From a virus (lineage: Duplodnaviria > Caudoviricetes): a DNA stretch of 48,776 nucleotides. Below, piece after piece: positions 1-48,776 of this stretch (position 1 is the first letter of the stretch; the number at the start of each line of letters is the position of its first letter). A program made the translations under genes and the position numbers. The DNA lies in the IMG/VR virus record IMGVR_UViG_3300011114_000473, positions 1 to 48,776 of that record; one strand, given 5' to 3'. The notes beneath the pieces were generated by a model. The model saw only the letters and a program-made list of their open reading frames with translations, was not told the origin of the DNA and searched no databases.

Positions 1-1
1 C

Positions 2-607
2 GGCTGGGAGACGTTCCCCTGCCTCAACATCGACGGCGACGAGATCGACGCGGAACTGTGGGAGATCGACGAGAACCTGATGCGGGCCGAACTGACGCCG
101 GCGCAGGAGGCCGATCATATGGCGCGGCGGAAGAAACTGTGGGAGCAGAAAGAAACCGCGACAAGTTGTCGTGGTTTTGAGGGCCGGGGCAATACCGGAT
201 TCAGTTTCGATACCGCGACCGTCACGGGCAAATCTCAACGCGATATTCAACGCGCCGTCTCTCGCGGCGAGAAGATCGCCCCTGACGTGCTCGCCAACAT
301 CCAGGGCACCGCTCTCGACAAAGGCACGCATCTCGACGCTCTCGCCAAACTTCCCCATGAAGAGCAGCGCCGGGCCGTCACCCTTGGCAACGTCGCTTCA
401 ATGGATGCCAAGAAACTCGACGCGGCTGACGCCAAGCACGAAGCCGACGACAAGATCGCCGACCTCCTCGCATCATTCATCCCCGGCGAGCATTGGGACG
501 CGCTGAAGGCCAATCTCTACACGGCTGGGTATAAGGCGCTCGCCCAAGCATTCACGCGGCTCATTGGCGTCTCGGTGTTCGACAACACCACGGCGGGGCG
601 CGAATGA
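2..607 (+). CDS. ParB/Srx-like N-terminal domain protein (5' partial)
   Basis: Frame is open from base 2: GWETFPCLNIDGDEIDAELWEIDENLMRAELTPAQEA. The ENLxRxxLT motif is typical of the end of ParB-N domains and is followed by an HTH-like segment. Confidence 0.75.
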   Translation, partial: GWETFPCLNIDGDEIDAELWEIDENLMRAELTPAQEADHMARRKKLWEQKETATSCRGFEGRGNTGFSFDTATVTGKSQRDIQRAVSRGEKIAPDVLANIQGTALDKGTHLDALAKLPHEEQRRAVTLGNVASMDAKKLDAADAKHEADDKIADLLASFIPGEHWDALKANLYTAGYKALAQAFTRLIGVSVFDNTTAGRE

Positions 608-1011
608 GCGTCAGCCTCGCATCCCTCGGCCCAGCCGCGCAGAAGCAAGCCGCCGCGCAGATCAACGCCCAGGCCGCGAAACCGACGAAGGCGCCTAAAT
701 ATCGCAACGTCGCGGTCGTCGTGGACGGCTATCGGTTCGACAGCAAGCGCGAGGCAGAGCGGTATGTCGTTCTTGCCGGTGAAGTCGATGCCAAGCGCAT
801 CCGCGACCTGAAGGTTCAACCGGCTTTCCGCTGCGAGATCGCGGGCGTTCTGATTTGCGACGTGGTGGCCGACTTCAGCTATCGCCGCAATGCCGACAAC
901 GCTTACGTGGTCGAGGATGTGAAGTCGAAGGCCACGAAGACGGCGGTCTATCGGATGAAGGCCAAGCTCGTGCGGGCGCTCCATCACGTTGAGATTACGG
1001 AGGTCGCATGA
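604..1011 (+). CDS. DUF1064 family protein (PD-(D/E)xK-like endonuclease)
   Basis: KYRN...VDGYRFDSKREAERY, ADFSY and VVEDVKS motifs; ATGA overlap with the upstream gene. Confidence 0.85.
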   Translation: MSVSLASLGPAAQKQAAAQINAQAAKPTKAPKYRNVAVVVDGYRFDSKREAERYVVLAGEVDAKRIRDLKVQPAFRCEIAGVLICDVVADFSYRRNADNAYVVEDVKSKATKTAVYRMKAKLVRALHHVEITEVA

Positions 1012-1970
1012 GCCTCCTAGCCCCGTTCCCCTATTTTGGTGGCAAGCGGTCCGTTGCTGCGGATGTCTGGAAGCGCCTCGGCTCTACCTCACAATACATC
1101 GAGCCCTTCTGCGGCTCGGCGGCGGTGCTCCTAGCGTCTCCCCGCCCGGCCGCGCTTGAGGTTGTCTGTGACGGATCGGGCTTCATCGCCAACTTCTGGC
1201 GCGCGGTCAAATACCAGCCAGCAGCCGTCGCAGAATGGGCAGATTACCCGGTCTCGCACATCGACCTCGGCGCGCGGCATATCTGGCTGATGAGCCAGAG
1301 GCCGAGCATTGGCGAGCGGCTCCAAGATCCGGACTGGCCGGGCGACGCCAAGGTAGCGGGATGGTGGCTCTGGGGACAATGCTGCTGGATCGGGTCCGGC
1401 TGGTGCGATTGGGACCGGGCAGGTTCCGCACGCCGGCAACGCGGGGAGGGGGATACAGGCGGTCGGGAAGGTATCGACGCCAGCTCTGCGGGGATGGGGA
1501 TACAGGCGGTCGGGAAGGTTCCGCACGCCAGTGACGCGGGGAGGGGCAAAGAAGCTCTCCTGACCTCCTCCGGGCGTGCCGCCTGGAATTGGCTGCATAA
1601 GCTCGCCGACCGGCTTGAGCGCGTCCGCGTCGTTCACGGCGACTGGTCTCGCTGCCTCAACAATCATTTTGGCGGCAACGATACGGCCGTCTTTCTGGAC
1701 CCGCCCTATCTGGCCTACGAAAAACTCTATGGCGTCGCCGAGCCCGTCGCCAAGGCGGTCGAGGAATGGGCGCGCGATAACGCCAATCTCCGAGTTGCCC
1801 TCTGCGGTCATAAGGGTGATTACGACCTTCCCGGATGGGATCAGGTCGAGTGGTCGCGTGGACGCCTCACCTATGGCGGCGGCAAGACAACGGACCTTGA
1901 GTGCGTCTGGTACTCACCCGCCTGCCTGCCGCGCGAGACGCTCGACCTTTTTGCGGGGGCCGTCGCATGA
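1008..1970 (+). CDS. D12-class N6-adenine DNA methyltransferase (Dam-like)
   Basis: PFPYFGGK, YIEPFCGSAAV (motif I) and FLDPPY (motif IV). Confidence 0.9.
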   Translation: MSLLAPFPYFGGKRSVAADVWKRLGSTSQYIEPFCGSAAVLLASPRPAALEVVCDGSGFIANFWRAVKYQPAAVAEWADYPVSHIDLGARHIWLMSQRPSIGERLQDPDWPGDAKVAGWWLWGQCCWIGSGWCDWDRAGSARRQRGEGDTGGREGIDASSAGMGIQAVGKVPHASDAGRGKEALLTSSGRAAWNWLHKLADRLERVRVVHGDWSRCLNNHFGGNDTAVFLDPPYLAYEKLYGVAEPVAKAVEEWARDNANLRVALCGHKGDYDLPGWDQVEWSRGRLTYGGGKTTDLECVWYSPACLPRETLDLFAGAVA

Positions 1971-2344
1971 CATCCCCGTCCTCCGAACCTCTCCCCCGTC
2001 TCGTAATCCTAGAATCTCCCTATGCCGGGAAGATCGGTGAGAACGTCGCTTACGCCCAAGCCTGTGTGAGAGACAGCCTCATGCGTGGCGAGGCTCCGAT
2101 AGCGTCTCATTTGCTCTACACCCAGCCGGGGATTCTCTGCGACGAAATCCCCGTCGAGCGGCATATGGGAATAGAGGCTGGGCTTGCCTGGGGGCGCGTT
2201 GCCGACATGACCGTGGTCTATGTCGATCGGGGGATATCTCCGGGCATGGAATACGGGATCGAGCACGCCAAGCGCGCGAACCGACCGATTGAGTATCGCA
2301 GCTTGAAGGGTGCGCTCGGCGTGGTGGCGAGGGGGCTGGAGTGA
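1967..2344 (+). CDS. Conserved phage protein, nucleoside 2-deoxyribosyltransferase-like fold (DUF4406/DUF7768-like)
   Basis: VILESPYAG...N.AYA..CVRDSL.RGEAPIASHLLYTQ...GISPGMEYGI pattern; ATGA coupling at 1967. Confidence 0.7.
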   Translation: MTSPSSEPLPRLVILESPYAGKIGENVAYAQACVRDSLMRGEAPIASHLLYTQPGILCDEIPVERHMGIEAGLAWGRVADMTVVYVDRGISPGMEYGIEHAKRANRPIEYRSLKGALGVVARGLE

Positions 2345-2544
2345 CCGTCAGCAGTACAGCCGTCGCCCTGGCTCTCGAATACATGGCCTATGCCGAGGCC
2401 CGCTGCATCTCGAAGGAGACCATCATGGAAGCCCTCGGCAGGCCCACTCCGCACGCGACCTTCATGCAAGTCGTCGCGGCACTCGCAGAGAGTTGGGAAA
2501 CCGATCGGGCAATAATGGCTGGCATGGAGGCTCTGGCGGCGTAA
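2341..2544 (+). CDS. Hypothetical protein
   Basis: 67 aa ORF, GTGA overlap with the upstream stop, phage-like codon usage. Confidence 0.5.
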   Translation: MTVSSTAVALALEYMAYAEARCISKETIMEALGRPTPHATFMQVVAALAESWETDRAIMAGMEALAA

Positions 2545-2549
2545 GTCGA

Positions 2550-2599
2550 TCCCCCACATTCCACAGGCTGTGGATCGTTTCGACCCTGCTTGTGGATAG
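2550..2599. promoter_or_regulatory. Cluster of DnaA-box-like 9-mers upstream of the replication initiator
   Basis: TCCCCCACA 2550, CATTCCACA 2557, TGTGGATCG 2569 and TGTGGATAG 2591 versus the consensus TTATCCACA/TGTGGATAA. Confidence 0.45.
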
Positions 2600-2651
2600 T
2601 AATCTGGATTAAAATGAGCCGTATCAGGACACACGAACCGAGATTTGATTT

Positions 2652-3536
2652 ATGAGCGAAGTCCGCAACGGTCTTTTTGTCGATTACTGCGCCAAGGATT
2701 TCTTGGACGGAACGCAGATGCTCGACCCATGGGAGGAACTGGCCTATCGCCGGATCGTGGACATGATCTATGCGACCAACGACCGCCTCATGGATGACGA
2801 CCGCAAAATTGCCTGGATGACGAAGACCGGGAATCGGTGGCCGCGCATCAAAGCCGTGCTGTTGGAGCAGGGTAAAATCGACATCATCGACGGGCACATT
2901 TCCAACGCTCGCTGCAGGAAAACTCTCGAAAAATCCGCGCGAAAAATCGCTCAGTCGGTGGGGGCCGGTCAAGCATCGGCAGCGACAGGTAAGTCATTGA
3001 AAAACCTACAACGCGGCCGAACGGACGTTCCATCCGCCGTTGGAACGGACGCCCGAACCAACTACAGACCCAATGTAGAAGAAGATAAATCTTCTCCTAC
3101 AAGAGATGTGCATCAGACCAATTTTCGCCGTGAGTTCGAGACGGTCTTTTGGCCGGCATATCCCGTCAAATCCGGGAAGAAGCCAGCCCTCGGTGCTTTC
3201 CTGAAGGCAAGGGAGCGCGACACCCTCGAAGCCATCATGGCGGGAGTGGACCGCTACAAGCGAACGCTCGCCCTGCCGAACGCTCCCAATCCGAAAATGG
3301 CTCAAGGCTGGCTCAACGATGAGCGGTGGAAAGACGAGGATTATCCGATTGGAGGCTCAAGTGGACGACAACTCGGGAATGGAAATCAGAACGGTCGGGG
3401 AAGTCTTACCCCCGTTGAAAGCCTCTTCGCCGGATTCGCCCTCGCCCTCGACGACGATGAACGTCAGCAGGAGGGCCATTGCCGAGAGGATTTCGACCCT
3501 TCTGAGCCACTATTGGACCGCCGCGGACAGTCCTGA
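2652..3536 (+). CDS. YdaU/DUF1376-family phage replication initiator protein
   Basis: N-terminal YCAKDFLDGTQMLDPWEELAYRRIVD; C-terminal FWPAYP.K.GKK.A..AF and GWLNDERWKDE motifs. Confidence 0.8.
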   Translation: MSEVRNGLFVDYCAKDFLDGTQMLDPWEELAYRRIVDMIYATNDRLMDDDRKIAWMTKTGNRWPRIKAVLLEQGKIDIIDGHISNARCRKTLEKSARKIAQSVGAGQASAATGKSLKNLQRGRTDVPSAVGTDARTNYRPNVEEDKSSPTRDVHQTNFRREFETVFWPAYPVKSGKKPALGAFLKARERDTLEAIMAGVDRYKRTLALPNAPNPKMAQGWLNDERWKDEDYPIGGSSGRQLGNGNQNGRGSLTPVESLFAGFALALDDDERQQEGHCREDFDPSEPLLDRRGQS

Positions 3537-3903
3537 ATTGCGGAAGTTCCAGGCGCGGGACTGGCTTGACGACCTCGGGGAATTCTCGCCCATCGTTGTG
3601 GCCGACGCCTGCCAATCCTGGCGGCGGTCACAATCGAAGCGGCCGACGATCGCCGATATCCGGGCGCTCTGCATCGAGGGGCGGACACTGCATGACGCGA
3701 AGACCAACCGGCAGAATCGGCTACCGGCGCCGGATCGCAGCCAAGACGAGCGGGAAGACCAGGAAGCCCGGCAGCGCAAGTACGAGGAAGCCTTCGTGTA
3801 TCGGGAGCAATGGGCGCAGGAGCGCGGCTGCGATAGCTACGCCCACGCTATCCAGATCGGGATCAACGAGGTTTCGCGGCGTCCGGTGAGGGGAGCCCAA
3901 TGA
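3457..3903 (+). CDS. Putative helicase loader / replication protein P-like
   Basis: Directly follows the initiator; DWLDDLGEF...ACQSWRR..SKRPTIADIRALC pattern. Start chosen at ATG 3457. Confidence 0.55.
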   Translation: MNVSRRAIAERISTLLSHYWTAADSPELRKFQARDWLDDLGEFSPIVVADACQSWRRSQSKRPTIADIRALCIEGRTLHDAKTNRQNRLPAPDRSQDEREDQEARQRKYEEAFVYREQWAQERGCDSYAHAIQIGINEVSRRPVRGAQ

Positions 3904-4445
3904 TGAAGGTTGGCGAACTCAAGGAACTGCTCTCCAAGTATCCCGACGACATGGAGGTTTGCGCGACAACGGGGGCCATCACGAGACCGAAGGACGCGCG
4001 GTGCGAGCTTCGCGATATCGTCTCGGATGGCTTGGCTACACCTCCGTACACGCTCCAGCAAACCGTCCTGCAAATCCGGCATTGGAATTACGGCCAGCCG
4101 ATTGGCTGGGATCATCTGACGCCGGAAAGCGCCAAGGAGATCGGCAAGGAGTTTCTTCACGTCTTGGCACGAATGGAGGACTTTCCCTCAAAAGACCGAT
4201 TCATGAAGAACGGCACAACGTTCCGGACATGGAGCGACTTTGGCGGCTCGCAGGATTGGTGCTATGGCCGCAACTGGGACCCGCGCGTGATCGTCGATCT
4301 GGAGGCAAAGGGGCTCATCAAGTTCGTCCAGCACGGGTACGAGACTGGTTGTTACATCACCACAACCGGGATGAAAAAGATCAAGCCAGCCTGGAAGGCA
4401 AAGCGGCTGCGGATCGACTTCGCCTCCGAAAGCCCACCGGCATGA
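3900..4445 (+). CDS. Hypothetical protein
   Basis: 181 aa ORF, translationally coupled; MKVGELKELLSKYPDDMEV start is common in phage proteins. Confidence 0.6.
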   Translation: MMKVGELKELLSKYPDDMEVCATTGAITRPKDARCELRDIVSDGLATPPYTLQQTVLQIRHWNYGQPIGWDHLTPESAKEIGKEFLHVLARMEDFPSKDRFMKNGTTFRTWSDFGGSQDWCYGRNWDPRVIVDLEAKGLIKFVQHGYETGCYITTTGMKKIKPAWKAKRLRIDFASESPPA

Positions 4446-4491
4446 TGCGCGAGGGGGAGAATCCTTTGGTCGAGACCTTGGGCTCGATAAT

Positions 4492-4689
4492 CTATATCCC
4501 GATAAGCCTCCGCGCCTCGGGGATCTCGCCGAGGATTCTGAGCAGGACGACGACCGTCCCCGGCACGGCGCGGTCTCCCGCTTCCCATCGGCGGACTGTG
4601 CGACCGCTCTCGACGCCGACCGCCTCGGCAAACTTCTGCGCGGAAAGGCCCAGCGCGTGCCGGGCCTCTCTCAGTTCAGCGGCGGTCAT
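4492..4689 (-). CDS. XRE-family helix-turn-helix protein
   Basis: MTAAELREARHALGLSAQKFAEAVGVESGRTVRRWEAGDRAVP. Confidence 0.8.
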   Translation of the reverse strand: MTAAELREARHALGLSAQKFAEAVGVESGRTVRRWEAGDRAVPGTVVVLLRILGEIPEARRLIGI

Positions 4690-4690
4690 G

Positions 4691-4921
4691 TCAAGCCCAC
4701 GGGACAGTCGCGCCGAGCAACTGCCCCGTCCGCGCGCTGTATTCGATCTCGATGTACTGGCCGCGACCGCGAGTGCCTGCGGCATTGGAGCAGGCGCATC
4801 CCTTGTAGCCACAGAGGGCCTTCCACGAGCGGCGGACCTGTCGGGCGCTCAAGGCCTTCCCGCTGGTCACGAGATTGACGCTGGTGCCGTGGAAGTCGTT
4901 GGTGAGCGTGATCTTGGTCAT
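4691..4921 (-). CDS. Hypothetical protein
   Basis: 76 aa ORF with a strong GAGGAG RBS, abutting the HTH gene; contains C-x4-C-x-C. Confidence 0.65.
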   Translation of the reverse strand: MTKITLTNDFHGTSVNLVTSGKALSARQVRRSWKALCGYKGCACSNAAGTRGRGQYIEIEYSARTGQLLGATVPWA

Positions 4922-4951
4922 GGTAATTCTCCTCGGGTTGGCGGGTGGGGA

Positions 4952-5209
4952 TCATCCGAGGATGAGGTTCACAACGCAGTTTTCAATCGCGAAAACCTCA
5001 GAGGGCTTGAACTCGCCGATGGTGGTGCAACCATATTCGGCACCTTCGCCCTGGTACTGATTAACGAAGCAATTCCCGTTGTTTATCTGAATGGCGATGG
5101 AAGTGGGCTGACCGCAGGGGCGGATTTCAATCACGTCATCCTCGACTTGATGATCAGGGGACTCAACGAAGACGGCGCGATTAGCCAGCCCGTGAGCGCG
5201 AAACCGCAT
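4952..5209 (-). CDS. Hypothetical protein (start uncertain)
   Basis: Lower-GC ORF co-oriented with the small leftward operon. Confidence 0.35.
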   Translation of the reverse strand: MRFRAHGLANRAVFVESPDHQVEDDVIEIRPCGQPTSIAIQINNGNCFVNQYQGEGAEYGCTTIGEFKPSEVFAIENCVVNLILG

Positions 5210-5240
5210 CAACTTACCCATTTCATGGTAGAGTACCGAC

Positions 5241-5753
5241 ATGCCCAAAGCCCCGCCAAAGCCGAAGGAATCAGGCGCTCCCAAAAAGATGGGGAGACCA
5301 ACCGACTTTACCGCAGACCTAGCTTCCGCGATCTGCGTGATGATCCAATGCGGCGCGACAACGAGAGAGATCGAAGCCCGACCAGAAATGCCAGGTTGGA
5401 CAACGATCAACAGATGGCTGTCGGATCATCCTGAGTTTCAGCAGCAATACATGCGCGCGCGAGAAATTTCGGCGGCTGTGCTTGAAGAGCAGATCATGAT
5501 CGAGGCCGAGGGCGCGAACAAAGAGAACGCGAACGCGGCTCGGGTGAAGATCGACGCCTGGAAATGGATCATGGGCAAGCGCGCTCCGAAGAAGTACGGC
5601 GAGCGGGTCGTCAACGAACATGTAGGCAAAGACGGCGGCCCGATTCAATCGGAGAGTACGACGAAGCTGGACGTATCGCAGCTGGACGCGGGCGAGCGGA
5701 AGGCTCTGCGGGATTTGATGACGAAGGCTGCGGTGAAGGGGGATATTTCTTGA
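5241..5753 (+). CDS. terS: Terminase small subunit (Sf6 gp1-like)
   Basis: GRPTDFT...IC...PGWTTINRWL..HPEFQQQYMRARE...RVKIDAWKW...PKKYGER; lies upstream of terL. Confidence 0.9.
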   Translation: MPKAPPKPKESGAPKKMGRPTDFTADLASAICVMIQCGATTREIEARPEMPGWTTINRWLSDHPEFQQQYMRAREISAAVLEEQIMIEAEGANKENANAARVKIDAWKWIMGKRAPKKYGERVVNEHVGKDGGPIQSESTTKLDVSQLDAGERKALRDLMTKAAVKGDIS

Positions 5754-5846
5754 GCATCGATCACAGCGACGCAGATCCCGTCGCCGAGGAAGCCGCCTAT
5801 CAAGCTGGGCAGGCAGCGGCTGGGATGGCGCGGGTTACGGGGGACG

Positions 5847-6152
5847 GTGATGACGCCTCCCCTCTTTAGCGAGCCGGATCTGCGTGATGCATTGGTCGCA
5901 ATGGGCATTCCCCATTATCTCGCCGGGCGAAAGCCGCCGAGCCATCGCTTTACGGAAATCATACGCACGGGGAAGCCGGGGGAGCGCGTAGAGAGTGTCA
6001 TCGGGGATTGGTGGGCGCGATTTCTGGAGAATGCCGCTGGGGCGAAGGCGATCCACTGGCGCAGCCCTCCAGAGGTGCGTTGGATCGACGCGACAAAGGT
6101 CGGTGGCGGTCACTGGGGTGTCTACGGGCGTTACTATGCGGAGAGGCCATGA
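5847..6152 (+). CDS. Hypothetical protein
   Basis: 101 aa ORF between terS and terL, coupled to the next ORF. Confidence 0.45.
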   Translation: MMTPPLFSEPDLRDALVAMGIPHYLAGRKPPSHRFTEIIRTGKPGERVESVIGDWWARFLENAAGAKAIHWRSPPEVRWIDATKVGGGHWGVYGRYYAERP

Positions 6153-6328
6153 AACTCCCCGCTCGATCGCCGCCCGTTCCCTTCGTCTCCCGCGATCCTC
6201 TCCTCGCCATCGCACAATTCGCCCAAGCGTGGCGAGACGCACCTGATGACGCACACACATCCAAGACGCTGCTGGAGGCTATCCGCGCCTGGGAGAGGAT
6301 GCCGCGCTTTGTGTGGGGAGAGCCATGA
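6149..6328 (+). CDS. Hypothetical protein
   Basis: 59 aa ORF with ATGA overlap and a GAGAGG RBS. Confidence 0.4.
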   Translation: MKLPARSPPVPFVSRDPLLAIAQFAQAWRDAPDDAHTSKTLLEAIRAWERMPRFVWGEP

Positions 6329-6417
6329 GTGAGCGGGCGGCACCAATCAGGATCTTTGAAAGCCTATCGCCAGATTTGGTTCCCCCATTTATGAGGGGCA
6401 GGGAGCCCTGATGCCGG

Positions 6418-9111
6418 TTGACACTTGATCTATCGACGCTCGACCCGAAAGCCGTTCTCCGCGATCTCGACAGGGCCGATTGCGAGGACAGCCTCTACGT
6501 ATTTCTCCAGCATGCGTGGAAATACGTAGACGCCGCCCCATTCACGCCGGGTTGGCCCCTGGAGGCTGTCTGCGAGCATCTGGAAGCGGTGATCGACGGC
6601 GAGATCAAGCGCCTCATCATCAACATCCCCCCGCGGTGTGGAAAGCCAGTGCGTGTTGACGCATGGATCCCAACCATGGAACGGGGGCTCGTGCGGCTGG
6701 CCGATATCGCTGTCGGGAACCATGTCCTAACACACAAGGGCCGTTTCCGTGCCGTGACAGCCGTTCATGAGCAGGGCGTTCTCCCAACATTCACCATAAC
6801 GACGCGAAGCCACAGGGAAGTCGCTGCGGCAACAGACCATCCTTTTCTGACGACAGAAGGTTGGCGCGAGCTTGGATCTATCGTTCGCGACGATGTTGTT
6901 GGGATCGTGCCGCAATTAGAATCCTCTGGAGCACAAACTGTCACGCCAGAGACCGCGCGCCTCTTGGGATATCTGGTGGGCGATGGCGCATGTTACGGCA
7001 CACCGAACATTACCGTGGCCGACGATATAGAGGCAGCAGACATTATCCATTGCGTCCGGTCAGTTGGGCTGGAGCCGTCTGATATATCGTTCCGGATGGC
7101 CAGCACCGGATACATGCTGCGGCGCATTGGACTTACAGCACCGAAGGGTCACACTCACAATACGCGCAAGGGATATCGCGGACCCTCGATCCAATTTCTT
7201 GAGAAATACGGGCTTTACAAGAAGTCGTCTTATACCAAGTCGGTGCCCGTAGCCGTGATGGAGGGCTCGGATGATATCGTCCGAAACTTCGTCGGCGCTT
7301 ATTGGGCGTGCGATGGGTATGTGATCTCTCGCGGCTGTAAATCCGATGGCAGTTTGCGTGACGATCTGACTATTGGCTGCGACAGCGTGAATCGCGAGTT
7401 CATGCTGCAAATGCAGGCACTCTTGCTGCGCCTAGGTATCGTTGTTGGTGTCAGAACCAAGATTTCGCGGCGCAAGACAAAGAGGCAGGTGGATGCCTAC
7501 ACGTCCTATTCAATTCGGATTGCCGATCAAGATAACGCGTGGAGGTTTGCGTCTCAGATCGTCATTCCACATTCTAAAAATGCGAAGCTTGCGAGCGCGC
7601 GTAAGCGTCGGTTCGATTTTGATAGGCCGATTGTTGGCGAGGTCGTCGAAAGCGTTGAGCCGGCCGGTGATCACCCCTGTCGATGCTTGACGGTTGAAGG
7701 GGACGAGAGCTTCGTCGCGAACGGCTTTGCGGTTCATAATTCCACGATCACGAGCGTGTGCTTCCCCGCCTTCGTCTGGGCGCAGGAGCGTCGGTCCCCG
7801 ACAAGCGGTCCTGGTGTTCAGCTTCTCCATGCCTCCTACGCCCTCAACCTCGCCATGCGGGACAGCGTCAAGTGCAGGCGCCTGATCGAGAGCCCCTGGT
7901 ATCAACGGCTCTGGGGAGACAGGTTCAAGCTCGTGGGGGATCAGAACACCAAAGGCCGGTTTGCCAACACCGAGAAGGGCGAGCGGCTGATTACCGCCGT
8001 CGAGGCGAAGGTCACGGGTGAAGGCGGGTCCATCATCGTGATCGATGATCCCAACGCCGCAAATGAGGTGCTGTCCGAGGCCACCATCGAATCCACCAAG
8101 GAATGGTGGGATGGGACCATGTCCACCCGCCTCAACGATCCCAACACGGGTGCATTCGTCGTCATCCAGCAGAGATTGGGCGAGGAAGACCTGACCGGCC
8201 ACATCCTCGAAACGGACCACGGCTGGACGCATCTTTGCTTGCCTATGGAATTTGAGTCGGAACGGTCGGTCGTCACGTCTATCGGCTGGGAAGATCCCCG
8301 CGACGAACCCGGCGAGCTTCTTTGGCCCGAGCGTTTCAACGGGGAGCAGGTGAAAGACCTCTCCCGGCGCCTTGGCCCCTGGAAAGCTGCGGGCCAACTC
8401 CAGCAGCGCCCCGAGCCCAAGGGCGGCGGCATCATCAAGCGGGAATGGTGGAAGCTCTGGGAAGACGTCGCTTACCCCCCGATGGACATGATCGTCGCCT
8501 ATCTCGACACGGCTTATACCGAGAAGACGGAGAACGACGAATCCGCGCTCACCATCTGGGGCGTGTTCCAGGGCGATGTCATCGCCAAGGCGGCAAAGGA
8601 CCAGTTCAACAACATCGTCCGGACGTTTGACCAGCAGCACCCCCGCGTCATGCTCATGGATGCGTGGTCCGACCGGCTCCAGCTTCACGAGTTGGTCGAG
8701 AAGGTCGCGGCCACATGCAAGAAGATGAAAGTAGATAAGCTACTTATCGAAAATAAAGCGGCAGGTCATAGCGTAGCCCAGGAAATCCGCCGCCTCTTCG
8801 GGCATGAGGGGTTTTCGGTGCAGCTTGACGACCCGAAGGGGCAGGACAAGGTCGCGCGGCTCTACAGCATCCAGCATCTATTTGCCGAGGGCATGATCCA
8901 CGCGCCGGATCGGGCCTGGGCGGACAAGGTGATCACGCAGGTCGGATCGTTCCCGAAGGGCAAGCATGACGATCTCGTGGATACGGTTTCAGGGGCTTTG
9001 AGGCATCTTCGGACCTTGGGTCTGCTAATTCGCGGGCCGGAATGGACGGCCGATCTCGCGCAGCAGCAGGAGTATCACGGCGCTGAATTGCCGCCGCTTT
9101 ACCCGGCTTGA
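6418..9111 (+). CDS. terL: Terminase large subunit (intein-containing)
   Basis: Walker A NIPPRCGK|S, Walker B IIVIDDP, VVIQQRL, nuclease motifs LDTAY, IENKAAG and FPKGKHDDLVD. TTG start. Confidence 0.95.
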   Translation: MTLDLSTLDPKAVLRDLDRADCEDSLYVFLQHAWKYVDAAPFTPGWPLEAVCEHLEAVIDGEIKRLIINIPPRCGKPVRVDAWIPTMERGLVRLADIAVGNHVLTHKGRFRAVTAVHEQGVLPTFTITTRSHREVAAATDHPFLTTEGWRELGSIVRDDVVGIVPQLESSGAQTVTPETARLLGYLVGDGACYGTPNITVADDIEAADIIHCVRSVGLEPSDISFRMASTGYMLRRIGLTAPKGHTHNTRKGYRGPSIQFLEKYGLYKKSSYTKSVPVAVMEGSDDIVRNFVGAYWACDGYVISRGCKSDGSLRDDLTIGCDSVNREFMLQMQALLLRLGIVVGVRTKISRRKTKRQVDAYTSYSIRIADQDNAWRFASQIVIPHSKNAKLASARKRRFDFDRPIVGEVVESVEPAGDHPCRCLTVEGDESFVANGFAVHNSTITSVCFPAFVWAQERRSPTSGPGVQLLHASYALNLAMRDSVKCRRLIESPWYQRLWGDRFKLVGDQNTKGRFANTEKGERLITAVEAKVTGEGGSIIVIDDPNAANEVLSEATIESTKEWWDGTMSTRLNDPNTGAFVVIQQRLGEEDLTGHILETDHGWTHLCLPMEFESERSVVTSIGWEDPRDEPGELLWPERFNGEQVKDLSRRLGPWKAAGQLQQRPEPKGGGIIKREWWKLWEDVAYPPMDMIVAYLDTAYTEKTENDESALTIWGVFQGDVIAKAAKDQFNNIVRTFDQQHPRVMLMDAWSDRLQLHELVEKVAATCKKMKVDKLLIENKAAGHSVAQEIRRLFGHEGFSVQLDDPKGQDKVARLYSIQHLFAEGMIHAPDRAWADKVITQVGSFPKGKHDDLVDTVSGALRHLRTLGLLIRGPEWTADLAQQQEYHGAELPPLYPA
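6646..7740 (+). mobile_element. Intein (365 aa) with LAGLIDADG homing endonuclease inserted in the TerL Walker A motif
   Basis: Removal restores PPRCGK-STIT. Block B ATDHPFLT..GW; LAGLIDADG motifs LLGYLVGDG and FVGAYWACDG; block F/G CRCLTVEGDESFVANGFAVHN|S; lower GC than the exteins. Confidence 0.93.
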
Positions 9112-9135
9112 TACCTTTGCGACAAAGGTGTGTCA
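9111..9135 (+). terminator. Hairpin after terL (possible terminator)
   Basis: ACCTTTG-CGA-CAAAGGT stem followed by AT-rich sequence. Confidence 0.35.
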
Positions 9136-9204
9136 TTTAGTTATGTAAGTTATCTATACACTGATATAGTGCGGTTCTCGTTTTGTTGCCCCAAGGGCTT
9201 GTGA

Positions 9205-11562
9205 ATGCCGCTTACCCCAGGTTTGGGTTCCAGTATCCGGCTCGCCCCCCCAACGGAGCCGGAATTGTCGCCGCCGTCCGATCTGAACGTCCCCCCGGAT
9301 CAGGATGGCGGCGACGTTTTGCATTTCGATGACAGCGGCGCGGTGCTGAAGATTGAGCATGAGGACGGCTCGGTCACGGTCTCTCTTGACGGCAAGCCCA
9401 TCGATGAACCCCGCGAGAAGCAAAATGCGGGCTGGTTCGGCAATCTGATCGAAGACCTCGACGATATGGAGGAGGGCCGGATCGCCGAGGATCTCATGCG
9501 TGGGATCGGAGACGACATCATCTCCAGATCGGAGTGGATCGAGGATCGGGCCTCGGGCATCAAGCTACTCGGCCTCAAGATCGAAGTCCCCGGCCTTTCC
9601 GGCTCCTCCGAGGGCGCTCCGGTCGATGGCATGAGCAAGGTTCGCCACCCGCTTCTCATGGAGGCGGTTCTTCGCTTCCAGGCCAACGCGCGGTCGGAAC
9701 TCCTGCCCACGGACGGCCCGGTCAAGATCCGCAACGACAACAACGACGCGACGGTCCAGAACGACCATCTGGCGAACATTCTTGAGAAAGATCTCAACCA
9801 TTACCTGACGGCGGTCGCGACCGAGTATTATCCGGACACCGACCGGATGCTTCTACTTCTCGGGTTTGGCGGGACGGCCTTCAAGAAGGTCTATTTCTGC
9901 CCGCTCCGGAATCGCCCCGTCAGCGAGACGGTCGATGCGGACGACCTGATCGTCAACAATGCGGCCACCGATCTCGGGAATGCCAAGCGCATCACCCACC
10001 GCACTCTGATGCGGCCCTCGACGGTGAAGCGGCTCCAGATTCTCGGCGTCTATCGCGACGTCGATCTACAGACACCGAATCAGGCAAACCTCGACAGCGT
10101 CCAGCTTGAGAAGCGGTCTCAAGAAGGCATCGCGCCGTCCACATCGAACCCCGAAGACCGCGACCGGGAGATCTACGAATGCTACTGCGAACTCGACATC
10201 AAGGGGTTTGAGCACAAGTGGAAGGGCAAAGAGACCGGCCTTGAGATCCCCTATGTCGCGACCATCGACGTAACCTCCAAGAAGATCCTCTCCCTGGTCC
10301 GGAACTACGAAGAACCCAAACCGGACGACGACAACCAACTCCCCGAGCCGCGTCAAAAGTTCGTCAAATACACCTTTGTCCCGGGCTTCGGCTTCTACGA
10401 TATCGGGCTACTGAACATCCTCGGCAACACCACGAACGCCATCACCGCGGCGTGGCGGGAGATGCTCGACTCAGGGATGTTCGCCAATTTCCCCGGCTTT
10501 CTCATCTCGAAGATGGGCTCGCGGCAGAACACCAACATTTTCCGCATTCCTCCCGGCGGTGGAGCGCAGGTCGAGACCAACGGCCAGTCCATCCGCGACG
10601 CGATCATGCCGCTGCCCTATAGCGCGCAGGGGCTTCCGGCTCTTGGCGCCCTCGTGGACAACATGGCTCAGACGGGGATGAGGGTCGGGGGAACCTCGGA
10701 GCAGCAGGTCGGCGAAGGCCGTGCCGATGCGCCCGTAGGCACGACGCTTGCGCTGATCGAGCAGGCGCAGAAGATTCTCAACGCGGTTCACAAGCGGATG
10801 CATGCGGCGCAGGCGCAGGAGTTCCAGCTACTCGCCAAATGCTTCAAGGACCATCCGGATTCGTTCCTTCGCCAGCGCAAGATGGCGTCACGGCATTGCT
10901 GGAACGAGCAGGAGTTCCGACAGGCGCTTGAGGATTGCAACCTCGTCCCGCAGGCCGATCCCAATACCGCGTCGCACACTCAGCGCATTATGAAGGTGAT
11001 GGGGCTGAAGCAACTCCAGGCGGCCCAGCCGAGCCTCTACGACCCCATCGCCATCGACATGGTCGCGTTGCAGGCACTGGGTTGGTCGAACCCGCAGCAG
11101 TTCATGGCACCGCCGTCCGCCCAAGCCTCACCGCCTCCGCAATTGCTCCAGGCGCAGGCGGAATCCCAATCGAAGATGATCACCGCGAACGCCCGCATGC
11201 TGGATGCCCAGACCAAGGCAAAGCAGGCGATGGCCCCGGCCCCCGGCTTGGGCGCCGCGACTGTCAGCAAGGGTCCGTCCGACGACGAGCTCCAGATCAA
11301 GGCCATGGAGGCCGAGACCAAGGCGAAGCAGCTTGAGGTGACGGCTCGGAACAACGAGTTGGACGCGCACAGCCAAAACGCCGACCGGGAGAAGGATCTC
11401 GCGATCCAGCGGGCCAAGATCATCGTGGAAGAGATGCGGTCGCGTGACGACCGGGTGCATGACCACGGGATGCAGGACAAGGCGCTCGCCGCGCAGCACA
11501 TCTCAAGCGCGATCGCCGCATCCAAATCCATCGCGCCTAGAAAGGGTTACCCCAATGCGTGA
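9205..11562 (+). CDS. Portal protein (P22-like podovirus type)
   Basis: 785 aa ORF after terL; HPLLMEAVLRFQANARSELLPTDGPVK, GTAFKKVY, PGFGFYDIGL and APVGTTLALIEQ; coiled-coil C-terminal barrel. Confidence 0.9.
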   Translation: MPLTPGLGSSIRLAPPTEPELSPPSDLNVPPDQDGGDVLHFDDSGAVLKIEHEDGSVTVSLDGKPIDEPREKQNAGWFGNLIEDLDDMEEGRIAEDLMRGIGDDIISRSEWIEDRASGIKLLGLKIEVPGLSGSSEGAPVDGMSKVRHPLLMEAVLRFQANARSELLPTDGPVKIRNDNNDATVQNDHLANILEKDLNHYLTAVATEYYPDTDRMLLLLGFGGTAFKKVYFCPLRNRPVSETVDADDLIVNNAATDLGNAKRITHRTLMRPSTVKRLQILGVYRDVDLQTPNQANLDSVQLEKRSQEGIAPSTSNPEDRDREIYECYCELDIKGFEHKWKGKETGLEIPYVATIDVTSKKILSLVRNYEEPKPDDDNQLPEPRQKFVKYTFVPGFGFYDIGLLNILGNTTNAITAAWREMLDSGMFANFPGFLISKMGSRQNTNIFRIPPGGGAQVETNGQSIRDAIMPLPYSAQGLPALGALVDNMAQTGMRVGGTSEQQVGEGRADAPVGTTLALIEQAQKILNAVHKRMHAAQAQEFQLLAKCFKDHPDSFLRQRKMASRHCWNEQEFRQALEDCNLVPQADPNTASHTQRIMKVMGLKQLQAAQPSLYDPIAIDMVALQALGWSNPQQFMAPPSAQASPPPQLLQAQAESQSKMITANARMLDAQTKAKQAMAPAPGLGAATVSKGPSDDELQIKAMEAETKAKQLEVTARNNELDAHSQNADREKDLAIQRAKIIVEEMRSRDDRVHDHGMQDKALAAQHISSAIAASKSIAPRKGYPNA

Positions 11563-12382
11563 TCAACAGCAGGCGATCAGGGCCGCGCTCCGCATTGCGC
11601 GCGCCGGCAAAGATATCGGCGGCGGATTGAGTTCGATCGGCTCGTTCAACGCGCTCGGGCCGGGAGATGTTCTGGAGACCATTGGAGCGGGATCGGCGGC
11701 CAACCGGCTTCCGCCCAATGTTCATGCGGGCGCGACGAACCCCACCGCGTTGCGGTCGCCTGGCGTTGTGAAGATCCCGCCGCTGCCGAAGCCGGGAGAT
11801 CCGGTAGGGGTGATCGCCCCTCTACCTCCGGGCAGTTCGCCCACAACCCCCGCAATGGGATCGGGCGAAGGCGTCAACGGTGCCGATGATCACGGCATGG
11901 AGGGCCTTGCCTTCGGCAACAACGACGCGGTCGGACGCGGCATCCAGTCGGCGCTCGGCATGATGGGCGTCCACGGTGGCTTCGATGGCGGTGCCTCGGC
12001 GGCTATCGGCAAGGGCAACGCAGATAGCCATAGCGCGGACGCTCAACAGGCCGAAAACAATTCCGGTACCTACGACGGCGGTTATGGCGGTGCTGATAGC
12101 GGCGGCGGTGGCCCCGGCCAAGGCAGCAGCGACGGCCCCGGTGGTTGGGGCATGGGCATGGGCGGCGACGATGGCGGCGGCGGAACTGGCGGGTTCGGCG
12201 GGTATGCTAATGGCGGCTACATCCCCCTGCATCGAGCCTCTGGCGGCGCTGTAGATCCCGTCGTCCTGAAGGCGCTCCACGTCATCGCGACCGACCTCGC
12301 TCATCTCGCCCACGACCACGGAATCCCCCCTCACGAACTCGCGGGAAGGATTGCCCGCATCTTTCTTCCACGAAGGAGCTAA
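11555..12382 (+). CDS. Gly-rich hypothetical virion/internal protein with xxxGG motifs
   Basis: MRDQQQAIRAALRIAR start overlaps the portal stop; YANGG and RASGG motifs. Confidence 0.65.
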   Translation: MRDQQQAIRAALRIARAGKDIGGGLSSIGSFNALGPGDVLETIGAGSAANRLPPNVHAGATNPTALRSPGVVKIPPLPKPGDPVGVIAPLPPGSSPTTPAMGSGEGVNGADDHGMEGLAFGNNDAVGRGIQSALGMMGVHGGFDGGASAAIGKGNADSHSADAQQAENNSGTYDGGYGGADSGGGGPGQGSSDGPGGWGMGMGGDDGGGGTGGFGGYANGGYIPLHRASGGAVDPVVLKALHVIATDLAHLAHDHGIPPHELAGRIARIFLPRRS

Positions 12383-12387
12383 ACGCC

Positions 12388-13884
12388 ATGTCGGAAGCAT
12401 CGGTAGCCGCCCGCAAGGCGATGAAGGACAAGGCCCGCCGTATGACCGGCGCGGACAACGCTGAAAAGGTCGATGCGTCGAGTTGGACGCCGTCCGAGCC
12501 TGAGAATGCGGACAAGGCAACGGGCCTGCGTCCGATCTCTCCGCGCGCTTATCGCCGTGGCGGGAAGGTCGGCATGGTGGCATCCGGCGAGAAGACCGCG
12601 ACCCGCGCAGATCGCAAGCCCCGGAAGTCCGGTGGATCGGCGAACGATTACATCAACCGCGACGTGAAGGCCGCCAATGCCGAGAAGGGCAAGCCCCATA
12701 TCGGCGGGTATAAGAACGGCGGTCGGCCCGGCAAGATGTTCGGCGGACAGATGGTCGATCCCCGCGCCCTCGCCGAAGCCAGCGTAACAGACGCCGGAAA
12801 CCGCAGCGGCGTCGGATCGGCGCGCATGAGTTTCCAGGGCTCCAAGGGCACGCCGCTTCCCTACAAGAAGGGCGGCGAGGCGCGCAAGAAGCGATTGGCT
12901 GGTGGCCGGTCGCTTGGCGAGACGGTCGATACACAAAACAAAACGCGCGAGATGGATGATATCGAGCGCAACAACTACAGGGCCCAGCGTTCTAAGGGAT
13001 TTGCCAAAGGTGAGTCCCAATATCATGCGACCAATCCGCCCGGCAGGCTTTTTGATGAAGGCACTCCCGACCCCTGGGATGAGGCCGAAGGAAAGATGCG
13101 GGGCGGGAAGGCGAAGCATTCCGATGAAGCCGAGGACAAGGCGCTCATCAAGAAGATGGTCAAGAAGGCCGACCTGAAGCCTGCCGCGAAGTGTGGTGGC
13201 GGCGCGATGAAGAACGGCGGCAAGGCGCTGCGCGCGCGAGGCGGGAAGGCTCCGGAATGGGAACAGCGCCAAATCCTCGACCGAATGAACGAAAAGACTG
13301 ATCGAGAGCGGAACGCCGCCGCCACTCGGAAAACATTTCCCAATGTCAGCAAGATGACAAGCGAAGGTCACCCCGATTGGGATGCTATGGGCGTCAAGGG
13401 AACCGGGCAGCGCGCTCGTGGCGGGAAGGCATCACACGGCACCGATTGCGACTGCAAAGCCTGCCGCGCTTCGGGCGGGAAAGCCGGGAACTACACCGGA
13501 GGCACTCGCCCGACTGGCGGCCGGATCGCCAAGGCCTCGGGCGGGCGTACCGGCAAGGGCAAGATGAACGTAAACATCGTCATCGCGCAGCCCGGCCAGA
13601 ATCAACCGGCCGGACAGCCCCCGATGCAGCCCCCGCCGCGCCCGGCCATGCCGATCCCGGTTCTCCCGCCGACGATGGCCCCGCAGATGGGCGGCATCAG
13701 CGCGCCTCCCGCTGCCATGCCGAGCCCCGTTGGTGCGGCACCTCCGATGTCCATGCCGATGCCGATGCCGATGCCCCGCCAGTCCGGAGGGCGCACCTAC
13801 CGCTCCTATAAGGACATGGACGCGGGAAGCCTTGGGGGTATGGGTCGTTTGGAGAAGTCCGAGATCCAGGCGCACAAGCGGTAA
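12388..13884 (+). CDS. Basic low-complexity protein with about 15 [YRKM]xxGG repeats (putative internal/head protein)
   Basis: AAGGAG RBS; YRRGG, RKSGG, YKNGG, YKKGG, RLAGG, KMRGG, MKNGG, RARGG x2, RASGG, KASGG, RQSGG; Pro/Met-rich C-terminal linker. Confidence 0.8.
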   Translation: MSEASVAARKAMKDKARRMTGADNAEKVDASSWTPSEPENADKATGLRPISPRAYRRGGKVGMVASGEKTATRADRKPRKSGGSANDYINRDVKAANAEKGKPHIGGYKNGGRPGKMFGGQMVDPRALAEASVTDAGNRSGVGSARMSFQGSKGTPLPYKKGGEARKKRLAGGRSLGETVDTQNKTREMDDIERNNYRAQRSKGFAKGESQYHATNPPGRLFDEGTPDPWDEAEGKMRGGKAKHSDEAEDKALIKKMVKKADLKPAAKCGGGAMKNGGKALRARGGKAPEWEQRQILDRMNEKTDRERNAAATRKTFPNVSKMTSEGHPDWDAMGVKGTGQRARGGKASHGTDCDCKACRASGGKAGNYTGGTRPTGGRIAKASGGRTGKGKMNVNIVIAQPGQNQPAGQPPMQPPPRPAMPIPVLPPTMAPQMGGISAPPAAMPSPVGAAPPMSMPMPMPMPRQSGGRTYRSYKDMDAGSLGGMGRLEKSEIQAHKR

Positions 13885-13890
13885 TCGGCA

Positions 13891-14106
13891 GTGCTGACCT
13901 ATGACACCAGAGTTGGGCAGGTTCTCACCCGCAAGATCAACGAGCAGGTCGAGTTTCTCAAAGAGAGCCTGACCATCGGACACTCCGACCTCGGCCACTA
14001 TCGCCAGATGTGCGGTCGGATCTTAGGGCTCCGCGAGGCTTCCGAACTCATCGGGGAAGCCATCGCGGAGATCGAAGGCAGAAAGACGGATCAACAGACA
14101 ATCTAG
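13891..14106 (+). CDS. Conserved hypothetical protein upstream of groES
   Basis: 71 aa helical protein with a Y..MCG.I.GL pattern, typical of this position in such phages. Confidence 0.65.
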   Translation: MLTYDTRVGQVLTRKINEQVEFLKESLTIGHSDLGHYRQMCGRILGLREASELIGEAIAEIEGRKTDQQTI

Positions 14107-14114
14107 GAGATCAA

Positions 14115-14528
14115 ATGCCCGCATTGAAGATGTTGCACACCGTTGACCCCCGCGACGCGCTTCTCGAAAGGCTCGGCGACACCTCCAAGATCGAGGTCTT
14201 CAACAACCTCGTTCTGGTGGCGATCTACGAACGCCCGGAGAAGACCAGCGGCGGATTGATTCTCCCCGGTCAGAACCTCGCGGAAGACCGGCATCAGTCC
14301 AAGGTCGGGCTCGTCATCCGCACGGGGCCATCGGCCTTTGTTTCGGATGGCAACTGGTTCAACGGCATCAAGGTCGATGTGGGCGACTGGATCCTGTTCC
14401 GCGCCTCGGACGGTTGGCGGCTCGATCTCCCGGCCAGGATTAACGGCAGGAGCAGCGAAGTCCCGTGCCGGATGCTTGAGGATGTCGCGGTCAAGGGCCG
14501 CATCGACCATCCCGACCGGGTTTGGTGA
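14115..14528 (+). CDS. groES: Co-chaperonin GroES (Cpn10)-like protein
   Basis: NLVLV...EKTSGGLILP mobile loop, GLVIRTGP and VDVGDWILF; AGGAG RBS. Confidence 0.88.
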   Translation: MPALKMLHTVDPRDALLERLGDTSKIEVFNNLVLVAIYERPEKTSGGLILPGQNLAEDRHQSKVGLVIRTGPSAFVSDGNWFNGIKVDVGDWILFRASDGWRLDLPARINGRSSEVPCRMLEDVAVKGRIDHPDRVW

Positions 14529-14539
14529 GGAGAACGCAG

Positions 14540-15469
14540 ATGGACGCCACCGAAACCTCTGTTCTGGAAAAAGAACCCGAAATCATCGTCGAAACGGCGC
14601 CGGAAGTCGTTGTCGAGCACGAAAACACGACCGATAACACCCCGACCGTCGATGAAAGCCTCGATACCCTGACGCGGCAGCTTGAGGCGAAGAACCAAGA
14701 GGCGATAGATGAGCGCAAGGGGCGTCTCGACGCCGAAAAGCGCGCGTATTCCGCTGAAACCACGGCGCGGCAGGCGACGGGCAGTGTTGACGAGACCAAT
14801 CTTCAATTGATCGGCAGCGCGCTCGAGCAAACCGCCCAGCAGCAGGCCATCCACAAGGCCAATCTGAGGACCGCGCTCCAAAACGGCGACGCCGACGCCA
14901 TGGCCGACGCACAAGAGCAAATCGCGATCCTCGCCACGCGGAAAGCGCAGCTTGAAAACGGCCAGTTCGCGCTTGAGGAGCACATCGAGCGGAAGCGTAA
15001 CGCGCCGCCGCCCGTTCTTCATTCCGATCCGGTCGAGCAGTTGGCTTCCGGTCTGACGCCGCGGTCGGCATCCTGGGTGCGCTCGCATCCCGAATACGTC
15101 CGCGACCCCCGGCTCAATCGCAAGATGATCCGGGCGCATGAAGACGCGATGGACGACCGCCTCTCCGTCGATACCGACGAGTATTTCCAGTTCATCGAAA
15201 GCCGGTTGGGCCTCGGTCAGCAGGAAGTCACGCGCCGCAACGATGTGCAGCAGGACGATTCCCCGATGTCGGAAGCCTCGGCCCCGACCGCTCGCAGAAC
15301 ACCCCCTCCCGCCGCTCCCGTGACCCGTTCCGGCACGCCGAACGGTCAACGCCCCGGTGTCGTCCGCCTCTCCAGTCAGGAGAAGGAGATGGCCGACATG
15401 ATGGGCATGACCGAGATCGACTACTGGAAGAACAAGGAAGCCCTGAAGCGCGAAGGCAAAATCCACTAA
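14540..15469 (+). CDS. Putative capsid scaffolding protein
   Basis: Acidic N-terminus, coiled coil, PAAPVTRS and a C-terminal VRLS..EKEMA..MGMT...Y motif; position after groES. Confidence 0.7.
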   Translation: MDATETSVLEKEPEIIVETAPEVVVEHENTTDNTPTVDESLDTLTRQLEAKNQEAIDERKGRLDAEKRAYSAETTARQATGSVDETNLQLIGSALEQTAQQQAIHKANLRTALQNGDADAMADAQEQIAILATRKAQLENGQFALEEHIERKRNAPPPVLHSDPVEQLASGLTPRSASWVRSHPEYVRDPRLNRKMIRAHEDAMDDRLSVDTDEYFQFIESRLGLGQQEVTRRNDVQQDDSPMSEASAPTARRTPPPAAPVTRSGTPNGQRPGVVRLSSQEKEMADMMGMTEIDYWKNKEALKREGKIH

Positions 15470-15484
15470 TCGAAAGGAGTTCCC

Positions 15485-16108
15485 ATGGACGACGCAATCG
15501 TAGAGCCGACCCGCCGCAGCCCCCGTCGCAAGAAGATCGAAACCGCTCCGGTCGAAGGCACCGAAGCCACCATCGAGATTGCCTCGAATGTCGAGAGCAA
15601 AGCCCCCGAACGCCCCGCGATGCGCCGCGTGATGCGCGATGAAGACCCGCGTGTTGCCGCCGAAAAGCGCGCCGCGGCGATTCTCGATCATCTCGGCGAG
15701 ATCAGCACGGGAACGGATGATTTCTACGTCGATCCCTCGGCCATCCCCGCTGGCTGGACCTACGAATGGAAGCGCCACACGCTTCTCGGCAAGGAAGACC
15801 CGTCCTATCAGGTGCAACTCGCCCGCACCGGCTGGGAGCCCGTCCCCGCGTCTCGGCATCCCGAGATGATGCCGTCGGGCAACCGCCACGCGATCATCGA
15901 ACGCAAGGGCATGATCCTGATGGAGCGCCCGGAGAGCATCACCGTTCGTTTCAGGGCGGCCGATGACAAGCATGCGCGCGATCAGGTACGGACCAAGCAG
16001 GAGCAGCTTGCGGTCGCCAAGGAAGGCACCTTCGAGCGGCAGAACAAGGACGCACCGCTGGCGAAGATTCGGCACTCCTACGAGCCGCTTGAAATACCTG
16101 CCGGTTGA
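15485..16108 (+). CDS. Conserved head-module hypothetical protein
   Basis: AAGGAG RBS; IPAGWTYEWKR...GWEPV...GMILMERP pattern, usually found between scaffold and capsid genes. Confidence 0.7.
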   Translation: MDDAIVEPTRRSPRRKKIETAPVEGTEATIEIASNVESKAPERPAMRRVMRDEDPRVAAEKRAAAILDHLGEISTGTDDFYVDPSAIPAGWTYEWKRHTLLGKEDPSYQVQLARTGWEPVPASRHPEMMPSGNRHAIIERKGMILMERPESITVRFRAADDKHARDQVRTKQEQLAVAKEGTFERQNKDAPLAKIRHSYEPLEIPAG

Positions 16109-16130
16109 TCGGGAAGGGTGACGTAACGCC

Positions 16131-16844
16131 ATGACCACGGGCCTGACCTACACGACCTATGTGACGCAGATCGCGACGCTGGCCGTTGTCTCGTCCACAG
16201 ACACGGCGTTCGTCACCATCCTCCCGCAGATGATCACCTATGCGGAAAATCGGATTTACCGGGATCTCGATCTGCTTTCGACGGTCGATTCCGCGACCTA
16301 TACGATGACGCCATATCAGCGGACCGTCTCGGTTCCCGCAGGCGACTTCGTGACGCTTCAGCAGGTTAACATCATCACCCCGTCCGGAACGACAAATCCC
16401 GATCAAGGGGCGCGGAATCCCCTCATCCCCGCGACCAAGGAATATCTGGATTTCGTCTGGTCGAGCAGTTCCGGATCGGGGCTCCCGACGCTCTTTGCGA
16501 TGATCAATCAGAGCACGTTCATTGTTGGCCCTTGGCCGGATGCGAACTACACGGCGGAAGTTGTCGGAACCATCCGCCCGCAGTCGCTCAGTAGTTCCAA
16601 TACGACTACGGTCATATCGAGCCTTTTCCCCGACCTCTTCATCATGGCGTCGATGATCTATGTGTCGGGCTATCAGCGCAATTGGGGACGGCAAGCCGAC
16701 GACCCTCAGATGGCTCAATCATACGAGAACCAATATCAGCTTCTCCTCAAATCTGCCGGTGTTGAAGAACAGAGGAAGAAGTTCGCCAGTGGCGGATGGA
16801 CATCTATGTCCCCGGCCCCCGTCGCCACCCCGTCGCGGGGGTGA
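16131..16844 (+). CDS. Head-tail adaptor / tail tubular protein A-like
   Basis: ITYAENRIYRDLD, GPWPDANY and PDLFIMASM motifs; precedes the gp10-like gene. Confidence 0.7.
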   Translation: MTTGLTYTTYVTQIATLAVVSSTDTAFVTILPQMITYAENRIYRDLDLLSTVDSATYTMTPYQRTVSVPAGDFVTLQQVNIITPSGTTNPDQGARNPLIPATKEYLDFVWSSSSGSGLPTLFAMINQSTFIVGPWPDANYTAEVVGTIRPQSLSSSNTTTVISSLFPDLFIMASMIYVSGYQRNWGRQADDPQMAQSYENQYQLLLKSAGVEEQRKKFASGGWTSMSPAPVATPSRG

Positions 16845-16847
16845 TGC

Positions 16848-18896
16848 ATGCCTCACGCGATGCTGAAATTGCTGCCGGGGGTAAATCAAAACATGACCCC
16901 GACACTGAATCAGGTAGGGGTCTCAACCTCGCAACTCATCCGCTTCATGCCCGATGGGCGCGGCGGCGCGCTCGTCCAGAAGCTCGGCGGGTGGGTCAAG
17001 TTCTTCTCATCCACCATTACCTCGATCGTTCGCAACCTATGGGCCTGGGCGGACATCAACAACAATCTATGGCTGGCGGTGGGGGCGGAATCGCAACTCG
17101 CCGTCATCAGCGGCAGTGTCCTTTACGACATCACCCCGCGCTCGGCGACGGACAATGTGGCGGTCAGCGCGACCACGACCATCAACACCAATCTGGTGAC
17201 GATCACCGACGCGGGCTCGAACATCACGAGCTACGACACGGTGTTCATCAAGACGCAGATCAGCGTCGGCGGTCTTATCCTGTTCGGGCTCTATCCTTGC
17301 GAACAGGTCGGAGCGAACACCTACAACATCTATACTTACAACCTGTTAGGGCAGCCTGCACTCGCAACAGCATCGATCATGACGGGCGGCGCTGTACCGG
17401 GCTTTACGACGGTTAGCGGTTCTTCAATCGTCACGGTGACGCTGGTAGCCCATGGGTTCAAGGTCGGCGATGACTTCGCGGCGCTGGTCTCGACCACCGT
17501 GGGTGGTGTGGTGATCTTTGGGAACTATACGATAGTCACTGTCCCGACCGCCGATACGTTCACTATTCAGGCGGCCCTTGCCGCCACGTCCTCGGCCGGC
17601 CCCAGCTATATGAATGGCGGCAACGCCCGGTATCTCTACTATATCGGCATCGGCCCGCTTCCCCTCGGCACGGGCTTCGGCGTCGGCGGGTTCGGCGTCG
17701 GCGGATTTGGTTCCGGCACCGCGATCTCCGCGAATCCCGGCACGGCGGTCGGACCCGTCACCGACTGGACGCTTGACAACTTCGGCAGCCTCCTGATCGC
17801 GAACTACCCGAACGGCCCGATATTCTCGTGGGATCCGACCATCAGCCAGCCGGTCGCCACGATCTTATCCGCAGGGCCATCGGTGAACCACGGCGCGTTC
17901 GTTGCCATGCCACAGCGCCAGATCATCGCCTGGGGCTCGACGTTCAACGGCATCCAGGACCCGCTGCTCCTGCGCTGGTGCGACATCGAGGATCCCGGCC
18001 AATGGATTGCGCTGGTGACGAACCAAGCCGGGTCGTTCCGCATCCCTCGGGGCTCCAAGATCGTACAGTGCCTTCAGGGGCCGCAGCAGGGGCTTGTATG
18101 GACCGACCTCGGCATCTGGTCGATGCAGTATATCGGGCAGCCGTTCGTCTACAGCTTTCAAGAGATCGGCAACGGCTGCGGGCTCATCGGCCCCAAGGCT
18201 GCGGCGTCGGTGAACGGCGTCGTCTATTGGATGAGCCAGTCACAGTTTTTCATGCTGGCGGGCGATGGGGTTCAGCCGATCTCCTGCCCAATCTGGGACG
18301 TGATCTTTCAGGATCTTGACACCTCGAACACCGACAAGATCCGCATCGCGCCGAACAGCCGGTTCAACGAGATCTCCTGGTACTACCCGACGACCACGAC
18401 CGGCGAGGTGCAGAAGTACGTCAAATACAACACCGTCCTCGGCGTTTGGGACTACGGAACGCTCCAGCGGACGGCATGGATTAACCAGTCTGTGTTCGGT
18501 CCTCCGATCGGCGCCAAGGGTGCGGGGTACATCTACCAGCACGAGGAAGGCTACGACGATGATACCGCGCCGATGCTGCCGTCGTTCCAGACCGGCTATG
18601 CGGCGCTCAGTGAAGCGGATGTGAAGAGCTTCATCGATCAGGTGTGGCCCGATATGAAGTGGGGGACGTTCGGCGGGACGCAGAACGCCTCGGTGCAGTT
18701 GACGTTCTATGTGGCCGATTATCCGGGCGACACGCCGACCGCCTACGGGCCGTACACGCTGACCCAGGCCACGCAGTTCATCACTCCACGGTTCCGCGCG
18801 CGGTTGCTAGCGATCGAGGTTTCGGGGATGGACGCGGGGACGTTTTGGAGGATGGGTGCCACGAGATACCGCTATCAGCCGGATGGGAAATTCTGA
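16848..18896 (+). CDS. Tail nozzle / DNA stabilization protein (P22 gp10, tubular protein B-like)
   Basis: 682 aa beta-propeller-like protein; KLLPGVN start, DPLLLRWCD and GCGLIGPKA motifs, QPDGKF end. Confidence 0.8.
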   Translation: MPHAMLKLLPGVNQNMTPTLNQVGVSTSQLIRFMPDGRGGALVQKLGGWVKFFSSTITSIVRNLWAWADINNNLWLAVGAESQLAVISGSVLYDITPRSATDNVAVSATTTINTNLVTITDAGSNITSYDTVFIKTQISVGGLILFGLYPCEQVGANTYNIYTYNLLGQPALATASIMTGGAVPGFTTVSGSSIVTVTLVAHGFKVGDDFAALVSTTVGGVVIFGNYTIVTVPTADTFTIQAALAATSSAGPSYMNGGNARYLYYIGIGPLPLGTGFGVGGFGVGGFGSGTAISANPGTAVGPVTDWTLDNFGSLLIANYPNGPIFSWDPTISQPVATILSAGPSVNHGAFVAMPQRQIIAWGSTFNGIQDPLLLRWCDIEDPGQWIALVTNQAGSFRIPRGSKIVQCLQGPQQGLVWTDLGIWSMQYIGQPFVYSFQEIGNGCGLIGPKAAASVNGVVYWMSQSQFFMLAGDGVQPISCPIWDVIFQDLDTSNTDKIRIAPNSRFNEISWYYPTTTTGEVQKYVKYNTVLGVWDYGTLQRTAWINQSVFGPPIGAKGAGYIYQHEEGYDDDTAPMLPSFQTGYAALSEADVKSFIDQVWPDMKWGTFGGTQNASVQLTFYVADYPGDTPTAYGPYTLTQATQFITPRFRARLLAIEVSGMDAGTFWRMGATRYRYQPDGKF

Positions 18897-19279
18897 TGGC
18901 AGGCATCACAGATATTTTGACTTCCGCGCAGAATATCGTCACCGCGCTATCGGGCCTGCGGCAGATCATCCAATACGGCCAAGGGACGAACACCTCTGCG
19001 ACGGTGACGGCGAGCACACTGGTGACAACGGGCTCGGGGCGGCTGGTGAACTACTCGATTACGGTCAAGGGGCTGACGGGCACGATCCACGACGCGGCGA
19101 CCGTGGCGACCGCGACGGCAGCGAACGCGCTCTGCGCCACACCGAACTACCCTGGATACACAGCGGATTCGCCGCTGGTGCCGACCGGCGTATTCCCGGT
19201 GGGGGCGTTGTTTATGAACGGTCTTGTGATCAAGCCCGGCACGGGGCAATCCGTCAACGTCACATATTCGCTGGGGTGA
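18896..19279 (+). CDS. Hypothetical virion protein
   Basis: TGATG coupling; Thr-rich beta protein (MAGITDILTSAQNIVTAL...). Confidence 0.7.
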   Translation: MAGITDILTSAQNIVTALSGLRQIIQYGQGTNTSATVTASTLVTTGSGRLVNYSITVKGLTGTIHDAATVATATAANALCATPNYPGYTADSPLVPTGVFPVGALFMNGLVIKPGTGQSVNVTYSLG

Positions 19280-19283
19280 TGGG

Positions 19284-20483
19284 ATGACAGTATCACGGGA
19301 TCAAGCCATCGCATCGGCATTGCGGATCGCGAGGAAGCCGAGGGCAAGCGGAGGTGCGTCCAACGATACGCCAGCGAACCTTGATAGGTTTATGGCGGGG
19401 AACCATCCTGATGTGCCGCGAGTGCTTTATCACGGGACCGGCGTCGATAATCGCGGCACGTTCAAGATGCCCGCGTTCTTCACCTCCGCTCCGCATGGCG
19501 CGAATTGGTATGCACAAGAGCGTGGAGATAATCCTCATATCGCCCCAGTCCATCTTTCAATGAAGAACCCCTTGAATGCCACAAGCAAAGAGGGTGCTTT
19601 TAAGTTGATTGATTTTGCCAAGAAGGCGGGCGTTCATACTGAAGTGAAAGACAGCACACACGGCTGGAGTTTTCACAGCAGAGATATTCCAAAACACAGC
19701 CCGTATGATGGGGATCATCATCTGGACTTGCTTTACATCCCTGCGGTGAGGAATGCGCTACAGAAAGCTGGACATGATGGCGTGATCGCTAGCGATCCGC
19801 TGGGGAGTGACGAGATACCGACATATATCCCCCTCCACCCTCACCAGATCAAGTCCGCCACCGGCAACAACGGGGCATTTGACCCGAACGACCCTGACAT
19901 CACCAAGGCAGGCGGCGGCCCCATAGTTGCTGGCGGCCTCGCCCCGGGCGAACCCCTAGAGCCGAAGGAGCGCGTCCAGGCTGGTGGCACAAAGGTCAAG
20001 ACCCACACCGGCCCGATCCATTCCGCCGTCGCCGGTCGCACCGATCACCTTCCGATGCACGTTCCTGCCGGGGCCTATGTCCTGCCCGCCGACATCATCT
20101 CCGCCATGGGCGAAGGCAACACCATGGCGGGCTTTAAAGTGGCAAAGGATATGTTCGCGCAGCCAACTTATGGAAACGCCTCCCCAGGCGGCGGCGCTCC
20201 CTATGACCAGTACGCTCCCATGCCCTATGGGGTGAGTGTGCCGAGGGCTGCCGGCGGCGAGGTCTATCACGGCTACGCTCGCGGCCACCCCGTTGAGCCG
20301 CCCGCCGATCCCGTTCCTATCATCGCCGCTGGAGGAGAGTTCGTCATCCATCCCCGCGATGTCGCCCGAATCGGCAAGGGCAACATGGATGACGGTCACG
20401 CCATTCTCGACCACTTCGTCAAACAGATGCGCGGCAAGACGGTGAAGACCCTTCAGGGTCTACCCCCGCCGAAGAAGGATTGA
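19284..20483 (+). CDS. Putative internal virion protein carrying an ADP-ribosyltransferase (ART-PolyVal-like) domain and two GEFV-type modules
   Basis: VLYHGT, FFTS...A..YA, PVHLSMKNP, GHDGV and QIKSATGNNGAFDPNDPDI; C-terminal GRTDHLPMHVPAGAYVLPAD and AGGEFVIHP. Confidence 0.75.
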   Translation: MTVSRDQAIASALRIARKPRASGGASNDTPANLDRFMAGNHPDVPRVLYHGTGVDNRGTFKMPAFFTSAPHGANWYAQERGDNPHIAPVHLSMKNPLNATSKEGAFKLIDFAKKAGVHTEVKDSTHGWSFHSRDIPKHSPYDGDHHLDLLYIPAVRNALQKAGHDGVIASDPLGSDEIPTYIPLHPHQIKSATGNNGAFDPNDPDITKAGGGPIVAGGLAPGEPLEPKERVQAGGTKVKTHTGPIHSAVAGRTDHLPMHVPAGAYVLPADIISAMGEGNTMAGFKVAKDMFAQPTYGNASPGGGAPYDQYAPMPYGVSVPRAAGGEVYHGYARGHPVEPPADPVPIIAAGGEFVIHPRDVARIGKGNMDDGHAILDHFVKQMRGKTVKTLQGLPPPKKD

Positions 20484-20485
20484 CC

Positions 20486-21016
20486 ATGCAAGCCATCGCA
20501 CTCGTCAAATCAAATGCCCCCGCCATCAACCTGCGGGTTGGTACGCCCGACGATGTTGACGGGGTCATGGGCCTCGCCATCGCAGCGAGTAAGGAAAACG
20601 GCTTCGTCGATTCCGATCCCGCCGAGATGCTGAACGACATCTGGCCCGCGCTCAATCTCGACGCGGGCATCATGGGCGTGATCGGCGTACCGGGTCAGGC
20701 CCCCGAGGGTGCGGTCCTCCTGCGAATCGGGAAGATGTGGTACTCGAAAGCGCGGGTTCTGGAAGAGAAGGCGATCTTCGTCCATCCGGATTTCCGCAGC
20801 GCGAAGGGCGGACGGGCAAGTCGCCTCTGCGAGTTCTCCAAGCATGTCTCGGACAAGCTGGAATTGCCGTTGGTTATCGGCGTCCTGAGCAATGCCCGGA
20901 CGGATGCGAAACTGCGCCTTTACGAGCGACACTTCGGCCCCCCTGCGGGCGGCTTCTTCCTTCACAACGCCAAGACGGGTCAAGGGGCTCTTGTCCCCGC
21001 CGTCGCTCACGGATAG
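20486..21016 (+). CDS. GNAT-fold protein (P22 gp14-like position)
   Basis: LRVGTPDDV start, FVHPDFRS and KLRLYER motifs; immediately upstream of the MGG- pilot protein. Confidence 0.75.
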   Translation: MQAIALVKSNAPAINLRVGTPDDVDGVMGLAIAASKENGFVDSDPAEMLNDIWPALNLDAGIMGVIGVPGQAPEGAVLLRIGKMWYSKARVLEEKAIFVHPDFRSAKGGRASRLCEFSKHVSDKLELPLVIGVLSNARTDAKLRLYERHFGPPAGGFFLHNAKTGQGALVPAVAHG

Positions 21017-21025
21017 GGCCAGAAA

Positions 21026-24000
21026 ATGGGCGGCAAAACCACACAATCGACCTCACAGGTCCAGATCCCGCCGGACGTTCTGGCGCGATACAACTCGGTC
21101 AACGCCAGAGCGGAAGATACTGCTTCAGCGCCGTTCCAGTCGTATAGCGCGGATCCCAACGCCTTCGTGGCCCCTCTGACGGAAACGCAGGTCGCGGGCG
21201 TCAACAACACGAACGCTGCCAGCGGGATGGCGCAGCCCTATTACAACGCGGCGACAGGTCTAACCGTTTCAGGCGCTCAGTCCGCCGATCCAAGCCAGAT
21301 CAATGCGGGAGCGATCAATCAATACCTCTCCCCCTTCCTGGGCGATGTCTATGCCGCGACCTTGGCGGGTGAGAACCAGCAGAACCAGATCCAGGCTTCG
21401 GGGCTTAAGGGCGAGGCGATCAAGGCGGGCGCTTTTGGCGGAGATCGAGCGGGAGTTGCACAGGCGAATCTCGCCTATAATCAGAACCTCGCCAACACTC
21501 AGAGAAACGCGGAACTCCTGAACACCGGCTACAACACCGCTCTTGGCACAGCCCAGCAGCAGCAGGGCGTTGACCTCGGCGCTCGGCAGCAGAACCTTGC
21601 CCGATTGACCAAAGCGGGTGAACAGATCGCAGGATTGGGAACTACATCCCAGCAAGCGGCGCTTACCGGGGCGCAGGCTCAACTCGCAGCAGGCACGGCG
21701 GAGCAGCAGACCCAGCAGGCGGGCCTGTCGGCTCTCTACAACCAATTCCTTCAGGAGCAGGGCTACCCGTTCCAAGTGTCGCAATTCCTCGCCAACATCG
21801 CCGAGGGTACGGGCGCGCTTTCGGGCAGCACCACAAACACGACCACTCCCGGCGCCGCATTCTCCGACATCCGTCTCAAGGACGACGTGCAGGAGATCGG
21901 CAAGACCTTCGACGGGCAGAAGATCATCCGTTTCCGTTACAAGGGCTCGCCCAAGACACAGATCGGCCTCGTGGCGCAGGATGTCGAAAAGCATCATCCG
22001 CATGCTGTCGGGTTGGCATCTGGCTATAAGACCGTCGATTACGATGAAGCGACACGCCCCGCGGCGAATAAGGGGCATTATGCCAGTGGCGGGTTAGTTC
22101 CTGCGGCGGATGGCGGAACGGTGACGCTCTCCCGGTCTGGCGAGGGCTACGCCTCGGGTGGCGTCACTGGTTATGACCCAGCGGTCTATTCCGACATCCT
22201 ATCCCGCCAACAGGGGATGTATGGGAAGGGCGGCCTTAGCGGTGCGCAGATTTTTGGTGGCCCGCATGGGATCGCCATTTCTTCCGGCCCGAAACGCGAT
22301 CTGGTCACATCGAAGTACCTGCCGCAGGCGCAGCCCAGCACCGCCTCCCAAGTCATGGATGGTGCGGATCAGGCTCGGAAGTTCGCGGGCACGGCCAAGA
22401 GCGGATACCAAGGATACAAGGATCTCAAGGACTGGTGGAACAAGCCCAACGAAGATGACATCACCGCAAAGAAGGGCTTCAACGACGACAACAGCGGCAA
22501 CCTGATCGGGTCCGAATCCGATAGCGCCGCCGATATTGATGCCAGCCTCGCCGATGAAGGCGGTGGTGGCATGATGGGCGGCGTCATGGGCGGCGGGCCG
22601 ACGAGCGGCTTCGGCGGCTGGAAGCGTGGGGGCCTTGTTCCCCACGGCTACGCCGGCGGCGGAGACGTAGACCCCTATGCGCTGAAAGACGGTGACACCT
22701 CTTATGTGCCGCAAGATGAAGGTGGGGGCAATGGTGGTGCAGATCATGGCGGTCTGAAGTCGGCCCCTCCTCCGAAGGTCCAGCCCAAGGATCCCGCTGG
22801 TGGTGCGATGAAGGGTGCCATGACCGGCGCGACTTCGGGTGCGATGTTCGGTCCCTGGGGTGCTGTCATCGGTGGTGTTGGCGGCGCGCTTTATGGCGGG
22901 TTGAGCAACAGCAACCGGGGCGGACGGATCAACCGCTATTCGGGCGGGCTCGTTCGTCATGGATATGATGACGGCGGGGATGTGGATCCTGACGCGTCCC
23001 CCGAAACTCAAGCCCCTCGACCATGGCGTCTCTTCGATCCCATCGGCCCATCGTATAGCGAGCGATCCGCCGCAGCCGCTGAGGCGGATCGTCAGCGCCG
23101 CGACGCGCAGGAGGCTATCGATTCGACCACGGTGAACCCTAGCCCCACAGATTGGCAGCAACAATTTGCGGATGATGCGAAACGAAGCCGTGCCGACGCG
23201 CGCGCGCGCCGTGAAGATGGACTCACAGGGCCGCCGGCACGCGATTCTCCAGCGCCGACGAAAGAGCCGCCCGTTGCAGCGCCAGCCCCGGCACGCGATT
23301 CTCCAGCGCCGACGAAAGAGCCGCCCGTTGCAGCGCCTCCGGTTGCGAAAAACGCTCCCGCCCCTCGTGCGCTCTTCGTCCCGCCGTTTGAAAAGTCTTC
23401 CGGTCTTGGTGGCGCAGAACGCCCGGTATCTCGACCGCTGGCTGCGGGTGCGTCCCCGCATTCGGACAAGCCTGGATTCCTTTCTCAACTCGGCGATTTC
23501 GTGACGAGCGAGAAAGGCATCATCCCGATCCTCACCGGCATTGGAGCCATGGCCTCGAGCCCGAGCCGTTACGGATGGGCAGCCGCTCTACAAGGTCTTG
23601 GTGCTGGCGCTCAAGCCTATGAAGGCGTCCAGAACCAGATGCAGAAGCGGGAACAGTCTGAGGCGCAGACACAGGGCTTCCGTCTCGCCAATGTCAAAGG
23701 ATCCATTACCCCGCCCATCGGTCAGAAGACCTTGGTCCGTGATCCCGCCACCGGGAACCCTGTCTATATGTCCAATAACGAGTTCTATGAGAGAACCCGC
23801 GCCGGAGAACGCATCCAAGTTCTGGGCGATGGGCCGGGTGCGACAGGCGGAGGAATCCCAACGGGTGGCGATCAGACCACTCCGGGCGCGCAGAGCTACG
23901 CCCCGAAGTCACAGGCGCCGACAGTCACCCCCGGCGTTACCTATGACGACAAATCCCGTCAATCGGCGCTTCGGGAAATTCCGATGGGCCCCGGACAGCA

Positions 24001-24679
24001 GGCGTTGAGCGACAAGACCTACGGCGAAGTGATGCAGGCGGCGGATATTGGCCGCCAAGGTCGCCCCATGATGCTGGAGACGGTCAGTCAGATCGCGAGC
24101 GCCAACCAAAACGCCGCGCTCGGAACTCCTGGCGCATCCTTTAGCGGCCGCGCGGCGGCGACGAACGTGCTCAATACGCTCGCCCGAGCCATGGGGTTGA
24201 ACGCTCCTTTCGGGGAACAGGACGAGCAGAAGGCGATAGTTGACAAGGTTCGCACGCTGGAAGCGGCCCTCCTGGCGAATGGCGGCGATCAGCGCGCCAT
24301 CTCCGCCATTCAAGTCCTCATGGGCACATACCCGAGCCTTGACATGCCACCAGCCGCAGCGGCGGAGCTTGCGGCTCAATTGATGACGGCGAGGCAGCGG
24401 ACCATCGACCGCGCGATCCATATGCGCCAATACAAGGACGATGCCGACACCTCTAATGGCTCTGTTATGAACGAAGCAACCGACTTTGAACGCGCCCAGG
24501 CCGATCGGTATCAGCGCGAGACCAAGATCATCGGCAACCTCATCTTGGACCCGTCTGGGAACGGGGCAAAGGCGCTGGAGAGTATGCGCCGCGGTGAAGC
24601 GTCACCTAGACAGATCGATAATTGGTTCACCAAACATTACGGGCTTAGTGGCATGAGCCGGTATTTCAGGGCGGATTAG
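21026..24679 (+). CDS. Large DNA ejection/pilot protein with an internal peptidase S74 (intramolecular chaperone) domain
   Basis: MGGKTTQSTS start, Gln/Ala-rich helices, FSDIRLK...IGLVAQDVE...YKTVDY (about 21860-22050), glycine-zipper segments and many xxxGG motifs. Confidence 0.75.
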   Translation: MGGKTTQSTSQVQIPPDVLARYNSVNARAEDTASAPFQSYSADPNAFVAPLTETQVAGVNNTNAASGMAQPYYNAATGLTVSGAQSADPSQINAGAINQYLSPFLGDVYAATLAGENQQNQIQASGLKGEAIKAGAFGGDRAGVAQANLAYNQNLANTQRNAELLNTGYNTALGTAQQQQGVDLGARQQNLARLTKAGEQIAGLGTTSQQAALTGAQAQLAAGTAEQQTQQAGLSALYNQFLQEQGYPFQVSQFLANIAEGTGALSGSTTNTTTPGAAFSDIRLKDDVQEIGKTFDGQKIIRFRYKGSPKTQIGLVAQDVEKHHPHAVGLASGYKTVDYDEATRPAANKGHYASGGLVPAADGGTVTLSRSGEGYASGGVTGYDPAVYSDILSRQQGMYGKGGLSGAQIFGGPHGIAISSGPKRDLVTSKYLPQAQPSTASQVMDGADQARKFAGTAKSGYQGYKDLKDWWNKPNEDDITAKKGFNDDNSGNLIGSESDSAADIDASLADEGGGGMMGGVMGGGPTSGFGGWKRGGLVPHGYAGGGDVDPYALKDGDTSYVPQDEGGGNGGADHGGLKSAPPPKVQPKDPAGGAMKGAMTGATSGAMFGPWGAVIGGVGGALYGGLSNSNRGGRINRYSGGLVRHGYDDGGDVDPDASPETQAPRPWRLFDPIGPSYSERSAAAAEADRQRRDAQEAIDSTTVNPSPTDWQQQFADDAKRSRADARARREDGLTGPPARDSPAPTKEPPVAAPAPARDSPAPTKEPPVAAPPVAKNAPAPRALFVPPFEKSSGLGGAERPVSRPLAAGASPHSDKPGFLSQLGDFVTSEKGIIPILTGIGAMASSPSRYGWAAALQGLGAGAQAYEGVQNQMQKREQSEAQTQGFRLANVKGSITPPIGQKTLVRDPATGNPVYMSNNEFYERTRAGERIQVLGDGPGATGGGIPTGGDQTTPGAQSYAPKSQAPTVTPGVTYDDKSRQSALREIPMGPGQQALSDKTYGEVMQAADIGRQGRPMMLETVSQIASANQNAALGTPGASFSGRAAATNVLNTLARAMGLNAPFGEQDEQKAIVDKVRTLEAALLANGGDQRAISAIQVLMGTYPSLDMPPAAAAELAAQLMTARQRTIDRAIHMRQYKDDADTSNGSVMNEATDFERAQADRYQRETKIIGNLILDPSGNGAKALESMRRGEASPRQIDNWFTKHYGLSGMSRYFRAD
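23234..23337 (+). repeat. Perfect 50-bp direct repeat, 54-bp period (PARDSPAPTKEPPVAAP x2)
   Basis: Copies at 23234-23283 and 23288-23337. Confidence 0.9.
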
Positions 24680-24681
24680 TC

Positions 24682-26985
24682 ATGGACACCACTGACGACG
24701 ACCTCGGGCCGCTTGCTGGTTTTAGCCCTGCCGCACTCCCTGTTTCCGAGGTTGCCGGTGGCGACGACGACCTTGGGCCACTTGCTGCGTTTGTGCCAGG
24801 GCAGGGGAACACCAAGCCACCACCCGGCGGGAATAAGCCACCACCAAAGGTCGGTCCGGAACCCGGTGACGATACCAACTACGCCGAGATGGGCTGGAGC
24901 CCCGTCCTCAACTCGGCCATCGGGAATTTCGGCAAGAGTGGCAGGAAAGAACTGTCCGCGGTTTATGATACCGTTGCCCATCCCATCGAGACGGCGAAGG
25001 CCATCGGGCAGATCGGAACGGGGATTGGCTCCAAGGTTTCCGGTTATTTCGGCGCGCAGCAGGATCCGAAGCAGAAAGCCACAGATGAGGCTGCCGCAAA
25101 CGCGATAGGCGAACATTTCAGCAATTATTTTGAGCCGGGGGGCCTGAAGAAGGCCATCGCCAATGATCCGGTCTCGGTGCTTATGGATTTCAGCACCGTG
25201 GCGTCAGGCGGGCAACTGGCTCTTGGCCGCGCTCCCGGCTTGATTGGCAAGGCCGCGCGGGTCGCGGGCAGCGTGGGATCGGCGGTTGATCCGATTCAAA
25301 ACGTATGGCGAGTGGCGAAGGTCGGGGCATACCTGCCGCAGAAGTTGGTCAAAGCGGTTGTCCCTCACTTCCAGGCTGCGGGGACGGGCGTGGATGCTAA
25401 CGCATTTAAGCTGGCTGGTGAATTTGGCGCTTCTTCGGATCCGGTTGTAAAAGAAGCCTTCCGGATGGGCGTCAAAGACAAGACATCAGGCTACACGCTC
25501 GTTGATAAGGTCGATGATGGGATTAGAGACATCGCCGACGACAGAGGTGCCGCGTATGTCAAGCAGGCGAGGCGAGAGGGAGTGAAGGGTGCTGCCCCCG
25601 GCACGATGCCCGCTCTGGATTGGCGGCCAATTAATGACGCCGTGTCCAAAATCAAAAACGAAATTTACGCGACTGACCAATTCGGAAGGGTCGTCGAAAA
25701 TGTGCCCGAGGCAATCCCCGCCTACAACAAAATCGTGGCAGAAATAGCAAACCGGCAAGCGTCACTACCGGGATCGACACATCATACTCTTGAGGGGTTC
25801 GACGGCCTCAAGAAAAACATCAGTTCCGTGATCGATAGCGCAGGCCCGAATCAGTCTCAACGCTGGGTCGGAACGGCGATGTATAACGCTGTTCTCGATG
25901 AAATTACCAAGAAGCATCCCGGCTACGCCGCGATTATGAAAGAGTATCAGGACGCATCAAAGCAGCTGAAGGATCTCCGGGCAAGCCTTGGTGCTGGCAA
26001 GTCTGGCAATGCGGCGGCGGCAAGCGGACAGATGGTCAAGATATTGCGGCAATACAAAAAGGGCGATCCAGGCAATTTGATCGCTGCGCTTGCGGCAAAA
26101 GATCCCACAATTATCCCGATGCTGACCGGTCGTGCGTTAAGCGAAGTACTCCCCGGCGGCTTGCGCGGATTTTTCGAGACCCCCGCCGCTATCGCCGCTT
26201 TCATGGTTCATCCGGCATTGCCTCTTAGTCTCGTTGGAAGTTCCCCCCGCATTATGGGGGAACTCAATTATCGCGCTGGGCAGGCAACAAGATTGCCGGG
26301 GCAAGTAACGCCGTTAAGAGGCGACCTAGCTTATCAGGGGGCGGCGCTGACGCATGAGCAGCAGCAACCAAATTCCCCCACGCAGCAGCGGCCGCAGGTT
26401 CTTCCTGTGCAGACGCAGAAGCCCGTCCTTTCGGGGGCGGCATTGCCTCGGAACATGAGGAACAACAATCCGGCGAACATCGAGGATGGGCCGTATGCCC
26501 GATCCCAACCGGGCTATGCTGGCGGTGATGGCCGCTTCGCCCGATTCCAATCCCAGGCCCATGGGGACGCTGCGGGGGATGGGCTTCTTCGCCGCTACGG
26601 ATCTATGGGGCGCGATACGCCGGAGAAGGTCGTCACGAAGTGGTCCCCCTACGAAGACAATCCGGCCGCATCTGTCCGCGCCTCAATCGCCCGTGTCGCA
26701 TCGGCGCTCGGCGTTCGCGCGGACGACCGGATCGACATGATGAACCCGGAGATCCGCAAGAAGGTCTATGCGGCCATTGTGCGTGGCGAGGCAAATACCG
26801 GTGGTCGTATCCAGCGCGCGACCGGTGGCAAGGTTCAGCGGGTCAACCACGAGGCCGAGGCGGCAAAACTTGTCAGAGCGGCTGATGCGTCGCGCAAGCG
26901 GCTCGGCGAGCGAACGGAGCCCTTGCTTGATAGTTCGGACACCATGGTCGCTCACGCCCTGGCGGTGGTCAATAAAGCGATCTGA
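24682..26985 (+). CDS. DNA ejection protein with a C-terminal lysozyme-like (RNNNPxNI) domain
   Basis: 767 aa; RNNNPANI...RFARF...KWSP..DN muralytic-like motif near 26450-26795; SSPRIMGE; terminal NTGG and RATGG motifs. Confidence 0.7.
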   Translation: MDTTDDDLGPLAGFSPAALPVSEVAGGDDDLGPLAAFVPGQGNTKPPPGGNKPPPKVGPEPGDDTNYAEMGWSPVLNSAIGNFGKSGRKELSAVYDTVAHPIETAKAIGQIGTGIGSKVSGYFGAQQDPKQKATDEAAANAIGEHFSNYFEPGGLKKAIANDPVSVLMDFSTVASGGQLALGRAPGLIGKAARVAGSVGSAVDPIQNVWRVAKVGAYLPQKLVKAVVPHFQAAGTGVDANAFKLAGEFGASSDPVVKEAFRMGVKDKTSGYTLVDKVDDGIRDIADDRGAAYVKQARREGVKGAAPGTMPALDWRPINDAVSKIKNEIYATDQFGRVVENVPEAIPAYNKIVAEIANRQASLPGSTHHTLEGFDGLKKNISSVIDSAGPNQSQRWVGTAMYNAVLDEITKKHPGYAAIMKEYQDASKQLKDLRASLGAGKSGNAAAASGQMVKILRQYKKGDPGNLIAALAAKDPTIIPMLTGRALSEVLPGGLRGFFETPAAIAAFMVHPALPLSLVGSSPRIMGELNYRAGQATRLPGQVTPLRGDLAYQGAALTHEQQQPNSPTQQRPQVLPVQTQKPVLSGAALPRNMRNNNPANIEDGPYARSQPGYAGGDGRFARFQSQAHGDAAGDGLLRRYGSMGRDTPEKVVTKWSPYEDNPAASVRASIARVASALGVRADDRIDMMNPEIRKKVYAAIVRGEANTGGRIQRATGGKVQRVNHEAEAAKLVRAADASRKRLGERTEPLLDSSDTMVAHALAVVNKAI

Positions 26986-27043
26986 TTGGGACATTGACTA
27001 CTCTCTGGAACGTGCCATTTTTGTATGCGGAGGCACGTTGCAA

Positions 27044-27310
27044 ATGAACACATCAGATCAGGTTGTCGATGGCATAGGAAAAGCCTCGGCGTTGTTTGCT
27101 GTCGCGTTCGTCTGTGTTGGACTGTTCGCCCATTATCCGCTGTTTTTCGTGGCTGCGGGCGTCGTCTTCGTTCTGGGTAAGATTGTCCAATCAATACCCT
27201 TTGCTTCTGCTGCGGTCATGGGGATCGCAAAGTTCGTGTTCTGTAGCCTGTATGGATTTGGGGCCTGTTGGTTCTTGGTGTTTCTGTTGTCTTTGATCCA
27301 GCCCCAATAG
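27044..27310 (+). CDS. Small integral membrane protein (moron-like)
   Basis: 88 aa, about 3 hydrophobic segments, T-rich atypical codons, GGAGG RBS, upstream TTGACT-N16-CATTTT. Confidence 0.6.
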   Translation: MNTSDQVVDGIGKASALFAVAFVCVGLFAHYPLFFVAAGVVFVLGKIVQSIPFASAAVMGIAKFVFCSLYGFGACWFLVFLLSLIQPQ

Positions 27311-27350
27311 CCAGTCTTAATCCCAGGCGGGTTTCGTGTTAATATTCGTC

Positions 27351-27446
27351 GCCTTTCCTCGGCGGAGAGGCCCGCAAGTTTCCGCTCCTAAGTCTCCCCG
27401 GTGGACGACGATGGCGCATCCTCTCCGAGGATCCCTTCGTCATGGC
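27351..27446 (+). promoter_or_regulatory. Structured 5' leader, copy A (CCYCGGYG hairpin loops plus an RBS-sequestering stem)
   Basis: GCCTTTCC/GGAGAGGC hairpin; GACGATGG/CCTTCGTC and ATCCTC/GAGGAT stems over the SD; about 45/57 identical to copy B. Confidence 0.7.
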
Positions 27447-28488
27447 CTCATCCTACACCACCAACAAGCGCATCGAGAAACCCGCCCATAACGACGATGT
27501 CGATACATGGGAAGTTCCCGTTAACAGCAATTCGGACATTCTCGACAAGGCGTTGGGAGGCACCACTTCCCTGGTGGTTACGGGCCTGACGGGGACCACC
27601 ACGCTTGCCGCAGCGGACTATCGATCTCTCATCCTCGCGATCTCGGGCGTTCTCACCGCGAATGTCACCTACTCGATCCCTTCAGGCGTCGGTGGCTCTT
27701 GGGTCGTGGTCAACACGACGACCGGCGCATTCAATGTCGTCCTTGCCTCGGCAGGCGGCGGAACATCGGTCACGACCGTCCAGGGAGGCACGTCGATCCT
27801 CTTCTGCAACGGGACGAATGTCGCCCAGGCGGTGAACCAGTCCCAGATTTCAGCCGCGATGGCCCCCGTGGTTTCGGCAGCAACCATTCTTGCTGGCATG
27901 GATCTTCTGGCCGCCTCGGGCGCGACCTTCGGCAGCAACGTGACGGTCACGGGGAATGAAACGGTTACGGGGACGCTCGGCCTCGGTGGTCTTCTTACGC
28001 TGAACACGGGCGCGAACTTCGCCGCACTCTCCGCTGGCGCAGCTCTTGTACTCGACGGGTCCAAGAACGCTGTCGCCATCGCGCCCGGCACGTCGGGGAA
28101 TGTGCTTACATCGACCGGAACCGGTTGGGCTTCCTCGGTGGTTCCCATCCTGCCGCGTTACGGAACCCAATGTATCAAGAATCCTGCGGTGGCAGGAACG
28201 ATCACCGTACAGGCCCACGGTCTCGGCGCGATCCCTGATGAAGTGTCCTTCTATCTTGAATGCCTAGTCATCGACGCCGGATATACGGTCGGCCAGCGGC
28301 TCTATTTCCAATCGGGCGCGCAGGATCCTCTGTCTCAAGGCGTCACAATCATGGCGGACGCTACGAACACGTCGATTGCCATCGGTGGTGGTGGGCTTTT
28401 CTACGTCCAGAACGGCTCGACCGCCGCTCTCTCATCGCTCACAGCCGCAAGCTGGAAGGTCGTCGTCACCCCGCAGATCAACTCATAA
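27442..28488 (+). CDS. Tail fibre / tail needle-like structural protein
   Basis: MASSYTTNKRIEKPA...TWEVPVNSN..ILDKALGG head-binding-type N-terminus; GTSGNVLTSTGTG fibre repeat. Confidence 0.75.
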   Translation: MASSYTTNKRIEKPAHNDDVDTWEVPVNSNSDILDKALGGTTSLVVTGLTGTTTLAAADYRSLILAISGVLTANVTYSIPSGVGGSWVVVNTTTGAFNVVLASAGGGTSVTTVQGGTSILFCNGTNVAQAVNQSQISAAMAPVVSAATILAGMDLLAASGATFGSNVTVTGNETVTGTLGLGGLLTLNTGANFAALSAGAALVLDGSKNAVAIAPGTSGNVLTSTGTGWASSVVPILPRYGTQCIKNPAVAGTITVQAHGLGAIPDEVSFYLECLVIDAGYTVGQRLYFQSGAQDPLSQGVTIMADATNTSIAIGGGGLFYVQNGSTAALSSLTAASWKVVVTPQINS

Positions 28489-28490
28489 TG

Positions 28491-28526
28491 AGAACATAAG
28501 TAACTTATGTAACTTTCTTATGTTCT
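28491..28526. promoter_or_regulatory. AT-rich nested palindrome upstream of the capsid operon
   Basis: AGAACATAAG...CTTATGTTCT outer inverted repeat and ACATAAG-TAA-CTTATGT inner inverted repeat. Confidence 0.5.
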
Positions 28527-28568
28527 TTTCGTGTGATCTGTGGTAGCAACTTAACTGTGCCTGATGGC

Positions 28569-28664
28569 ATCTCCCCTCGGTGTGGGAGATTTCTCATCCC
28601 CGGCCCCTAGTCGCCCCGGTGCGTGACAATGGTGCTTCCTCTCAAGAGGAGCCATTGTCATGGC
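28569..28664 (+). promoter_or_regulatory. Structured 5' leader, copy B
   Basis: ATCTCCC/GGGAGAT hairpin with a CTCGGTGT loop; TGACAATGG/CCATTGTCA and TCCTC/GAGGA stems cover the SD and the A of ATG. Confidence 0.7.
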
Positions 28665-29289
28665 GAATACGAACGCTCCGTTCGGTTTCAGGCAGTATTT
28701 CGGCGGCTCTGGCGGAGCCCCCACCTTCTCCGTCGGCTCCTATCGGATCGCGTCAACTGACACGACCAAGGTATTCTCGGGCGATGTTGTCCAGCCGGTC
28801 GTTTCGACGGCGACGGGCTACATCACGCAGGGCACCGCCAGCACCACGGTCATCACGGGCATCTTTACCGGGTGCACATACCTCTCCGTTTCCCAGAAGC
28901 GGACGGTTTGGAACTCCTACTGGCCCGGTGCCGACGCAAGCGGGGATGTCACCGCGTATGTGGTCGATGACCCGAACGCGCAGTTCGTGGTTCAGGGCGG
29001 CTCAACGACTTTCAACATCGGCGGCACGCTGACGACCTGGACTACGTCCCCGGTCGGTCAATACGCGATGTACACGGTCGGAAGCGGCAACACCTCGACC
29101 GGGCAGTCCGGATCGTACCTGAGCGCCCTCGGCACGACGGTCACCTATCCCTTCATCGTCCGCGGCTTGATCGACTTCCCGCCCGGCGGACCTGGGGCTG
29201 ACCCCCTCTCCGCCTACAACTGGGTTGTCGTCGGCTTCAACGACCAGCTTCTGCGCTCGAATGGCGCAGGACCGACTGGCATCTCTTAA
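28660..29289 (+). CDS. Capsid decoration/cement protein
   Basis: MANTNAPFGF start and YVVDDPNAQFVVQ motif; directly precedes the major capsid gene; strongly biased codons. Confidence 0.75.
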   Translation: MANTNAPFGFRQYFGGSGGAPTFSVGSYRIASTDTTKVFSGDVVQPVVSTATGYITQGTASTTVITGIFTGCTYLSVSQKRTVWNSYWPGADASGDVTAYVVDDPNAQFVVQGGSTTFNIGGTLTTWTTSPVGQYAMYTVGSGNTSTGQSGSYLSALGTTVTYPFIVRGLIDFPPGGPGADPLSAYNWVVVGFNDQLLRSNGAGPTGIS

Positions 29290-29302
29290 GGAGTAGGGAA
29301 AA

Positions 29303-30217
29303 ATGGCTGTCAATCTTTCTGCCATCAAAGACCTTCTCCTCCCCGGTCTTCGTGGGGTTGAAGGCAAGTACGAGATGATCCCGTCTCAGTACGACAAGAT
29401 CTTCACCAAGCACAATTCCAAGATGGCCTTGGAGCGCACCGCTGAGATGCGCTACCTCGGGCTTGCCCAACTCAAGACCGAAGGCGGCCAGACCGCTTTC
29501 GACAACAGTGCTGGCGAGCGGTTCGTCTATAACCAAGAGCATACGGAAATCGCTCTCGGTTACGCCATCACCCGCAAGGCGGTGGACGACAACCTCTACA
29601 AGACCCAGTTCCACCCGTCGAACCTTGGCCTGATCGAGTCCTTCCAGCAGACCAAGGAAATCTTCGGCGCAAACACGCTGAACACCGCGACGACCTACAA
29701 CGCCAACATCGGCGGTGACGGTGTCGCGCTCTGCTCGGCGAGCCATCCGATCGACGGCGCGACGGTCGCCAACATCCCCTCGGTGGCGCAGGATCTCAAC
29801 GAAGCATCGCTGCTCAACAGCATGATCGCGGTCCGTACCAACTTCAAGGATCAGGCTGGCCTCAAGGTCTTCGCCCGCGCCCGGAAGCTGGTCGTTCCTC
29901 CCCAGCTTGAGCCGGTGGCGATCCGTCTGACCAAGACCGAGCTTCGGCCCGGCACGGCGGACAACGACGTCAACGCGCTCTTCCAGACCGCTGGCGGATT
30001 GCCCGAAGGTTACATGGTCAACGACTTCCTGACCTCGTCCTATGCGTGGTTCCTGCTGACCAATATCGACGGGCTCTCCTACATGGAGCGCATCAAGTTC
30101 GAGACGGACATGCAGGTCGATTTCGTGACCGACAACCTGCTGGTGAAGGGCTACGAACGCTACTCTTTTGGCTATTACAATTGGAGATCAATATTTGGTT
30201 CATTCCCCACTTCTTGA
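29303..30217 (+). CDS. Major capsid protein (Mu gpT-like HK97 fold)
   Basis: KDLLLPGL, GDGVALCSASHP, KLVVPPQLE, GTADNDVN and YERYSFGYYNWRSIFGS; AAGGAG RBS. Confidence 0.92.
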   Translation: MAVNLSAIKDLLLPGLRGVEGKYEMIPSQYDKIFTKHNSKMALERTAEMRYLGLAQLKTEGGQTAFDNSAGERFVYNQEHTEIALGYAITRKAVDDNLYKTQFHPSNLGLIESFQQTKEIFGANTLNTATTYNANIGGDGVALCSASHPIDGATVANIPSVAQDLNEASLLNSMIAVRTNFKDQAGLKVFARARKLVVPPQLEPVAIRLTKTELRPGTADNDVNALFQTAGGLPEGYMVNDFLTSSYAWFLLTNIDGLSYMERIKFETDMQVDFVTDNLLVKGYERYSFGYYNWRSIFGSFPTS

Positions 30218-30253
30218 TAGAATGTGGAATACAACCAAGTAATGGAGCCCCTG

Positions 30254-30958
30254 ATGCGCGAAACGATAACTCAGCAAAGACTACGGGAGTTGGTGTCATA
30301 CGACGCCGACACCGGAATCTTTACTTGGGTTGCTAAATGGCGCGGTATTCTTACCGGCCACGAAGCTGGCTCTGTTGATCCGAATGGGTATCGCGTCATT
30401 AGGCTCGACAAAACCGACTACCTCGCGCAAAGGCTGGCGTGGTTCTGGGTGCGTGGATCGTGGCCTCGCCTGATTCGATTTCAGAATGGCGAGAGGGCAG
30501 ACTGCCGGATCGAGAATCTGTGTGAGGGCTTTTATCTCACGACAAAGCATGATTCCCGGACGAAAGAAGGCCGCGCGTCCTACCAGCTTGAATATCGTGC
30601 GGCACGGCGAGAAGTATTCTCGGCCAAGCAGCGCGAGCGCAAATACGGCATCACGCTCGCCGAATACTCCGAGAAGGTCGCCGCTCAGGGCAATCTCTGC
30701 GCCATCTGCGGCAAGCCGGAAACGGAGTGTCGCGGGGGCAAGTTGAAGGCGCTCGGGGTTGACCATAACCACGAGACAAATGAGATCCGCGATCTCCTTT
30801 GCACGGCTTGCAACAAGCTGATCGGCCTCGCCAACGAAGACCGGGACGTTCTTCTCTCGGCCATCAAGTACCTCGATCGGCATTCGGGCGAGGCTGTCGT
30901 TTCCCCTCTCTACCGGGTAACTCCCGGCGTCGCACGCGGCGAAACAGGAAAGGTATAG
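30254..30958 (+). CDS. Free-standing homing endonuclease: degenerate HNH N-domain fused to an endonuclease VII domain
   Basis: ITQQRLRELVSYDADTGIFTW...RLAW...NGERADCRIENL, then KYGITL..Y....QGNLCAICG...VDHNH.T..IRDLLC..CN..IG. Alternative start at GTG 30224. Confidence 0.85.
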   Translation: MRETITQQRLRELVSYDADTGIFTWVAKWRGILTGHEAGSVDPNGYRVIRLDKTDYLAQRLAWFWVRGSWPRLIRFQNGERADCRIENLCEGFYLTTKHDSRTKEGRASYQLEYRAARREVFSAKQRERKYGITLAEYSEKVAAQGNLCAICGKPETECRGGKLKALGVDHNHETNEIRDLLCTACNKLIGLANEDRDVLLSAIKYLDRHSGEAVVSPLYRVTPGVARGETGKV

Positions 30959-30961
30959 TCC

Positions 30962-31993
30962 ATGGGTATCACCCATCTGAGCGGCCTTGAAGTCGCAGGC
31001 GTTCCGACCATGGGGATCAGCGGCGTTCCGCTGTTCACCGGGAATTGGTATTTCGTGGATGCGGTTCAAGGCTCGGATGGGAATACCGGCGCTGCCGATA
31101 GCCCCCTTGCCACGGTCTATCAGGCTCAGAACCTGATGACGGCGGGGCAGAACGATGTTTGCGTGATCGTTGGCAGCGGCTCGACGGCAGGCACGCAGCG
31201 TCTCTCGACCGCCCTGGCTCAGACCATCACCCCCTCGGTAACGGCGGGGACGCTCATATGGGCGAAGGCGGCCTGCCATCTGGTCGGCATGACCGCGCCG
31301 ACCCGTGTTGCGCAGCGTGCTCGCTTCGCTCCTCCGACCGGCGCCTATACGCAGGCGACCTTCGGATCTGGCACCTTCATCTCGGTGACGGCGCAGGGCT
31401 GCTACTTCGCGAACTTCTCGGTTTTCGAGGGCTTCTCGACGGGCGGCTCCAGCCAGATCGCCTGGATCGATTCGGGCGGGCGGAACTACTACGAAAACGT
31501 GGACATTCAGGGCATTGCCGACGCGGCTGCGGCGGCGAGCACGAGCGCCCGTTCGCTGAAGATCACGGGCACCACGGGCGAGAACACCTTCGTCGGTTGC
31601 ACGATCGGCACCGACACGGTGACCCGCTCGGTTGCGAATGCCTCTCTGGAGTTCGCGGCGGGATCGCCCCGCAACAGTTTCATCAACTGCATGTTCCCGT
31701 TCCAGACGAGCGCGGCCGGTGTTCTTGGCATCCTCGGGACCGGCGCGGCCTGCATGGACCGCTGGCAGTCGTTTGAACGCTGCACCTTCATCAACAACAT
31801 CAAGTCAACCTCGACTGCGATGACGGCTCTTGCGTCCCTGACGAGTGCGTCTCCTGGCGGCCTGCTGTCCTTCAAGGATTGCACGACCATCGGCATGACG
31901 AAGTTCGGCGACACCAACGCTCTCGCCAATTCCTATGTCGATGGCGCGGCGCCGAGTGCCGCCACGTCCGGCATCGCCGTCAACCCGTCCTAA
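30962..31993 (+). CDS. Virion structural protein with a beta-helix (pectin lyase-like) region
   Basis: YFVDAVQGSDGNTG...PLATV..A motif and repeated (N/T)xFxxC turns. Confidence 0.7.
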   Translation: MGITHLSGLEVAGVPTMGISGVPLFTGNWYFVDAVQGSDGNTGAADSPLATVYQAQNLMTAGQNDVCVIVGSGSTAGTQRLSTALAQTITPSVTAGTLIWAKAACHLVGMTAPTRVAQRARFAPPTGAYTQATFGSGTFISVTAQGCYFANFSVFEGFSTGGSSQIAWIDSGGRNYYENVDIQGIADAAAAASTSARSLKITGTTGENTFVGCTIGTDTVTRSVANASLEFAAGSPRNSFINCMFPFQTSAAGVLGILGTGAACMDRWQSFERCTFINNIKSTSTAMTALASLTSASPGGLLSFKDCTTIGMTKFGDTNALANSYVDGAAPSAATSGIAVNPS

Positions 31994-32007
31994 GCTAGGA
32001 GGATCAA

Positions 32008-32346
32008 ATGAAGGGTCATAAGGCTCACCATCACCGCAAGGCGAAGGCTGACGGCGGCGAAGCTCACGGCGACGCGGCGACGGGTTCCAAGGAATACGAG
32101 GAAGACCTGTCGGACAAGCCTGCTCGTTACAACATGAGCAAGGTCGAGAACGAGGCGGAAGAGCGCAAGGCCGGTGGGCGGACCAAGAAGAAGATGGTCG
32201 GCTCGGTTCATGGTCTGGCGGCGAAACACAACGCCGGTCGCAAGCCCCGGAAGTCCGGTGGGCGCGCGGGTTCCGACATGAATCCGTTCTCCTCGGCGCG
32301 CAGCGGCACGCCGCCGAAATACCACAAAGACACCCAGATCGATTGA
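32008..32346 (+). CDS. Small basic protein with xxxGG motifs
   Basis: AGGAGG RBS; KADGG, RKAGG and RKPRKSGG (the last is also present in ORF 12388). Confidence 0.75.
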   Translation: MKGHKAHHHRKAKADGGEAHGDAATGSKEYEEDLSDKPARYNMSKVENEAEERKAGGRTKKKMVGSVHGLAAKHNAGRKPRKSGGRAGSDMNPFSSARSGTPPKYHKDTQID

Positions 32347-32347
32347 G

Positions 32348-32370
32348 GCGCGGGCAATGTCCCGCGTTTT
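32348..32370 (+). terminator. Putative intrinsic terminator
   Basis: GCGCGGG...CCCGCGT hairpin followed by TTT. Confidence 0.45.
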
Positions 32371-32398
32371 CATGCGCCGGTAACGGAGGCTTCACGGT

Positions 32399-33358
32399 AT
32401 GCGTCCAATCGTAGTGCAGGCCGGTCCTCTTATCGCGGCAAGCGCCACCAAGATCGCGACTGCCCAACGCAACTACGGCGTTGGTGGTGCTTTGGCATTG
32501 ATCGGGGCGGCGAGCAACGCCGTCGCGGGCACGGTCTGTTCATCTCAGTCTCCCGGCTCTGCCGCGTTCACAATCAACGGAACGCGGACGAGCGGCGGGA
32601 TTGCCTATCTGCCCAATCAATACATTTACATCACTTGCGGCGGGGACAGTCATACGCGCACGGTTGCCGTGGTTGGTCTTGATATCAACTCCGCCATTCA
32701 GACCGAGACGATCACGCTCACCAATACGCAGTCGTCGGCGAGCACGAAGACCTACACGCAGATCCTGTCATTGACGCCCTCGGGCGCCGTTACCGGCACT
32801 GTGACGGTAGGGAGCTATACGCGGGCGACCATGGATGTCGCGCGGCGGATCCTCTTCACGACCACCGCGGACGAAAGCGCCAACGTGGCGACGCTCACCG
32901 GAACCAATTGGGCTGGGGATGCGATCTCCGAGAGCCTGACCTTGGTGAGCACCAGCACCGTCTCCGCTGTCCTCGACTACAAGACGCTGACGACGGTCAC
33001 GATGTCTGCGGCGGCGGCTGGGAATATCTCGGTCGGAACGAGCCAGGTCGCGTCCAGCCAATGGATCTTCCTAGATGCCTGGGCGATGTCTCAGATCGGC
33101 ATCCAATGCACGGTCTCGGGGACCGTGAATTATACGGTCCAGCAGACGCTTGACGATCCCAGCTCGCCGACCAATTCGGTTGCGGCGGCGAGTGTTGCGT
33201 GGGTGAACCACCCCGATTCCGCCTTGGTGAGCGCGACGACGAACCAGCAATCGAATTATGCCTATCCCCCGACCTGGGCGCGGATTGTGCTGAACAGCGA
33301 GAGCGGTACGGGCTTTGTGAACATGACGCTCATTCAAGCACTCTCGGCGGTCTACTGA
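32399..33358 (+). CDS. Virion structural protein
   Basis: Thr/Ser-rich, internally repeated (ETITL...KTY / ESLTL...DYKT); VSGTVNYTVQQTLDDP motif. Confidence 0.7.
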   Translation: MRPIVVQAGPLIAASATKIATAQRNYGVGGALALIGAASNAVAGTVCSSQSPGSAAFTINGTRTSGGIAYLPNQYIYITCGGDSHTRTVAVVGLDINSAIQTETITLTNTQSSASTKTYTQILSLTPSGAVTGTVTVGSYTRATMDVARRILFTTTADESANVATLTGTNWAGDAISESLTLVSTSTVSAVLDYKTLTTVTMSAAAAGNISVGTSQVASSQWIFLDAWAMSQIGIQCTVSGTVNYTVQQTLDDPSSPTNSVAAASVAWVNHPDSALVSATTNQQSNYAYPPTWARIVLNSESGTGFVNMTLIQALSAVY

Positions 33359-33359
33359 G

Positions 33360-34613
33360 ATGAGCTTCGGCCTTTCTTCTGGGGGCGGCCTTTCAGGCGG
33401 TGGATCTGTCGTCAACGGGACGGCGGGCCAAGTCGCTTTCTATGCCGCGACCGGCTCACAGGTTTCTGGAAACTCCAATCTTACGGTTAGTGGAGGTGCC
33501 CTGACTATCGGGGTTGCTGGCACGACTGCCGGTAGCTTGGTCTTGGCTGGGAGTTCGTCGGGAATCGTCACGATCAAGACGGCCGCTGCTGCTGGCACTT
33601 GGTCGATGACGGTTCCTGCCGATGACGGCACTTCTGGTCAGTTCCTTCAAACGGACGGCAACGGGATCTGCACTTGGCAGACGGTATCGACTGGGATCAC
33701 GATCAACAGCACCGCCATCGCCAGCGGAACGAATACGCGCGTTTTGTTCGACGACAGCGCGGTGGTCGGGGAGGATGCCGGGCTCACCTACAACAAGACC
33801 AACAAGGCGTTGACGATTGGTGGGGCGACCGTCACCGCCTCCGCTCCCGTGTTGGATCTGAGCCAAACCTGGAACAATGCCGCTGTCGCGTTCAACGGCG
33901 TCAAACTCAACGTCACCAATACGAATAGTGCTTCGACCTCCACCTTGCTTGATTTGCAGATTGGCGGTGTGAGCCAAATTTCGTTCGGCGGTCCTGCCAG
34001 TCCAGGGTACATCCATCAAAACGGCGCAGCCGCTGTTAGCGCCAGCGGAAACACCTTCGTCAGAACCAATCTTGGCGGCGGTGATTTGGTCACCACCGTG
34101 AACGACCATATAGCACTTTGGAACGGGGCTGAACTTGGGTGGGCGAGCGTCTCCGCCGCCACGTTTTCCTCCGCGCTCGATGCGAAATTTACACGTTCTG
34201 CGGCGGCTACCATCCATTTGGGCGCTGCCGATGCGGCGTCTCCTGTGGCGCAGACTTTTGGCGTTCAGGGTGTCGTGGCCGGGACCAGCAACACAGCGGG
34301 TTCCGATTTCACGCTCACTGGTTCGCAAGGGACTGGCACCGGCGTTGGCGGGAACATAGTATTCAAGGTCGCCCCTGCTGCGGCGGGTACCGCATCAACT
34401 CAGAATGCCCTCGTCACGGCTTTTGCGATCCGCCAGGACAAGACCGTTTTACAGACCCCCATTCTTGTATCGGCGCTCCCAACTGCCGGAACTGCTGGCC
34501 GCAGAGCTTTTGTGTCGGATGCCCTGACACCTGTCTTCGGCTCGACCGTAGCGGGGGGGGGCTCTGTAAATGTCCCCGTGTATGACAACGGTGCCAACTG
34601 GACTGTCGGATAA
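33360..34613 (+). CDS. Tail fibre-like protein
   Basis: GTAGQVAFY, GTSGQFLQTDGNG and VPVYDNGANWTVG fibre motifs. Confidence 0.75.
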   Translation: MSFGLSSGGGLSGGGSVVNGTAGQVAFYAATGSQVSGNSNLTVSGGALTIGVAGTTAGSLVLAGSSSGIVTIKTAAAAGTWSMTVPADDGTSGQFLQTDGNGICTWQTVSTGITINSTAIASGTNTRVLFDDSAVVGEDAGLTYNKTNKALTIGGATVTASAPVLDLSQTWNNAAVAFNGVKLNVTNTNSASTSTLLDLQIGGVSQISFGGPASPGYIHQNGAAAVSASGNTFVRTNLGGGDLVTTVNDHIALWNGAELGWASVSAATFSSALDAKFTRSAAATIHLGAADAASPVAQTFGVQGVVAGTSNTAGSDFTLTGSQGTGTGVGGNIVFKVAPAAAGTASTQNALVTAFAIRQDKTVLQTPILVSALPTAGTAGRRAFVSDALTPVFGSTVAGGGSVNVPVYDNGANWTVG

Positions 34614-34939
34614 TGGCGAACACCTATTCCTGCGGCGTTAACAACATGACCTGCGTTCCCGCGATAGGAAGGCGGGATAATGTGGTTATCGAAGTACTGT
34701 GGACGTGTTCTGGAACGGACGGTAAGCAAAACGCCGCGTACACATCGTCAACGCCGGTAGTTTACGCCCCTAAAGCCCTGTTCATTCCGTATGAAAAACT
34801 GACGCTCGATGACGTCATGGGCTGGGTTTATAAGGTCATCGGCGACGATGGCATGGCCGCGATCGAGGCGCTGGTGGACGAAGAAATCACGGCCCAGGCA
34901 ACCCCGCCTTTTGTGACACCGCCATTGCCGTGGGGGTGA
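34613..34939 (+). CDS. Fibre-associated hypothetical protein (possible assembly chaperone)
   Basis: FIPYEKLT...VMGWV...PPLPW pattern; TAATG coupling. Confidence 0.7.
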   Translation: MANTYSCGVNNMTCVPAIGRRDNVVIEVLWTCSGTDGKQNAAYTSSTPVVYAPKALFIPYEKLTLDDVMGWVYKVIGDDGMAAIEALVDEEITAQATPPFVTPPLPWG

Positions 34940-34948
34940 TAATCCGCC

Positions 34949-35644
34949 ATGACCACATCGGGCACCTACACCTTTAATCCCGGCCTCGGCGAACTGGTTC
35001 TCTACGCCTATAACATCGCGGGCCTGAGAAACACCTCCTTGACCCAAGAGCACATGCAGACCGCCAAGATGGCGACGAACATGATGCTGTCTCGCTGGGC
35101 GAACCAGGGCGTCAATCTGTGGGCTGTCGATCTCGTGACGGTTGCTCTCGTGGCGGGTCAGGCGACCTATGCCGTGGACGCCAGCACGGTGATGATCCTC
35201 GATGCCTATATGTCGATCAATCAAGGTTCGACGCCAGAAAACGACCGAATCATTCTGCCGATCAGCCGCACTGAATATGCGAGCTACGCGACCAAGACCC
35301 AGCAGGGATTCACGACAACCTTCTGGTTTGATCGTTTGATCTCCCCAACGGTCACGCTGTGGCCCGTTCCCGATGGAACCTCGGCGCAATATCTCAAATA
35401 CTACCGGGTTCGCCAGATTCAGGATGCGAATTTCACCAGCGGTCAGCAGGTCGAAGTCCCATATCTGTGGCTTGAAGCTTTTGCGGACGGGCTTGGTTAT
35501 CGCCTCGCGAAAATCTGGGCGCCTGACAAGGCGGCGGGATTGAAGGCCATCGCGGACGAATCCTATAACATCGCAGCCGACCAGAACGTCGAGCAGGCGC
35601 AGGTTTACGTTTCGCCGCAGTTATCCAACTATTTCCGCGTCTGA
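34949..35644 (+). CDS. Head-tail adaptor protein (gp4-like)
   Basis: MTTSGTYTFN, RWANQGVNLW, ISRTEYA and LWPVPD motifs. Confidence 0.75.
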   Translation: MTTSGTYTFNPGLGELVLYAYNIAGLRNTSLTQEHMQTAKMATNMMLSRWANQGVNLWAVDLVTVALVAGQATYAVDASTVMILDAYMSINQGSTPENDRIILPISRTEYASYATKTQQGFTTTFWFDRLISPTVTLWPVPDGTSAQYLKYYRVRQIQDANFTSGQQVEVPYLWLEAFADGLGYRLAKIWAPDKAAGLKAIADESYNIAADQNVEQAQVYVSPQLSNYFRV

Positions 35645-35646
35645 TC

Positions 35647-36150
35647 ATGGCCTGGGCCTCACAATCCGGCAGGGCAAGAACCAGTCCCAGCAATCCGCAG
35701 GCGCATGCGATCTGCCAGCGTTGCGGATTCCGCTATAACCACGTCGATCTCAGTTGGCAGTTCGACTACCGCGGGACCGCCCTTCAGAACCTGCGTATTC
35801 TGGTCTGCCGCCCTTGCTATGCCCAGCCTCAAGAGCAGTTGCGGGCCATCGTAATCCCGGCCGATCCGGTGCCGATCCAGAATCCGATGATCGAGTATTT
35901 CGAGGCCTACGAGACCGACAATCGCGTCACGTCCGGGCAAAACACGACCGACCCATTGACCGGCCTTCCCGTGATCCAAGGCGACACCCGAACCACCCAG
36001 AACGACGCCGTTCGCGTGACGCAGCAGACGGGCGAGCCTCCGGGTGGATTGAACCAACAGCCCGGTACGGATACCAACGCGCCCGGTAATGACGATCCGG
36101 GCCTGCCGTATGGGAATACAAACGTGCCGAAAACGGGGCCGCTAACATGA
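35647..36150 (+). CDS. Conserved Zn-finger hypothetical protein
   Basis: AICQRCGFRY...ILVCRPCY..PQEQL. Confidence 0.75.
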   Translation: MAWASQSGRARTSPSNPQAHAICQRCGFRYNHVDLSWQFDYRGTALQNLRILVCRPCYAQPQEQLRAIVIPADPVPIQNPMIEYFEAYETDNRVTSGQNTTDPLTGLPVIQGDTRTTQNDAVRVTQQTGEPPGGLNQQPGTDTNAPGNDDPGLPYGNTNVPKTGPLT

Positions 36151-36560
36151 GTAATGTCCAGATCCCAAATCTCACCCCCGCAATTGCGATCAACGGCACC
36201 GAGCAGATTGAGGCCGTGCAAGCAGGATCTTCCGTCCGAGTCACGACGCAACAGATCGCAAGCTTCGCGGCGGGGATTACCGCCCATTGCCGATCTTCCG
36301 CTGCCGGGGCTTTGCAAGCTGGATCCCAGAACGTAGCGAGCGTCACCAAGGACTCGACAGGCAACTACACGATCACCTTCCTGAACACCTATCTCTCCGC
36401 GAACTATACCGCCGTCGCGGGACTGGGGGATTCAGCCGGGCTTGGGTTTGGAGTTCTAACCAGCACTCAAACCACAACGACGCTGCTGGTCAAGACGTTC
36501 AATACGACAACCGCGGCAGCGGCAAATGTCAGCTTCTCCGTGCAAGTATCGGGGGGGTGA
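36147..36560 (+). CDS. Short fibre/decoration-like protein
   Basis: MSNVQIPNL start; NVASVTK.STGNYTITF....SANY C-terminal fibre-tip motif. Confidence 0.65.
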   Translation: MSNVQIPNLTPAIAINGTEQIEAVQAGSSVRVTTQQIASFAAGITAHCRSSAAGALQAGSQNVASVTKDSTGNYTITFLNTYLSANYTAVAGLGDSAGLGFGVLTSTQTTTTLLVKTFNTTTAAAANVSFSVQVSGG

Positions 36561-36655
36561 AATGTCCGATCAATCATTGCTTAAACGGCAAGGCGCACTG
36601 AGGCTGTGCAAATTTGTAAGAGTCCAATCATGAGTTGGGCATGCGAAATAAGTAT

Positions 36656-36874
36656 ATGCCCTTGAGAACGGTCGTCCCCGTCGCGTTTGTCATAGACAGC
36701 ACACTCAGCGTCGGGGCTGTCACATCTCCCTGGTGGATTGGCCCGTTGCATTCGGTCAACGAGTTGGCGGCGACCATCGCGGCGGTAGGCGGCGCAATCG
36801 TCATGCTGATTCGCCTCTATCTGGTCCTGCGCGACGTGTCCAAGAGCAAATCCCGCCTAGACGACGAGAAATGA
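36656..36874 (+). CDS. Putative holin
   Basis: Hydrophobic segments followed by a charged C-terminus (SKSKSRLDDEK) at the start of the lysis cassette; start uncertain. Confidence 0.5.
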   Translation: MPLRTVVPVAFVIDSTLSVGAVTSPWWIGPLHSVNELAATIAAVGGAIVMLIRLYLVLRDVSKSKSRLDDEK

Positions 36875-37206
36875 GGGCGCTGATCGCGGCTGCCTTTCTG
36901 GCTGGCGCGTCTGTGGCGGTAGCAGCGCCTCCCGAGGGCGTGACGCTCGATCTGGCTTTGTCATCCTGGTTTCGGAGCATGCACAACCGCGACGGCATGT
37001 CGCGCTGTTCCGAATCCGATGGGCATTTCCTCGCGGACGACGCATGGCGCTGGGTCGGTGGGCATTACGAAATCCTGATCGGCAACAACTGGATCTCGGT
37101 CCCCGATCGGTCGATTGCGGTTGGCCCGATGAATCCGACCGGCCGAGGGGTGGCTTGGTACACGGCGGCGAATCTGTACTGCTTCTCCGCGCCGCCTTTA
37201 GCATGA
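36871..37206 (+). CDS. Secreted hypothetical protein
   Basis: Signal peptide MRALIAAAFLAGASVAVAA; WFRS...C..SDG, NPTGR.V.W and YCF motifs; ATGA coupling. Confidence 0.65.
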   Translation: MRALIAAAFLAGASVAVAAPPEGVTLDLALSSWFRSMHNRDGMSRCSESDGHFLADDAWRWVGGHYEILIGNNWISVPDRSIAVGPMNPTGRGVAWYTAANLYCFSAPPLA

Positions 37207-37649
37207 CCATCCGCACCGCCATCGACCTCATCAAGTCGCACGAAGGCTGCCGATTGACGGCATATCGCGACACGCTTGGGAAGCTAACGATAGGTTATGG
37301 CCGCTGCGTGCCGGGCATCAAATCCGGCGATACATGCACCCAGGCCTCGGCAGACGCATGGCTCGACGATGCCGTGAAGGTCGCGGGCGCTGGTGCGGTG
37401 CGGGTCTGCCAGCGGGCGGGGATCAACTGGGCGGCACTCTCGGAGCCTCGTCGGGCTGTGTTGACCGACATGGCCTATCAGCTTGGCGAGGGCGGTCTAG
37501 GGGCCTTCCGCAACATGCTAGGCGCCATCAAGGGCGAGATGTGGATTGCCGCAGCTACGGCGGGCCTCGCCAGCATGTGGGCCAAGCAGACGCCGAACCG
37601 GGCGCACCAGAACATGACCATCATGCAGAGCGGCGAATGGCCGGGATAG
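37203..37649 (+). CDS. Endolysin (T4-like/GH24 lysozyme)
   Basis: HEG.RL.AYRDTLGKLTIGYG catalytic E-D-T triad; DMAYQLG; S.WAKQTPNRA. Confidence 0.92.
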   Translation: MTIRTAIDLIKSHEGCRLTAYRDTLGKLTIGYGRCVPGIKSGDTCTQASADAWLDDAVKVAGAGAVRVCQRAGINWAALSEPRRAVLTDMAYQLGEGGLGAFRNMLGAIKGEMWIAAATAGLASMWAKQTPNRAHQNMTIMQSGEWPG

Positions 37650-37658
37650 GAGCCTGAC

Positions 37659-38093
37659 ATGGCTTTTGGAATAGACGACCTCGCAGCGGCCGGTCTGAGC
37701 ATCGGCGGCAAGCTGATCGATCGGCTCTGGCCCGACCCTGCTCAACGTGACGCCGCCAAGCTAGAACTCCTCAAGATGCAGCAGAGCGGCGAATTGGCCC
37801 AACTCGCGGCAGACACCGATCTTGCCAAGGGCCAGCTTGCGGTCAATGCGGCGGAAGCCTCAAGCGGGTCGGTCTTCACCAGCGGGTGGCGGCCGTTCAT
37901 CGGCTGGATCTGCGGCGCGGGTCTGGGTTTTCAATTCATCGTCTCGCCGCTGGCAACCTTCACCGCAGGCCTTTTCGGCAAGGTCATCGTTTTTCCCCCG
38001 CTCGACATGGGGACGCTTTTGACGCTGCTCCTCGGGATGTTGGGTCTGGGCAGTATGAGGACGATCGAGAAAATGAAGGGCGTTGCGTCTTGA
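37659..38093 (+). CDS. Holin of 3 TMs (GTA holin family)
   Basis: KLIDRLWPDP, SGWRPFIGW and LLGMLGLGSMRTIEK motifs. Confidence 0.88.
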   Translation: MAFGIDDLAAAGLSIGGKLIDRLWPDPAQRDAAKLELLKMQQSGELAQLAADTDLAKGQLAVNAAEASSGSVFTSGWRPFIGWICGAGLGFQFIVSPLATFTAGLFGKVIVFPPLDMGTLLTLLLGMLGLGSMRTIEKMKGVAS

Positions 38094-38272
38094 GGCTCAC
38101 CGTCGCCCTCCTACTCCTCCTCACCGGCTGCCTCCCATCCCCACAGCCTGACATGGTGATAGGCCCGCTGGTGCCGTCAGAGCGCGTCTGGAGAGCCTTC
38201 AGCGAGTGGTGCGGTCAGACGGCCCCGACGCCCGAGGATCTGGAATTGCGGGCGGGGAGATGTCGGGAGTGA
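38090..38272 (+). CDS. Small lipoprotein (o-spanin-like)
   Basis: TTG start overlaps the holin stop; lipobox LLLLLTGC; Pro-rich mature part. Confidence 0.55.
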   Translation: MRLTVALLLLLTGCLPSPQPDMVIGPLVPSERVWRAFSEWCGQTAPTPEDLELRAGRCRE

Positions 38273-38372
38273 CCGGAAGCCCTCCGAACAGGCTTGAAAC
38301 CGAGGGAGGCCGTGGTGCTAGGCATCGGTACGGAATGCTCCAACCCTCAGACTTCCGGTCACCCTTTCAATG

Positions 38373-38403
38373 TCAGGGGCTCCGGCTAGGGAGCCCCTGA
38401 TTT
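38373..38403 (+). terminator. Putative terminator after the lysis cassette
   Basis: Perfect 11-bp stem TCAGGGGCTCC/GGAGCCCCTGA with a 6-nt loop, followed by TTT. Confidence 0.6.
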
Positions 38404-38510
38404 CCCCGGCTGCATCGGGCCGTAACACCGTTGCAGTTGGCAGTGCGCGAGGGCACAAGCGTAGTGGCATGCTCCGTCATGAATTATGCCAATTTCCCAA
38501 GGCTGAGACA

Positions 38511-38672
38511 ATGCCCCTCCACCTAACGCCCGACCTCCTCGGCCAGATCGCCGCGCTCAACCGCGACATCAACCATCGCATCACCTATTCCAGCGACTTG
38601 AGCCGCGCCACCTCGGCGGCAAGGATATGGTCGCCACTCTATCCGCCCGCCTCTCGAATAAGGGGCCGTTGA
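38511..38672 (+). pseudogene. Fragment resembling the N-terminus of a transglutaminase-like cysteine peptidase (C93/BTLCP)
   Basis: IAALNRDINHRITYSSD resembles the N..VN..I....D motif; the catalytic GDCED part is absent. Confidence 0.3.
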
Positions 38673-38851
38673 TCATTCGCGGCGGTAAATGGCATCTAGT
38701 AGACAAAAATGAAGCGCCGGACACCCCTACCACGGAAAGGTCCGACGCTTCGCTTTTCAACTCAAACCAAGGAGGCACCAATGGAACCCCCATGACCTGA
38801 TTTGATCTAGGTCTACCCCTGCAAACATTCGCTTGCAGGGGAGATCCTGGA

Positions 38852-38953
38852 GCCGGTGTGGCGAAACTGGTAGACGCGCTCGACCTGGGATCGAGTGGGG
38901 GAAGGTTGTGAAGGCCGCGCCCCCTGCGGGTTCAAGTCCCGTCACCGGCACCA
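38852..38953 (+). tRNA. Atypical class II tRNA: Leu-type body, TGG (Pro) anticodon, C33, 30-nt variable region, encoded CCA
   Basis: Acceptor GCCGGTG/CACCGGC; D arm GCG-AAACTGGTAGA-CGC; anticodon stem CTCGA/TCGAG with loop CCTGGGA; T arm GCGGG-TTCAAGT-CCCGT; ACCA end. Confidence 0.85.
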
Positions 38954-39067
38954 TGATTTTTATAGCATACAAAACCGGATCTGGGAATCCCCCCAGGGGC
39001 CTGTTTATTGAAGTACATTCCTATGCGGCCTTCACCCCGCTTCTAACGATGAGTATTTGCAACCCAA

Positions 39068-39313
39068 CTACCAGAAATGAGCTACCTCAGCGCAGAGCAT
39101 GAGAAGCACCAGCGTGATCGCGATCAACAAATACCGGATGCTGGCGAGCAGTCTATTTACTGAGGATAAGTGGGAAACCACCAGAACAATGTCGTGGCGC
39201 GCGTGGACAATGGCCTGCCGTAATTGATCGTCATCATACCCCTGGGGGCGTTCCATTTCTCGAAACAGCACCCGTTCAAGAAGTTCGTTTGCCATTTTAT
39301 CCCATCGGTTCAT
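39068..39313 (-). CDS. Small membrane-anchored hypothetical protein
   Basis: 81 aa, C-terminal TM segment, lower GC. Confidence 0.55.
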   Translation of the reverse strand: MNRWDKMANELLERVLFREMERPQGYDDDQLRQAIVHARHDIVLVVSHLSSVNRLLASIRYLLIAITLVLLMLCAEVAHFW

Positions 39314-39372
39314 TGGCCGCCCTTCCGTGGGGGATATTATACTGGACAAACCCAACTCTAGATCATGACGAC

Positions 39373-39594
39373 CTAATGGGTGATTATCATCTTATATCCG
39401 CCGTGAAATAGAAGCCAATCCAGGCCGCCAATGGCGGTTAGCACGGCGCCCAGGACGGCTACAGCAAGGCTGCTTGACATGAGGTGGCCACTAGTGTCGG
39501 CCCCATAGGGCAAACTCAAGACGACCACAACTAAGATCGCCCCGACAATCAGCGTCGAAATGCCCAGATAGAAAATCTCTAGCGGCACCGACAT
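39373..39594 (-). CDS. Small two-TM membrane protein
   Basis: 73 aa with two hydrophobic helices; AAGGGG RBS. Confidence 0.55.
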   Translation of the reverse strand: MSVPLEIFYLGISTLIVGAILVVVVLSLPYGADTSGHLMSSSLAVAVLGAVLTAIGGLDWLLFHGGYKMIITH

Positions 39595-39666
39595 TATGGC
39601 TTCCCCTTAGTTGGCTCCGGTGCTGGCTTCACCTTGGCGATCTTCCTTATCTTGAGGGATGTGCGA

Positions 39667-40427
39667 CTAGGCAATGGTGTCCCGATAGGTGAGGCGCTTG
39701 CCAATGGCGGTTTGCATCACGCCAACTGTGCGCTCGCCGTCCCGCTCGCTACGGGTATTCCAGCGCCGATCAAACTCCGCCAGATAGCGGGGCATATGTC
39801 GGTCACTGATATGGTGAAAGGCGCCGATGATCCCCCGCTTCAAGAGGCTGTGGTAACTTTCCGCGAAGTTCGTGTGGAAGATAACGCCCCGCACGAACGT
39901 CTTGCTGTGATCGACCACATGATGGCTGTGGAAATGCTCGTCCAGCCCCTCATACGATAGATGGGCGTCCGTCACGATGTTCGCCGAGCGGTCAACGATT
40001 GGCTTGGCGAGACGCTGTAAGGTTCCTGTAACATCGCCTCACGAACACGATGGCACATAAACCAGGCACTCTTGTAGCTGATCGACAGTTCGCGGTGGAG
40101 TTGGTTGGCCGATACACCCTTTTTAGACGAGCACATCAGGAAGATCGCATAAATCCATTTCCCAACCGGGATGTGAGCGCCTTCAAAGATCGAGCGGGAC
40201 GTGACGCTAAACTTCTTCCGGCAAGCGCCACACTTCCACTGCTTACGGACAGTTTCAGTGCCGTCCTTCGCGGTGAAGGTATAGGCGACTTCGTAAATCT
40301 TCTTATCGCTATTCCCGCAGAGGGGGCACGTCACGCCGTTCGGCCAGCGGAGTTGTGCGAAAGCTTCCTGTGCTGCGGCTTCGTCAGTCAGGTAGCGGGC
40401 GATGTCTGTGATGCCGGTGATTTGCAT
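39667..40427 (-). pseudogene. IS1595-family transposase, internally deleted and frameshifted
   Basis: Zn ribbon RWPNGVTCPLCG...WKCGACRKKFSV and KGVSANQLHREL.ISYKSAWFM; C-terminal TD...Y, HTNFAESYHSLLKRG and YLAEFD.R.N in another frame; the ExDETY segment is missing. Confidence 0.9.
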
Positions 40428-40460
40428 GAGCCATTATATAGCACATGATTTTGGTCCAAA

Positions 40461-40476
40461 TAAGTATCTAATCGCC
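40461..40476 (-). mobile_element. Probable IS1595 terminal inverted repeat (5' end of the element)
   Basis: GGCGATTAGATACTTA begins 49 bp upstream of the transposase ATG and marks where a phage ORF is interrupted. Confidence 0.5.
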
Positions 40477-40562
40477 AGAATTTCGGGCTCTATTTCGGCC
40501 AGTCCCTTGCGAGCTTCCCAATGTCTCGCCCAGTACTGAAGCCTCTCCACTATATCCGTCAC
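40477..40562 (-). pseudogene. Phage early gene truncated by the IS (VTDIVERLQYW...)
   Basis: AGGAG RBS and a TDIVERL start typical of small phage proteins; the frame runs into the IS end. Confidence 0.45.
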
Positions 40563-40592
40563 TTGCTGGTCTCCTGAGAAATGGCCTGACGG

Positions 40593-40680
40593 TCGGGCGC
40601 ATCCTTCGGACCGGGCTCTACTCGGTTCCCTCCCGGAGCCTCTGACGAGTCTCCGCCTTCGGTAACGATCCCTTGCGCGA
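40593..40680 (-). repeat. Multi-hairpin palindromic element, copy 1
   Basis: Minus strand reads ACC-GAA-GG, GAGAC..GGCTC and AGCCCGGT-CCGAAGG-ATGCGCC. Confidence 0.45.
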
Positions 40681-41661
40681 TCATGCTGCGTCTCCGAATT
40701 GAAGCGATCCTTGGCGCTTGTCTGCGCGCCCCTTGGCCCGAGCGTCATATTCTTCCCAAGGAATGCCGAGCTTTGACCCTCGGATGGCCCAGCGCTGGAA
40801 ACGGCATAGCTCTCGGTTCGTGCGGTCGTAAACCATCGGATAGGGTCGCATCCCGCGCTCCGCCATGCGGTTGAAGCGATAAAGAACGCGCTCCATCGTT
40901 TCATCGGAAGCCCAGCCTACGAGCATGTAGACGAGGAGATGTGTCGGAGGGACGCCAGCGCGCTCCAGCATGTCAACGCCCCGCAGGAAGACCTTTTCGT
41001 CCTTCAGGTTGTCCCATGCGGTGTAGAGGCGACGGACCTTGAAGCTGTCGTCGTAGTAAGGGATCGACGCGATGGCTTTGGCGGACTCATCGTTGATGAG
41101 CCGCGTGTTGATGCCTTGGTTGAAGCAGACCTTGAAACCACCGTCGCGGATCTCCGCAATGCGGTCGCGCCAGCTTGGTTCGCCAAAGAAGTCGTTATCG
41201 AGCAGATGGATGTGCCGAGGATAGTTTCCGCCGCGCCAGAGGTCATGAATGGTGTTGACGCTCTTGGGCTTGCCTTCCTTCTTCGGCACTACGCAGAAGC
41301 CACACTTGAGGCGGCAACCGCGCTGGGTGAAGCCTATCGACCCATCGAAGTCTGGGTAGAGCGAGTAGTCATAATGCTCGTAAGGATTCTCGCCGATGAT
41401 GTCTTCAACGGTCCCGAGGTTCCCGCTCCCCGTGCCGCCAACCATGCAGCCGGGAAACTCTGCGCGGAACGTCTCGACGATGCGGCTGCTGAACCCAAAG
41501 ATCGTTGAGCCATAGACGCGATCGTAACGCGGCTCCAGCATGTCCCTGCGCACCTTGCGGCTGAAATGCACTTCGTCACCGCGCGCCTTGTGCCAATGCG
41601 ATAGCTTCATCAGCGCGAGGTTTGGCAGCTTGCCGTCGATATGGGTGAGGCGCACGATCAC
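40681..41661 (-). CDS. Radical SAM protein
   Basis: RGCRLKCGFC (CxxxCxxC), PNLALMKLS, LLDNDF and YMLVG motifs; AAGGAGG RBS, GTG start. Confidence 0.9.
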   Translation of the reverse strand: MIVRLTHIDGKLPNLALMKLSHWHKARGDEVHFSRKVRRDMLEPRYDRVYGSTIFGFSSRIVETFRAEFPGCMVGGTGSGNLGTVEDIIGENPYEHYDYSLYPDFDGSIGFTQRGCRLKCGFCVVPKKEGKPKSVNTIHDLWRGGNYPRHIHLLDNDFFGEPSWRDRIAEIRDGGFKVCFNQGINTRLINDESAKAIASIPYYDDSFKVRRLYTAWDNLKDEKVFLRGVDMLERAGVPPTHLLVYMLVGWASDETMERVLYRFNRMAERGMRPYPMVYDRTNRELCRFQRWAIRGSKLGIPWEEYDARAKGRADKRQGSLQFGDAA

Positions 41662-41689
41662 CTAGCCTCCTTGCGATATGCGGGCGTTA

Positions 41690-41760
41690 GTCGCGTAAGC
41701 GAGCGAGACCGTAGGGCTCGATCCGAAGGACCAGCACGCGGTGCTCGTAGAGCAATCGCC
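41690..41760 (+). repeat. Multi-hairpin palindromic element, copy 2 (inverted relative to copy 1)
   Basis: TCGC-GTAA-GCGA, GAGAC..GGCTC, TCC-GAA-GGA and CGCGGT-GCTCGTAGAGC-AATCGCC. Confidence 0.45.
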
Positions 41761-41813
41761 ATGACCAGCGGGTATCCACCTCCCCGCGCGCAGGAGGGCT
41801 AGGAGAGATACGG

Positions 41814-42344
41814 TCATGGGGATGCTCCGGCAAAGTCAAATGCGATCTGAGGGCTTATGAGCACAGGAAGCGGCGGCAGTTCGATGGCGTCCGGCATCTC
41901 ATGCGGCAGCTGCTGGAGGGCGATCAGGCCGCCTTTCGTTTCGCCCACGTGCCGCCACCCGGCTTTGCGGTAACACCAACCTGGACGGTTTTTCGGCAGC
42001 GTCTTCTTGGCATCGACAAAGGAAATGATTCCCAACTCGGGAACCTCGGGCCAGTGGCTCCGGGTGATGGCGACGGCATCGCGAATAAGATCGCTCGACA
42101 GGCCAGCCCCCTCATTGCGGAAACAACTGTTCACCCAAGCCCCAGCCCATGCGTGGCGCACATACTCTGCAAACGGCCAAGACGTGACCCACAGGGCGCG
42201 CTCGCACTCGGACAGCAAAACAAGGCAACGACCGGGCGGCACGAATTGAGGAGATCCGATCTTCTGGCGGTTGTAGTGCCGATCAGCGATGGCGCAGGCT
42301 CGTGGATCCGCCCGATGGCTCAACCGCCACACAGTCGCGATCAT
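41814..42344 (-). CDS. Mom/XF1762-like GNAT-fold protein (possible DNA modification enzyme)
   Basis: IADRHY, FRNEG.GLSS.LI, IISFVD and PGWCYRKAGWRHVGET resemble Mom-family motifs. Confidence 0.55.
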   Translation of the reverse strand: MIATVWRLSHRADPRACAIADRHYNRQKIGSPQFVPPGRCLVLLSECERALWVTSWPFAEYVRHAWAGAWVNSCFRNEGAGLSSDLIRDAVAITRSHWPEVPELGIISFVDAKKTLPKNRPGWCYRKAGWRHVGETKGGLIALQQLPHEMPDAIELPPLPVLISPQIAFDFAGASP

Positions 42345-42955
42345 TCACCCCTCCCTCTTTGGCATAGCTGAGAGAGAGCGGCGCGGGCTTTGCGGTAGAA
42401 GTCCAGCTTTCCGGGATAATGAACGTCTGGCCCGGTATCGCTGTAGATCGACTCCCCGTAATCGCCGAGGCTGTTCCACACCTCCTCGCTGTGACCCGAT
42501 ATCGCCCGCGCAACCCTTTCGATCAGTTCCGCCGAGGGCTCTCCGGCAACAGGGTCTTGAGAGAGGGGTGGGGTGGGAAGGGGAGCCCAGTGCGTCGGAT
42601 CGCCAAGACCCAGAACGCCGGGAGGCTCGTAGAATCCACCGCGCGTTACCCAGCCTGAAATCCCGTTGTGGTCAAACCATTCGCCCCAGCCAGTGACCCA
42701 GCCCCACGGGTCGCCCATATCCCGACCCAACAGGACTGGTCTCCCATCCTTCGGAGCCGTCTCAATCGGCCTCCATCCCCCTACTGGAGAGCGGAGAGCT
42801 TGGGCTGATGCTCGGAGGTCGGCGATATCTGTGGCAGCCATTTCTCGCAAATCGGCAAGATGATCGGAAGGAGCAAACGACGACTTCAAATGGAAAGATG
42901 CCTTCTCGCGTCGAAGGGCCATCTCATCCAGCCTATCCGGCAGGGAGGTGCTCAC
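42341..42955 (-). CDS. DUF551-like hypothetical protein
   Basis: WRPIETAPKDGRPVLL...PTHWAPLP.PP and ELIERVARAI motifs. Confidence 0.75.
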   Translation of the reverse strand: MSTSLPDRLDEMALRREKASFHLKSSFAPSDHLADLREMAATDIADLRASAQALRSPVGGWRPIETAPKDGRPVLLGRDMGDPWGWVTGWGEWFDHNGISGWVTRGGFYEPPGVLGLGDPTHWAPLPTPPLSQDPVAGEPSAELIERVARAISGHSEEVWNSLGDYGESIYSDTGPDVHYPGKLDFYRKARAALSQLCQRGRGE

Positions 42956-43707
42956 AGCACAACCCCCGAAGCCGCAGCCCATTCCGCAGCCCATTCCAGC
43001 GCCATCTTCGCCGCAAACCCGCCGCCGCTGTCATCGCCCGGCCTGTCCCCCTTTCTGATCATCAAGAACCACTGTTCGGCGGGCCGTTTGCTGTTCTTCT
43101 CCATCGTCTCTACGTCCACATGACGGATATTGGCGATGGTGCCGACAAGACAGGCGCACTCGCCGGTATAGGCCGAACCGTCAATCTTGCCGTCCCGCAG
43201 CGCCGCGACGAGCCCAGGCACCTCGGCGCGGTTCTGCGTGAGGATCATCCAGTAGTCGGCCTTGAAGCTATTCAGGTCGGCATCGCTCAGGACGGCAGCG
43301 TTCAGGACGGCACCGTTCAGGACGGCACCGTTCAGGACGGCATCGCGCAGGTCGGCACCGTTCAGGACGGCACCGCGCAGGACGGCACCGTTCAGGACGG
43401 CATCGCGCAGGTCGGCACCGTTCAGGACGGCACCGCTCAGGACGGCACCGCGCAGGTCGGCATCGCGCAGGACGGCACCGCGCAGGTCGGCATCGCGCAG
43501 GACGGCACCGCGCAGGACGGCACCGCGCAGGACGGCACCGCGCAGGTCGGCATCGCGCAGGACGGCACCGCGCAGGACGGCAACCTTAACCGCTGCGCCT
43601 AGCTGCACTCCAAGGCTCTGGCTCTCAAACCGTGCGTCGATTTCGACACTGACGGCAGGCATCCAGGCCCAGCGTTTCTTGATTTCAAACTGCATGGTTT
43701 TTTCCAT
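42952..43707 (-). CDS. Pentapeptide repeat protein
   Basis: About 21 A(V/D)L(R/N/S)(G/D) repeats; C-terminal GKIDGSAYTGECACLVGTIA domain; start uncertain (43728/43707/43695). Confidence 0.9.
   Translation of the reverse strand: MEKTMQFEIKKRWAWMPAVSVEIDARFESQSLGVQLGAAVKVAVLRGAVLRDADLRGAVLRGAVLRGAVLRDADLRGAVLRDADLRGAVLSGAVLNGADLRDAVLNGAVLRGAVLNGADLRDAVLNGAVLNGAVLNAAVLSDADLNSFKADYWMILTQNRAEVPGLVAALRDGKIDGSAYTGECACLVGTIANIRHVDVETMEKNSKRPAEQWFLMIRKGDRPGDDSGGGFAAKMALEWAAEWAAASGVVL
43271..43582 (-). repeat. 15-bp tandem repeat array encoding the pentapeptides
   Basis: Units such as GCAGGACGGCACCGC and TCAGGACGGCACCGT. Confidence 0.9.
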
Positions 43708-43859
43708 TGGGGTGGGGGTGTCAGGCATGGGGGACTCCTGCGGGAGTGTTAGAGGGGGTCATGCGGGGGAGCATTGGCGCATCCTGGCGGACCGGGCTTT
43801 CGTCGCTTCGCGATGGAGCCGACAGGTCGTCTCCACCCAAGGCTTCAATCCCGTGCGCG

Positions 43860-44420
43860 TCATCGCGGCACCGCCATCAGGCCCGTATTTTGAAGGTAGG
43901 TGGTTTCCAACTCGATCCACCGATTGCGGACATCTTCATCGTCGGCGATCAGAGAGCGGGAGCCGCCGATATAGCGCCGCACAAAGGCTGCCGCTTGACG
44001 CTCACTTACCTCGGCCGCGCCTTCGGACTCGCTGGCCCATGCCTGGAAGCGCGGATCTTCGCAGCGCCTCACGCAAAGGACCCGGATCTTCTCGCTCGGC
44101 GAGAGTGCTTCATATCGGTCCTTCGCCGCTGCCGATCGGTCAAGATTACGGGTATCAGACGGCTCCGGGGGACTTGCGTCAGAAGGAGCTGGGGGGTGCG
44201 CTTCTGAACCGCCTGATGGGGTTGGCGCCATGGATAGGCGCGCGATGGCGACCGGGATTTGCTTTCCGGGTTGGGGAATGCCGAACATCTTGATCGCGGC
44301 TTCGGCCTGCTCGATCGGGATCTCGATGCAGAGGAGGGCGACCGAGCGCGTCTTGATGAGTTTGAAGTCGGCGAAGTCGCCCCATAGGACGGCCGCTGCG
44401 GGCTCACGTAGATTCGACAT
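43860..44420 (-). CDS. Hypothetical protein
   Basis: DFKLIKTRSV....EIPIEQA and CEDPRFQAW patterns common in phage recombination regions. Confidence 0.7.
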   Translation of the reverse strand: MSNLREPAAAVLWGDFADFKLIKTRSVALLCIEIPIEQAEAAIKMFGIPQPGKQIPVAIARLSMAPTPSGGSEAHPPAPSDASPPEPSDTRNLDRSAAAKDRYEALSPSEKIRVLCVRRCEDPRFQAWASESEGAAEVSERQAAAFVRRYIGGSRSLIADDEDVRNRWIELETTYLQNTGLMAVPR

Positions 44421-44790
44421 AGATCCCCCTTCGCGCTAGATCGCGCTCTATCACTCGTCTGCCTTGGTAGAGATCCCCGCTGACCGTCCAGAGGCGCAGC
44501 GAGACGTTGAGCGGTTCCGTTCCAAGGTCGCCCCAGAAAGTGAGTTCGCCCTTGTTGTGCTGGATGCGGTGGCATTCGTCGCAGAGCGGAACCGTGTACT
44601 TGTCGGAAGGCTTTGTCCCCGTCCCTCCGTCTGTGCCCGCGCGGACATGAGCGGCCTGCACCAGACCGATCACCCCGCAGCAAAGGCATATGCCGACACC
44701 CCGCACGAAGCTGAGATGCGCCACGGCCCGCTTGGGGTCGGGCTTGCGCTTGGTGCGGGCCAGCGTCTTAGGGATGCGGGACGGGAGCAT
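44404..44790 (-). CDS. DUF968/HNH-like putative nuclease
   Basis: HLSFVR...CLCCG....AAHVR...G.GTKPSD..TVPLCDECH..QH. Confidence 0.8.
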   Translation of the reverse strand: MLPSRIPKTLARTKRKPDPKRAVAHLSFVRGVGICLCCGVIGLVQAAHVRAGTDGGTGTKPSDKYTVPLCDECHRIQHNKGELTFWGDLGTEPLNVSLRLWTVSGDLYQGRRVIERDLARRGIYVEST

Positions 44791-45512
44791 TAGGCGGCTT
44801 CGGCCATCGCGCGGCGGCGTTTCTCGTAGAGCGCGACAAGCTGAGAATATCCCTCCTCGGAATGTGCCTTGATCGCCGCCATGCGCTCACGGTTCACGTC
44901 CATGAGGTCTTCCAGGTTCATAAGGGTCTCCTCGGCCTGGATCGCCTTTTTCATGGCGGCGTATTCGTCGCGCGCCTTCTGCATGGCCGGGTCTTCATCA
45001 TCCTTGGGGGCGGCGGTCTTGGTCCTGCCGTTGTTCGCCGCCGGCGGGGCCATCTGTGTTCCGCCATTCGATTGGCCGCGACCCTGCGCCGCCTCTCCGT
45101 CATCGTCTTCAGGCGCGACACCGGCCATCGCCGCCAAGGAATAACGGCGGAGATAAGTCGTCACCGAGCCGACGCTTTGAGCGTCGAACTTGACCGGGGC
45201 CACGGAGAGCCGCCCCCTGATCCACTGCCCCGAGGAATGGCCGAGCATGGTCGTCACCGCGATATCCCGGCCGCAGTTGTGCGGGATCTGCACCACGGCG
45301 ATTCCATGCTTGGAAAGGGGCGCGCGGCACGCCTCGGCAATTGAGGCGAGGTCCGCATAGCTGGACTTGAAGTGCGGGTTCTTGCTGTCCTTCACCGCGC
45401 CCTTTATCTCGCCCTGCGCCTTCGCCAGCGCCTCCATGAGCTTGCCGATCTCGGGGGACATGGAGATATCCATCGGCTGGATCTCTCCGGTATTCGCGTC
45501 GAACGATTCCAT
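44790..45512 (-). CDS. erf: ERF-family single-strand annealing protein
   Basis: ALAKAQ...KDSKNPHFKSSYADL, HSSGQW and QSVGSVTTYLRRYSL.AMAGVAPEDDDG motifs. Confidence 0.93.
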   Translation of the reverse strand: MESFDANTGEIQPMDISMSPEIGKLMEALAKAQGEIKGAVKDSKNPHFKSSYADLASIAEACRAPLSKHGIAVVQIPHNCGRDIAVTTMLGHSSGQWIRGRLSVAPVKFDAQSVGSVTTYLRRYSLAAMAGVAPEDDDGEAAQGRGQSNGGTQMAPPAANNGRTKTAAPKDDEDPAMQKARDEYAAMKKAIQAEETLMNLEDLMDVNRERMAAIKAHSEEGYSQLVALYEKRRRAMAEAA

Positions 45513-45514
45513 GA

Positions 45515-46309
45515 TTAGGACTCCTTGATCGAAAGGGCGGTGGCCTTGCTTCTCTTGATGACGATCCCGTGACCTGATGCGTGGTTCACGTCCGCCTCGA
45601 CCAGTTCCTTCAGGGATTTCTCGGCGGTCTTGAATGTCGCGGCCCCGGCCTTGTTGGCGAGCCAATCGGCAGCCGAGGAAGCCCAGAGGTTGTTCCCGGT
45701 CATATCGACTTGGCGGAACTCGCTCGGCAGGGCTGGGGGCGCGATGGGCTCGGAGCCTTCGGGCGGCGTGTCGGATTCCACGGCAGCCCAAAAGGCGCGC
45801 TCCCGGTCGATCAGTTGCGCCAGATAGAAGTCATCCAGTGCCACCTCGACCACCTCATGGGTAAAGGTGCCGATGAAGACCGAGAGATAGGCGCGCTCGA
45901 CGCCGCAGACGGCCATCTCGTGATGGATCTGCGGCATGTATTTCTGCGTCACCTCGTCGATCTTGCTGAACTGGTTCACATGCTTTGCCTGTACGATGGC
46001 CGTGCCGTTGTCGGTCAAGCCGTCGAGCGTGCAGCGCATCCAAGGGTAGGCTGCGTGGTGGCGGCTTTCACCCTCATGCGTCACGGTCTTGCCGGTAGAC
46101 TTGGCGAACCAGTGCAGGTTGAGTGGCTCGGTAACGGTGCCGATCTGGACCGGCAGCACATCGGAAAGGTCTTCCGGTTCGGCGCGGCCCGTCTTTTCCA
46201 GCCAGAGCGGGAAGACTTCCCCGGCCATGATGCGGGCCGCGTCGGACCCGCCAATGCCGGTGCGGCGCTCTGCGTGCCATTCTGCGGGCTTTACGAGTGC
46301 GAGGCTCAT
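45515..46309 (-). CDS. YqaJ-like viral recombinase / lambda-type exonuclease
   Basis: WHAERRTGIGGSDA, LWLEKTG, CTLDG and YMPQIHHEMAV motifs. Confidence 0.9.
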   Translation of the reverse strand: MSLALVKPAEWHAERRTGIGGSDAARIMAGEVFPLWLEKTGRAEPEDLSDVLPVQIGTVTEPLNLHWFAKSTGKTVTHEGESRHHAAYPWMRCTLDGLTDNGTAIVQAKHVNQFSKIDEVTQKYMPQIHHEMAVCGVERAYLSVFIGTFTHEVVEVALDDFYLAQLIDRERAFWAAVESDTPPEGSEPIAPPALPSEFRQVDMTGNNLWASSAADWLANKAGAATFKTAEKSLKELVEADVNHASGHGIVIKRSKATALSIKES

Positions 46310-46431
46310 GGCGCCCACCCCGTCTGCGAGAGCACTCCGACCGTCAGCGCGAACACGAAGAGGAAGAGCGCAACCATGGGAAGATCGGCCTTGAACTCCC
46401 GCCAGAAGCGACGGCGTTGATGCGGGCTCAT
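46306..46431 (-). CDS. Small membrane peptide
   Basis: 41 aa MSPHQRRRFWREFKADLPMVALFLFVFALTVGVLSQTGWAP; ATGA-coupled on both sides. Confidence 0.5.
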   Translation of the reverse strand: MSPHQRRRFWREFKADLPMVALFLFVFALTVGVLSQTGWAP

Positions 46432-46664
46432 GCTGCGTTCTCCGGACCAGCTGCGATTTTGTCGATAGCCGCGAACACCGCCGCCTTAAGCGTCCGTTCG
46501 GAGAGCGTCTGGACCTTGCCCAAGTTGTGAGCCGGATTGGCGAGATGCCGCAGCATATCCACGCTGTCTCGGTAATGGTCCAACGACAGCCCGTTGCGAC
46601 GTGCGAGTTGAATGACGCGGGAGTTGCACCAATAGGAATGGGCAACGACTTCGATGTCGGTCAT
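46428..46664 (-). CDS. Hypothetical protein
   Basis: 78 aa coupled ORF in the leftward operon. Confidence 0.55.
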   Translation of the reverse strand: MTDIEVVAHSYWCNSRVIQLARRNGLSLDHYRDSVDMLRHLANPAHNLGKVQTLSERTLKAAVFAAIDKIAAGPENAA

Positions 46665-47032
46665 AGCTCGATCCTTTCCCGCCGCATCTCGGCGCGCTGC
46701 TCTGCGGCCATGTCGGCAAGGTCCGCGAGGTCGGCAGCCGCTTCGTTGACGGCCATGTCGGAGTTCTTCTCAAGCCAGGATTCCGCCCACTCCGTCCATT
46801 CCCCGGCAGTGTCTGCGCGCCAGACGGACTTGCGGCCGTCCCAGTCCTCGACCTCGACGTGATCCAACTCGATCTCGGCGTCACATCCCGAATCAATCGG
46901 CTGGTATTCGCCGCGCGGGATGTAGGCGGGTTGAGGAGCGCGGAAGGTGTACCAAATCCGCAGTTCGACGGAGGCAATCACGGCGTCGTTGTCGCCGATC
47001 TGCTCGTAGGTCGTGTCGATGTAGTGGCGCAT
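46661..47032 (-). CDS. Hypothetical protein
   Basis: 123 aa acidic ORF with a GAGGAG RBS. Confidence 0.65.
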   Translation of the reverse strand: MRHYIDTTYEQIGDNDAVIASVELRIWYTFRAPQPAYIPRGEYQPIDSGCDAEIELDHVEVEDWDGRKSVWRADTAGEWTEWAESWLEKNSDMAVNEAAADLADLADMAAEQRAEMRRERIEL

Positions 47033-47673
47033 TATGCTGCACTCCTCAGAACGAGGGGGCCGCCGAAATCAGCGGCGAAGGCATCGGGCGAGGGCAGTGC
47101 GGCGATGAAGGCCATGGCCTCCGTATAGTTCGCGAAGTGGTGGATGGCGTGCAGGATGCCCATCGGGGAGATCATCCATATGGGCATGCCGTGGCCGTTG
47201 ATGACAAGGCTGGCGTCCGCCCGACCAAGCCCCTTCGCCTTCATGGCGTCTTCCATGCTCTTCAGCGTCGATTGGATTGCGGTCGTGTCCATGGGTTCCT
47301 CCTGCTCTGCGGTTTGTGCGGTCGTAATGATCTCAGCCAACTCGCGCTCGAACGCCCGCAGGACTTGAAGCGAGCCCACCCAGTGCCTGCGATGGAGGTC
47401 GGCATTCCCCCTCGCCATCTTGAGGTCGTCGAGGGATAGGGTTCCGGCCTTGTAGGCAGTTCGGGCGCGGTTGAGATCGGCGAGCGCGGCGGTGAAAATG
47501 TTGCGGTTGCGGGCGGTGGTGTCCGTCTGCGTGGCGATCAATTCGGCGAGGTGGTCCGCCTGGGAGAGGTCGCCAACACGGCGGCGCTCGTCTTCATCTG
47601 AGCGGATGGCGGCGGCGCGCTGGTGAGCGGCCGGGCCGTTGTGGCGGAGTTCTAGGTCGGTGAGGGCGGTCAT
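47032..47673 (-). CDS. Hypothetical protein (possibly two fused genes; internal start at 47292)
   Basis: 213 aa ORF; AGGAGG precedes the internal ATG of MDTTAIQ. Confidence 0.6.
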   Translation of the reverse strand: MTALTDLELRHNGPAAHQRAAAIRSDEDERRRVGDLSQADHLAELIATQTDTTARNRNIFTAALADLNRARTAYKAGTLSLDDLKMARGNADLHRRHWVGSLQVLRAFERELAEIITTAQTAEQEEPMDTTAIQSTLKSMEDAMKAKGLGRADASLVINGHGMPIWMISPMGILHAIHHFANYTEAMAFIAALPSPDAFAADFGGPLVLRSAA

Positions 47674-47978
47674 GCCGCCACCTCGAACACGAAGTGATTG
47701 GGGCCGTAGCCCATGCGGCTCAACTGTGCGGCGCTATCACGCTCCTTCAGTTTAGCCAGCGTGTGGACGTATGCGGCGTCGGGCTTGCCTTGGCTGAACC
47801 TCTTCCGGTTGGACCGGATCATGGCGCGGAAACAATCAGCGCCGATGGTGCCGAGCCCAGAAACCTTGATCCCGTGGCGGAGCGAGCGGCCGCAGTGGTC
47901 GCAGTCGCATTCGGCCTCGTATCCGAGAATGGAGATGGTTGCTGCGGTTACCTTCGTCGTCTCTGTCGCGCTGTCCAT
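47670..47978 (-). CDS. Hypothetical Zn-binding protein, first gene of the leftward operon
   Basis: CDHCGRSL...IGADC motif; GGAG RBS. Confidence 0.65.
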   Translation of the reverse strand: MDSATETTKVTAATISILGYEAECDCDHCGRSLRHGIKVSGLGTIGADCFRAMIRSNRKRFSQGKPDAAYVHTLAKLKERDSAAQLSRMGYGPNHFVFEVAA

Positions 47979-48007
47979 GCCATCTGCTCCCCGTGTTGAT
48001 GAAGACG

Positions 48008-48114
48008 ATACTAGCGGGACAAATCGACCCTGGCAATGACAAACCGTCCCCGTCCCTAATTTTTTTTATCCCCCTTCTTTTTAGCTTGCGTCTCGGGACA
48101 AAGCGACCCAATGT
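48008..48114. promoter_or_regulatory. Divergent promoters with three GGGAC-N5-G(T/A)CCC operator-like sites
   Basis: Leftward TTGCCA-N17-TAGTAT (48036-48008); rightward TTGCGT-N17-CAATGT (48086-48114); sites at 48016-48030, 48036-48050 and 48095-48109. Confidence 0.7.
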
Positions 48115-48120
48115 GTAGCG

Positions 48121-48321
48121 ATGATAGACAAACTGCCCGATTGGGATTTCATCAACTCGCTTGCCAAAGCGCAAGGGGTCTCCGCCGAAGCTCGCAAGAA
48201 GTGGAGGCAGCGCGGGTCCGTCCCTCACCGCTGGAGGCTCCCGCTTCTGATCGCCGCGAATCGAATGGGGCGCACGATCCCTATTGATGCGTTCCAGATC
48301 GCCACCAAGGCCGCCGCCTAG
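48121..48321 (+). CDS. Cro-like regulator
   Basis: LAKAQGVSAEARKKWRQRGSVPHRW HTH; first rightward gene; apparently leaderless. Confidence 0.7.
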   Translation: MIDKLPDWDFINSLAKAQGVSAEARKKWRQRGSVPHRWRLPLLIAANRMGRTIPIDAFQIATKAAA

Positions 48322-48524
48322 CCCATGATGACCCCGCCCTGATCGTCGCCGCATGGGCTTTCATCGCTGCCGCCTTCGTCGCCGCTGTCTGGATTTTGTC
48401 GCGCTAACCAAAACTTGGGGGAATCGATGGACGCTTGTTCAGCCATCATCAGCGCCGCCGAGATCGCCGCCGTGATCGCCGCCGTGATCGCGGTCTTTGT
48501 CGTCACCGAATGGGTGACGCGGCC

Positions 48525-48776
48525 GTGATCGACGAATACCGAGGCACCGTCCCGCTCTCCCGCGACCAGATGCAGGCCTATATCTCCCAGGAGAAGGCGG
48601 ACGGGGAAATCGCAGCCCTCGTCGGCCGCTCGGAATATGCGGTGCGAAATCTGCGGCTGTACTACGGCATCGACGGTGTAATGGAAGTGCGGCGGAAGCG
48701 GCTGGCGTTGATCGACCCGCCTTTCAGGATCGCGTTTCCTCCCTCGCGCGGCCAAATGATTTGGTGGCTCAAGGCG
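48525..48776 (+). CDS. Hypothetical HTH-like protein (3' partial)
   Basis: Open to the window end; DGEIAALVGRSEYAVRNLRLYYGI. Confidence 0.45.
   Translation, partial: MIDEYRGTVPLSRDQMQAYISQEKADGEIAALVGRSEYAVRNLRLYYGIDGVMEVRRKRLALIDPPFRIAFPPSRGQMIWWLKA

Follow-up and report, generated by a model that had tools for sequence, protein, structure and literature searches.

A short peptide ending in Gly-Gly marks joints between swappable enzyme modules in the internal proteins of a podophage and, as judged from sequence comparison, is kept at the protein level. The window, the 48,776-nucleotide stretch of viral DNA analyzed here, is from an SU10-portal podophage (short-tailed phage), and its motif-bearing proteins are likely packed and injected by this phage. 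Our preferred reading, to which we give a probability of about 0.5, is that the peptide is a maturation cut site at the module joints, with the cut predicted after its first residue. A literature search found no description of the motif, and the marine phage proteomics study PMC12014285 held nothing relevant. As a grammar of joints that sets the domain borders of polyvalent proteins, the motif appears to be undescribed so far.

Motif enrichment in the window

The initial annotation had described a peptide, [YRKM]xxGG, recurring roughly 30 times in six proteins. All 17 of its listed peptide types are present at the genes given, and the pattern occurs 32 times in these proteins (4 copies in 11555, 15 in 12388, 3 in 19284, 6 in 21026, 1 in 24682, and 3 in 32008; genes are named by start position), although AADGG, WKRGG, SNRGG, and ANTGG do not fit it. 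F as a frequent first residue and a preference for A or K at the second position had been missed; our tighter core is [YFRK]-[AK]-x-G-G. Counts were compared with a plain shuffle and with a shuffle that kept every Gly position fixed (1,000 shuffles), and the six proteins had been picked after the motif was noticed. The 32 copies compare with 9.5 expected under the plain shuffle and 15.1 with Gly fixed (maximum 27 in 1,000 shuffles), and the 19 copies of the core with 1.8 and 3.0, so the proposed enrichment over shuffled controls holds. Across 21 further genes, which run from terminase to tail, the first pattern occurs 7 times against 6.2 expected and the core twice against 1.0. Contrary to the initial annotation, the motif is therefore not genome-wide.

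With Gly fixed, 12388 (P = 0.0005), 32008 (P = 0.035), and, marginally, 11555 (P = 0.05) are significant alone. Taken singly, 19284 (P = 0.20), 21026 (P = 0.21), and 24682 (P = 0.76) are not significant, so their assignment rests on conserved site positions in homologues: RAAGG of 19284 is kept in 35 of 48, YASGG of 21026 in 24 of 27, and RATGG of 24682 in 16 of 18. All three sites of 32008 are conserved in 9/9 homologues, and four sites of 12388 in 30 to 34 of 31 to 34.

Motif-bearing genes and controls

All genes described here lie on the plus strand. The cargo slot directly after the portal (11555..12382) is nearly empty in this phage, encoding a Gly-rich protein of 275 aa; in relatives, the polyvalent proteins encoded there reach 2116 aa. 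We preferred the start at ATG 11555 over GTG 11444 for the purine-rich stretch upstream. The product has an N-terminal helix (11573-11602), KDIGG (11609), YANGG (12203), RASGG (12233), and a helix-like tail (12260-12289). The next gene (12388..13884) encodes a conserved basic protein (91 K+R versus 50 D+E), predicted to be disordered (Atlas model pLDDT 0.43), with 10 to 15 motif copies, for example at 12550, 12622, 12709, 12862, 13207, 13231, 13411, 13465, 13531, and 13777. The motif is present in 41/41 of its relatives (380 copies versus 46.5 expected). A small basic protein (32008..32346) carries three conserved motifs (32044, 32164, and 32248), and its relatives have 30 motifs versus 3.8 expected.

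Gene 19284 (19284..20483) encodes a chassis protein and follows the nozzle gene. A leader helix (19305-19334) is followed by RASGG (19341; aa 20), an inserted ART-PolyVal domain (19416-19880; aa 45 to 199; PF18760, E = 3.2e-12), and KAGGG (19905; aa 208). The protein ends in a doubled GExV domain (about 19998-20480), whose loop contains RAAGG (20244). The ejection protein 21026 (21026..24679; phrog_4287, DNA ejection protein, E = 2e-11) starts with M-G-G-K and has an N-domain homologous to stand-alone ejection proteins of ~300 aa. Its peptidase S74 domain, of the intramolecular chaperone type (21863-22009; aa 280 to 328; PF13884, 29.2 bits, cut-off 22), in which the S-D-x-R-L-K start reads FSDIRLK at aa 279, is followed by YASGG (aa 352), and motifs lie at 22079, 22148, 22649, 22934, and 22964. 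The S74 domain occurs in 21 of 25 relatives, and the motif excess is also found in those without it. A match of the second half of 21026 to a neighboring gene (best E = 0.007, one domain) did not establish a fusion. In the ejection protein 24682 (24682..26985; phrog_873, E = 3.5e-20), a lysozyme-like region (26440-26802; aa 587 to 707) precedes RATGG (26815; aa 712) and a conserved C-terminal helical tail (helix 26944-26970); G-G is invariant in 17 of 17 selected tails. The sites thus fall on both sides of ART, after S74, and after the lysozyme-like region, as the initial annotation had observed.

Three genes served as controls: scaffold, capsid, and portal. The probable scaffold, assigned by position and composition (14540..15469), has no GG in its product and no motif in 28 relatives. 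The major capsid protein (29303..30217; phrog_371, 88% identical to the MW202675 capsid) has 1 motif versus 4.1 expected across 26 relatives. The motif is also missing from a GNAT-like acetyltransferase gene upstream of the first ejection gene (20480..21016; PF13508, E = 0.016, below the cut-off) and from its 48 relatives. The SU10-type portal (9205..11562; PF23899, E = 7.7e-12) has one pattern match, MRVGG at aa 492, and most portal relatives carry the site at around aa 487. The portal excess in relatives (53 versus 16.4) comes from this one conserved internal site, which is no joint, and we rejected the portal as a substrate.

Motifs at module joints in relatives

Of 61 inserts in the 19284 family, 54 begin at the motif and 55 finish there (expected, 1.9 and 4.3). 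Homologues lend strong support to the initial annotation's idea of GG-delimited modular cargo. Among 61 post-portal proteins, 18.2% of internal homology ends lie within 8 aa of a motif versus 6.1% in the null; for other GG sites in the same set (n = 61), the values are 11.2% and 11.8% (0.95x). Only 2 motifs fall inside Pfam domains versus 14.6 expected, and in both 19284 models the motifs lie in low-confidence loops. Homology ends are centered on GG (starts at -4 to +3, ends at +1 to +4), and a module insertion leaves a copy of the motif on each side. In relatives, the motif is where ART-PolyVal, PBECR5, LPD23, InPase, M15, and other modules come and go and change their order. Of the 30 longest slot proteins, 19 match Pfam, including PBECR5, LPD23, and InPase. 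Cultured relatives that carry the motif include MinM2/Pag-Yong1, DSL-LC04, and HTVC023P; it is missing from CRP-901 and QDWS535.

Codon use at these sites points to a signal at the protein level. The 660 sites comprise 538 distinct DNA encodings, third codon positions vary freely, and the Gly codons resemble those of other GG pairs; a DNA-level recombination site is not supported. We also rejected the motif as a relic of gene starts (M-A-x-G-G), as just 12 such open reading frames were found, mostly first ejection proteins or spurious frames.

A terminal helix flanking the cargo

A helix pattern (AIRAALRIAR / VAHALAVV) is found at the N-end of 21 of 61 slot proteins, at the C-end of 25 of 47, and in 37 of 49 relatives of 19284, against 0.01 per 40 interior residues, in a scoring on the same sequences from which the pattern was derived. 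It also matches 7 of 34 small-terminase tails. This second, terminal amphipathic helix may be a loading tag for the cargo it flanks. The initial annotation had missed it; it is a better docking-tag candidate than the peptide.

The peptide as a proposed cleavage site

Between the two roles first proposed for the peptide, cleavage site or docking tag, cleavage is favored only by outside parallels, T5 pb2 and crAss001 gp45. The T5 tape measure pb2 is cut after R1127, as determined by intact mass (PMC10038345), and the sequence at this cut is R|AEGG. In crAss001 gp45, N|AFGG stands where the ordered, portal-bound part begins. Because of these two cases, we expect a cut before A-x-G-G rather than after GG, and each released module would start with A/K-x-G-G. 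The short terminal helix would draw cargo chains into the procapsid, and the motif would separate the helix and each module; small products would then thread the narrow portal-nozzle channel singly. From proteins 12388 and 32008, cutting would yield basic core peptides. Recombination at GG would give a working joint because either neighbor rebuilds the motif, and plug-in evolution would thereby be explained.

The candidates left for the enzyme are a host peptidase, as OpdA is for P22 gp7, or the 19284 GExV domain. Scans with Pfam, PHROGs, and NCBIfam of 38 + 30 window proteins (the record is about 83% complete) found no peptidase family except the cis-acting S74. Neither a clan CE cysteine protease nor any other prohead protease was found in these scans, in agreement with the initial annotation, which had recognized no canonical prohead protease. 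Among 54 conserved neighbors, there was no peptidase family save one SprT-like gene in MW202675, and no conserved HExxH protease. Pfam gave no MPTase match in the 30 of 61 slot proteins checked, where many modules are without a family. The 19284 end domain was rejected as a known protease, as neither of its two confident models (pLDDT 73 and 91) had a counterpart in the PDB by Foldseek at E ≤ 0.001. The best VIA Z score was 3.3 for the domain, or 5.8 for the N-terminal hairpin only, and there was no PDB sequence match; these results are still compatible with a new fold. Further points against cleavage are that scaffold and capsid, the usual prohead-protease substrates, are without the motif, and that a first position of R, K, Y, or F is broad for one enzyme.

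Alternative readings

A possible, less probable alternative is a short linear signal that stays uncut. Each copy would dock on a virion part (the portal, the GExV domain, or another cargo chain) or make the chain bend or pause while it unfolds through the tail; every module would therefore need its own copy. The absence of a protease from our scans fits this reading, as does the ordered state of AFGG in the crAss complex with the portal. At slot sites, a hydrophobic second residue after GG (V in 47%) suits a short binding strand, and the 8- to 30-aa spacing of the copies in 12388 suits multivalent binding. Across 10 phages the motif excess loosely tracks the presence of the GExV domain, but Caulobacter phage RW has this domain and little motif excess, and the motif is not packed onto the domain in either predicted fold. 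The separate terminal helix already resembles a loading tag, and the T5 cut lies inside the peptide.

It is unlikely that two signals have been pooled, with R/K-rich RKxGG in 12388 and 32008 acting as DNA-binding repeats of core proteins, resembling an RGG-box, and Y/F-A-x-GG in cargo being a different signal. These two proteins contribute 18 of the 32 counts in the window, relatives of 12388 have a median net charge of +47, and their sites prefer R-K-x-GG-K/R while cargo sites prefer Y/F/K-A-x-GG-x-V. Against a division, the two forms are found together in single proteins and interchange at aligned joints, and R/K forms also bound acidic cargo modules. Least likely is a flexible linker without a recognition role, spread as a crossover point through G-rich DNA microhomology: it would suit the centering of homology ends on GG and the duplication around inserts, but joints are not enriched in other GG sites, third codon positions are free, positions are conserved without swapping (32008, the 24682 tail, and 12388), and residues at -3 and -2 are strongly preferred.

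Tape measure proteins

PMC12617516 states that the lambda gpH cleavage site and enzyme are unknown. Ahead of its final GGG, gpH has three pattern matches (733, 778, and 842), all of them within the removed C-terminal region, which contains FATGG, YATGG, MRDGG, and a GEFV element aligning weakly to the 19284 half-repeat (6.7 bits, with 3 of 1,000 shuffles as high). A cut at F733 would give about 12.5 kDa versus the reported ~14 kDa. In tblastn, the half-repeat also matched tape measures of mycobacteriophages weakly (E = 0.3 to 0.7). No homology of the 19284 domain to T5 pb2C was detected (830 of 1,000 shuffles score as high). In JBD30, motif sites FASGG 1019 and HATGG 1081 differ from the cut that its authors speculate to be at R1066. 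T5 and lambda offer one cut in siphophage tail proteins, whereas here many copies occur in podophage head cargo. As homology of 19284 to the T5, crAss, and lambda regions is weak or not detected, the parallels may be convergent.

We tentatively extend the cleavage reading to one code, X|A/K-x-G-G, that would serve the head cargo of podophages, the cargo of crAssphages, and the tape measures of siphophages alike. A single type of enzyme, either a host peptidase or the small GExV domain itself, would read it. The code would allow phages to add any enzyme to the polyprotein they inject, place the lambda gpH cut at F733|A734, and explain two crAss gp45 parts 420 Å apart as separate pieces.

Comparison with known systems

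In crAss001, portal-bound density of gp45 (cargo protein C1) covers residues 425 to 552 (PDB 7QOG chain M); its authors (PMC10172136) read gp45 as one chain and report neither cleavage nor motif. This ordered part starts at A425 and stops before F559-AYGG; the other ordered piece (214 to 245), 420 Å away, lies between motifs at 207 and 261, and gp45 has nine [AK]xGG sites versus 2.4 expected. Like gp45, the 19284 gene follows a nozzle/muzzle gene and has A-x-G-G before a domain. Homology to crAss C1 was not detected, with no match to PF25725 (the portal-bound C1 domain) at E ≤ 10, and 55 to 128 of 1,000 shuffles scoring as high; the sole link was an Atlas feature score of 0.85.

P22 gp7 matures to K-G-G-K-G via host OpdA (PMC8402733) and resembles 21026 as a first ejection protein with an N-terminal K-G-G after processing, 21026 itself starting M-G-G-K. 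It differs in having a single leader cut, which is dispensable (about 60% burst without the leader; PMC8402733), in another register. The polyvalent proteins of Iyer et al. 2017 share ART-PolyVal, PBECR5, LPD23, and InPase in variable multidomain chains, encoded beside virion genes as here (the slot directly after the portal; 19284 after the nozzle gene). In the passages available from that paper (PMC5512222), processing is proposed and assigned to built-in zincin (MPTase) domains; those passages name no joint motif, and "glycine" and "linker" have 0 matches in the text.

Should the motif prove to be cut, sequence would reveal, module by module, what a very large group of uncultured phages injects (the 19284 profile matches 6858 clusters at E ≤ 0.001). 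The motif register would then also give exact predictions for the lambda gpH cleavage site and enzyme and for crAssphage cargo organization. Even if the motif is uncut, the joint grammar defines domain borders in polyvalent proteins.

T4 packages internal proteins with a capsid targeting sequence and processes them with the protease gp21. The arrangement here would work similarly, with a short terminal tag and a short cut signal for variable cargo; unlike in T4, no prohead protease was found, and capsid and scaffold are without the motif. The clan CE proteases of adenovirus, African swine fever virus (ASFV), and the SUMO system recognize a Gly-Gly signal, repeated in core proteins, and cut after GG. 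The analogy to these enzymes drawn in the initial annotation is not supported: no such protease was found here, and the sole mapped cut in such a phage peptide, that of T5, lies three residues before GG, ahead of A-x-G-G.

The phage and its gene set

Profile scans of the window, an entire virus record of about 83% completeness, identified a terminase with an intein, an SU10-type portal, GroES, two adaptors, a nozzle, a GNAT-like gene, ejection proteins, and a Mu-gpT-like capsid protein. The capsid protein is 88% identical to that of MW202675 and about 40% identical to those of HTVC023P and CRP-901. The virus is a short-tailed phage of the broad group to which these three belong. The intein is of the LAGLIDADG type (PF14890, PF14528) and lies in the large terminase (6418-9111). 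The GroES gene (14115-14528) directly follows genes 12388 and 13891 and is found in all closed portal loci of close relatives. An HNH and endonuclease VII gene (30224-30958) is inserted immediately after the capsid gene, and a pentapeptide-repeat protein is encoded on the minus strand (42952-43728), with all its NCBIfam matches below cut-off.

A double-glycine motif in internal proteins

The initial annotation described a pentapeptide, [YRKM]xxGG, recurring genome-wide. In six proteins (genes starting at 11555, 12388, 19284, 21026, 24682, and 32008), it occurs 32 times versus 15.1 expected with all glycines fixed (maximum, 27 in 1,000 shuffles), and the core form [YFRK][AK]xGG occurs 19 times versus 3.0. 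Twenty-one other window genes hold 7 versus 6.2 and 2 versus 1.0, respectively, so the recurrence is upheld for the six proteins and not for the whole genome; 13 of the 17 peptide types originally listed match the annotation's own pattern, and 4 do not. Tested alone, 19284, 21026, and 24682 have no significant excess. Since the six genes were picked post hoc, the real test is in homologues. A single FASGG near the C terminus of one adaptor (16131-16844; amino acids 218 to 222) has a match in just 3 of 66 relatives.

Relatives were taken from the 80 best nozzle loci (of 595), the 80 best portal loci (of 590), 8 genome loci, and named phages, and we counted [YFRKMH][AKSRNQ]xGG in unique relatives against plain shuffles. 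The counts, which are not independent given common ancestry, were 380 versus 46.5 expected for 12388 (present in 41 of 41 proteins), 175 versus 30.2 for proteins matching 19284, 151 versus 57.5 for 21026, 30 versus 3.8 for 32008, and 27 versus 10.2 for 24682. Relatives of the GNAT (0 versus 3.6), scaffold (0 versus 1.3), capsid (1 versus 4.1), and terminase (5 versus 9.6) proteins had no excess; nozzle relatives had 42 versus 29, and the excess in portal relatives is a single internal site. Window motif positions are kept in homologues, while most other window GG pairs are not. At the first position, Y, F, K, and R are enriched and D, E, P, and G depleted. The 660 distinct sites have 538 different 15-base encodings, with Gly codons as in other GG pairs. 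We conclude that the motif is genuine and conserved, is kept at the level of protein, and marks joints in the internal cargo of phages. By eye, 12388 relatives also have a conserved AG-x-G-x-GRLEK-like element at the C terminus, after the last motif (window gene, 12388-13884).

The motif marks module joints

Most relatives of 19284, the chassis protein encoded after the nozzle gene, lack the ART domain and consist of a leader, one motif, and an end domain. Inserts enter precisely at the leader motif, single or stacked, each closing with a new motif copy. Among the 150 best of 6,858 profile matches, 44 were dropped (33 with no leader and 11 with no core by the patterns used), and 61 of the 106 retained carry inserts of >90 amino acids. 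The motif stands at the start of 54 and the end of 55 of these 61, compared with 1.9 and 4.3 in shuffled inserts; the end count is the stronger test because the copy at the start is itself part of the conserved chassis. A 47-amino-acid basic module (starting GLYANIHAK) is gained or lost at the motif in 19284 relatives (loci L025:12450-13166, L031, L035, and L061); one relative of 12388 carries it too.

The slot after the portal (11555) encodes 275 amino acids in the window and up to 2,116 in relatives (92 proteins, 61 nonredundant). Pfam matches in 19 of the 30 longest comprise ART-PolyVal, PBECR5, LPD23, InPase, GP88, GNAT, M15, and cell-wall hydrolase. Split at the motif, slot proteins yield modules that recur beside different neighbors, and the ART module is common to slot proteins and 19284. 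Of 872 internal homology ends, which center on the GG of the motif, 18.2% fall within 8 amino acids of it (null, 6.1%); other GG sites show no excess (11.2% versus 11.8%). Only 2 motifs fall within 27 Pfam stretches, versus 14.6 expected. CRP-901 (L174, 35175-44747) has many variable genes in this slot, as separate genes rather than one chain; those tested have neither motif excess nor a GExV domain.

Many cargo chains start or end with a short helix separated from the remainder by the motif. By a pattern derived from the very sequences counted, it occurs at 21 of 61 N ends and 25 of 47 complete C ends of slot proteins, in 37 of 49 relatives of 19284, and in 6 of 16 of 24682. The pattern has no match in portal, capsid, scaffold, adaptor, or GNAT relatives, but it does match some small-terminase tails (7 of 34) and nozzles (2 of 52). 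The 19284 profile weakly matches the 11555 N end (E = 0.012). By analogy with the T4 targeting sequence, the helix is a putative loading signal.

Search for an enzyme

Profile scans of the window proteins (record about 83% complete) and conserved neighbors found no cutting enzyme. The S74 domain, a self-cutting chaperone, lies inside ejection protein 21026 (21863-22009), in two copies in many relatives (L002, L026, L029, L037, and others), and is missing from 4 of 25 relatives that retain motifs. The GNAT-like gene (20480-21016) directly precedes 21026, whose relatives start M-G-G or M-C-G-G; N-terminal acylation of such ejection proteins is possible.

Two copies of one unit make up the 19284 end domain, and MinM2, Caulobacter phage RW, DSL-LC04, and HTVC023P have a homologous form with a single unit. 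Structure searches with predicted models matched no known fold; the domain weakly resembles lambda gpHC, and no likeness to T5 pb2C or crAss001 gp45 (C1) was detected. When internal genes were chosen by hand from 10 phages, the GExV unit was present in 6, of which 5 exceed the expected motif count and RW is marginal; the other 4 have 0, 1, 0, and 2 motifs. This co-occurrence is suggestive only.

Comparison with known systems

The motif behaves like a polyprotein processing signal, and by analogy with other phages we give roughly even odds (about 0.5) that it is one, with a predicted cut before A/K-x-G-G. These analyses do not place it within the adenovirus/SUMO or T4 systems. We found no earlier description in the literature searched, which covered few subscription papers.

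An uncut docking or ejection signal is the less likely alternative. One parallel for the cut position is crAss001 gp45, encoded after the muzzle gene, with portal-bound density of 425-552 and a second piece (214-245) in the tail, 420 Å away (PMC10172136). Residue 425 coincides with the A of N|AFGG; other sites are found at 207, 261, 330, and 560, and the protein has nine [AK]xGG sites versus 2.4 expected. Against a cut at this position, the crAss001 authors take gp45 as one chain, and disorder alone could set where density starts; the JBD30 authors speculate on a different cut site, not the motif, and those of DT57C found no common motif among tape-measure end fragments (PMC10713586).

For a processing signal, T5 pb2 is cut after R1127, from intact mass (PMC10038345). 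The cut falls within R|AEGG, and the 1,219 amino acids hold two pattern matches including this one. Lambda gpH loses a piece of ~14 kDa, its cut site and enzyme being stated as unknown (PMC12617516); the pattern matches FATGG 733, YATGG 778, and MRDGG 842 all lie within that piece, and a cut at 733 would give ~12.5 kDa (12.3 kDa from residue 736 plus two residues) versus the ~14 kDa reported. P22 gp7, processed by host OpdA, has the mature N terminus K-G-G-K-G (PMC8402733). In all four parallels, taking the density edge in crAss001 and the predicted cut in lambda gpH as ends, the GG is retained on the new N terminus.

Follow-up and report, generated by a model that had tools for sequence, protein, structure and literature searches.

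A twin-loop RNA leader at the front of the capsid operon of uncultured phages: a candidate translational switch with a second copy before a tail-fibre-like gene

The MS2 coat operator is an autogenous operator bound by a phage protein, synthesis of the P22 scaffold is autoregulated, and in lambdoid nut/N pairs two sites follow one protein. The sections of PMC10690425 consulted describe a further autogenous phage operator, the T4 gene 32 pseudoknot, and the Rfam phage leaders GP20-a and GP20-b. In the Com/mom system of phage Mu, as given in the accessible sections of PMC6483171, the start signals become accessible when a hairpin lying upstream of an inhibitory structure is bound by a phage protein. 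The guanidine-II (mini-ykkC) RNA, in the excerpts available (PMC10351892, PMC5486947, PMC5558903), carries matching CG loops on covarying stems separated by a linker and is a translational ON switch operating via competing helices. The leader described here is built like guanidine-II, with two covarying stems capped by matching loops. Like GP20-a, GP20-b and Mu-gpT-DE, as far as the available descriptions go, it is a conserved structured RNA by phage head genes, and it has no Rfam match.

The window, the whole 48,776-nt stretch of DNA that was analysed, is virus record IMGVR_UViG_3300011114_000473 (83% complete), with terminase, portal, GroES, tail-tube, ejection and capsid genes. Near-complete public matches of its DNA came from lake-water and viral metagenomes of two studies; no RNA data sets were among the public runs listed with window DNA. 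The window capsid protein is 88% identical to GenBank MW202675 and 35-40% identical to HTVC023P, CRP-901 and DSL-LC04 (40% to HTVC023P), with a sub-threshold Mu-like gpT match. The model of the 28660 protein is all-beta (pLDDT 82); its Foldseek matches to T1 and TW1 capsid chains were weak (E 0.07-0.11), with none at E<=0.001, and an Atlas lead of 0.83 was to cement families. The labels fibre and decoration rest on weak matches and are used here as putative. An HNH and endonuclease VII gene (30224-30958, +) lies directly behind the capsid gene. The large terminase (6418-9111, +) has 897 aa and two separate profile stretches, compared with about 556 aa in relatives, possibly reflecting an intein or insertion. 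An ART-PolyVal domain protein (19284-20483, +) adjoins a weak GNAT-like protein (20480-21016, +), each with matches in 19 of 21 relatives. Repeats comprise a 15-nt repeat array (43211-43660), an exact 50-nt duplication within the 21026 gene (23234-23337) and three 43-nt repeats (1430-1567).

Copies A (27351-27444) and B (28569-28662) of the leader both end at the ATGGC of an open reading frame (Table 1). The initial annotation had aligned 27391-27446 with 28609-28664 up to the start codons of a fibre and a capsid decoration gene. That alignment was reproduced with 45 of 57 columns identical; its score was 72 against 36 for the next best (z 9.9) among 1535 ATG-anchored 56-mers of the window, and the start codons were found as described. 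The GAGGA Shine-Dalgarno sequence (SD), described as buried, is paired in both folds with a probability of 0.99-1.00, and the proposed compensatory pair GACGA/TCGTC versus GACAA/TTGTC does replace G-C by A-U. The second difference in the stem, ATCCTC/GAGGAT versus TTCCTC/GAGGAG, is also real but had been misread as consistent; both sides differ, with A-U replaced by U-G. Competition of the GTC...GAC hairpin for the GAC strand, attributed to copy B only, is present in B, but the family register gives it in A too (27407-27409). The hairpins placed about 40 nt upstream were located as CCTCGGCG (27357) and CCTCGGTG (28575), at a distance of 39 nt upstream of the CCCCGGTG loops. One more helix, P2a, had been overlooked. 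One public contig, from a run whose study is shared with a possible source run, covers 27340-29389 without difference, which places A and B on one molecule. The family model matched only these two copies in the window (next best E 1.6). The promoter-like site of copy A has 7/12 consensus matches, under the family bar of 8/12, and a tool-based promoter scan listed none at 27320-27345; copy B has no good promoter match (4/12). Upstream of copy B, an AT-rich inverted repeat followed by T's (28490-28531) is terminator-like or operator-like.

Table 1. Features of the two leader copies and the genes behind them
Feature	Position	Strand	Basis	Detail
Copy A promoter-like site	27320..27345	+	inferred	TTAATC-17-TAATAT, TG before -10; ends 5 nt before P1
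Copy A P1 hairpin	27351..27371	+	model alignment, family covariation	loop UCGGC (27359-27363), C-G closed
Copy A P2	27384..27417	+	model alignment, forced fold, covariation	P2a 27384-27388 with 27413-27417, one mismatch, then internal loop; P2b loop CCGGU (27398-27402)
Copy A burying helix	27407..27444	+	lowest-energy fold	GACGA/UCGUC outside; UCCUC/GAGGA inside (SD 27427-27431); start codon 27442
Tail-fibre-like gene, 348 aa	27442..28488	+	phrog_12796, E 2.3e-6	behind copy A
Copy B P1 hairpin	28569..28590	+	fold, model alignment	loop UCGGU (28577-28581), bulged U 28583
Copy B P2	28603..28635	+	model alignment, forced fold, covariation	P2a 28603-28607 with 28631-28635, one mismatch; P2b loop CCGGU (28616-28620), bulged C 28622
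Copy B burying helix	28625..28662	+	lowest-energy fold	GACAAUGG/CCAUUGUC outside; anti-SD/GAGGAG (28646-28651) inside; start codon 28660
Decoration/cement-like gene, 209 aa	28660..29289	+		behind copy B; usual target of the leader family
Major capsid protein gene	29303..30217	+	phrog_371, E 4e-10	13 nt behind decoration-like gene

The set of 28660-protein relatives came from IMG/VR (80 of 513, 80 of 444 and 80 of 592), GTDB contigs (9) and metagenomes (80 of 513), and a two-loop pattern scan gave at least 120 matches. Among the 120 matches listed, 83 precede a decoration-like gene, and neither a fibre nor a capsid protein was found behind the other 37. The 322 leaders collected reduced to 188 distinct leaders and to 147 below 90% likeness; a parser recognized two hairpins in 119 of 149 leaders, and the family model and alignment A3 were built from 100. 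Of 51 related genomes or records, 41 have a leader of about 95 nt ahead of the decoration-like/major-capsid operon, and 18 of 21 near-complete genomes carry it. Each of the 41 positive records contains one copy, no second copy being found in any of them. The family model gave 63 matches in 96 loci, always at the start of the decoration-like gene, and 51 matches in 80 metagenome loci, where 41 of 76 leaders were new. In three cultured distant relatives only 17-53 nt precede the decoration-like gene, without the leader.

The initial annotation had not recognized the leader as a named family, and Rfam scans of the window, the subregion and relatives agree with this. At the gathering threshold, Rfam 15 gave only a tRNA match in the whole window (38852-38950, +; 49 bits, without an ARAGORN call); the best E in 27200-28800 was 0.96, and 18 related loci gave 0 matches. 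No description of this motif turned up in the literature listings and excerpts that were searched. The leader may be among the 8495 unnamed candidate viral RNA models of Fremin 2023 (IMG/VR); the part of those tables that was searched held no match and gives no sequences. As judged from homologous sequences, both copies belong to a real conserved RNA family that is not catalogued in Rfam and is typical of a large group of uncultured phages, at the front of their capsid operon.

Covariation, which had been proposed from the two copies, was recovered in the leaders of homologues for P1, P2b and P2a. Together these helices had 268 both-side changes in 100 leaders versus 92 in shuffled alignments (0 of 500 shuffles as high) and 45-82 in slid controls, both kinds of control being without kinship correction. 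A3 was drawn from leaders with parsed P1 and P2b, so the pairing of these two helices is partly selected; P2a was not a criterion, and it pairs in 76% of cells, with its own partners giving -6.0 kcal versus -4.1 kcal for swapped partners (sd 0.17). The metagenome set had 166 both-side changes versus 47 shuffled in an alignment fitted to the model. G-U cells exceeded A-C cells (194 versus 28), which marks the sense-strand RNA, and the C-G pair closing the loop was present in 100/100 leaders for P1 and 97/100 for P2. By eye, variant leaders L318 and L331 consist of two abutting hairpins that keep both loops, without P2a or a clear outer helix; L521 contains an inserted stretch. Sequence comparison shows P1, P2a and P2b to be maintained by compensatory change, and the leader structure is well supported.

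The closing strand of P2 can also pair with the spacer and start codon, making P2 and the burying helix mutually exclusive. Of 90 leaders with GGAG, 84 have an anti-SD 4-14 nt ahead of it, compared with 22.8 expected. For the outer helix, pairing was 84% in the consensus register, where covariation was absent, and 71% with 16 both-side changes versus 8.8 in the register of the initial annotation; free of register, own strands gave -7.3 kcal versus -6.7 for swapped (sd 0.15) and -4.5 for shuffled ones. Covariation of this putative SD- and AUG-burying helix is thus weakly supported. In predicted ensembles of 100 leaders the outer helix was dominant in 74 and P2a in 17, the median P2b probability was 0.00, and the SD was paired in 99; the outer duplex of copy B was the strongest of the 100. 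Opening the ribosome-binding site (RBS) was predicted to cost 14.0 kcal in free leaders and 10.7 kcal with P2b forced, compared with 9.3 kcal at 22 other window starts. For copy A the corresponding free and forced values were 14.4 and 12.3 kcal, and for copy B 20.4 and 13.2 kcal. In the folds inspected, formation of P2 still leaves the SD inside a short hairpin. For naked RNA the prediction is therefore a preference for the buried state, even though P2 is conserved; selection for a helix that is disfavoured at equilibrium suggests a transient or stabilized state. Overall, the switch logic is moderately supported.

The top non-pairing signal in the alignment connected the two loops at position 4 of each (z 10.2). 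The two bases were identical in 111 of 111 pentaloop pairs, 11 of them non-G, where 90.5 identities were expected, a count that leaves out two misparsed rows, tetraloop rows and unparsed leaders and includes three rows read by eye. Agreement at position 5 was at chance (56 versus 58.3 expected), and position 4 tracking without position 5 argues against simple copying between the loops. YCGG loops account for 100 of the 111 pairs; CG is invariant in A3, and position 4 takes all four bases. A quick protein tree gave minimum numbers of changes of 3 for CCGUU, 3 for ACGAU, 2 for ACGC and 2 for GCGC, although phages may exchange whole leaders as units, in which case independent changes may be overcounted here. 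Among new metagenome leaders, ACGAU occurred twice (L463, L469), CCGCU once (L521) and GCGCC once (L513). By eye, CG is altered in one loop of L495 and L509 and lost in most loops of one subfamily (L472, L473, L479, L488, L494, L496). Loop 2 lies 37-50 nt from the start codon. The tandem loops had been suggested to bind a protein or to pair with each other. Behaviour as though one factor is shared by both loops was upheld, but Watson-Crick pairing beyond the CG core is disfavoured, since CCGUU/CCGUU and ACGAU/ACGAU cannot form flanking pairs and one subfamily lacks CG. Identity without complementarity fits one reader for both loops better than kissing, and the loop sequences point to one reader binding both.

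Promoter-like signals were found upstream of 85 of 116 leaders (12.2 expected) and terminator-like signals upstream of 58 of 116 (2.6 expected); this enrichment just upstream suggests that the leader probably forms the 5' end of a transcript of its own. All 21 relatives have the scaffold, 15485-homologue, decoration and capsid genes in this order. Unlike in any of them, the window has a tail-tube-to-fibre block (16131-28488) between the 15485 gene and the decoration gene, the left junction of which was bridged in 4 of 4 public runs. Fibre homologues occur in 14 of 21 relatives, far from the capsid operon, with no leader before any of the 14; a direct search for such loci gave 3, none with a model match. 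Among 189 leaders copy B is the closest to the last 56 nt of copy A and is not the closest to its first 40, which fits duplication followed by stem turnover. From these comparisons the fibre copy appears peculiar to this rearranged phage and was seen here only. A conserved role in fibre versus capsid stoichiometry, along the lines of the capsid tuning offered in the initial annotation, is consequently not supported, fibre genes being leaderless in relatives and the leader single in positive records. Between the ejection gene and copy A lies an 88-aa hydrophobic ORF (27044-27310, +) with a promoter-like TTGACT upstream; it resembles a moron and may have severed the fibre gene from upstream translation.

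The reader would be a phage protein, probably of the structural module, the candidates being the scaffold-like 14522 protein, the 15485 protein and the CxxC-CxxC protein at 35647-36150 (+). The last has a basic N-terminal arm and occurs in 21 of 21 relatives; it had no Pfam match, no solved relative and no residue tracking loop type. The 15485 protein had no Pfam match and no PDB fold at E<=0.001, and its relatives are viral and uncharacterised. In 12 structural-module proteins only weak columns tracked loop type, and these were absent in some variant lineages, so that this comparison yielded no reader. No early regulator or non-structural family common to most genomes was found in an ORF set from which filtering had dropped some true genes. 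By eye, no consistent site for extra matching loop hairpins or an antisense partner was seen in the window and 21 relatives, of which four were covered up to 60 kb.

The reading favoured here, tentatively and at somewhat less than an even chance, is that the leader is a translational ON switch of the decoration/major-capsid operon, opened by a factor on both loops. In the unbound leader the SD, spacer and start codon would be buried, as the folds predict. Binding of a factor to the two matching loops would stabilize P2 against the burying helix and make the ribosome-binding region less tightly structured, such that capsid synthesis from a host-type promoter might be delayed until the factor binds. 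In the rearranged genome a second copy now stands ahead of the fibre gene and would place it under the same control.

The same loop data would fit a twin operator for a feedback repressor. Translation would be permitted by P2, the first fold to arise as the RNA is transcribed, and would be shut off once both loops were occupied by a phage protein such as unassembled decoration, capsid or scaffold protein. Feedback repression is known for T4 gp32 (PMC10690425, in the sections consulted), and in leaders L318 and L331 two loops are retained and SD pairing is weak. We nevertheless consider repression unlikely; the conformer displaying loop 2 has the more open RBS, and a naked RNA already predicted to be closed would make a repressor redundant. 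A function of the loops in transcription or RNA stability, whether by antitermination like that of nut/boxB or put or by protecting the 5' end, is also rather improbable; SD pairing would then only dampen translation. Such a role would be in keeping with the 38 of 85 promoter-matched leaders whose hairpins begin 3-10 nt downstream of the -10 box, with the long operon and with two sites following one protein, as in lambdoid nut/N pairs, but the constant distance from loop 2 to the start codon and the strand common to P2 and the burying helix tie the leader to translation, and no second copy stands at other promoters in the positive records. A signal in the DNA itself, either a cruciform or activator sites at a late promoter, would account for the adjoining promoter-like site; the sense-strand excess of G-U over A-C and the overlap with the SD make it extremely improbable.

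Two further readings dispense with a protein that binds the loops. In a folding-timed or pseudoknot switch without a trans reader, the CGG of loop 2 would pair with the conserved CCG ahead of the start codon, while the linker would take up loop 1. Loop 2 and the downstream CCG are pairable in 94% of cells, and the match is longer in the L071/L075 group; this pairing shows no covariation, however (2 both-side changes versus 1.1 shuffled), CCG is retained in most loop variants, copy B has UUG there, and the following of loop 2 by loop 1 is left unexplained, so we give this reading little credence. A guanidine-II-like small-molecule riboswitch, its loops kissing via CG and binding two ligands, would match the two covarying stems, matching CG loops, linker and SD platform described in the available parts of PMC10351892 and PMC5486947, as well as the invariant CG of A3. 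It is very unlikely given that the loops are C-G-closed pentaloops rather than G-C-closed ACGR tetraloops, that position 4 may be any base, that one subfamily lacks CG, and that the genes controlled are structural. A broader proposal, to which only a small probability is assigned, is a portable riboswitch-like twin-loop sensor gating capsid synthesis, with both loops cooperatively binding a host metabolite or specificity-switching readers. Reader specificities (YCGG, CCGU, ACGA, ACGC, GCGC, CCGC) would then have switched repeatedly, and recruitment to the fibre gene would mark the module as portable.

Under the favoured reading of an ON switch, the leader would be a compact and testable site at which capsid synthesis is controlled in a large group of uncultured aquatic phages, distant relatives of HTVC023P. 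Co-changing loop pairs are natural specificity variants that may be used for reader identification, and loop variants could yield orthogonal RNA-protein switches. The second copy illustrates the reuse of a regulatory leader in a rearranged genome.

Compared with guanidine-II as presented in the sources consulted, the leader has C-G-closed YCGGY loops in place of G-C-closed ACGR tetraloops, and it precedes a decoration-like gene in most of the matches listed, whereas guanidine-II controls SugE-like or guanidine carboxylase genes. With the T4 gene 32, P22 scaffold and MS2 operators it would share a leader structure read by a phage protein that sets output; those operators repress, and none is described in the consulted material with two loops changing together. 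In its proposed working the leader is most like Mu Com/mom, which likewise has an inhibitory helix over the SD and start codon, a helix that is only predicted here. As far as the accessible description goes, Com/mom uses one hairpin, a CCCC zinc-finger reader and a DNA-modification gene, while the leader presents two co-varying loops ahead of capsid genes.
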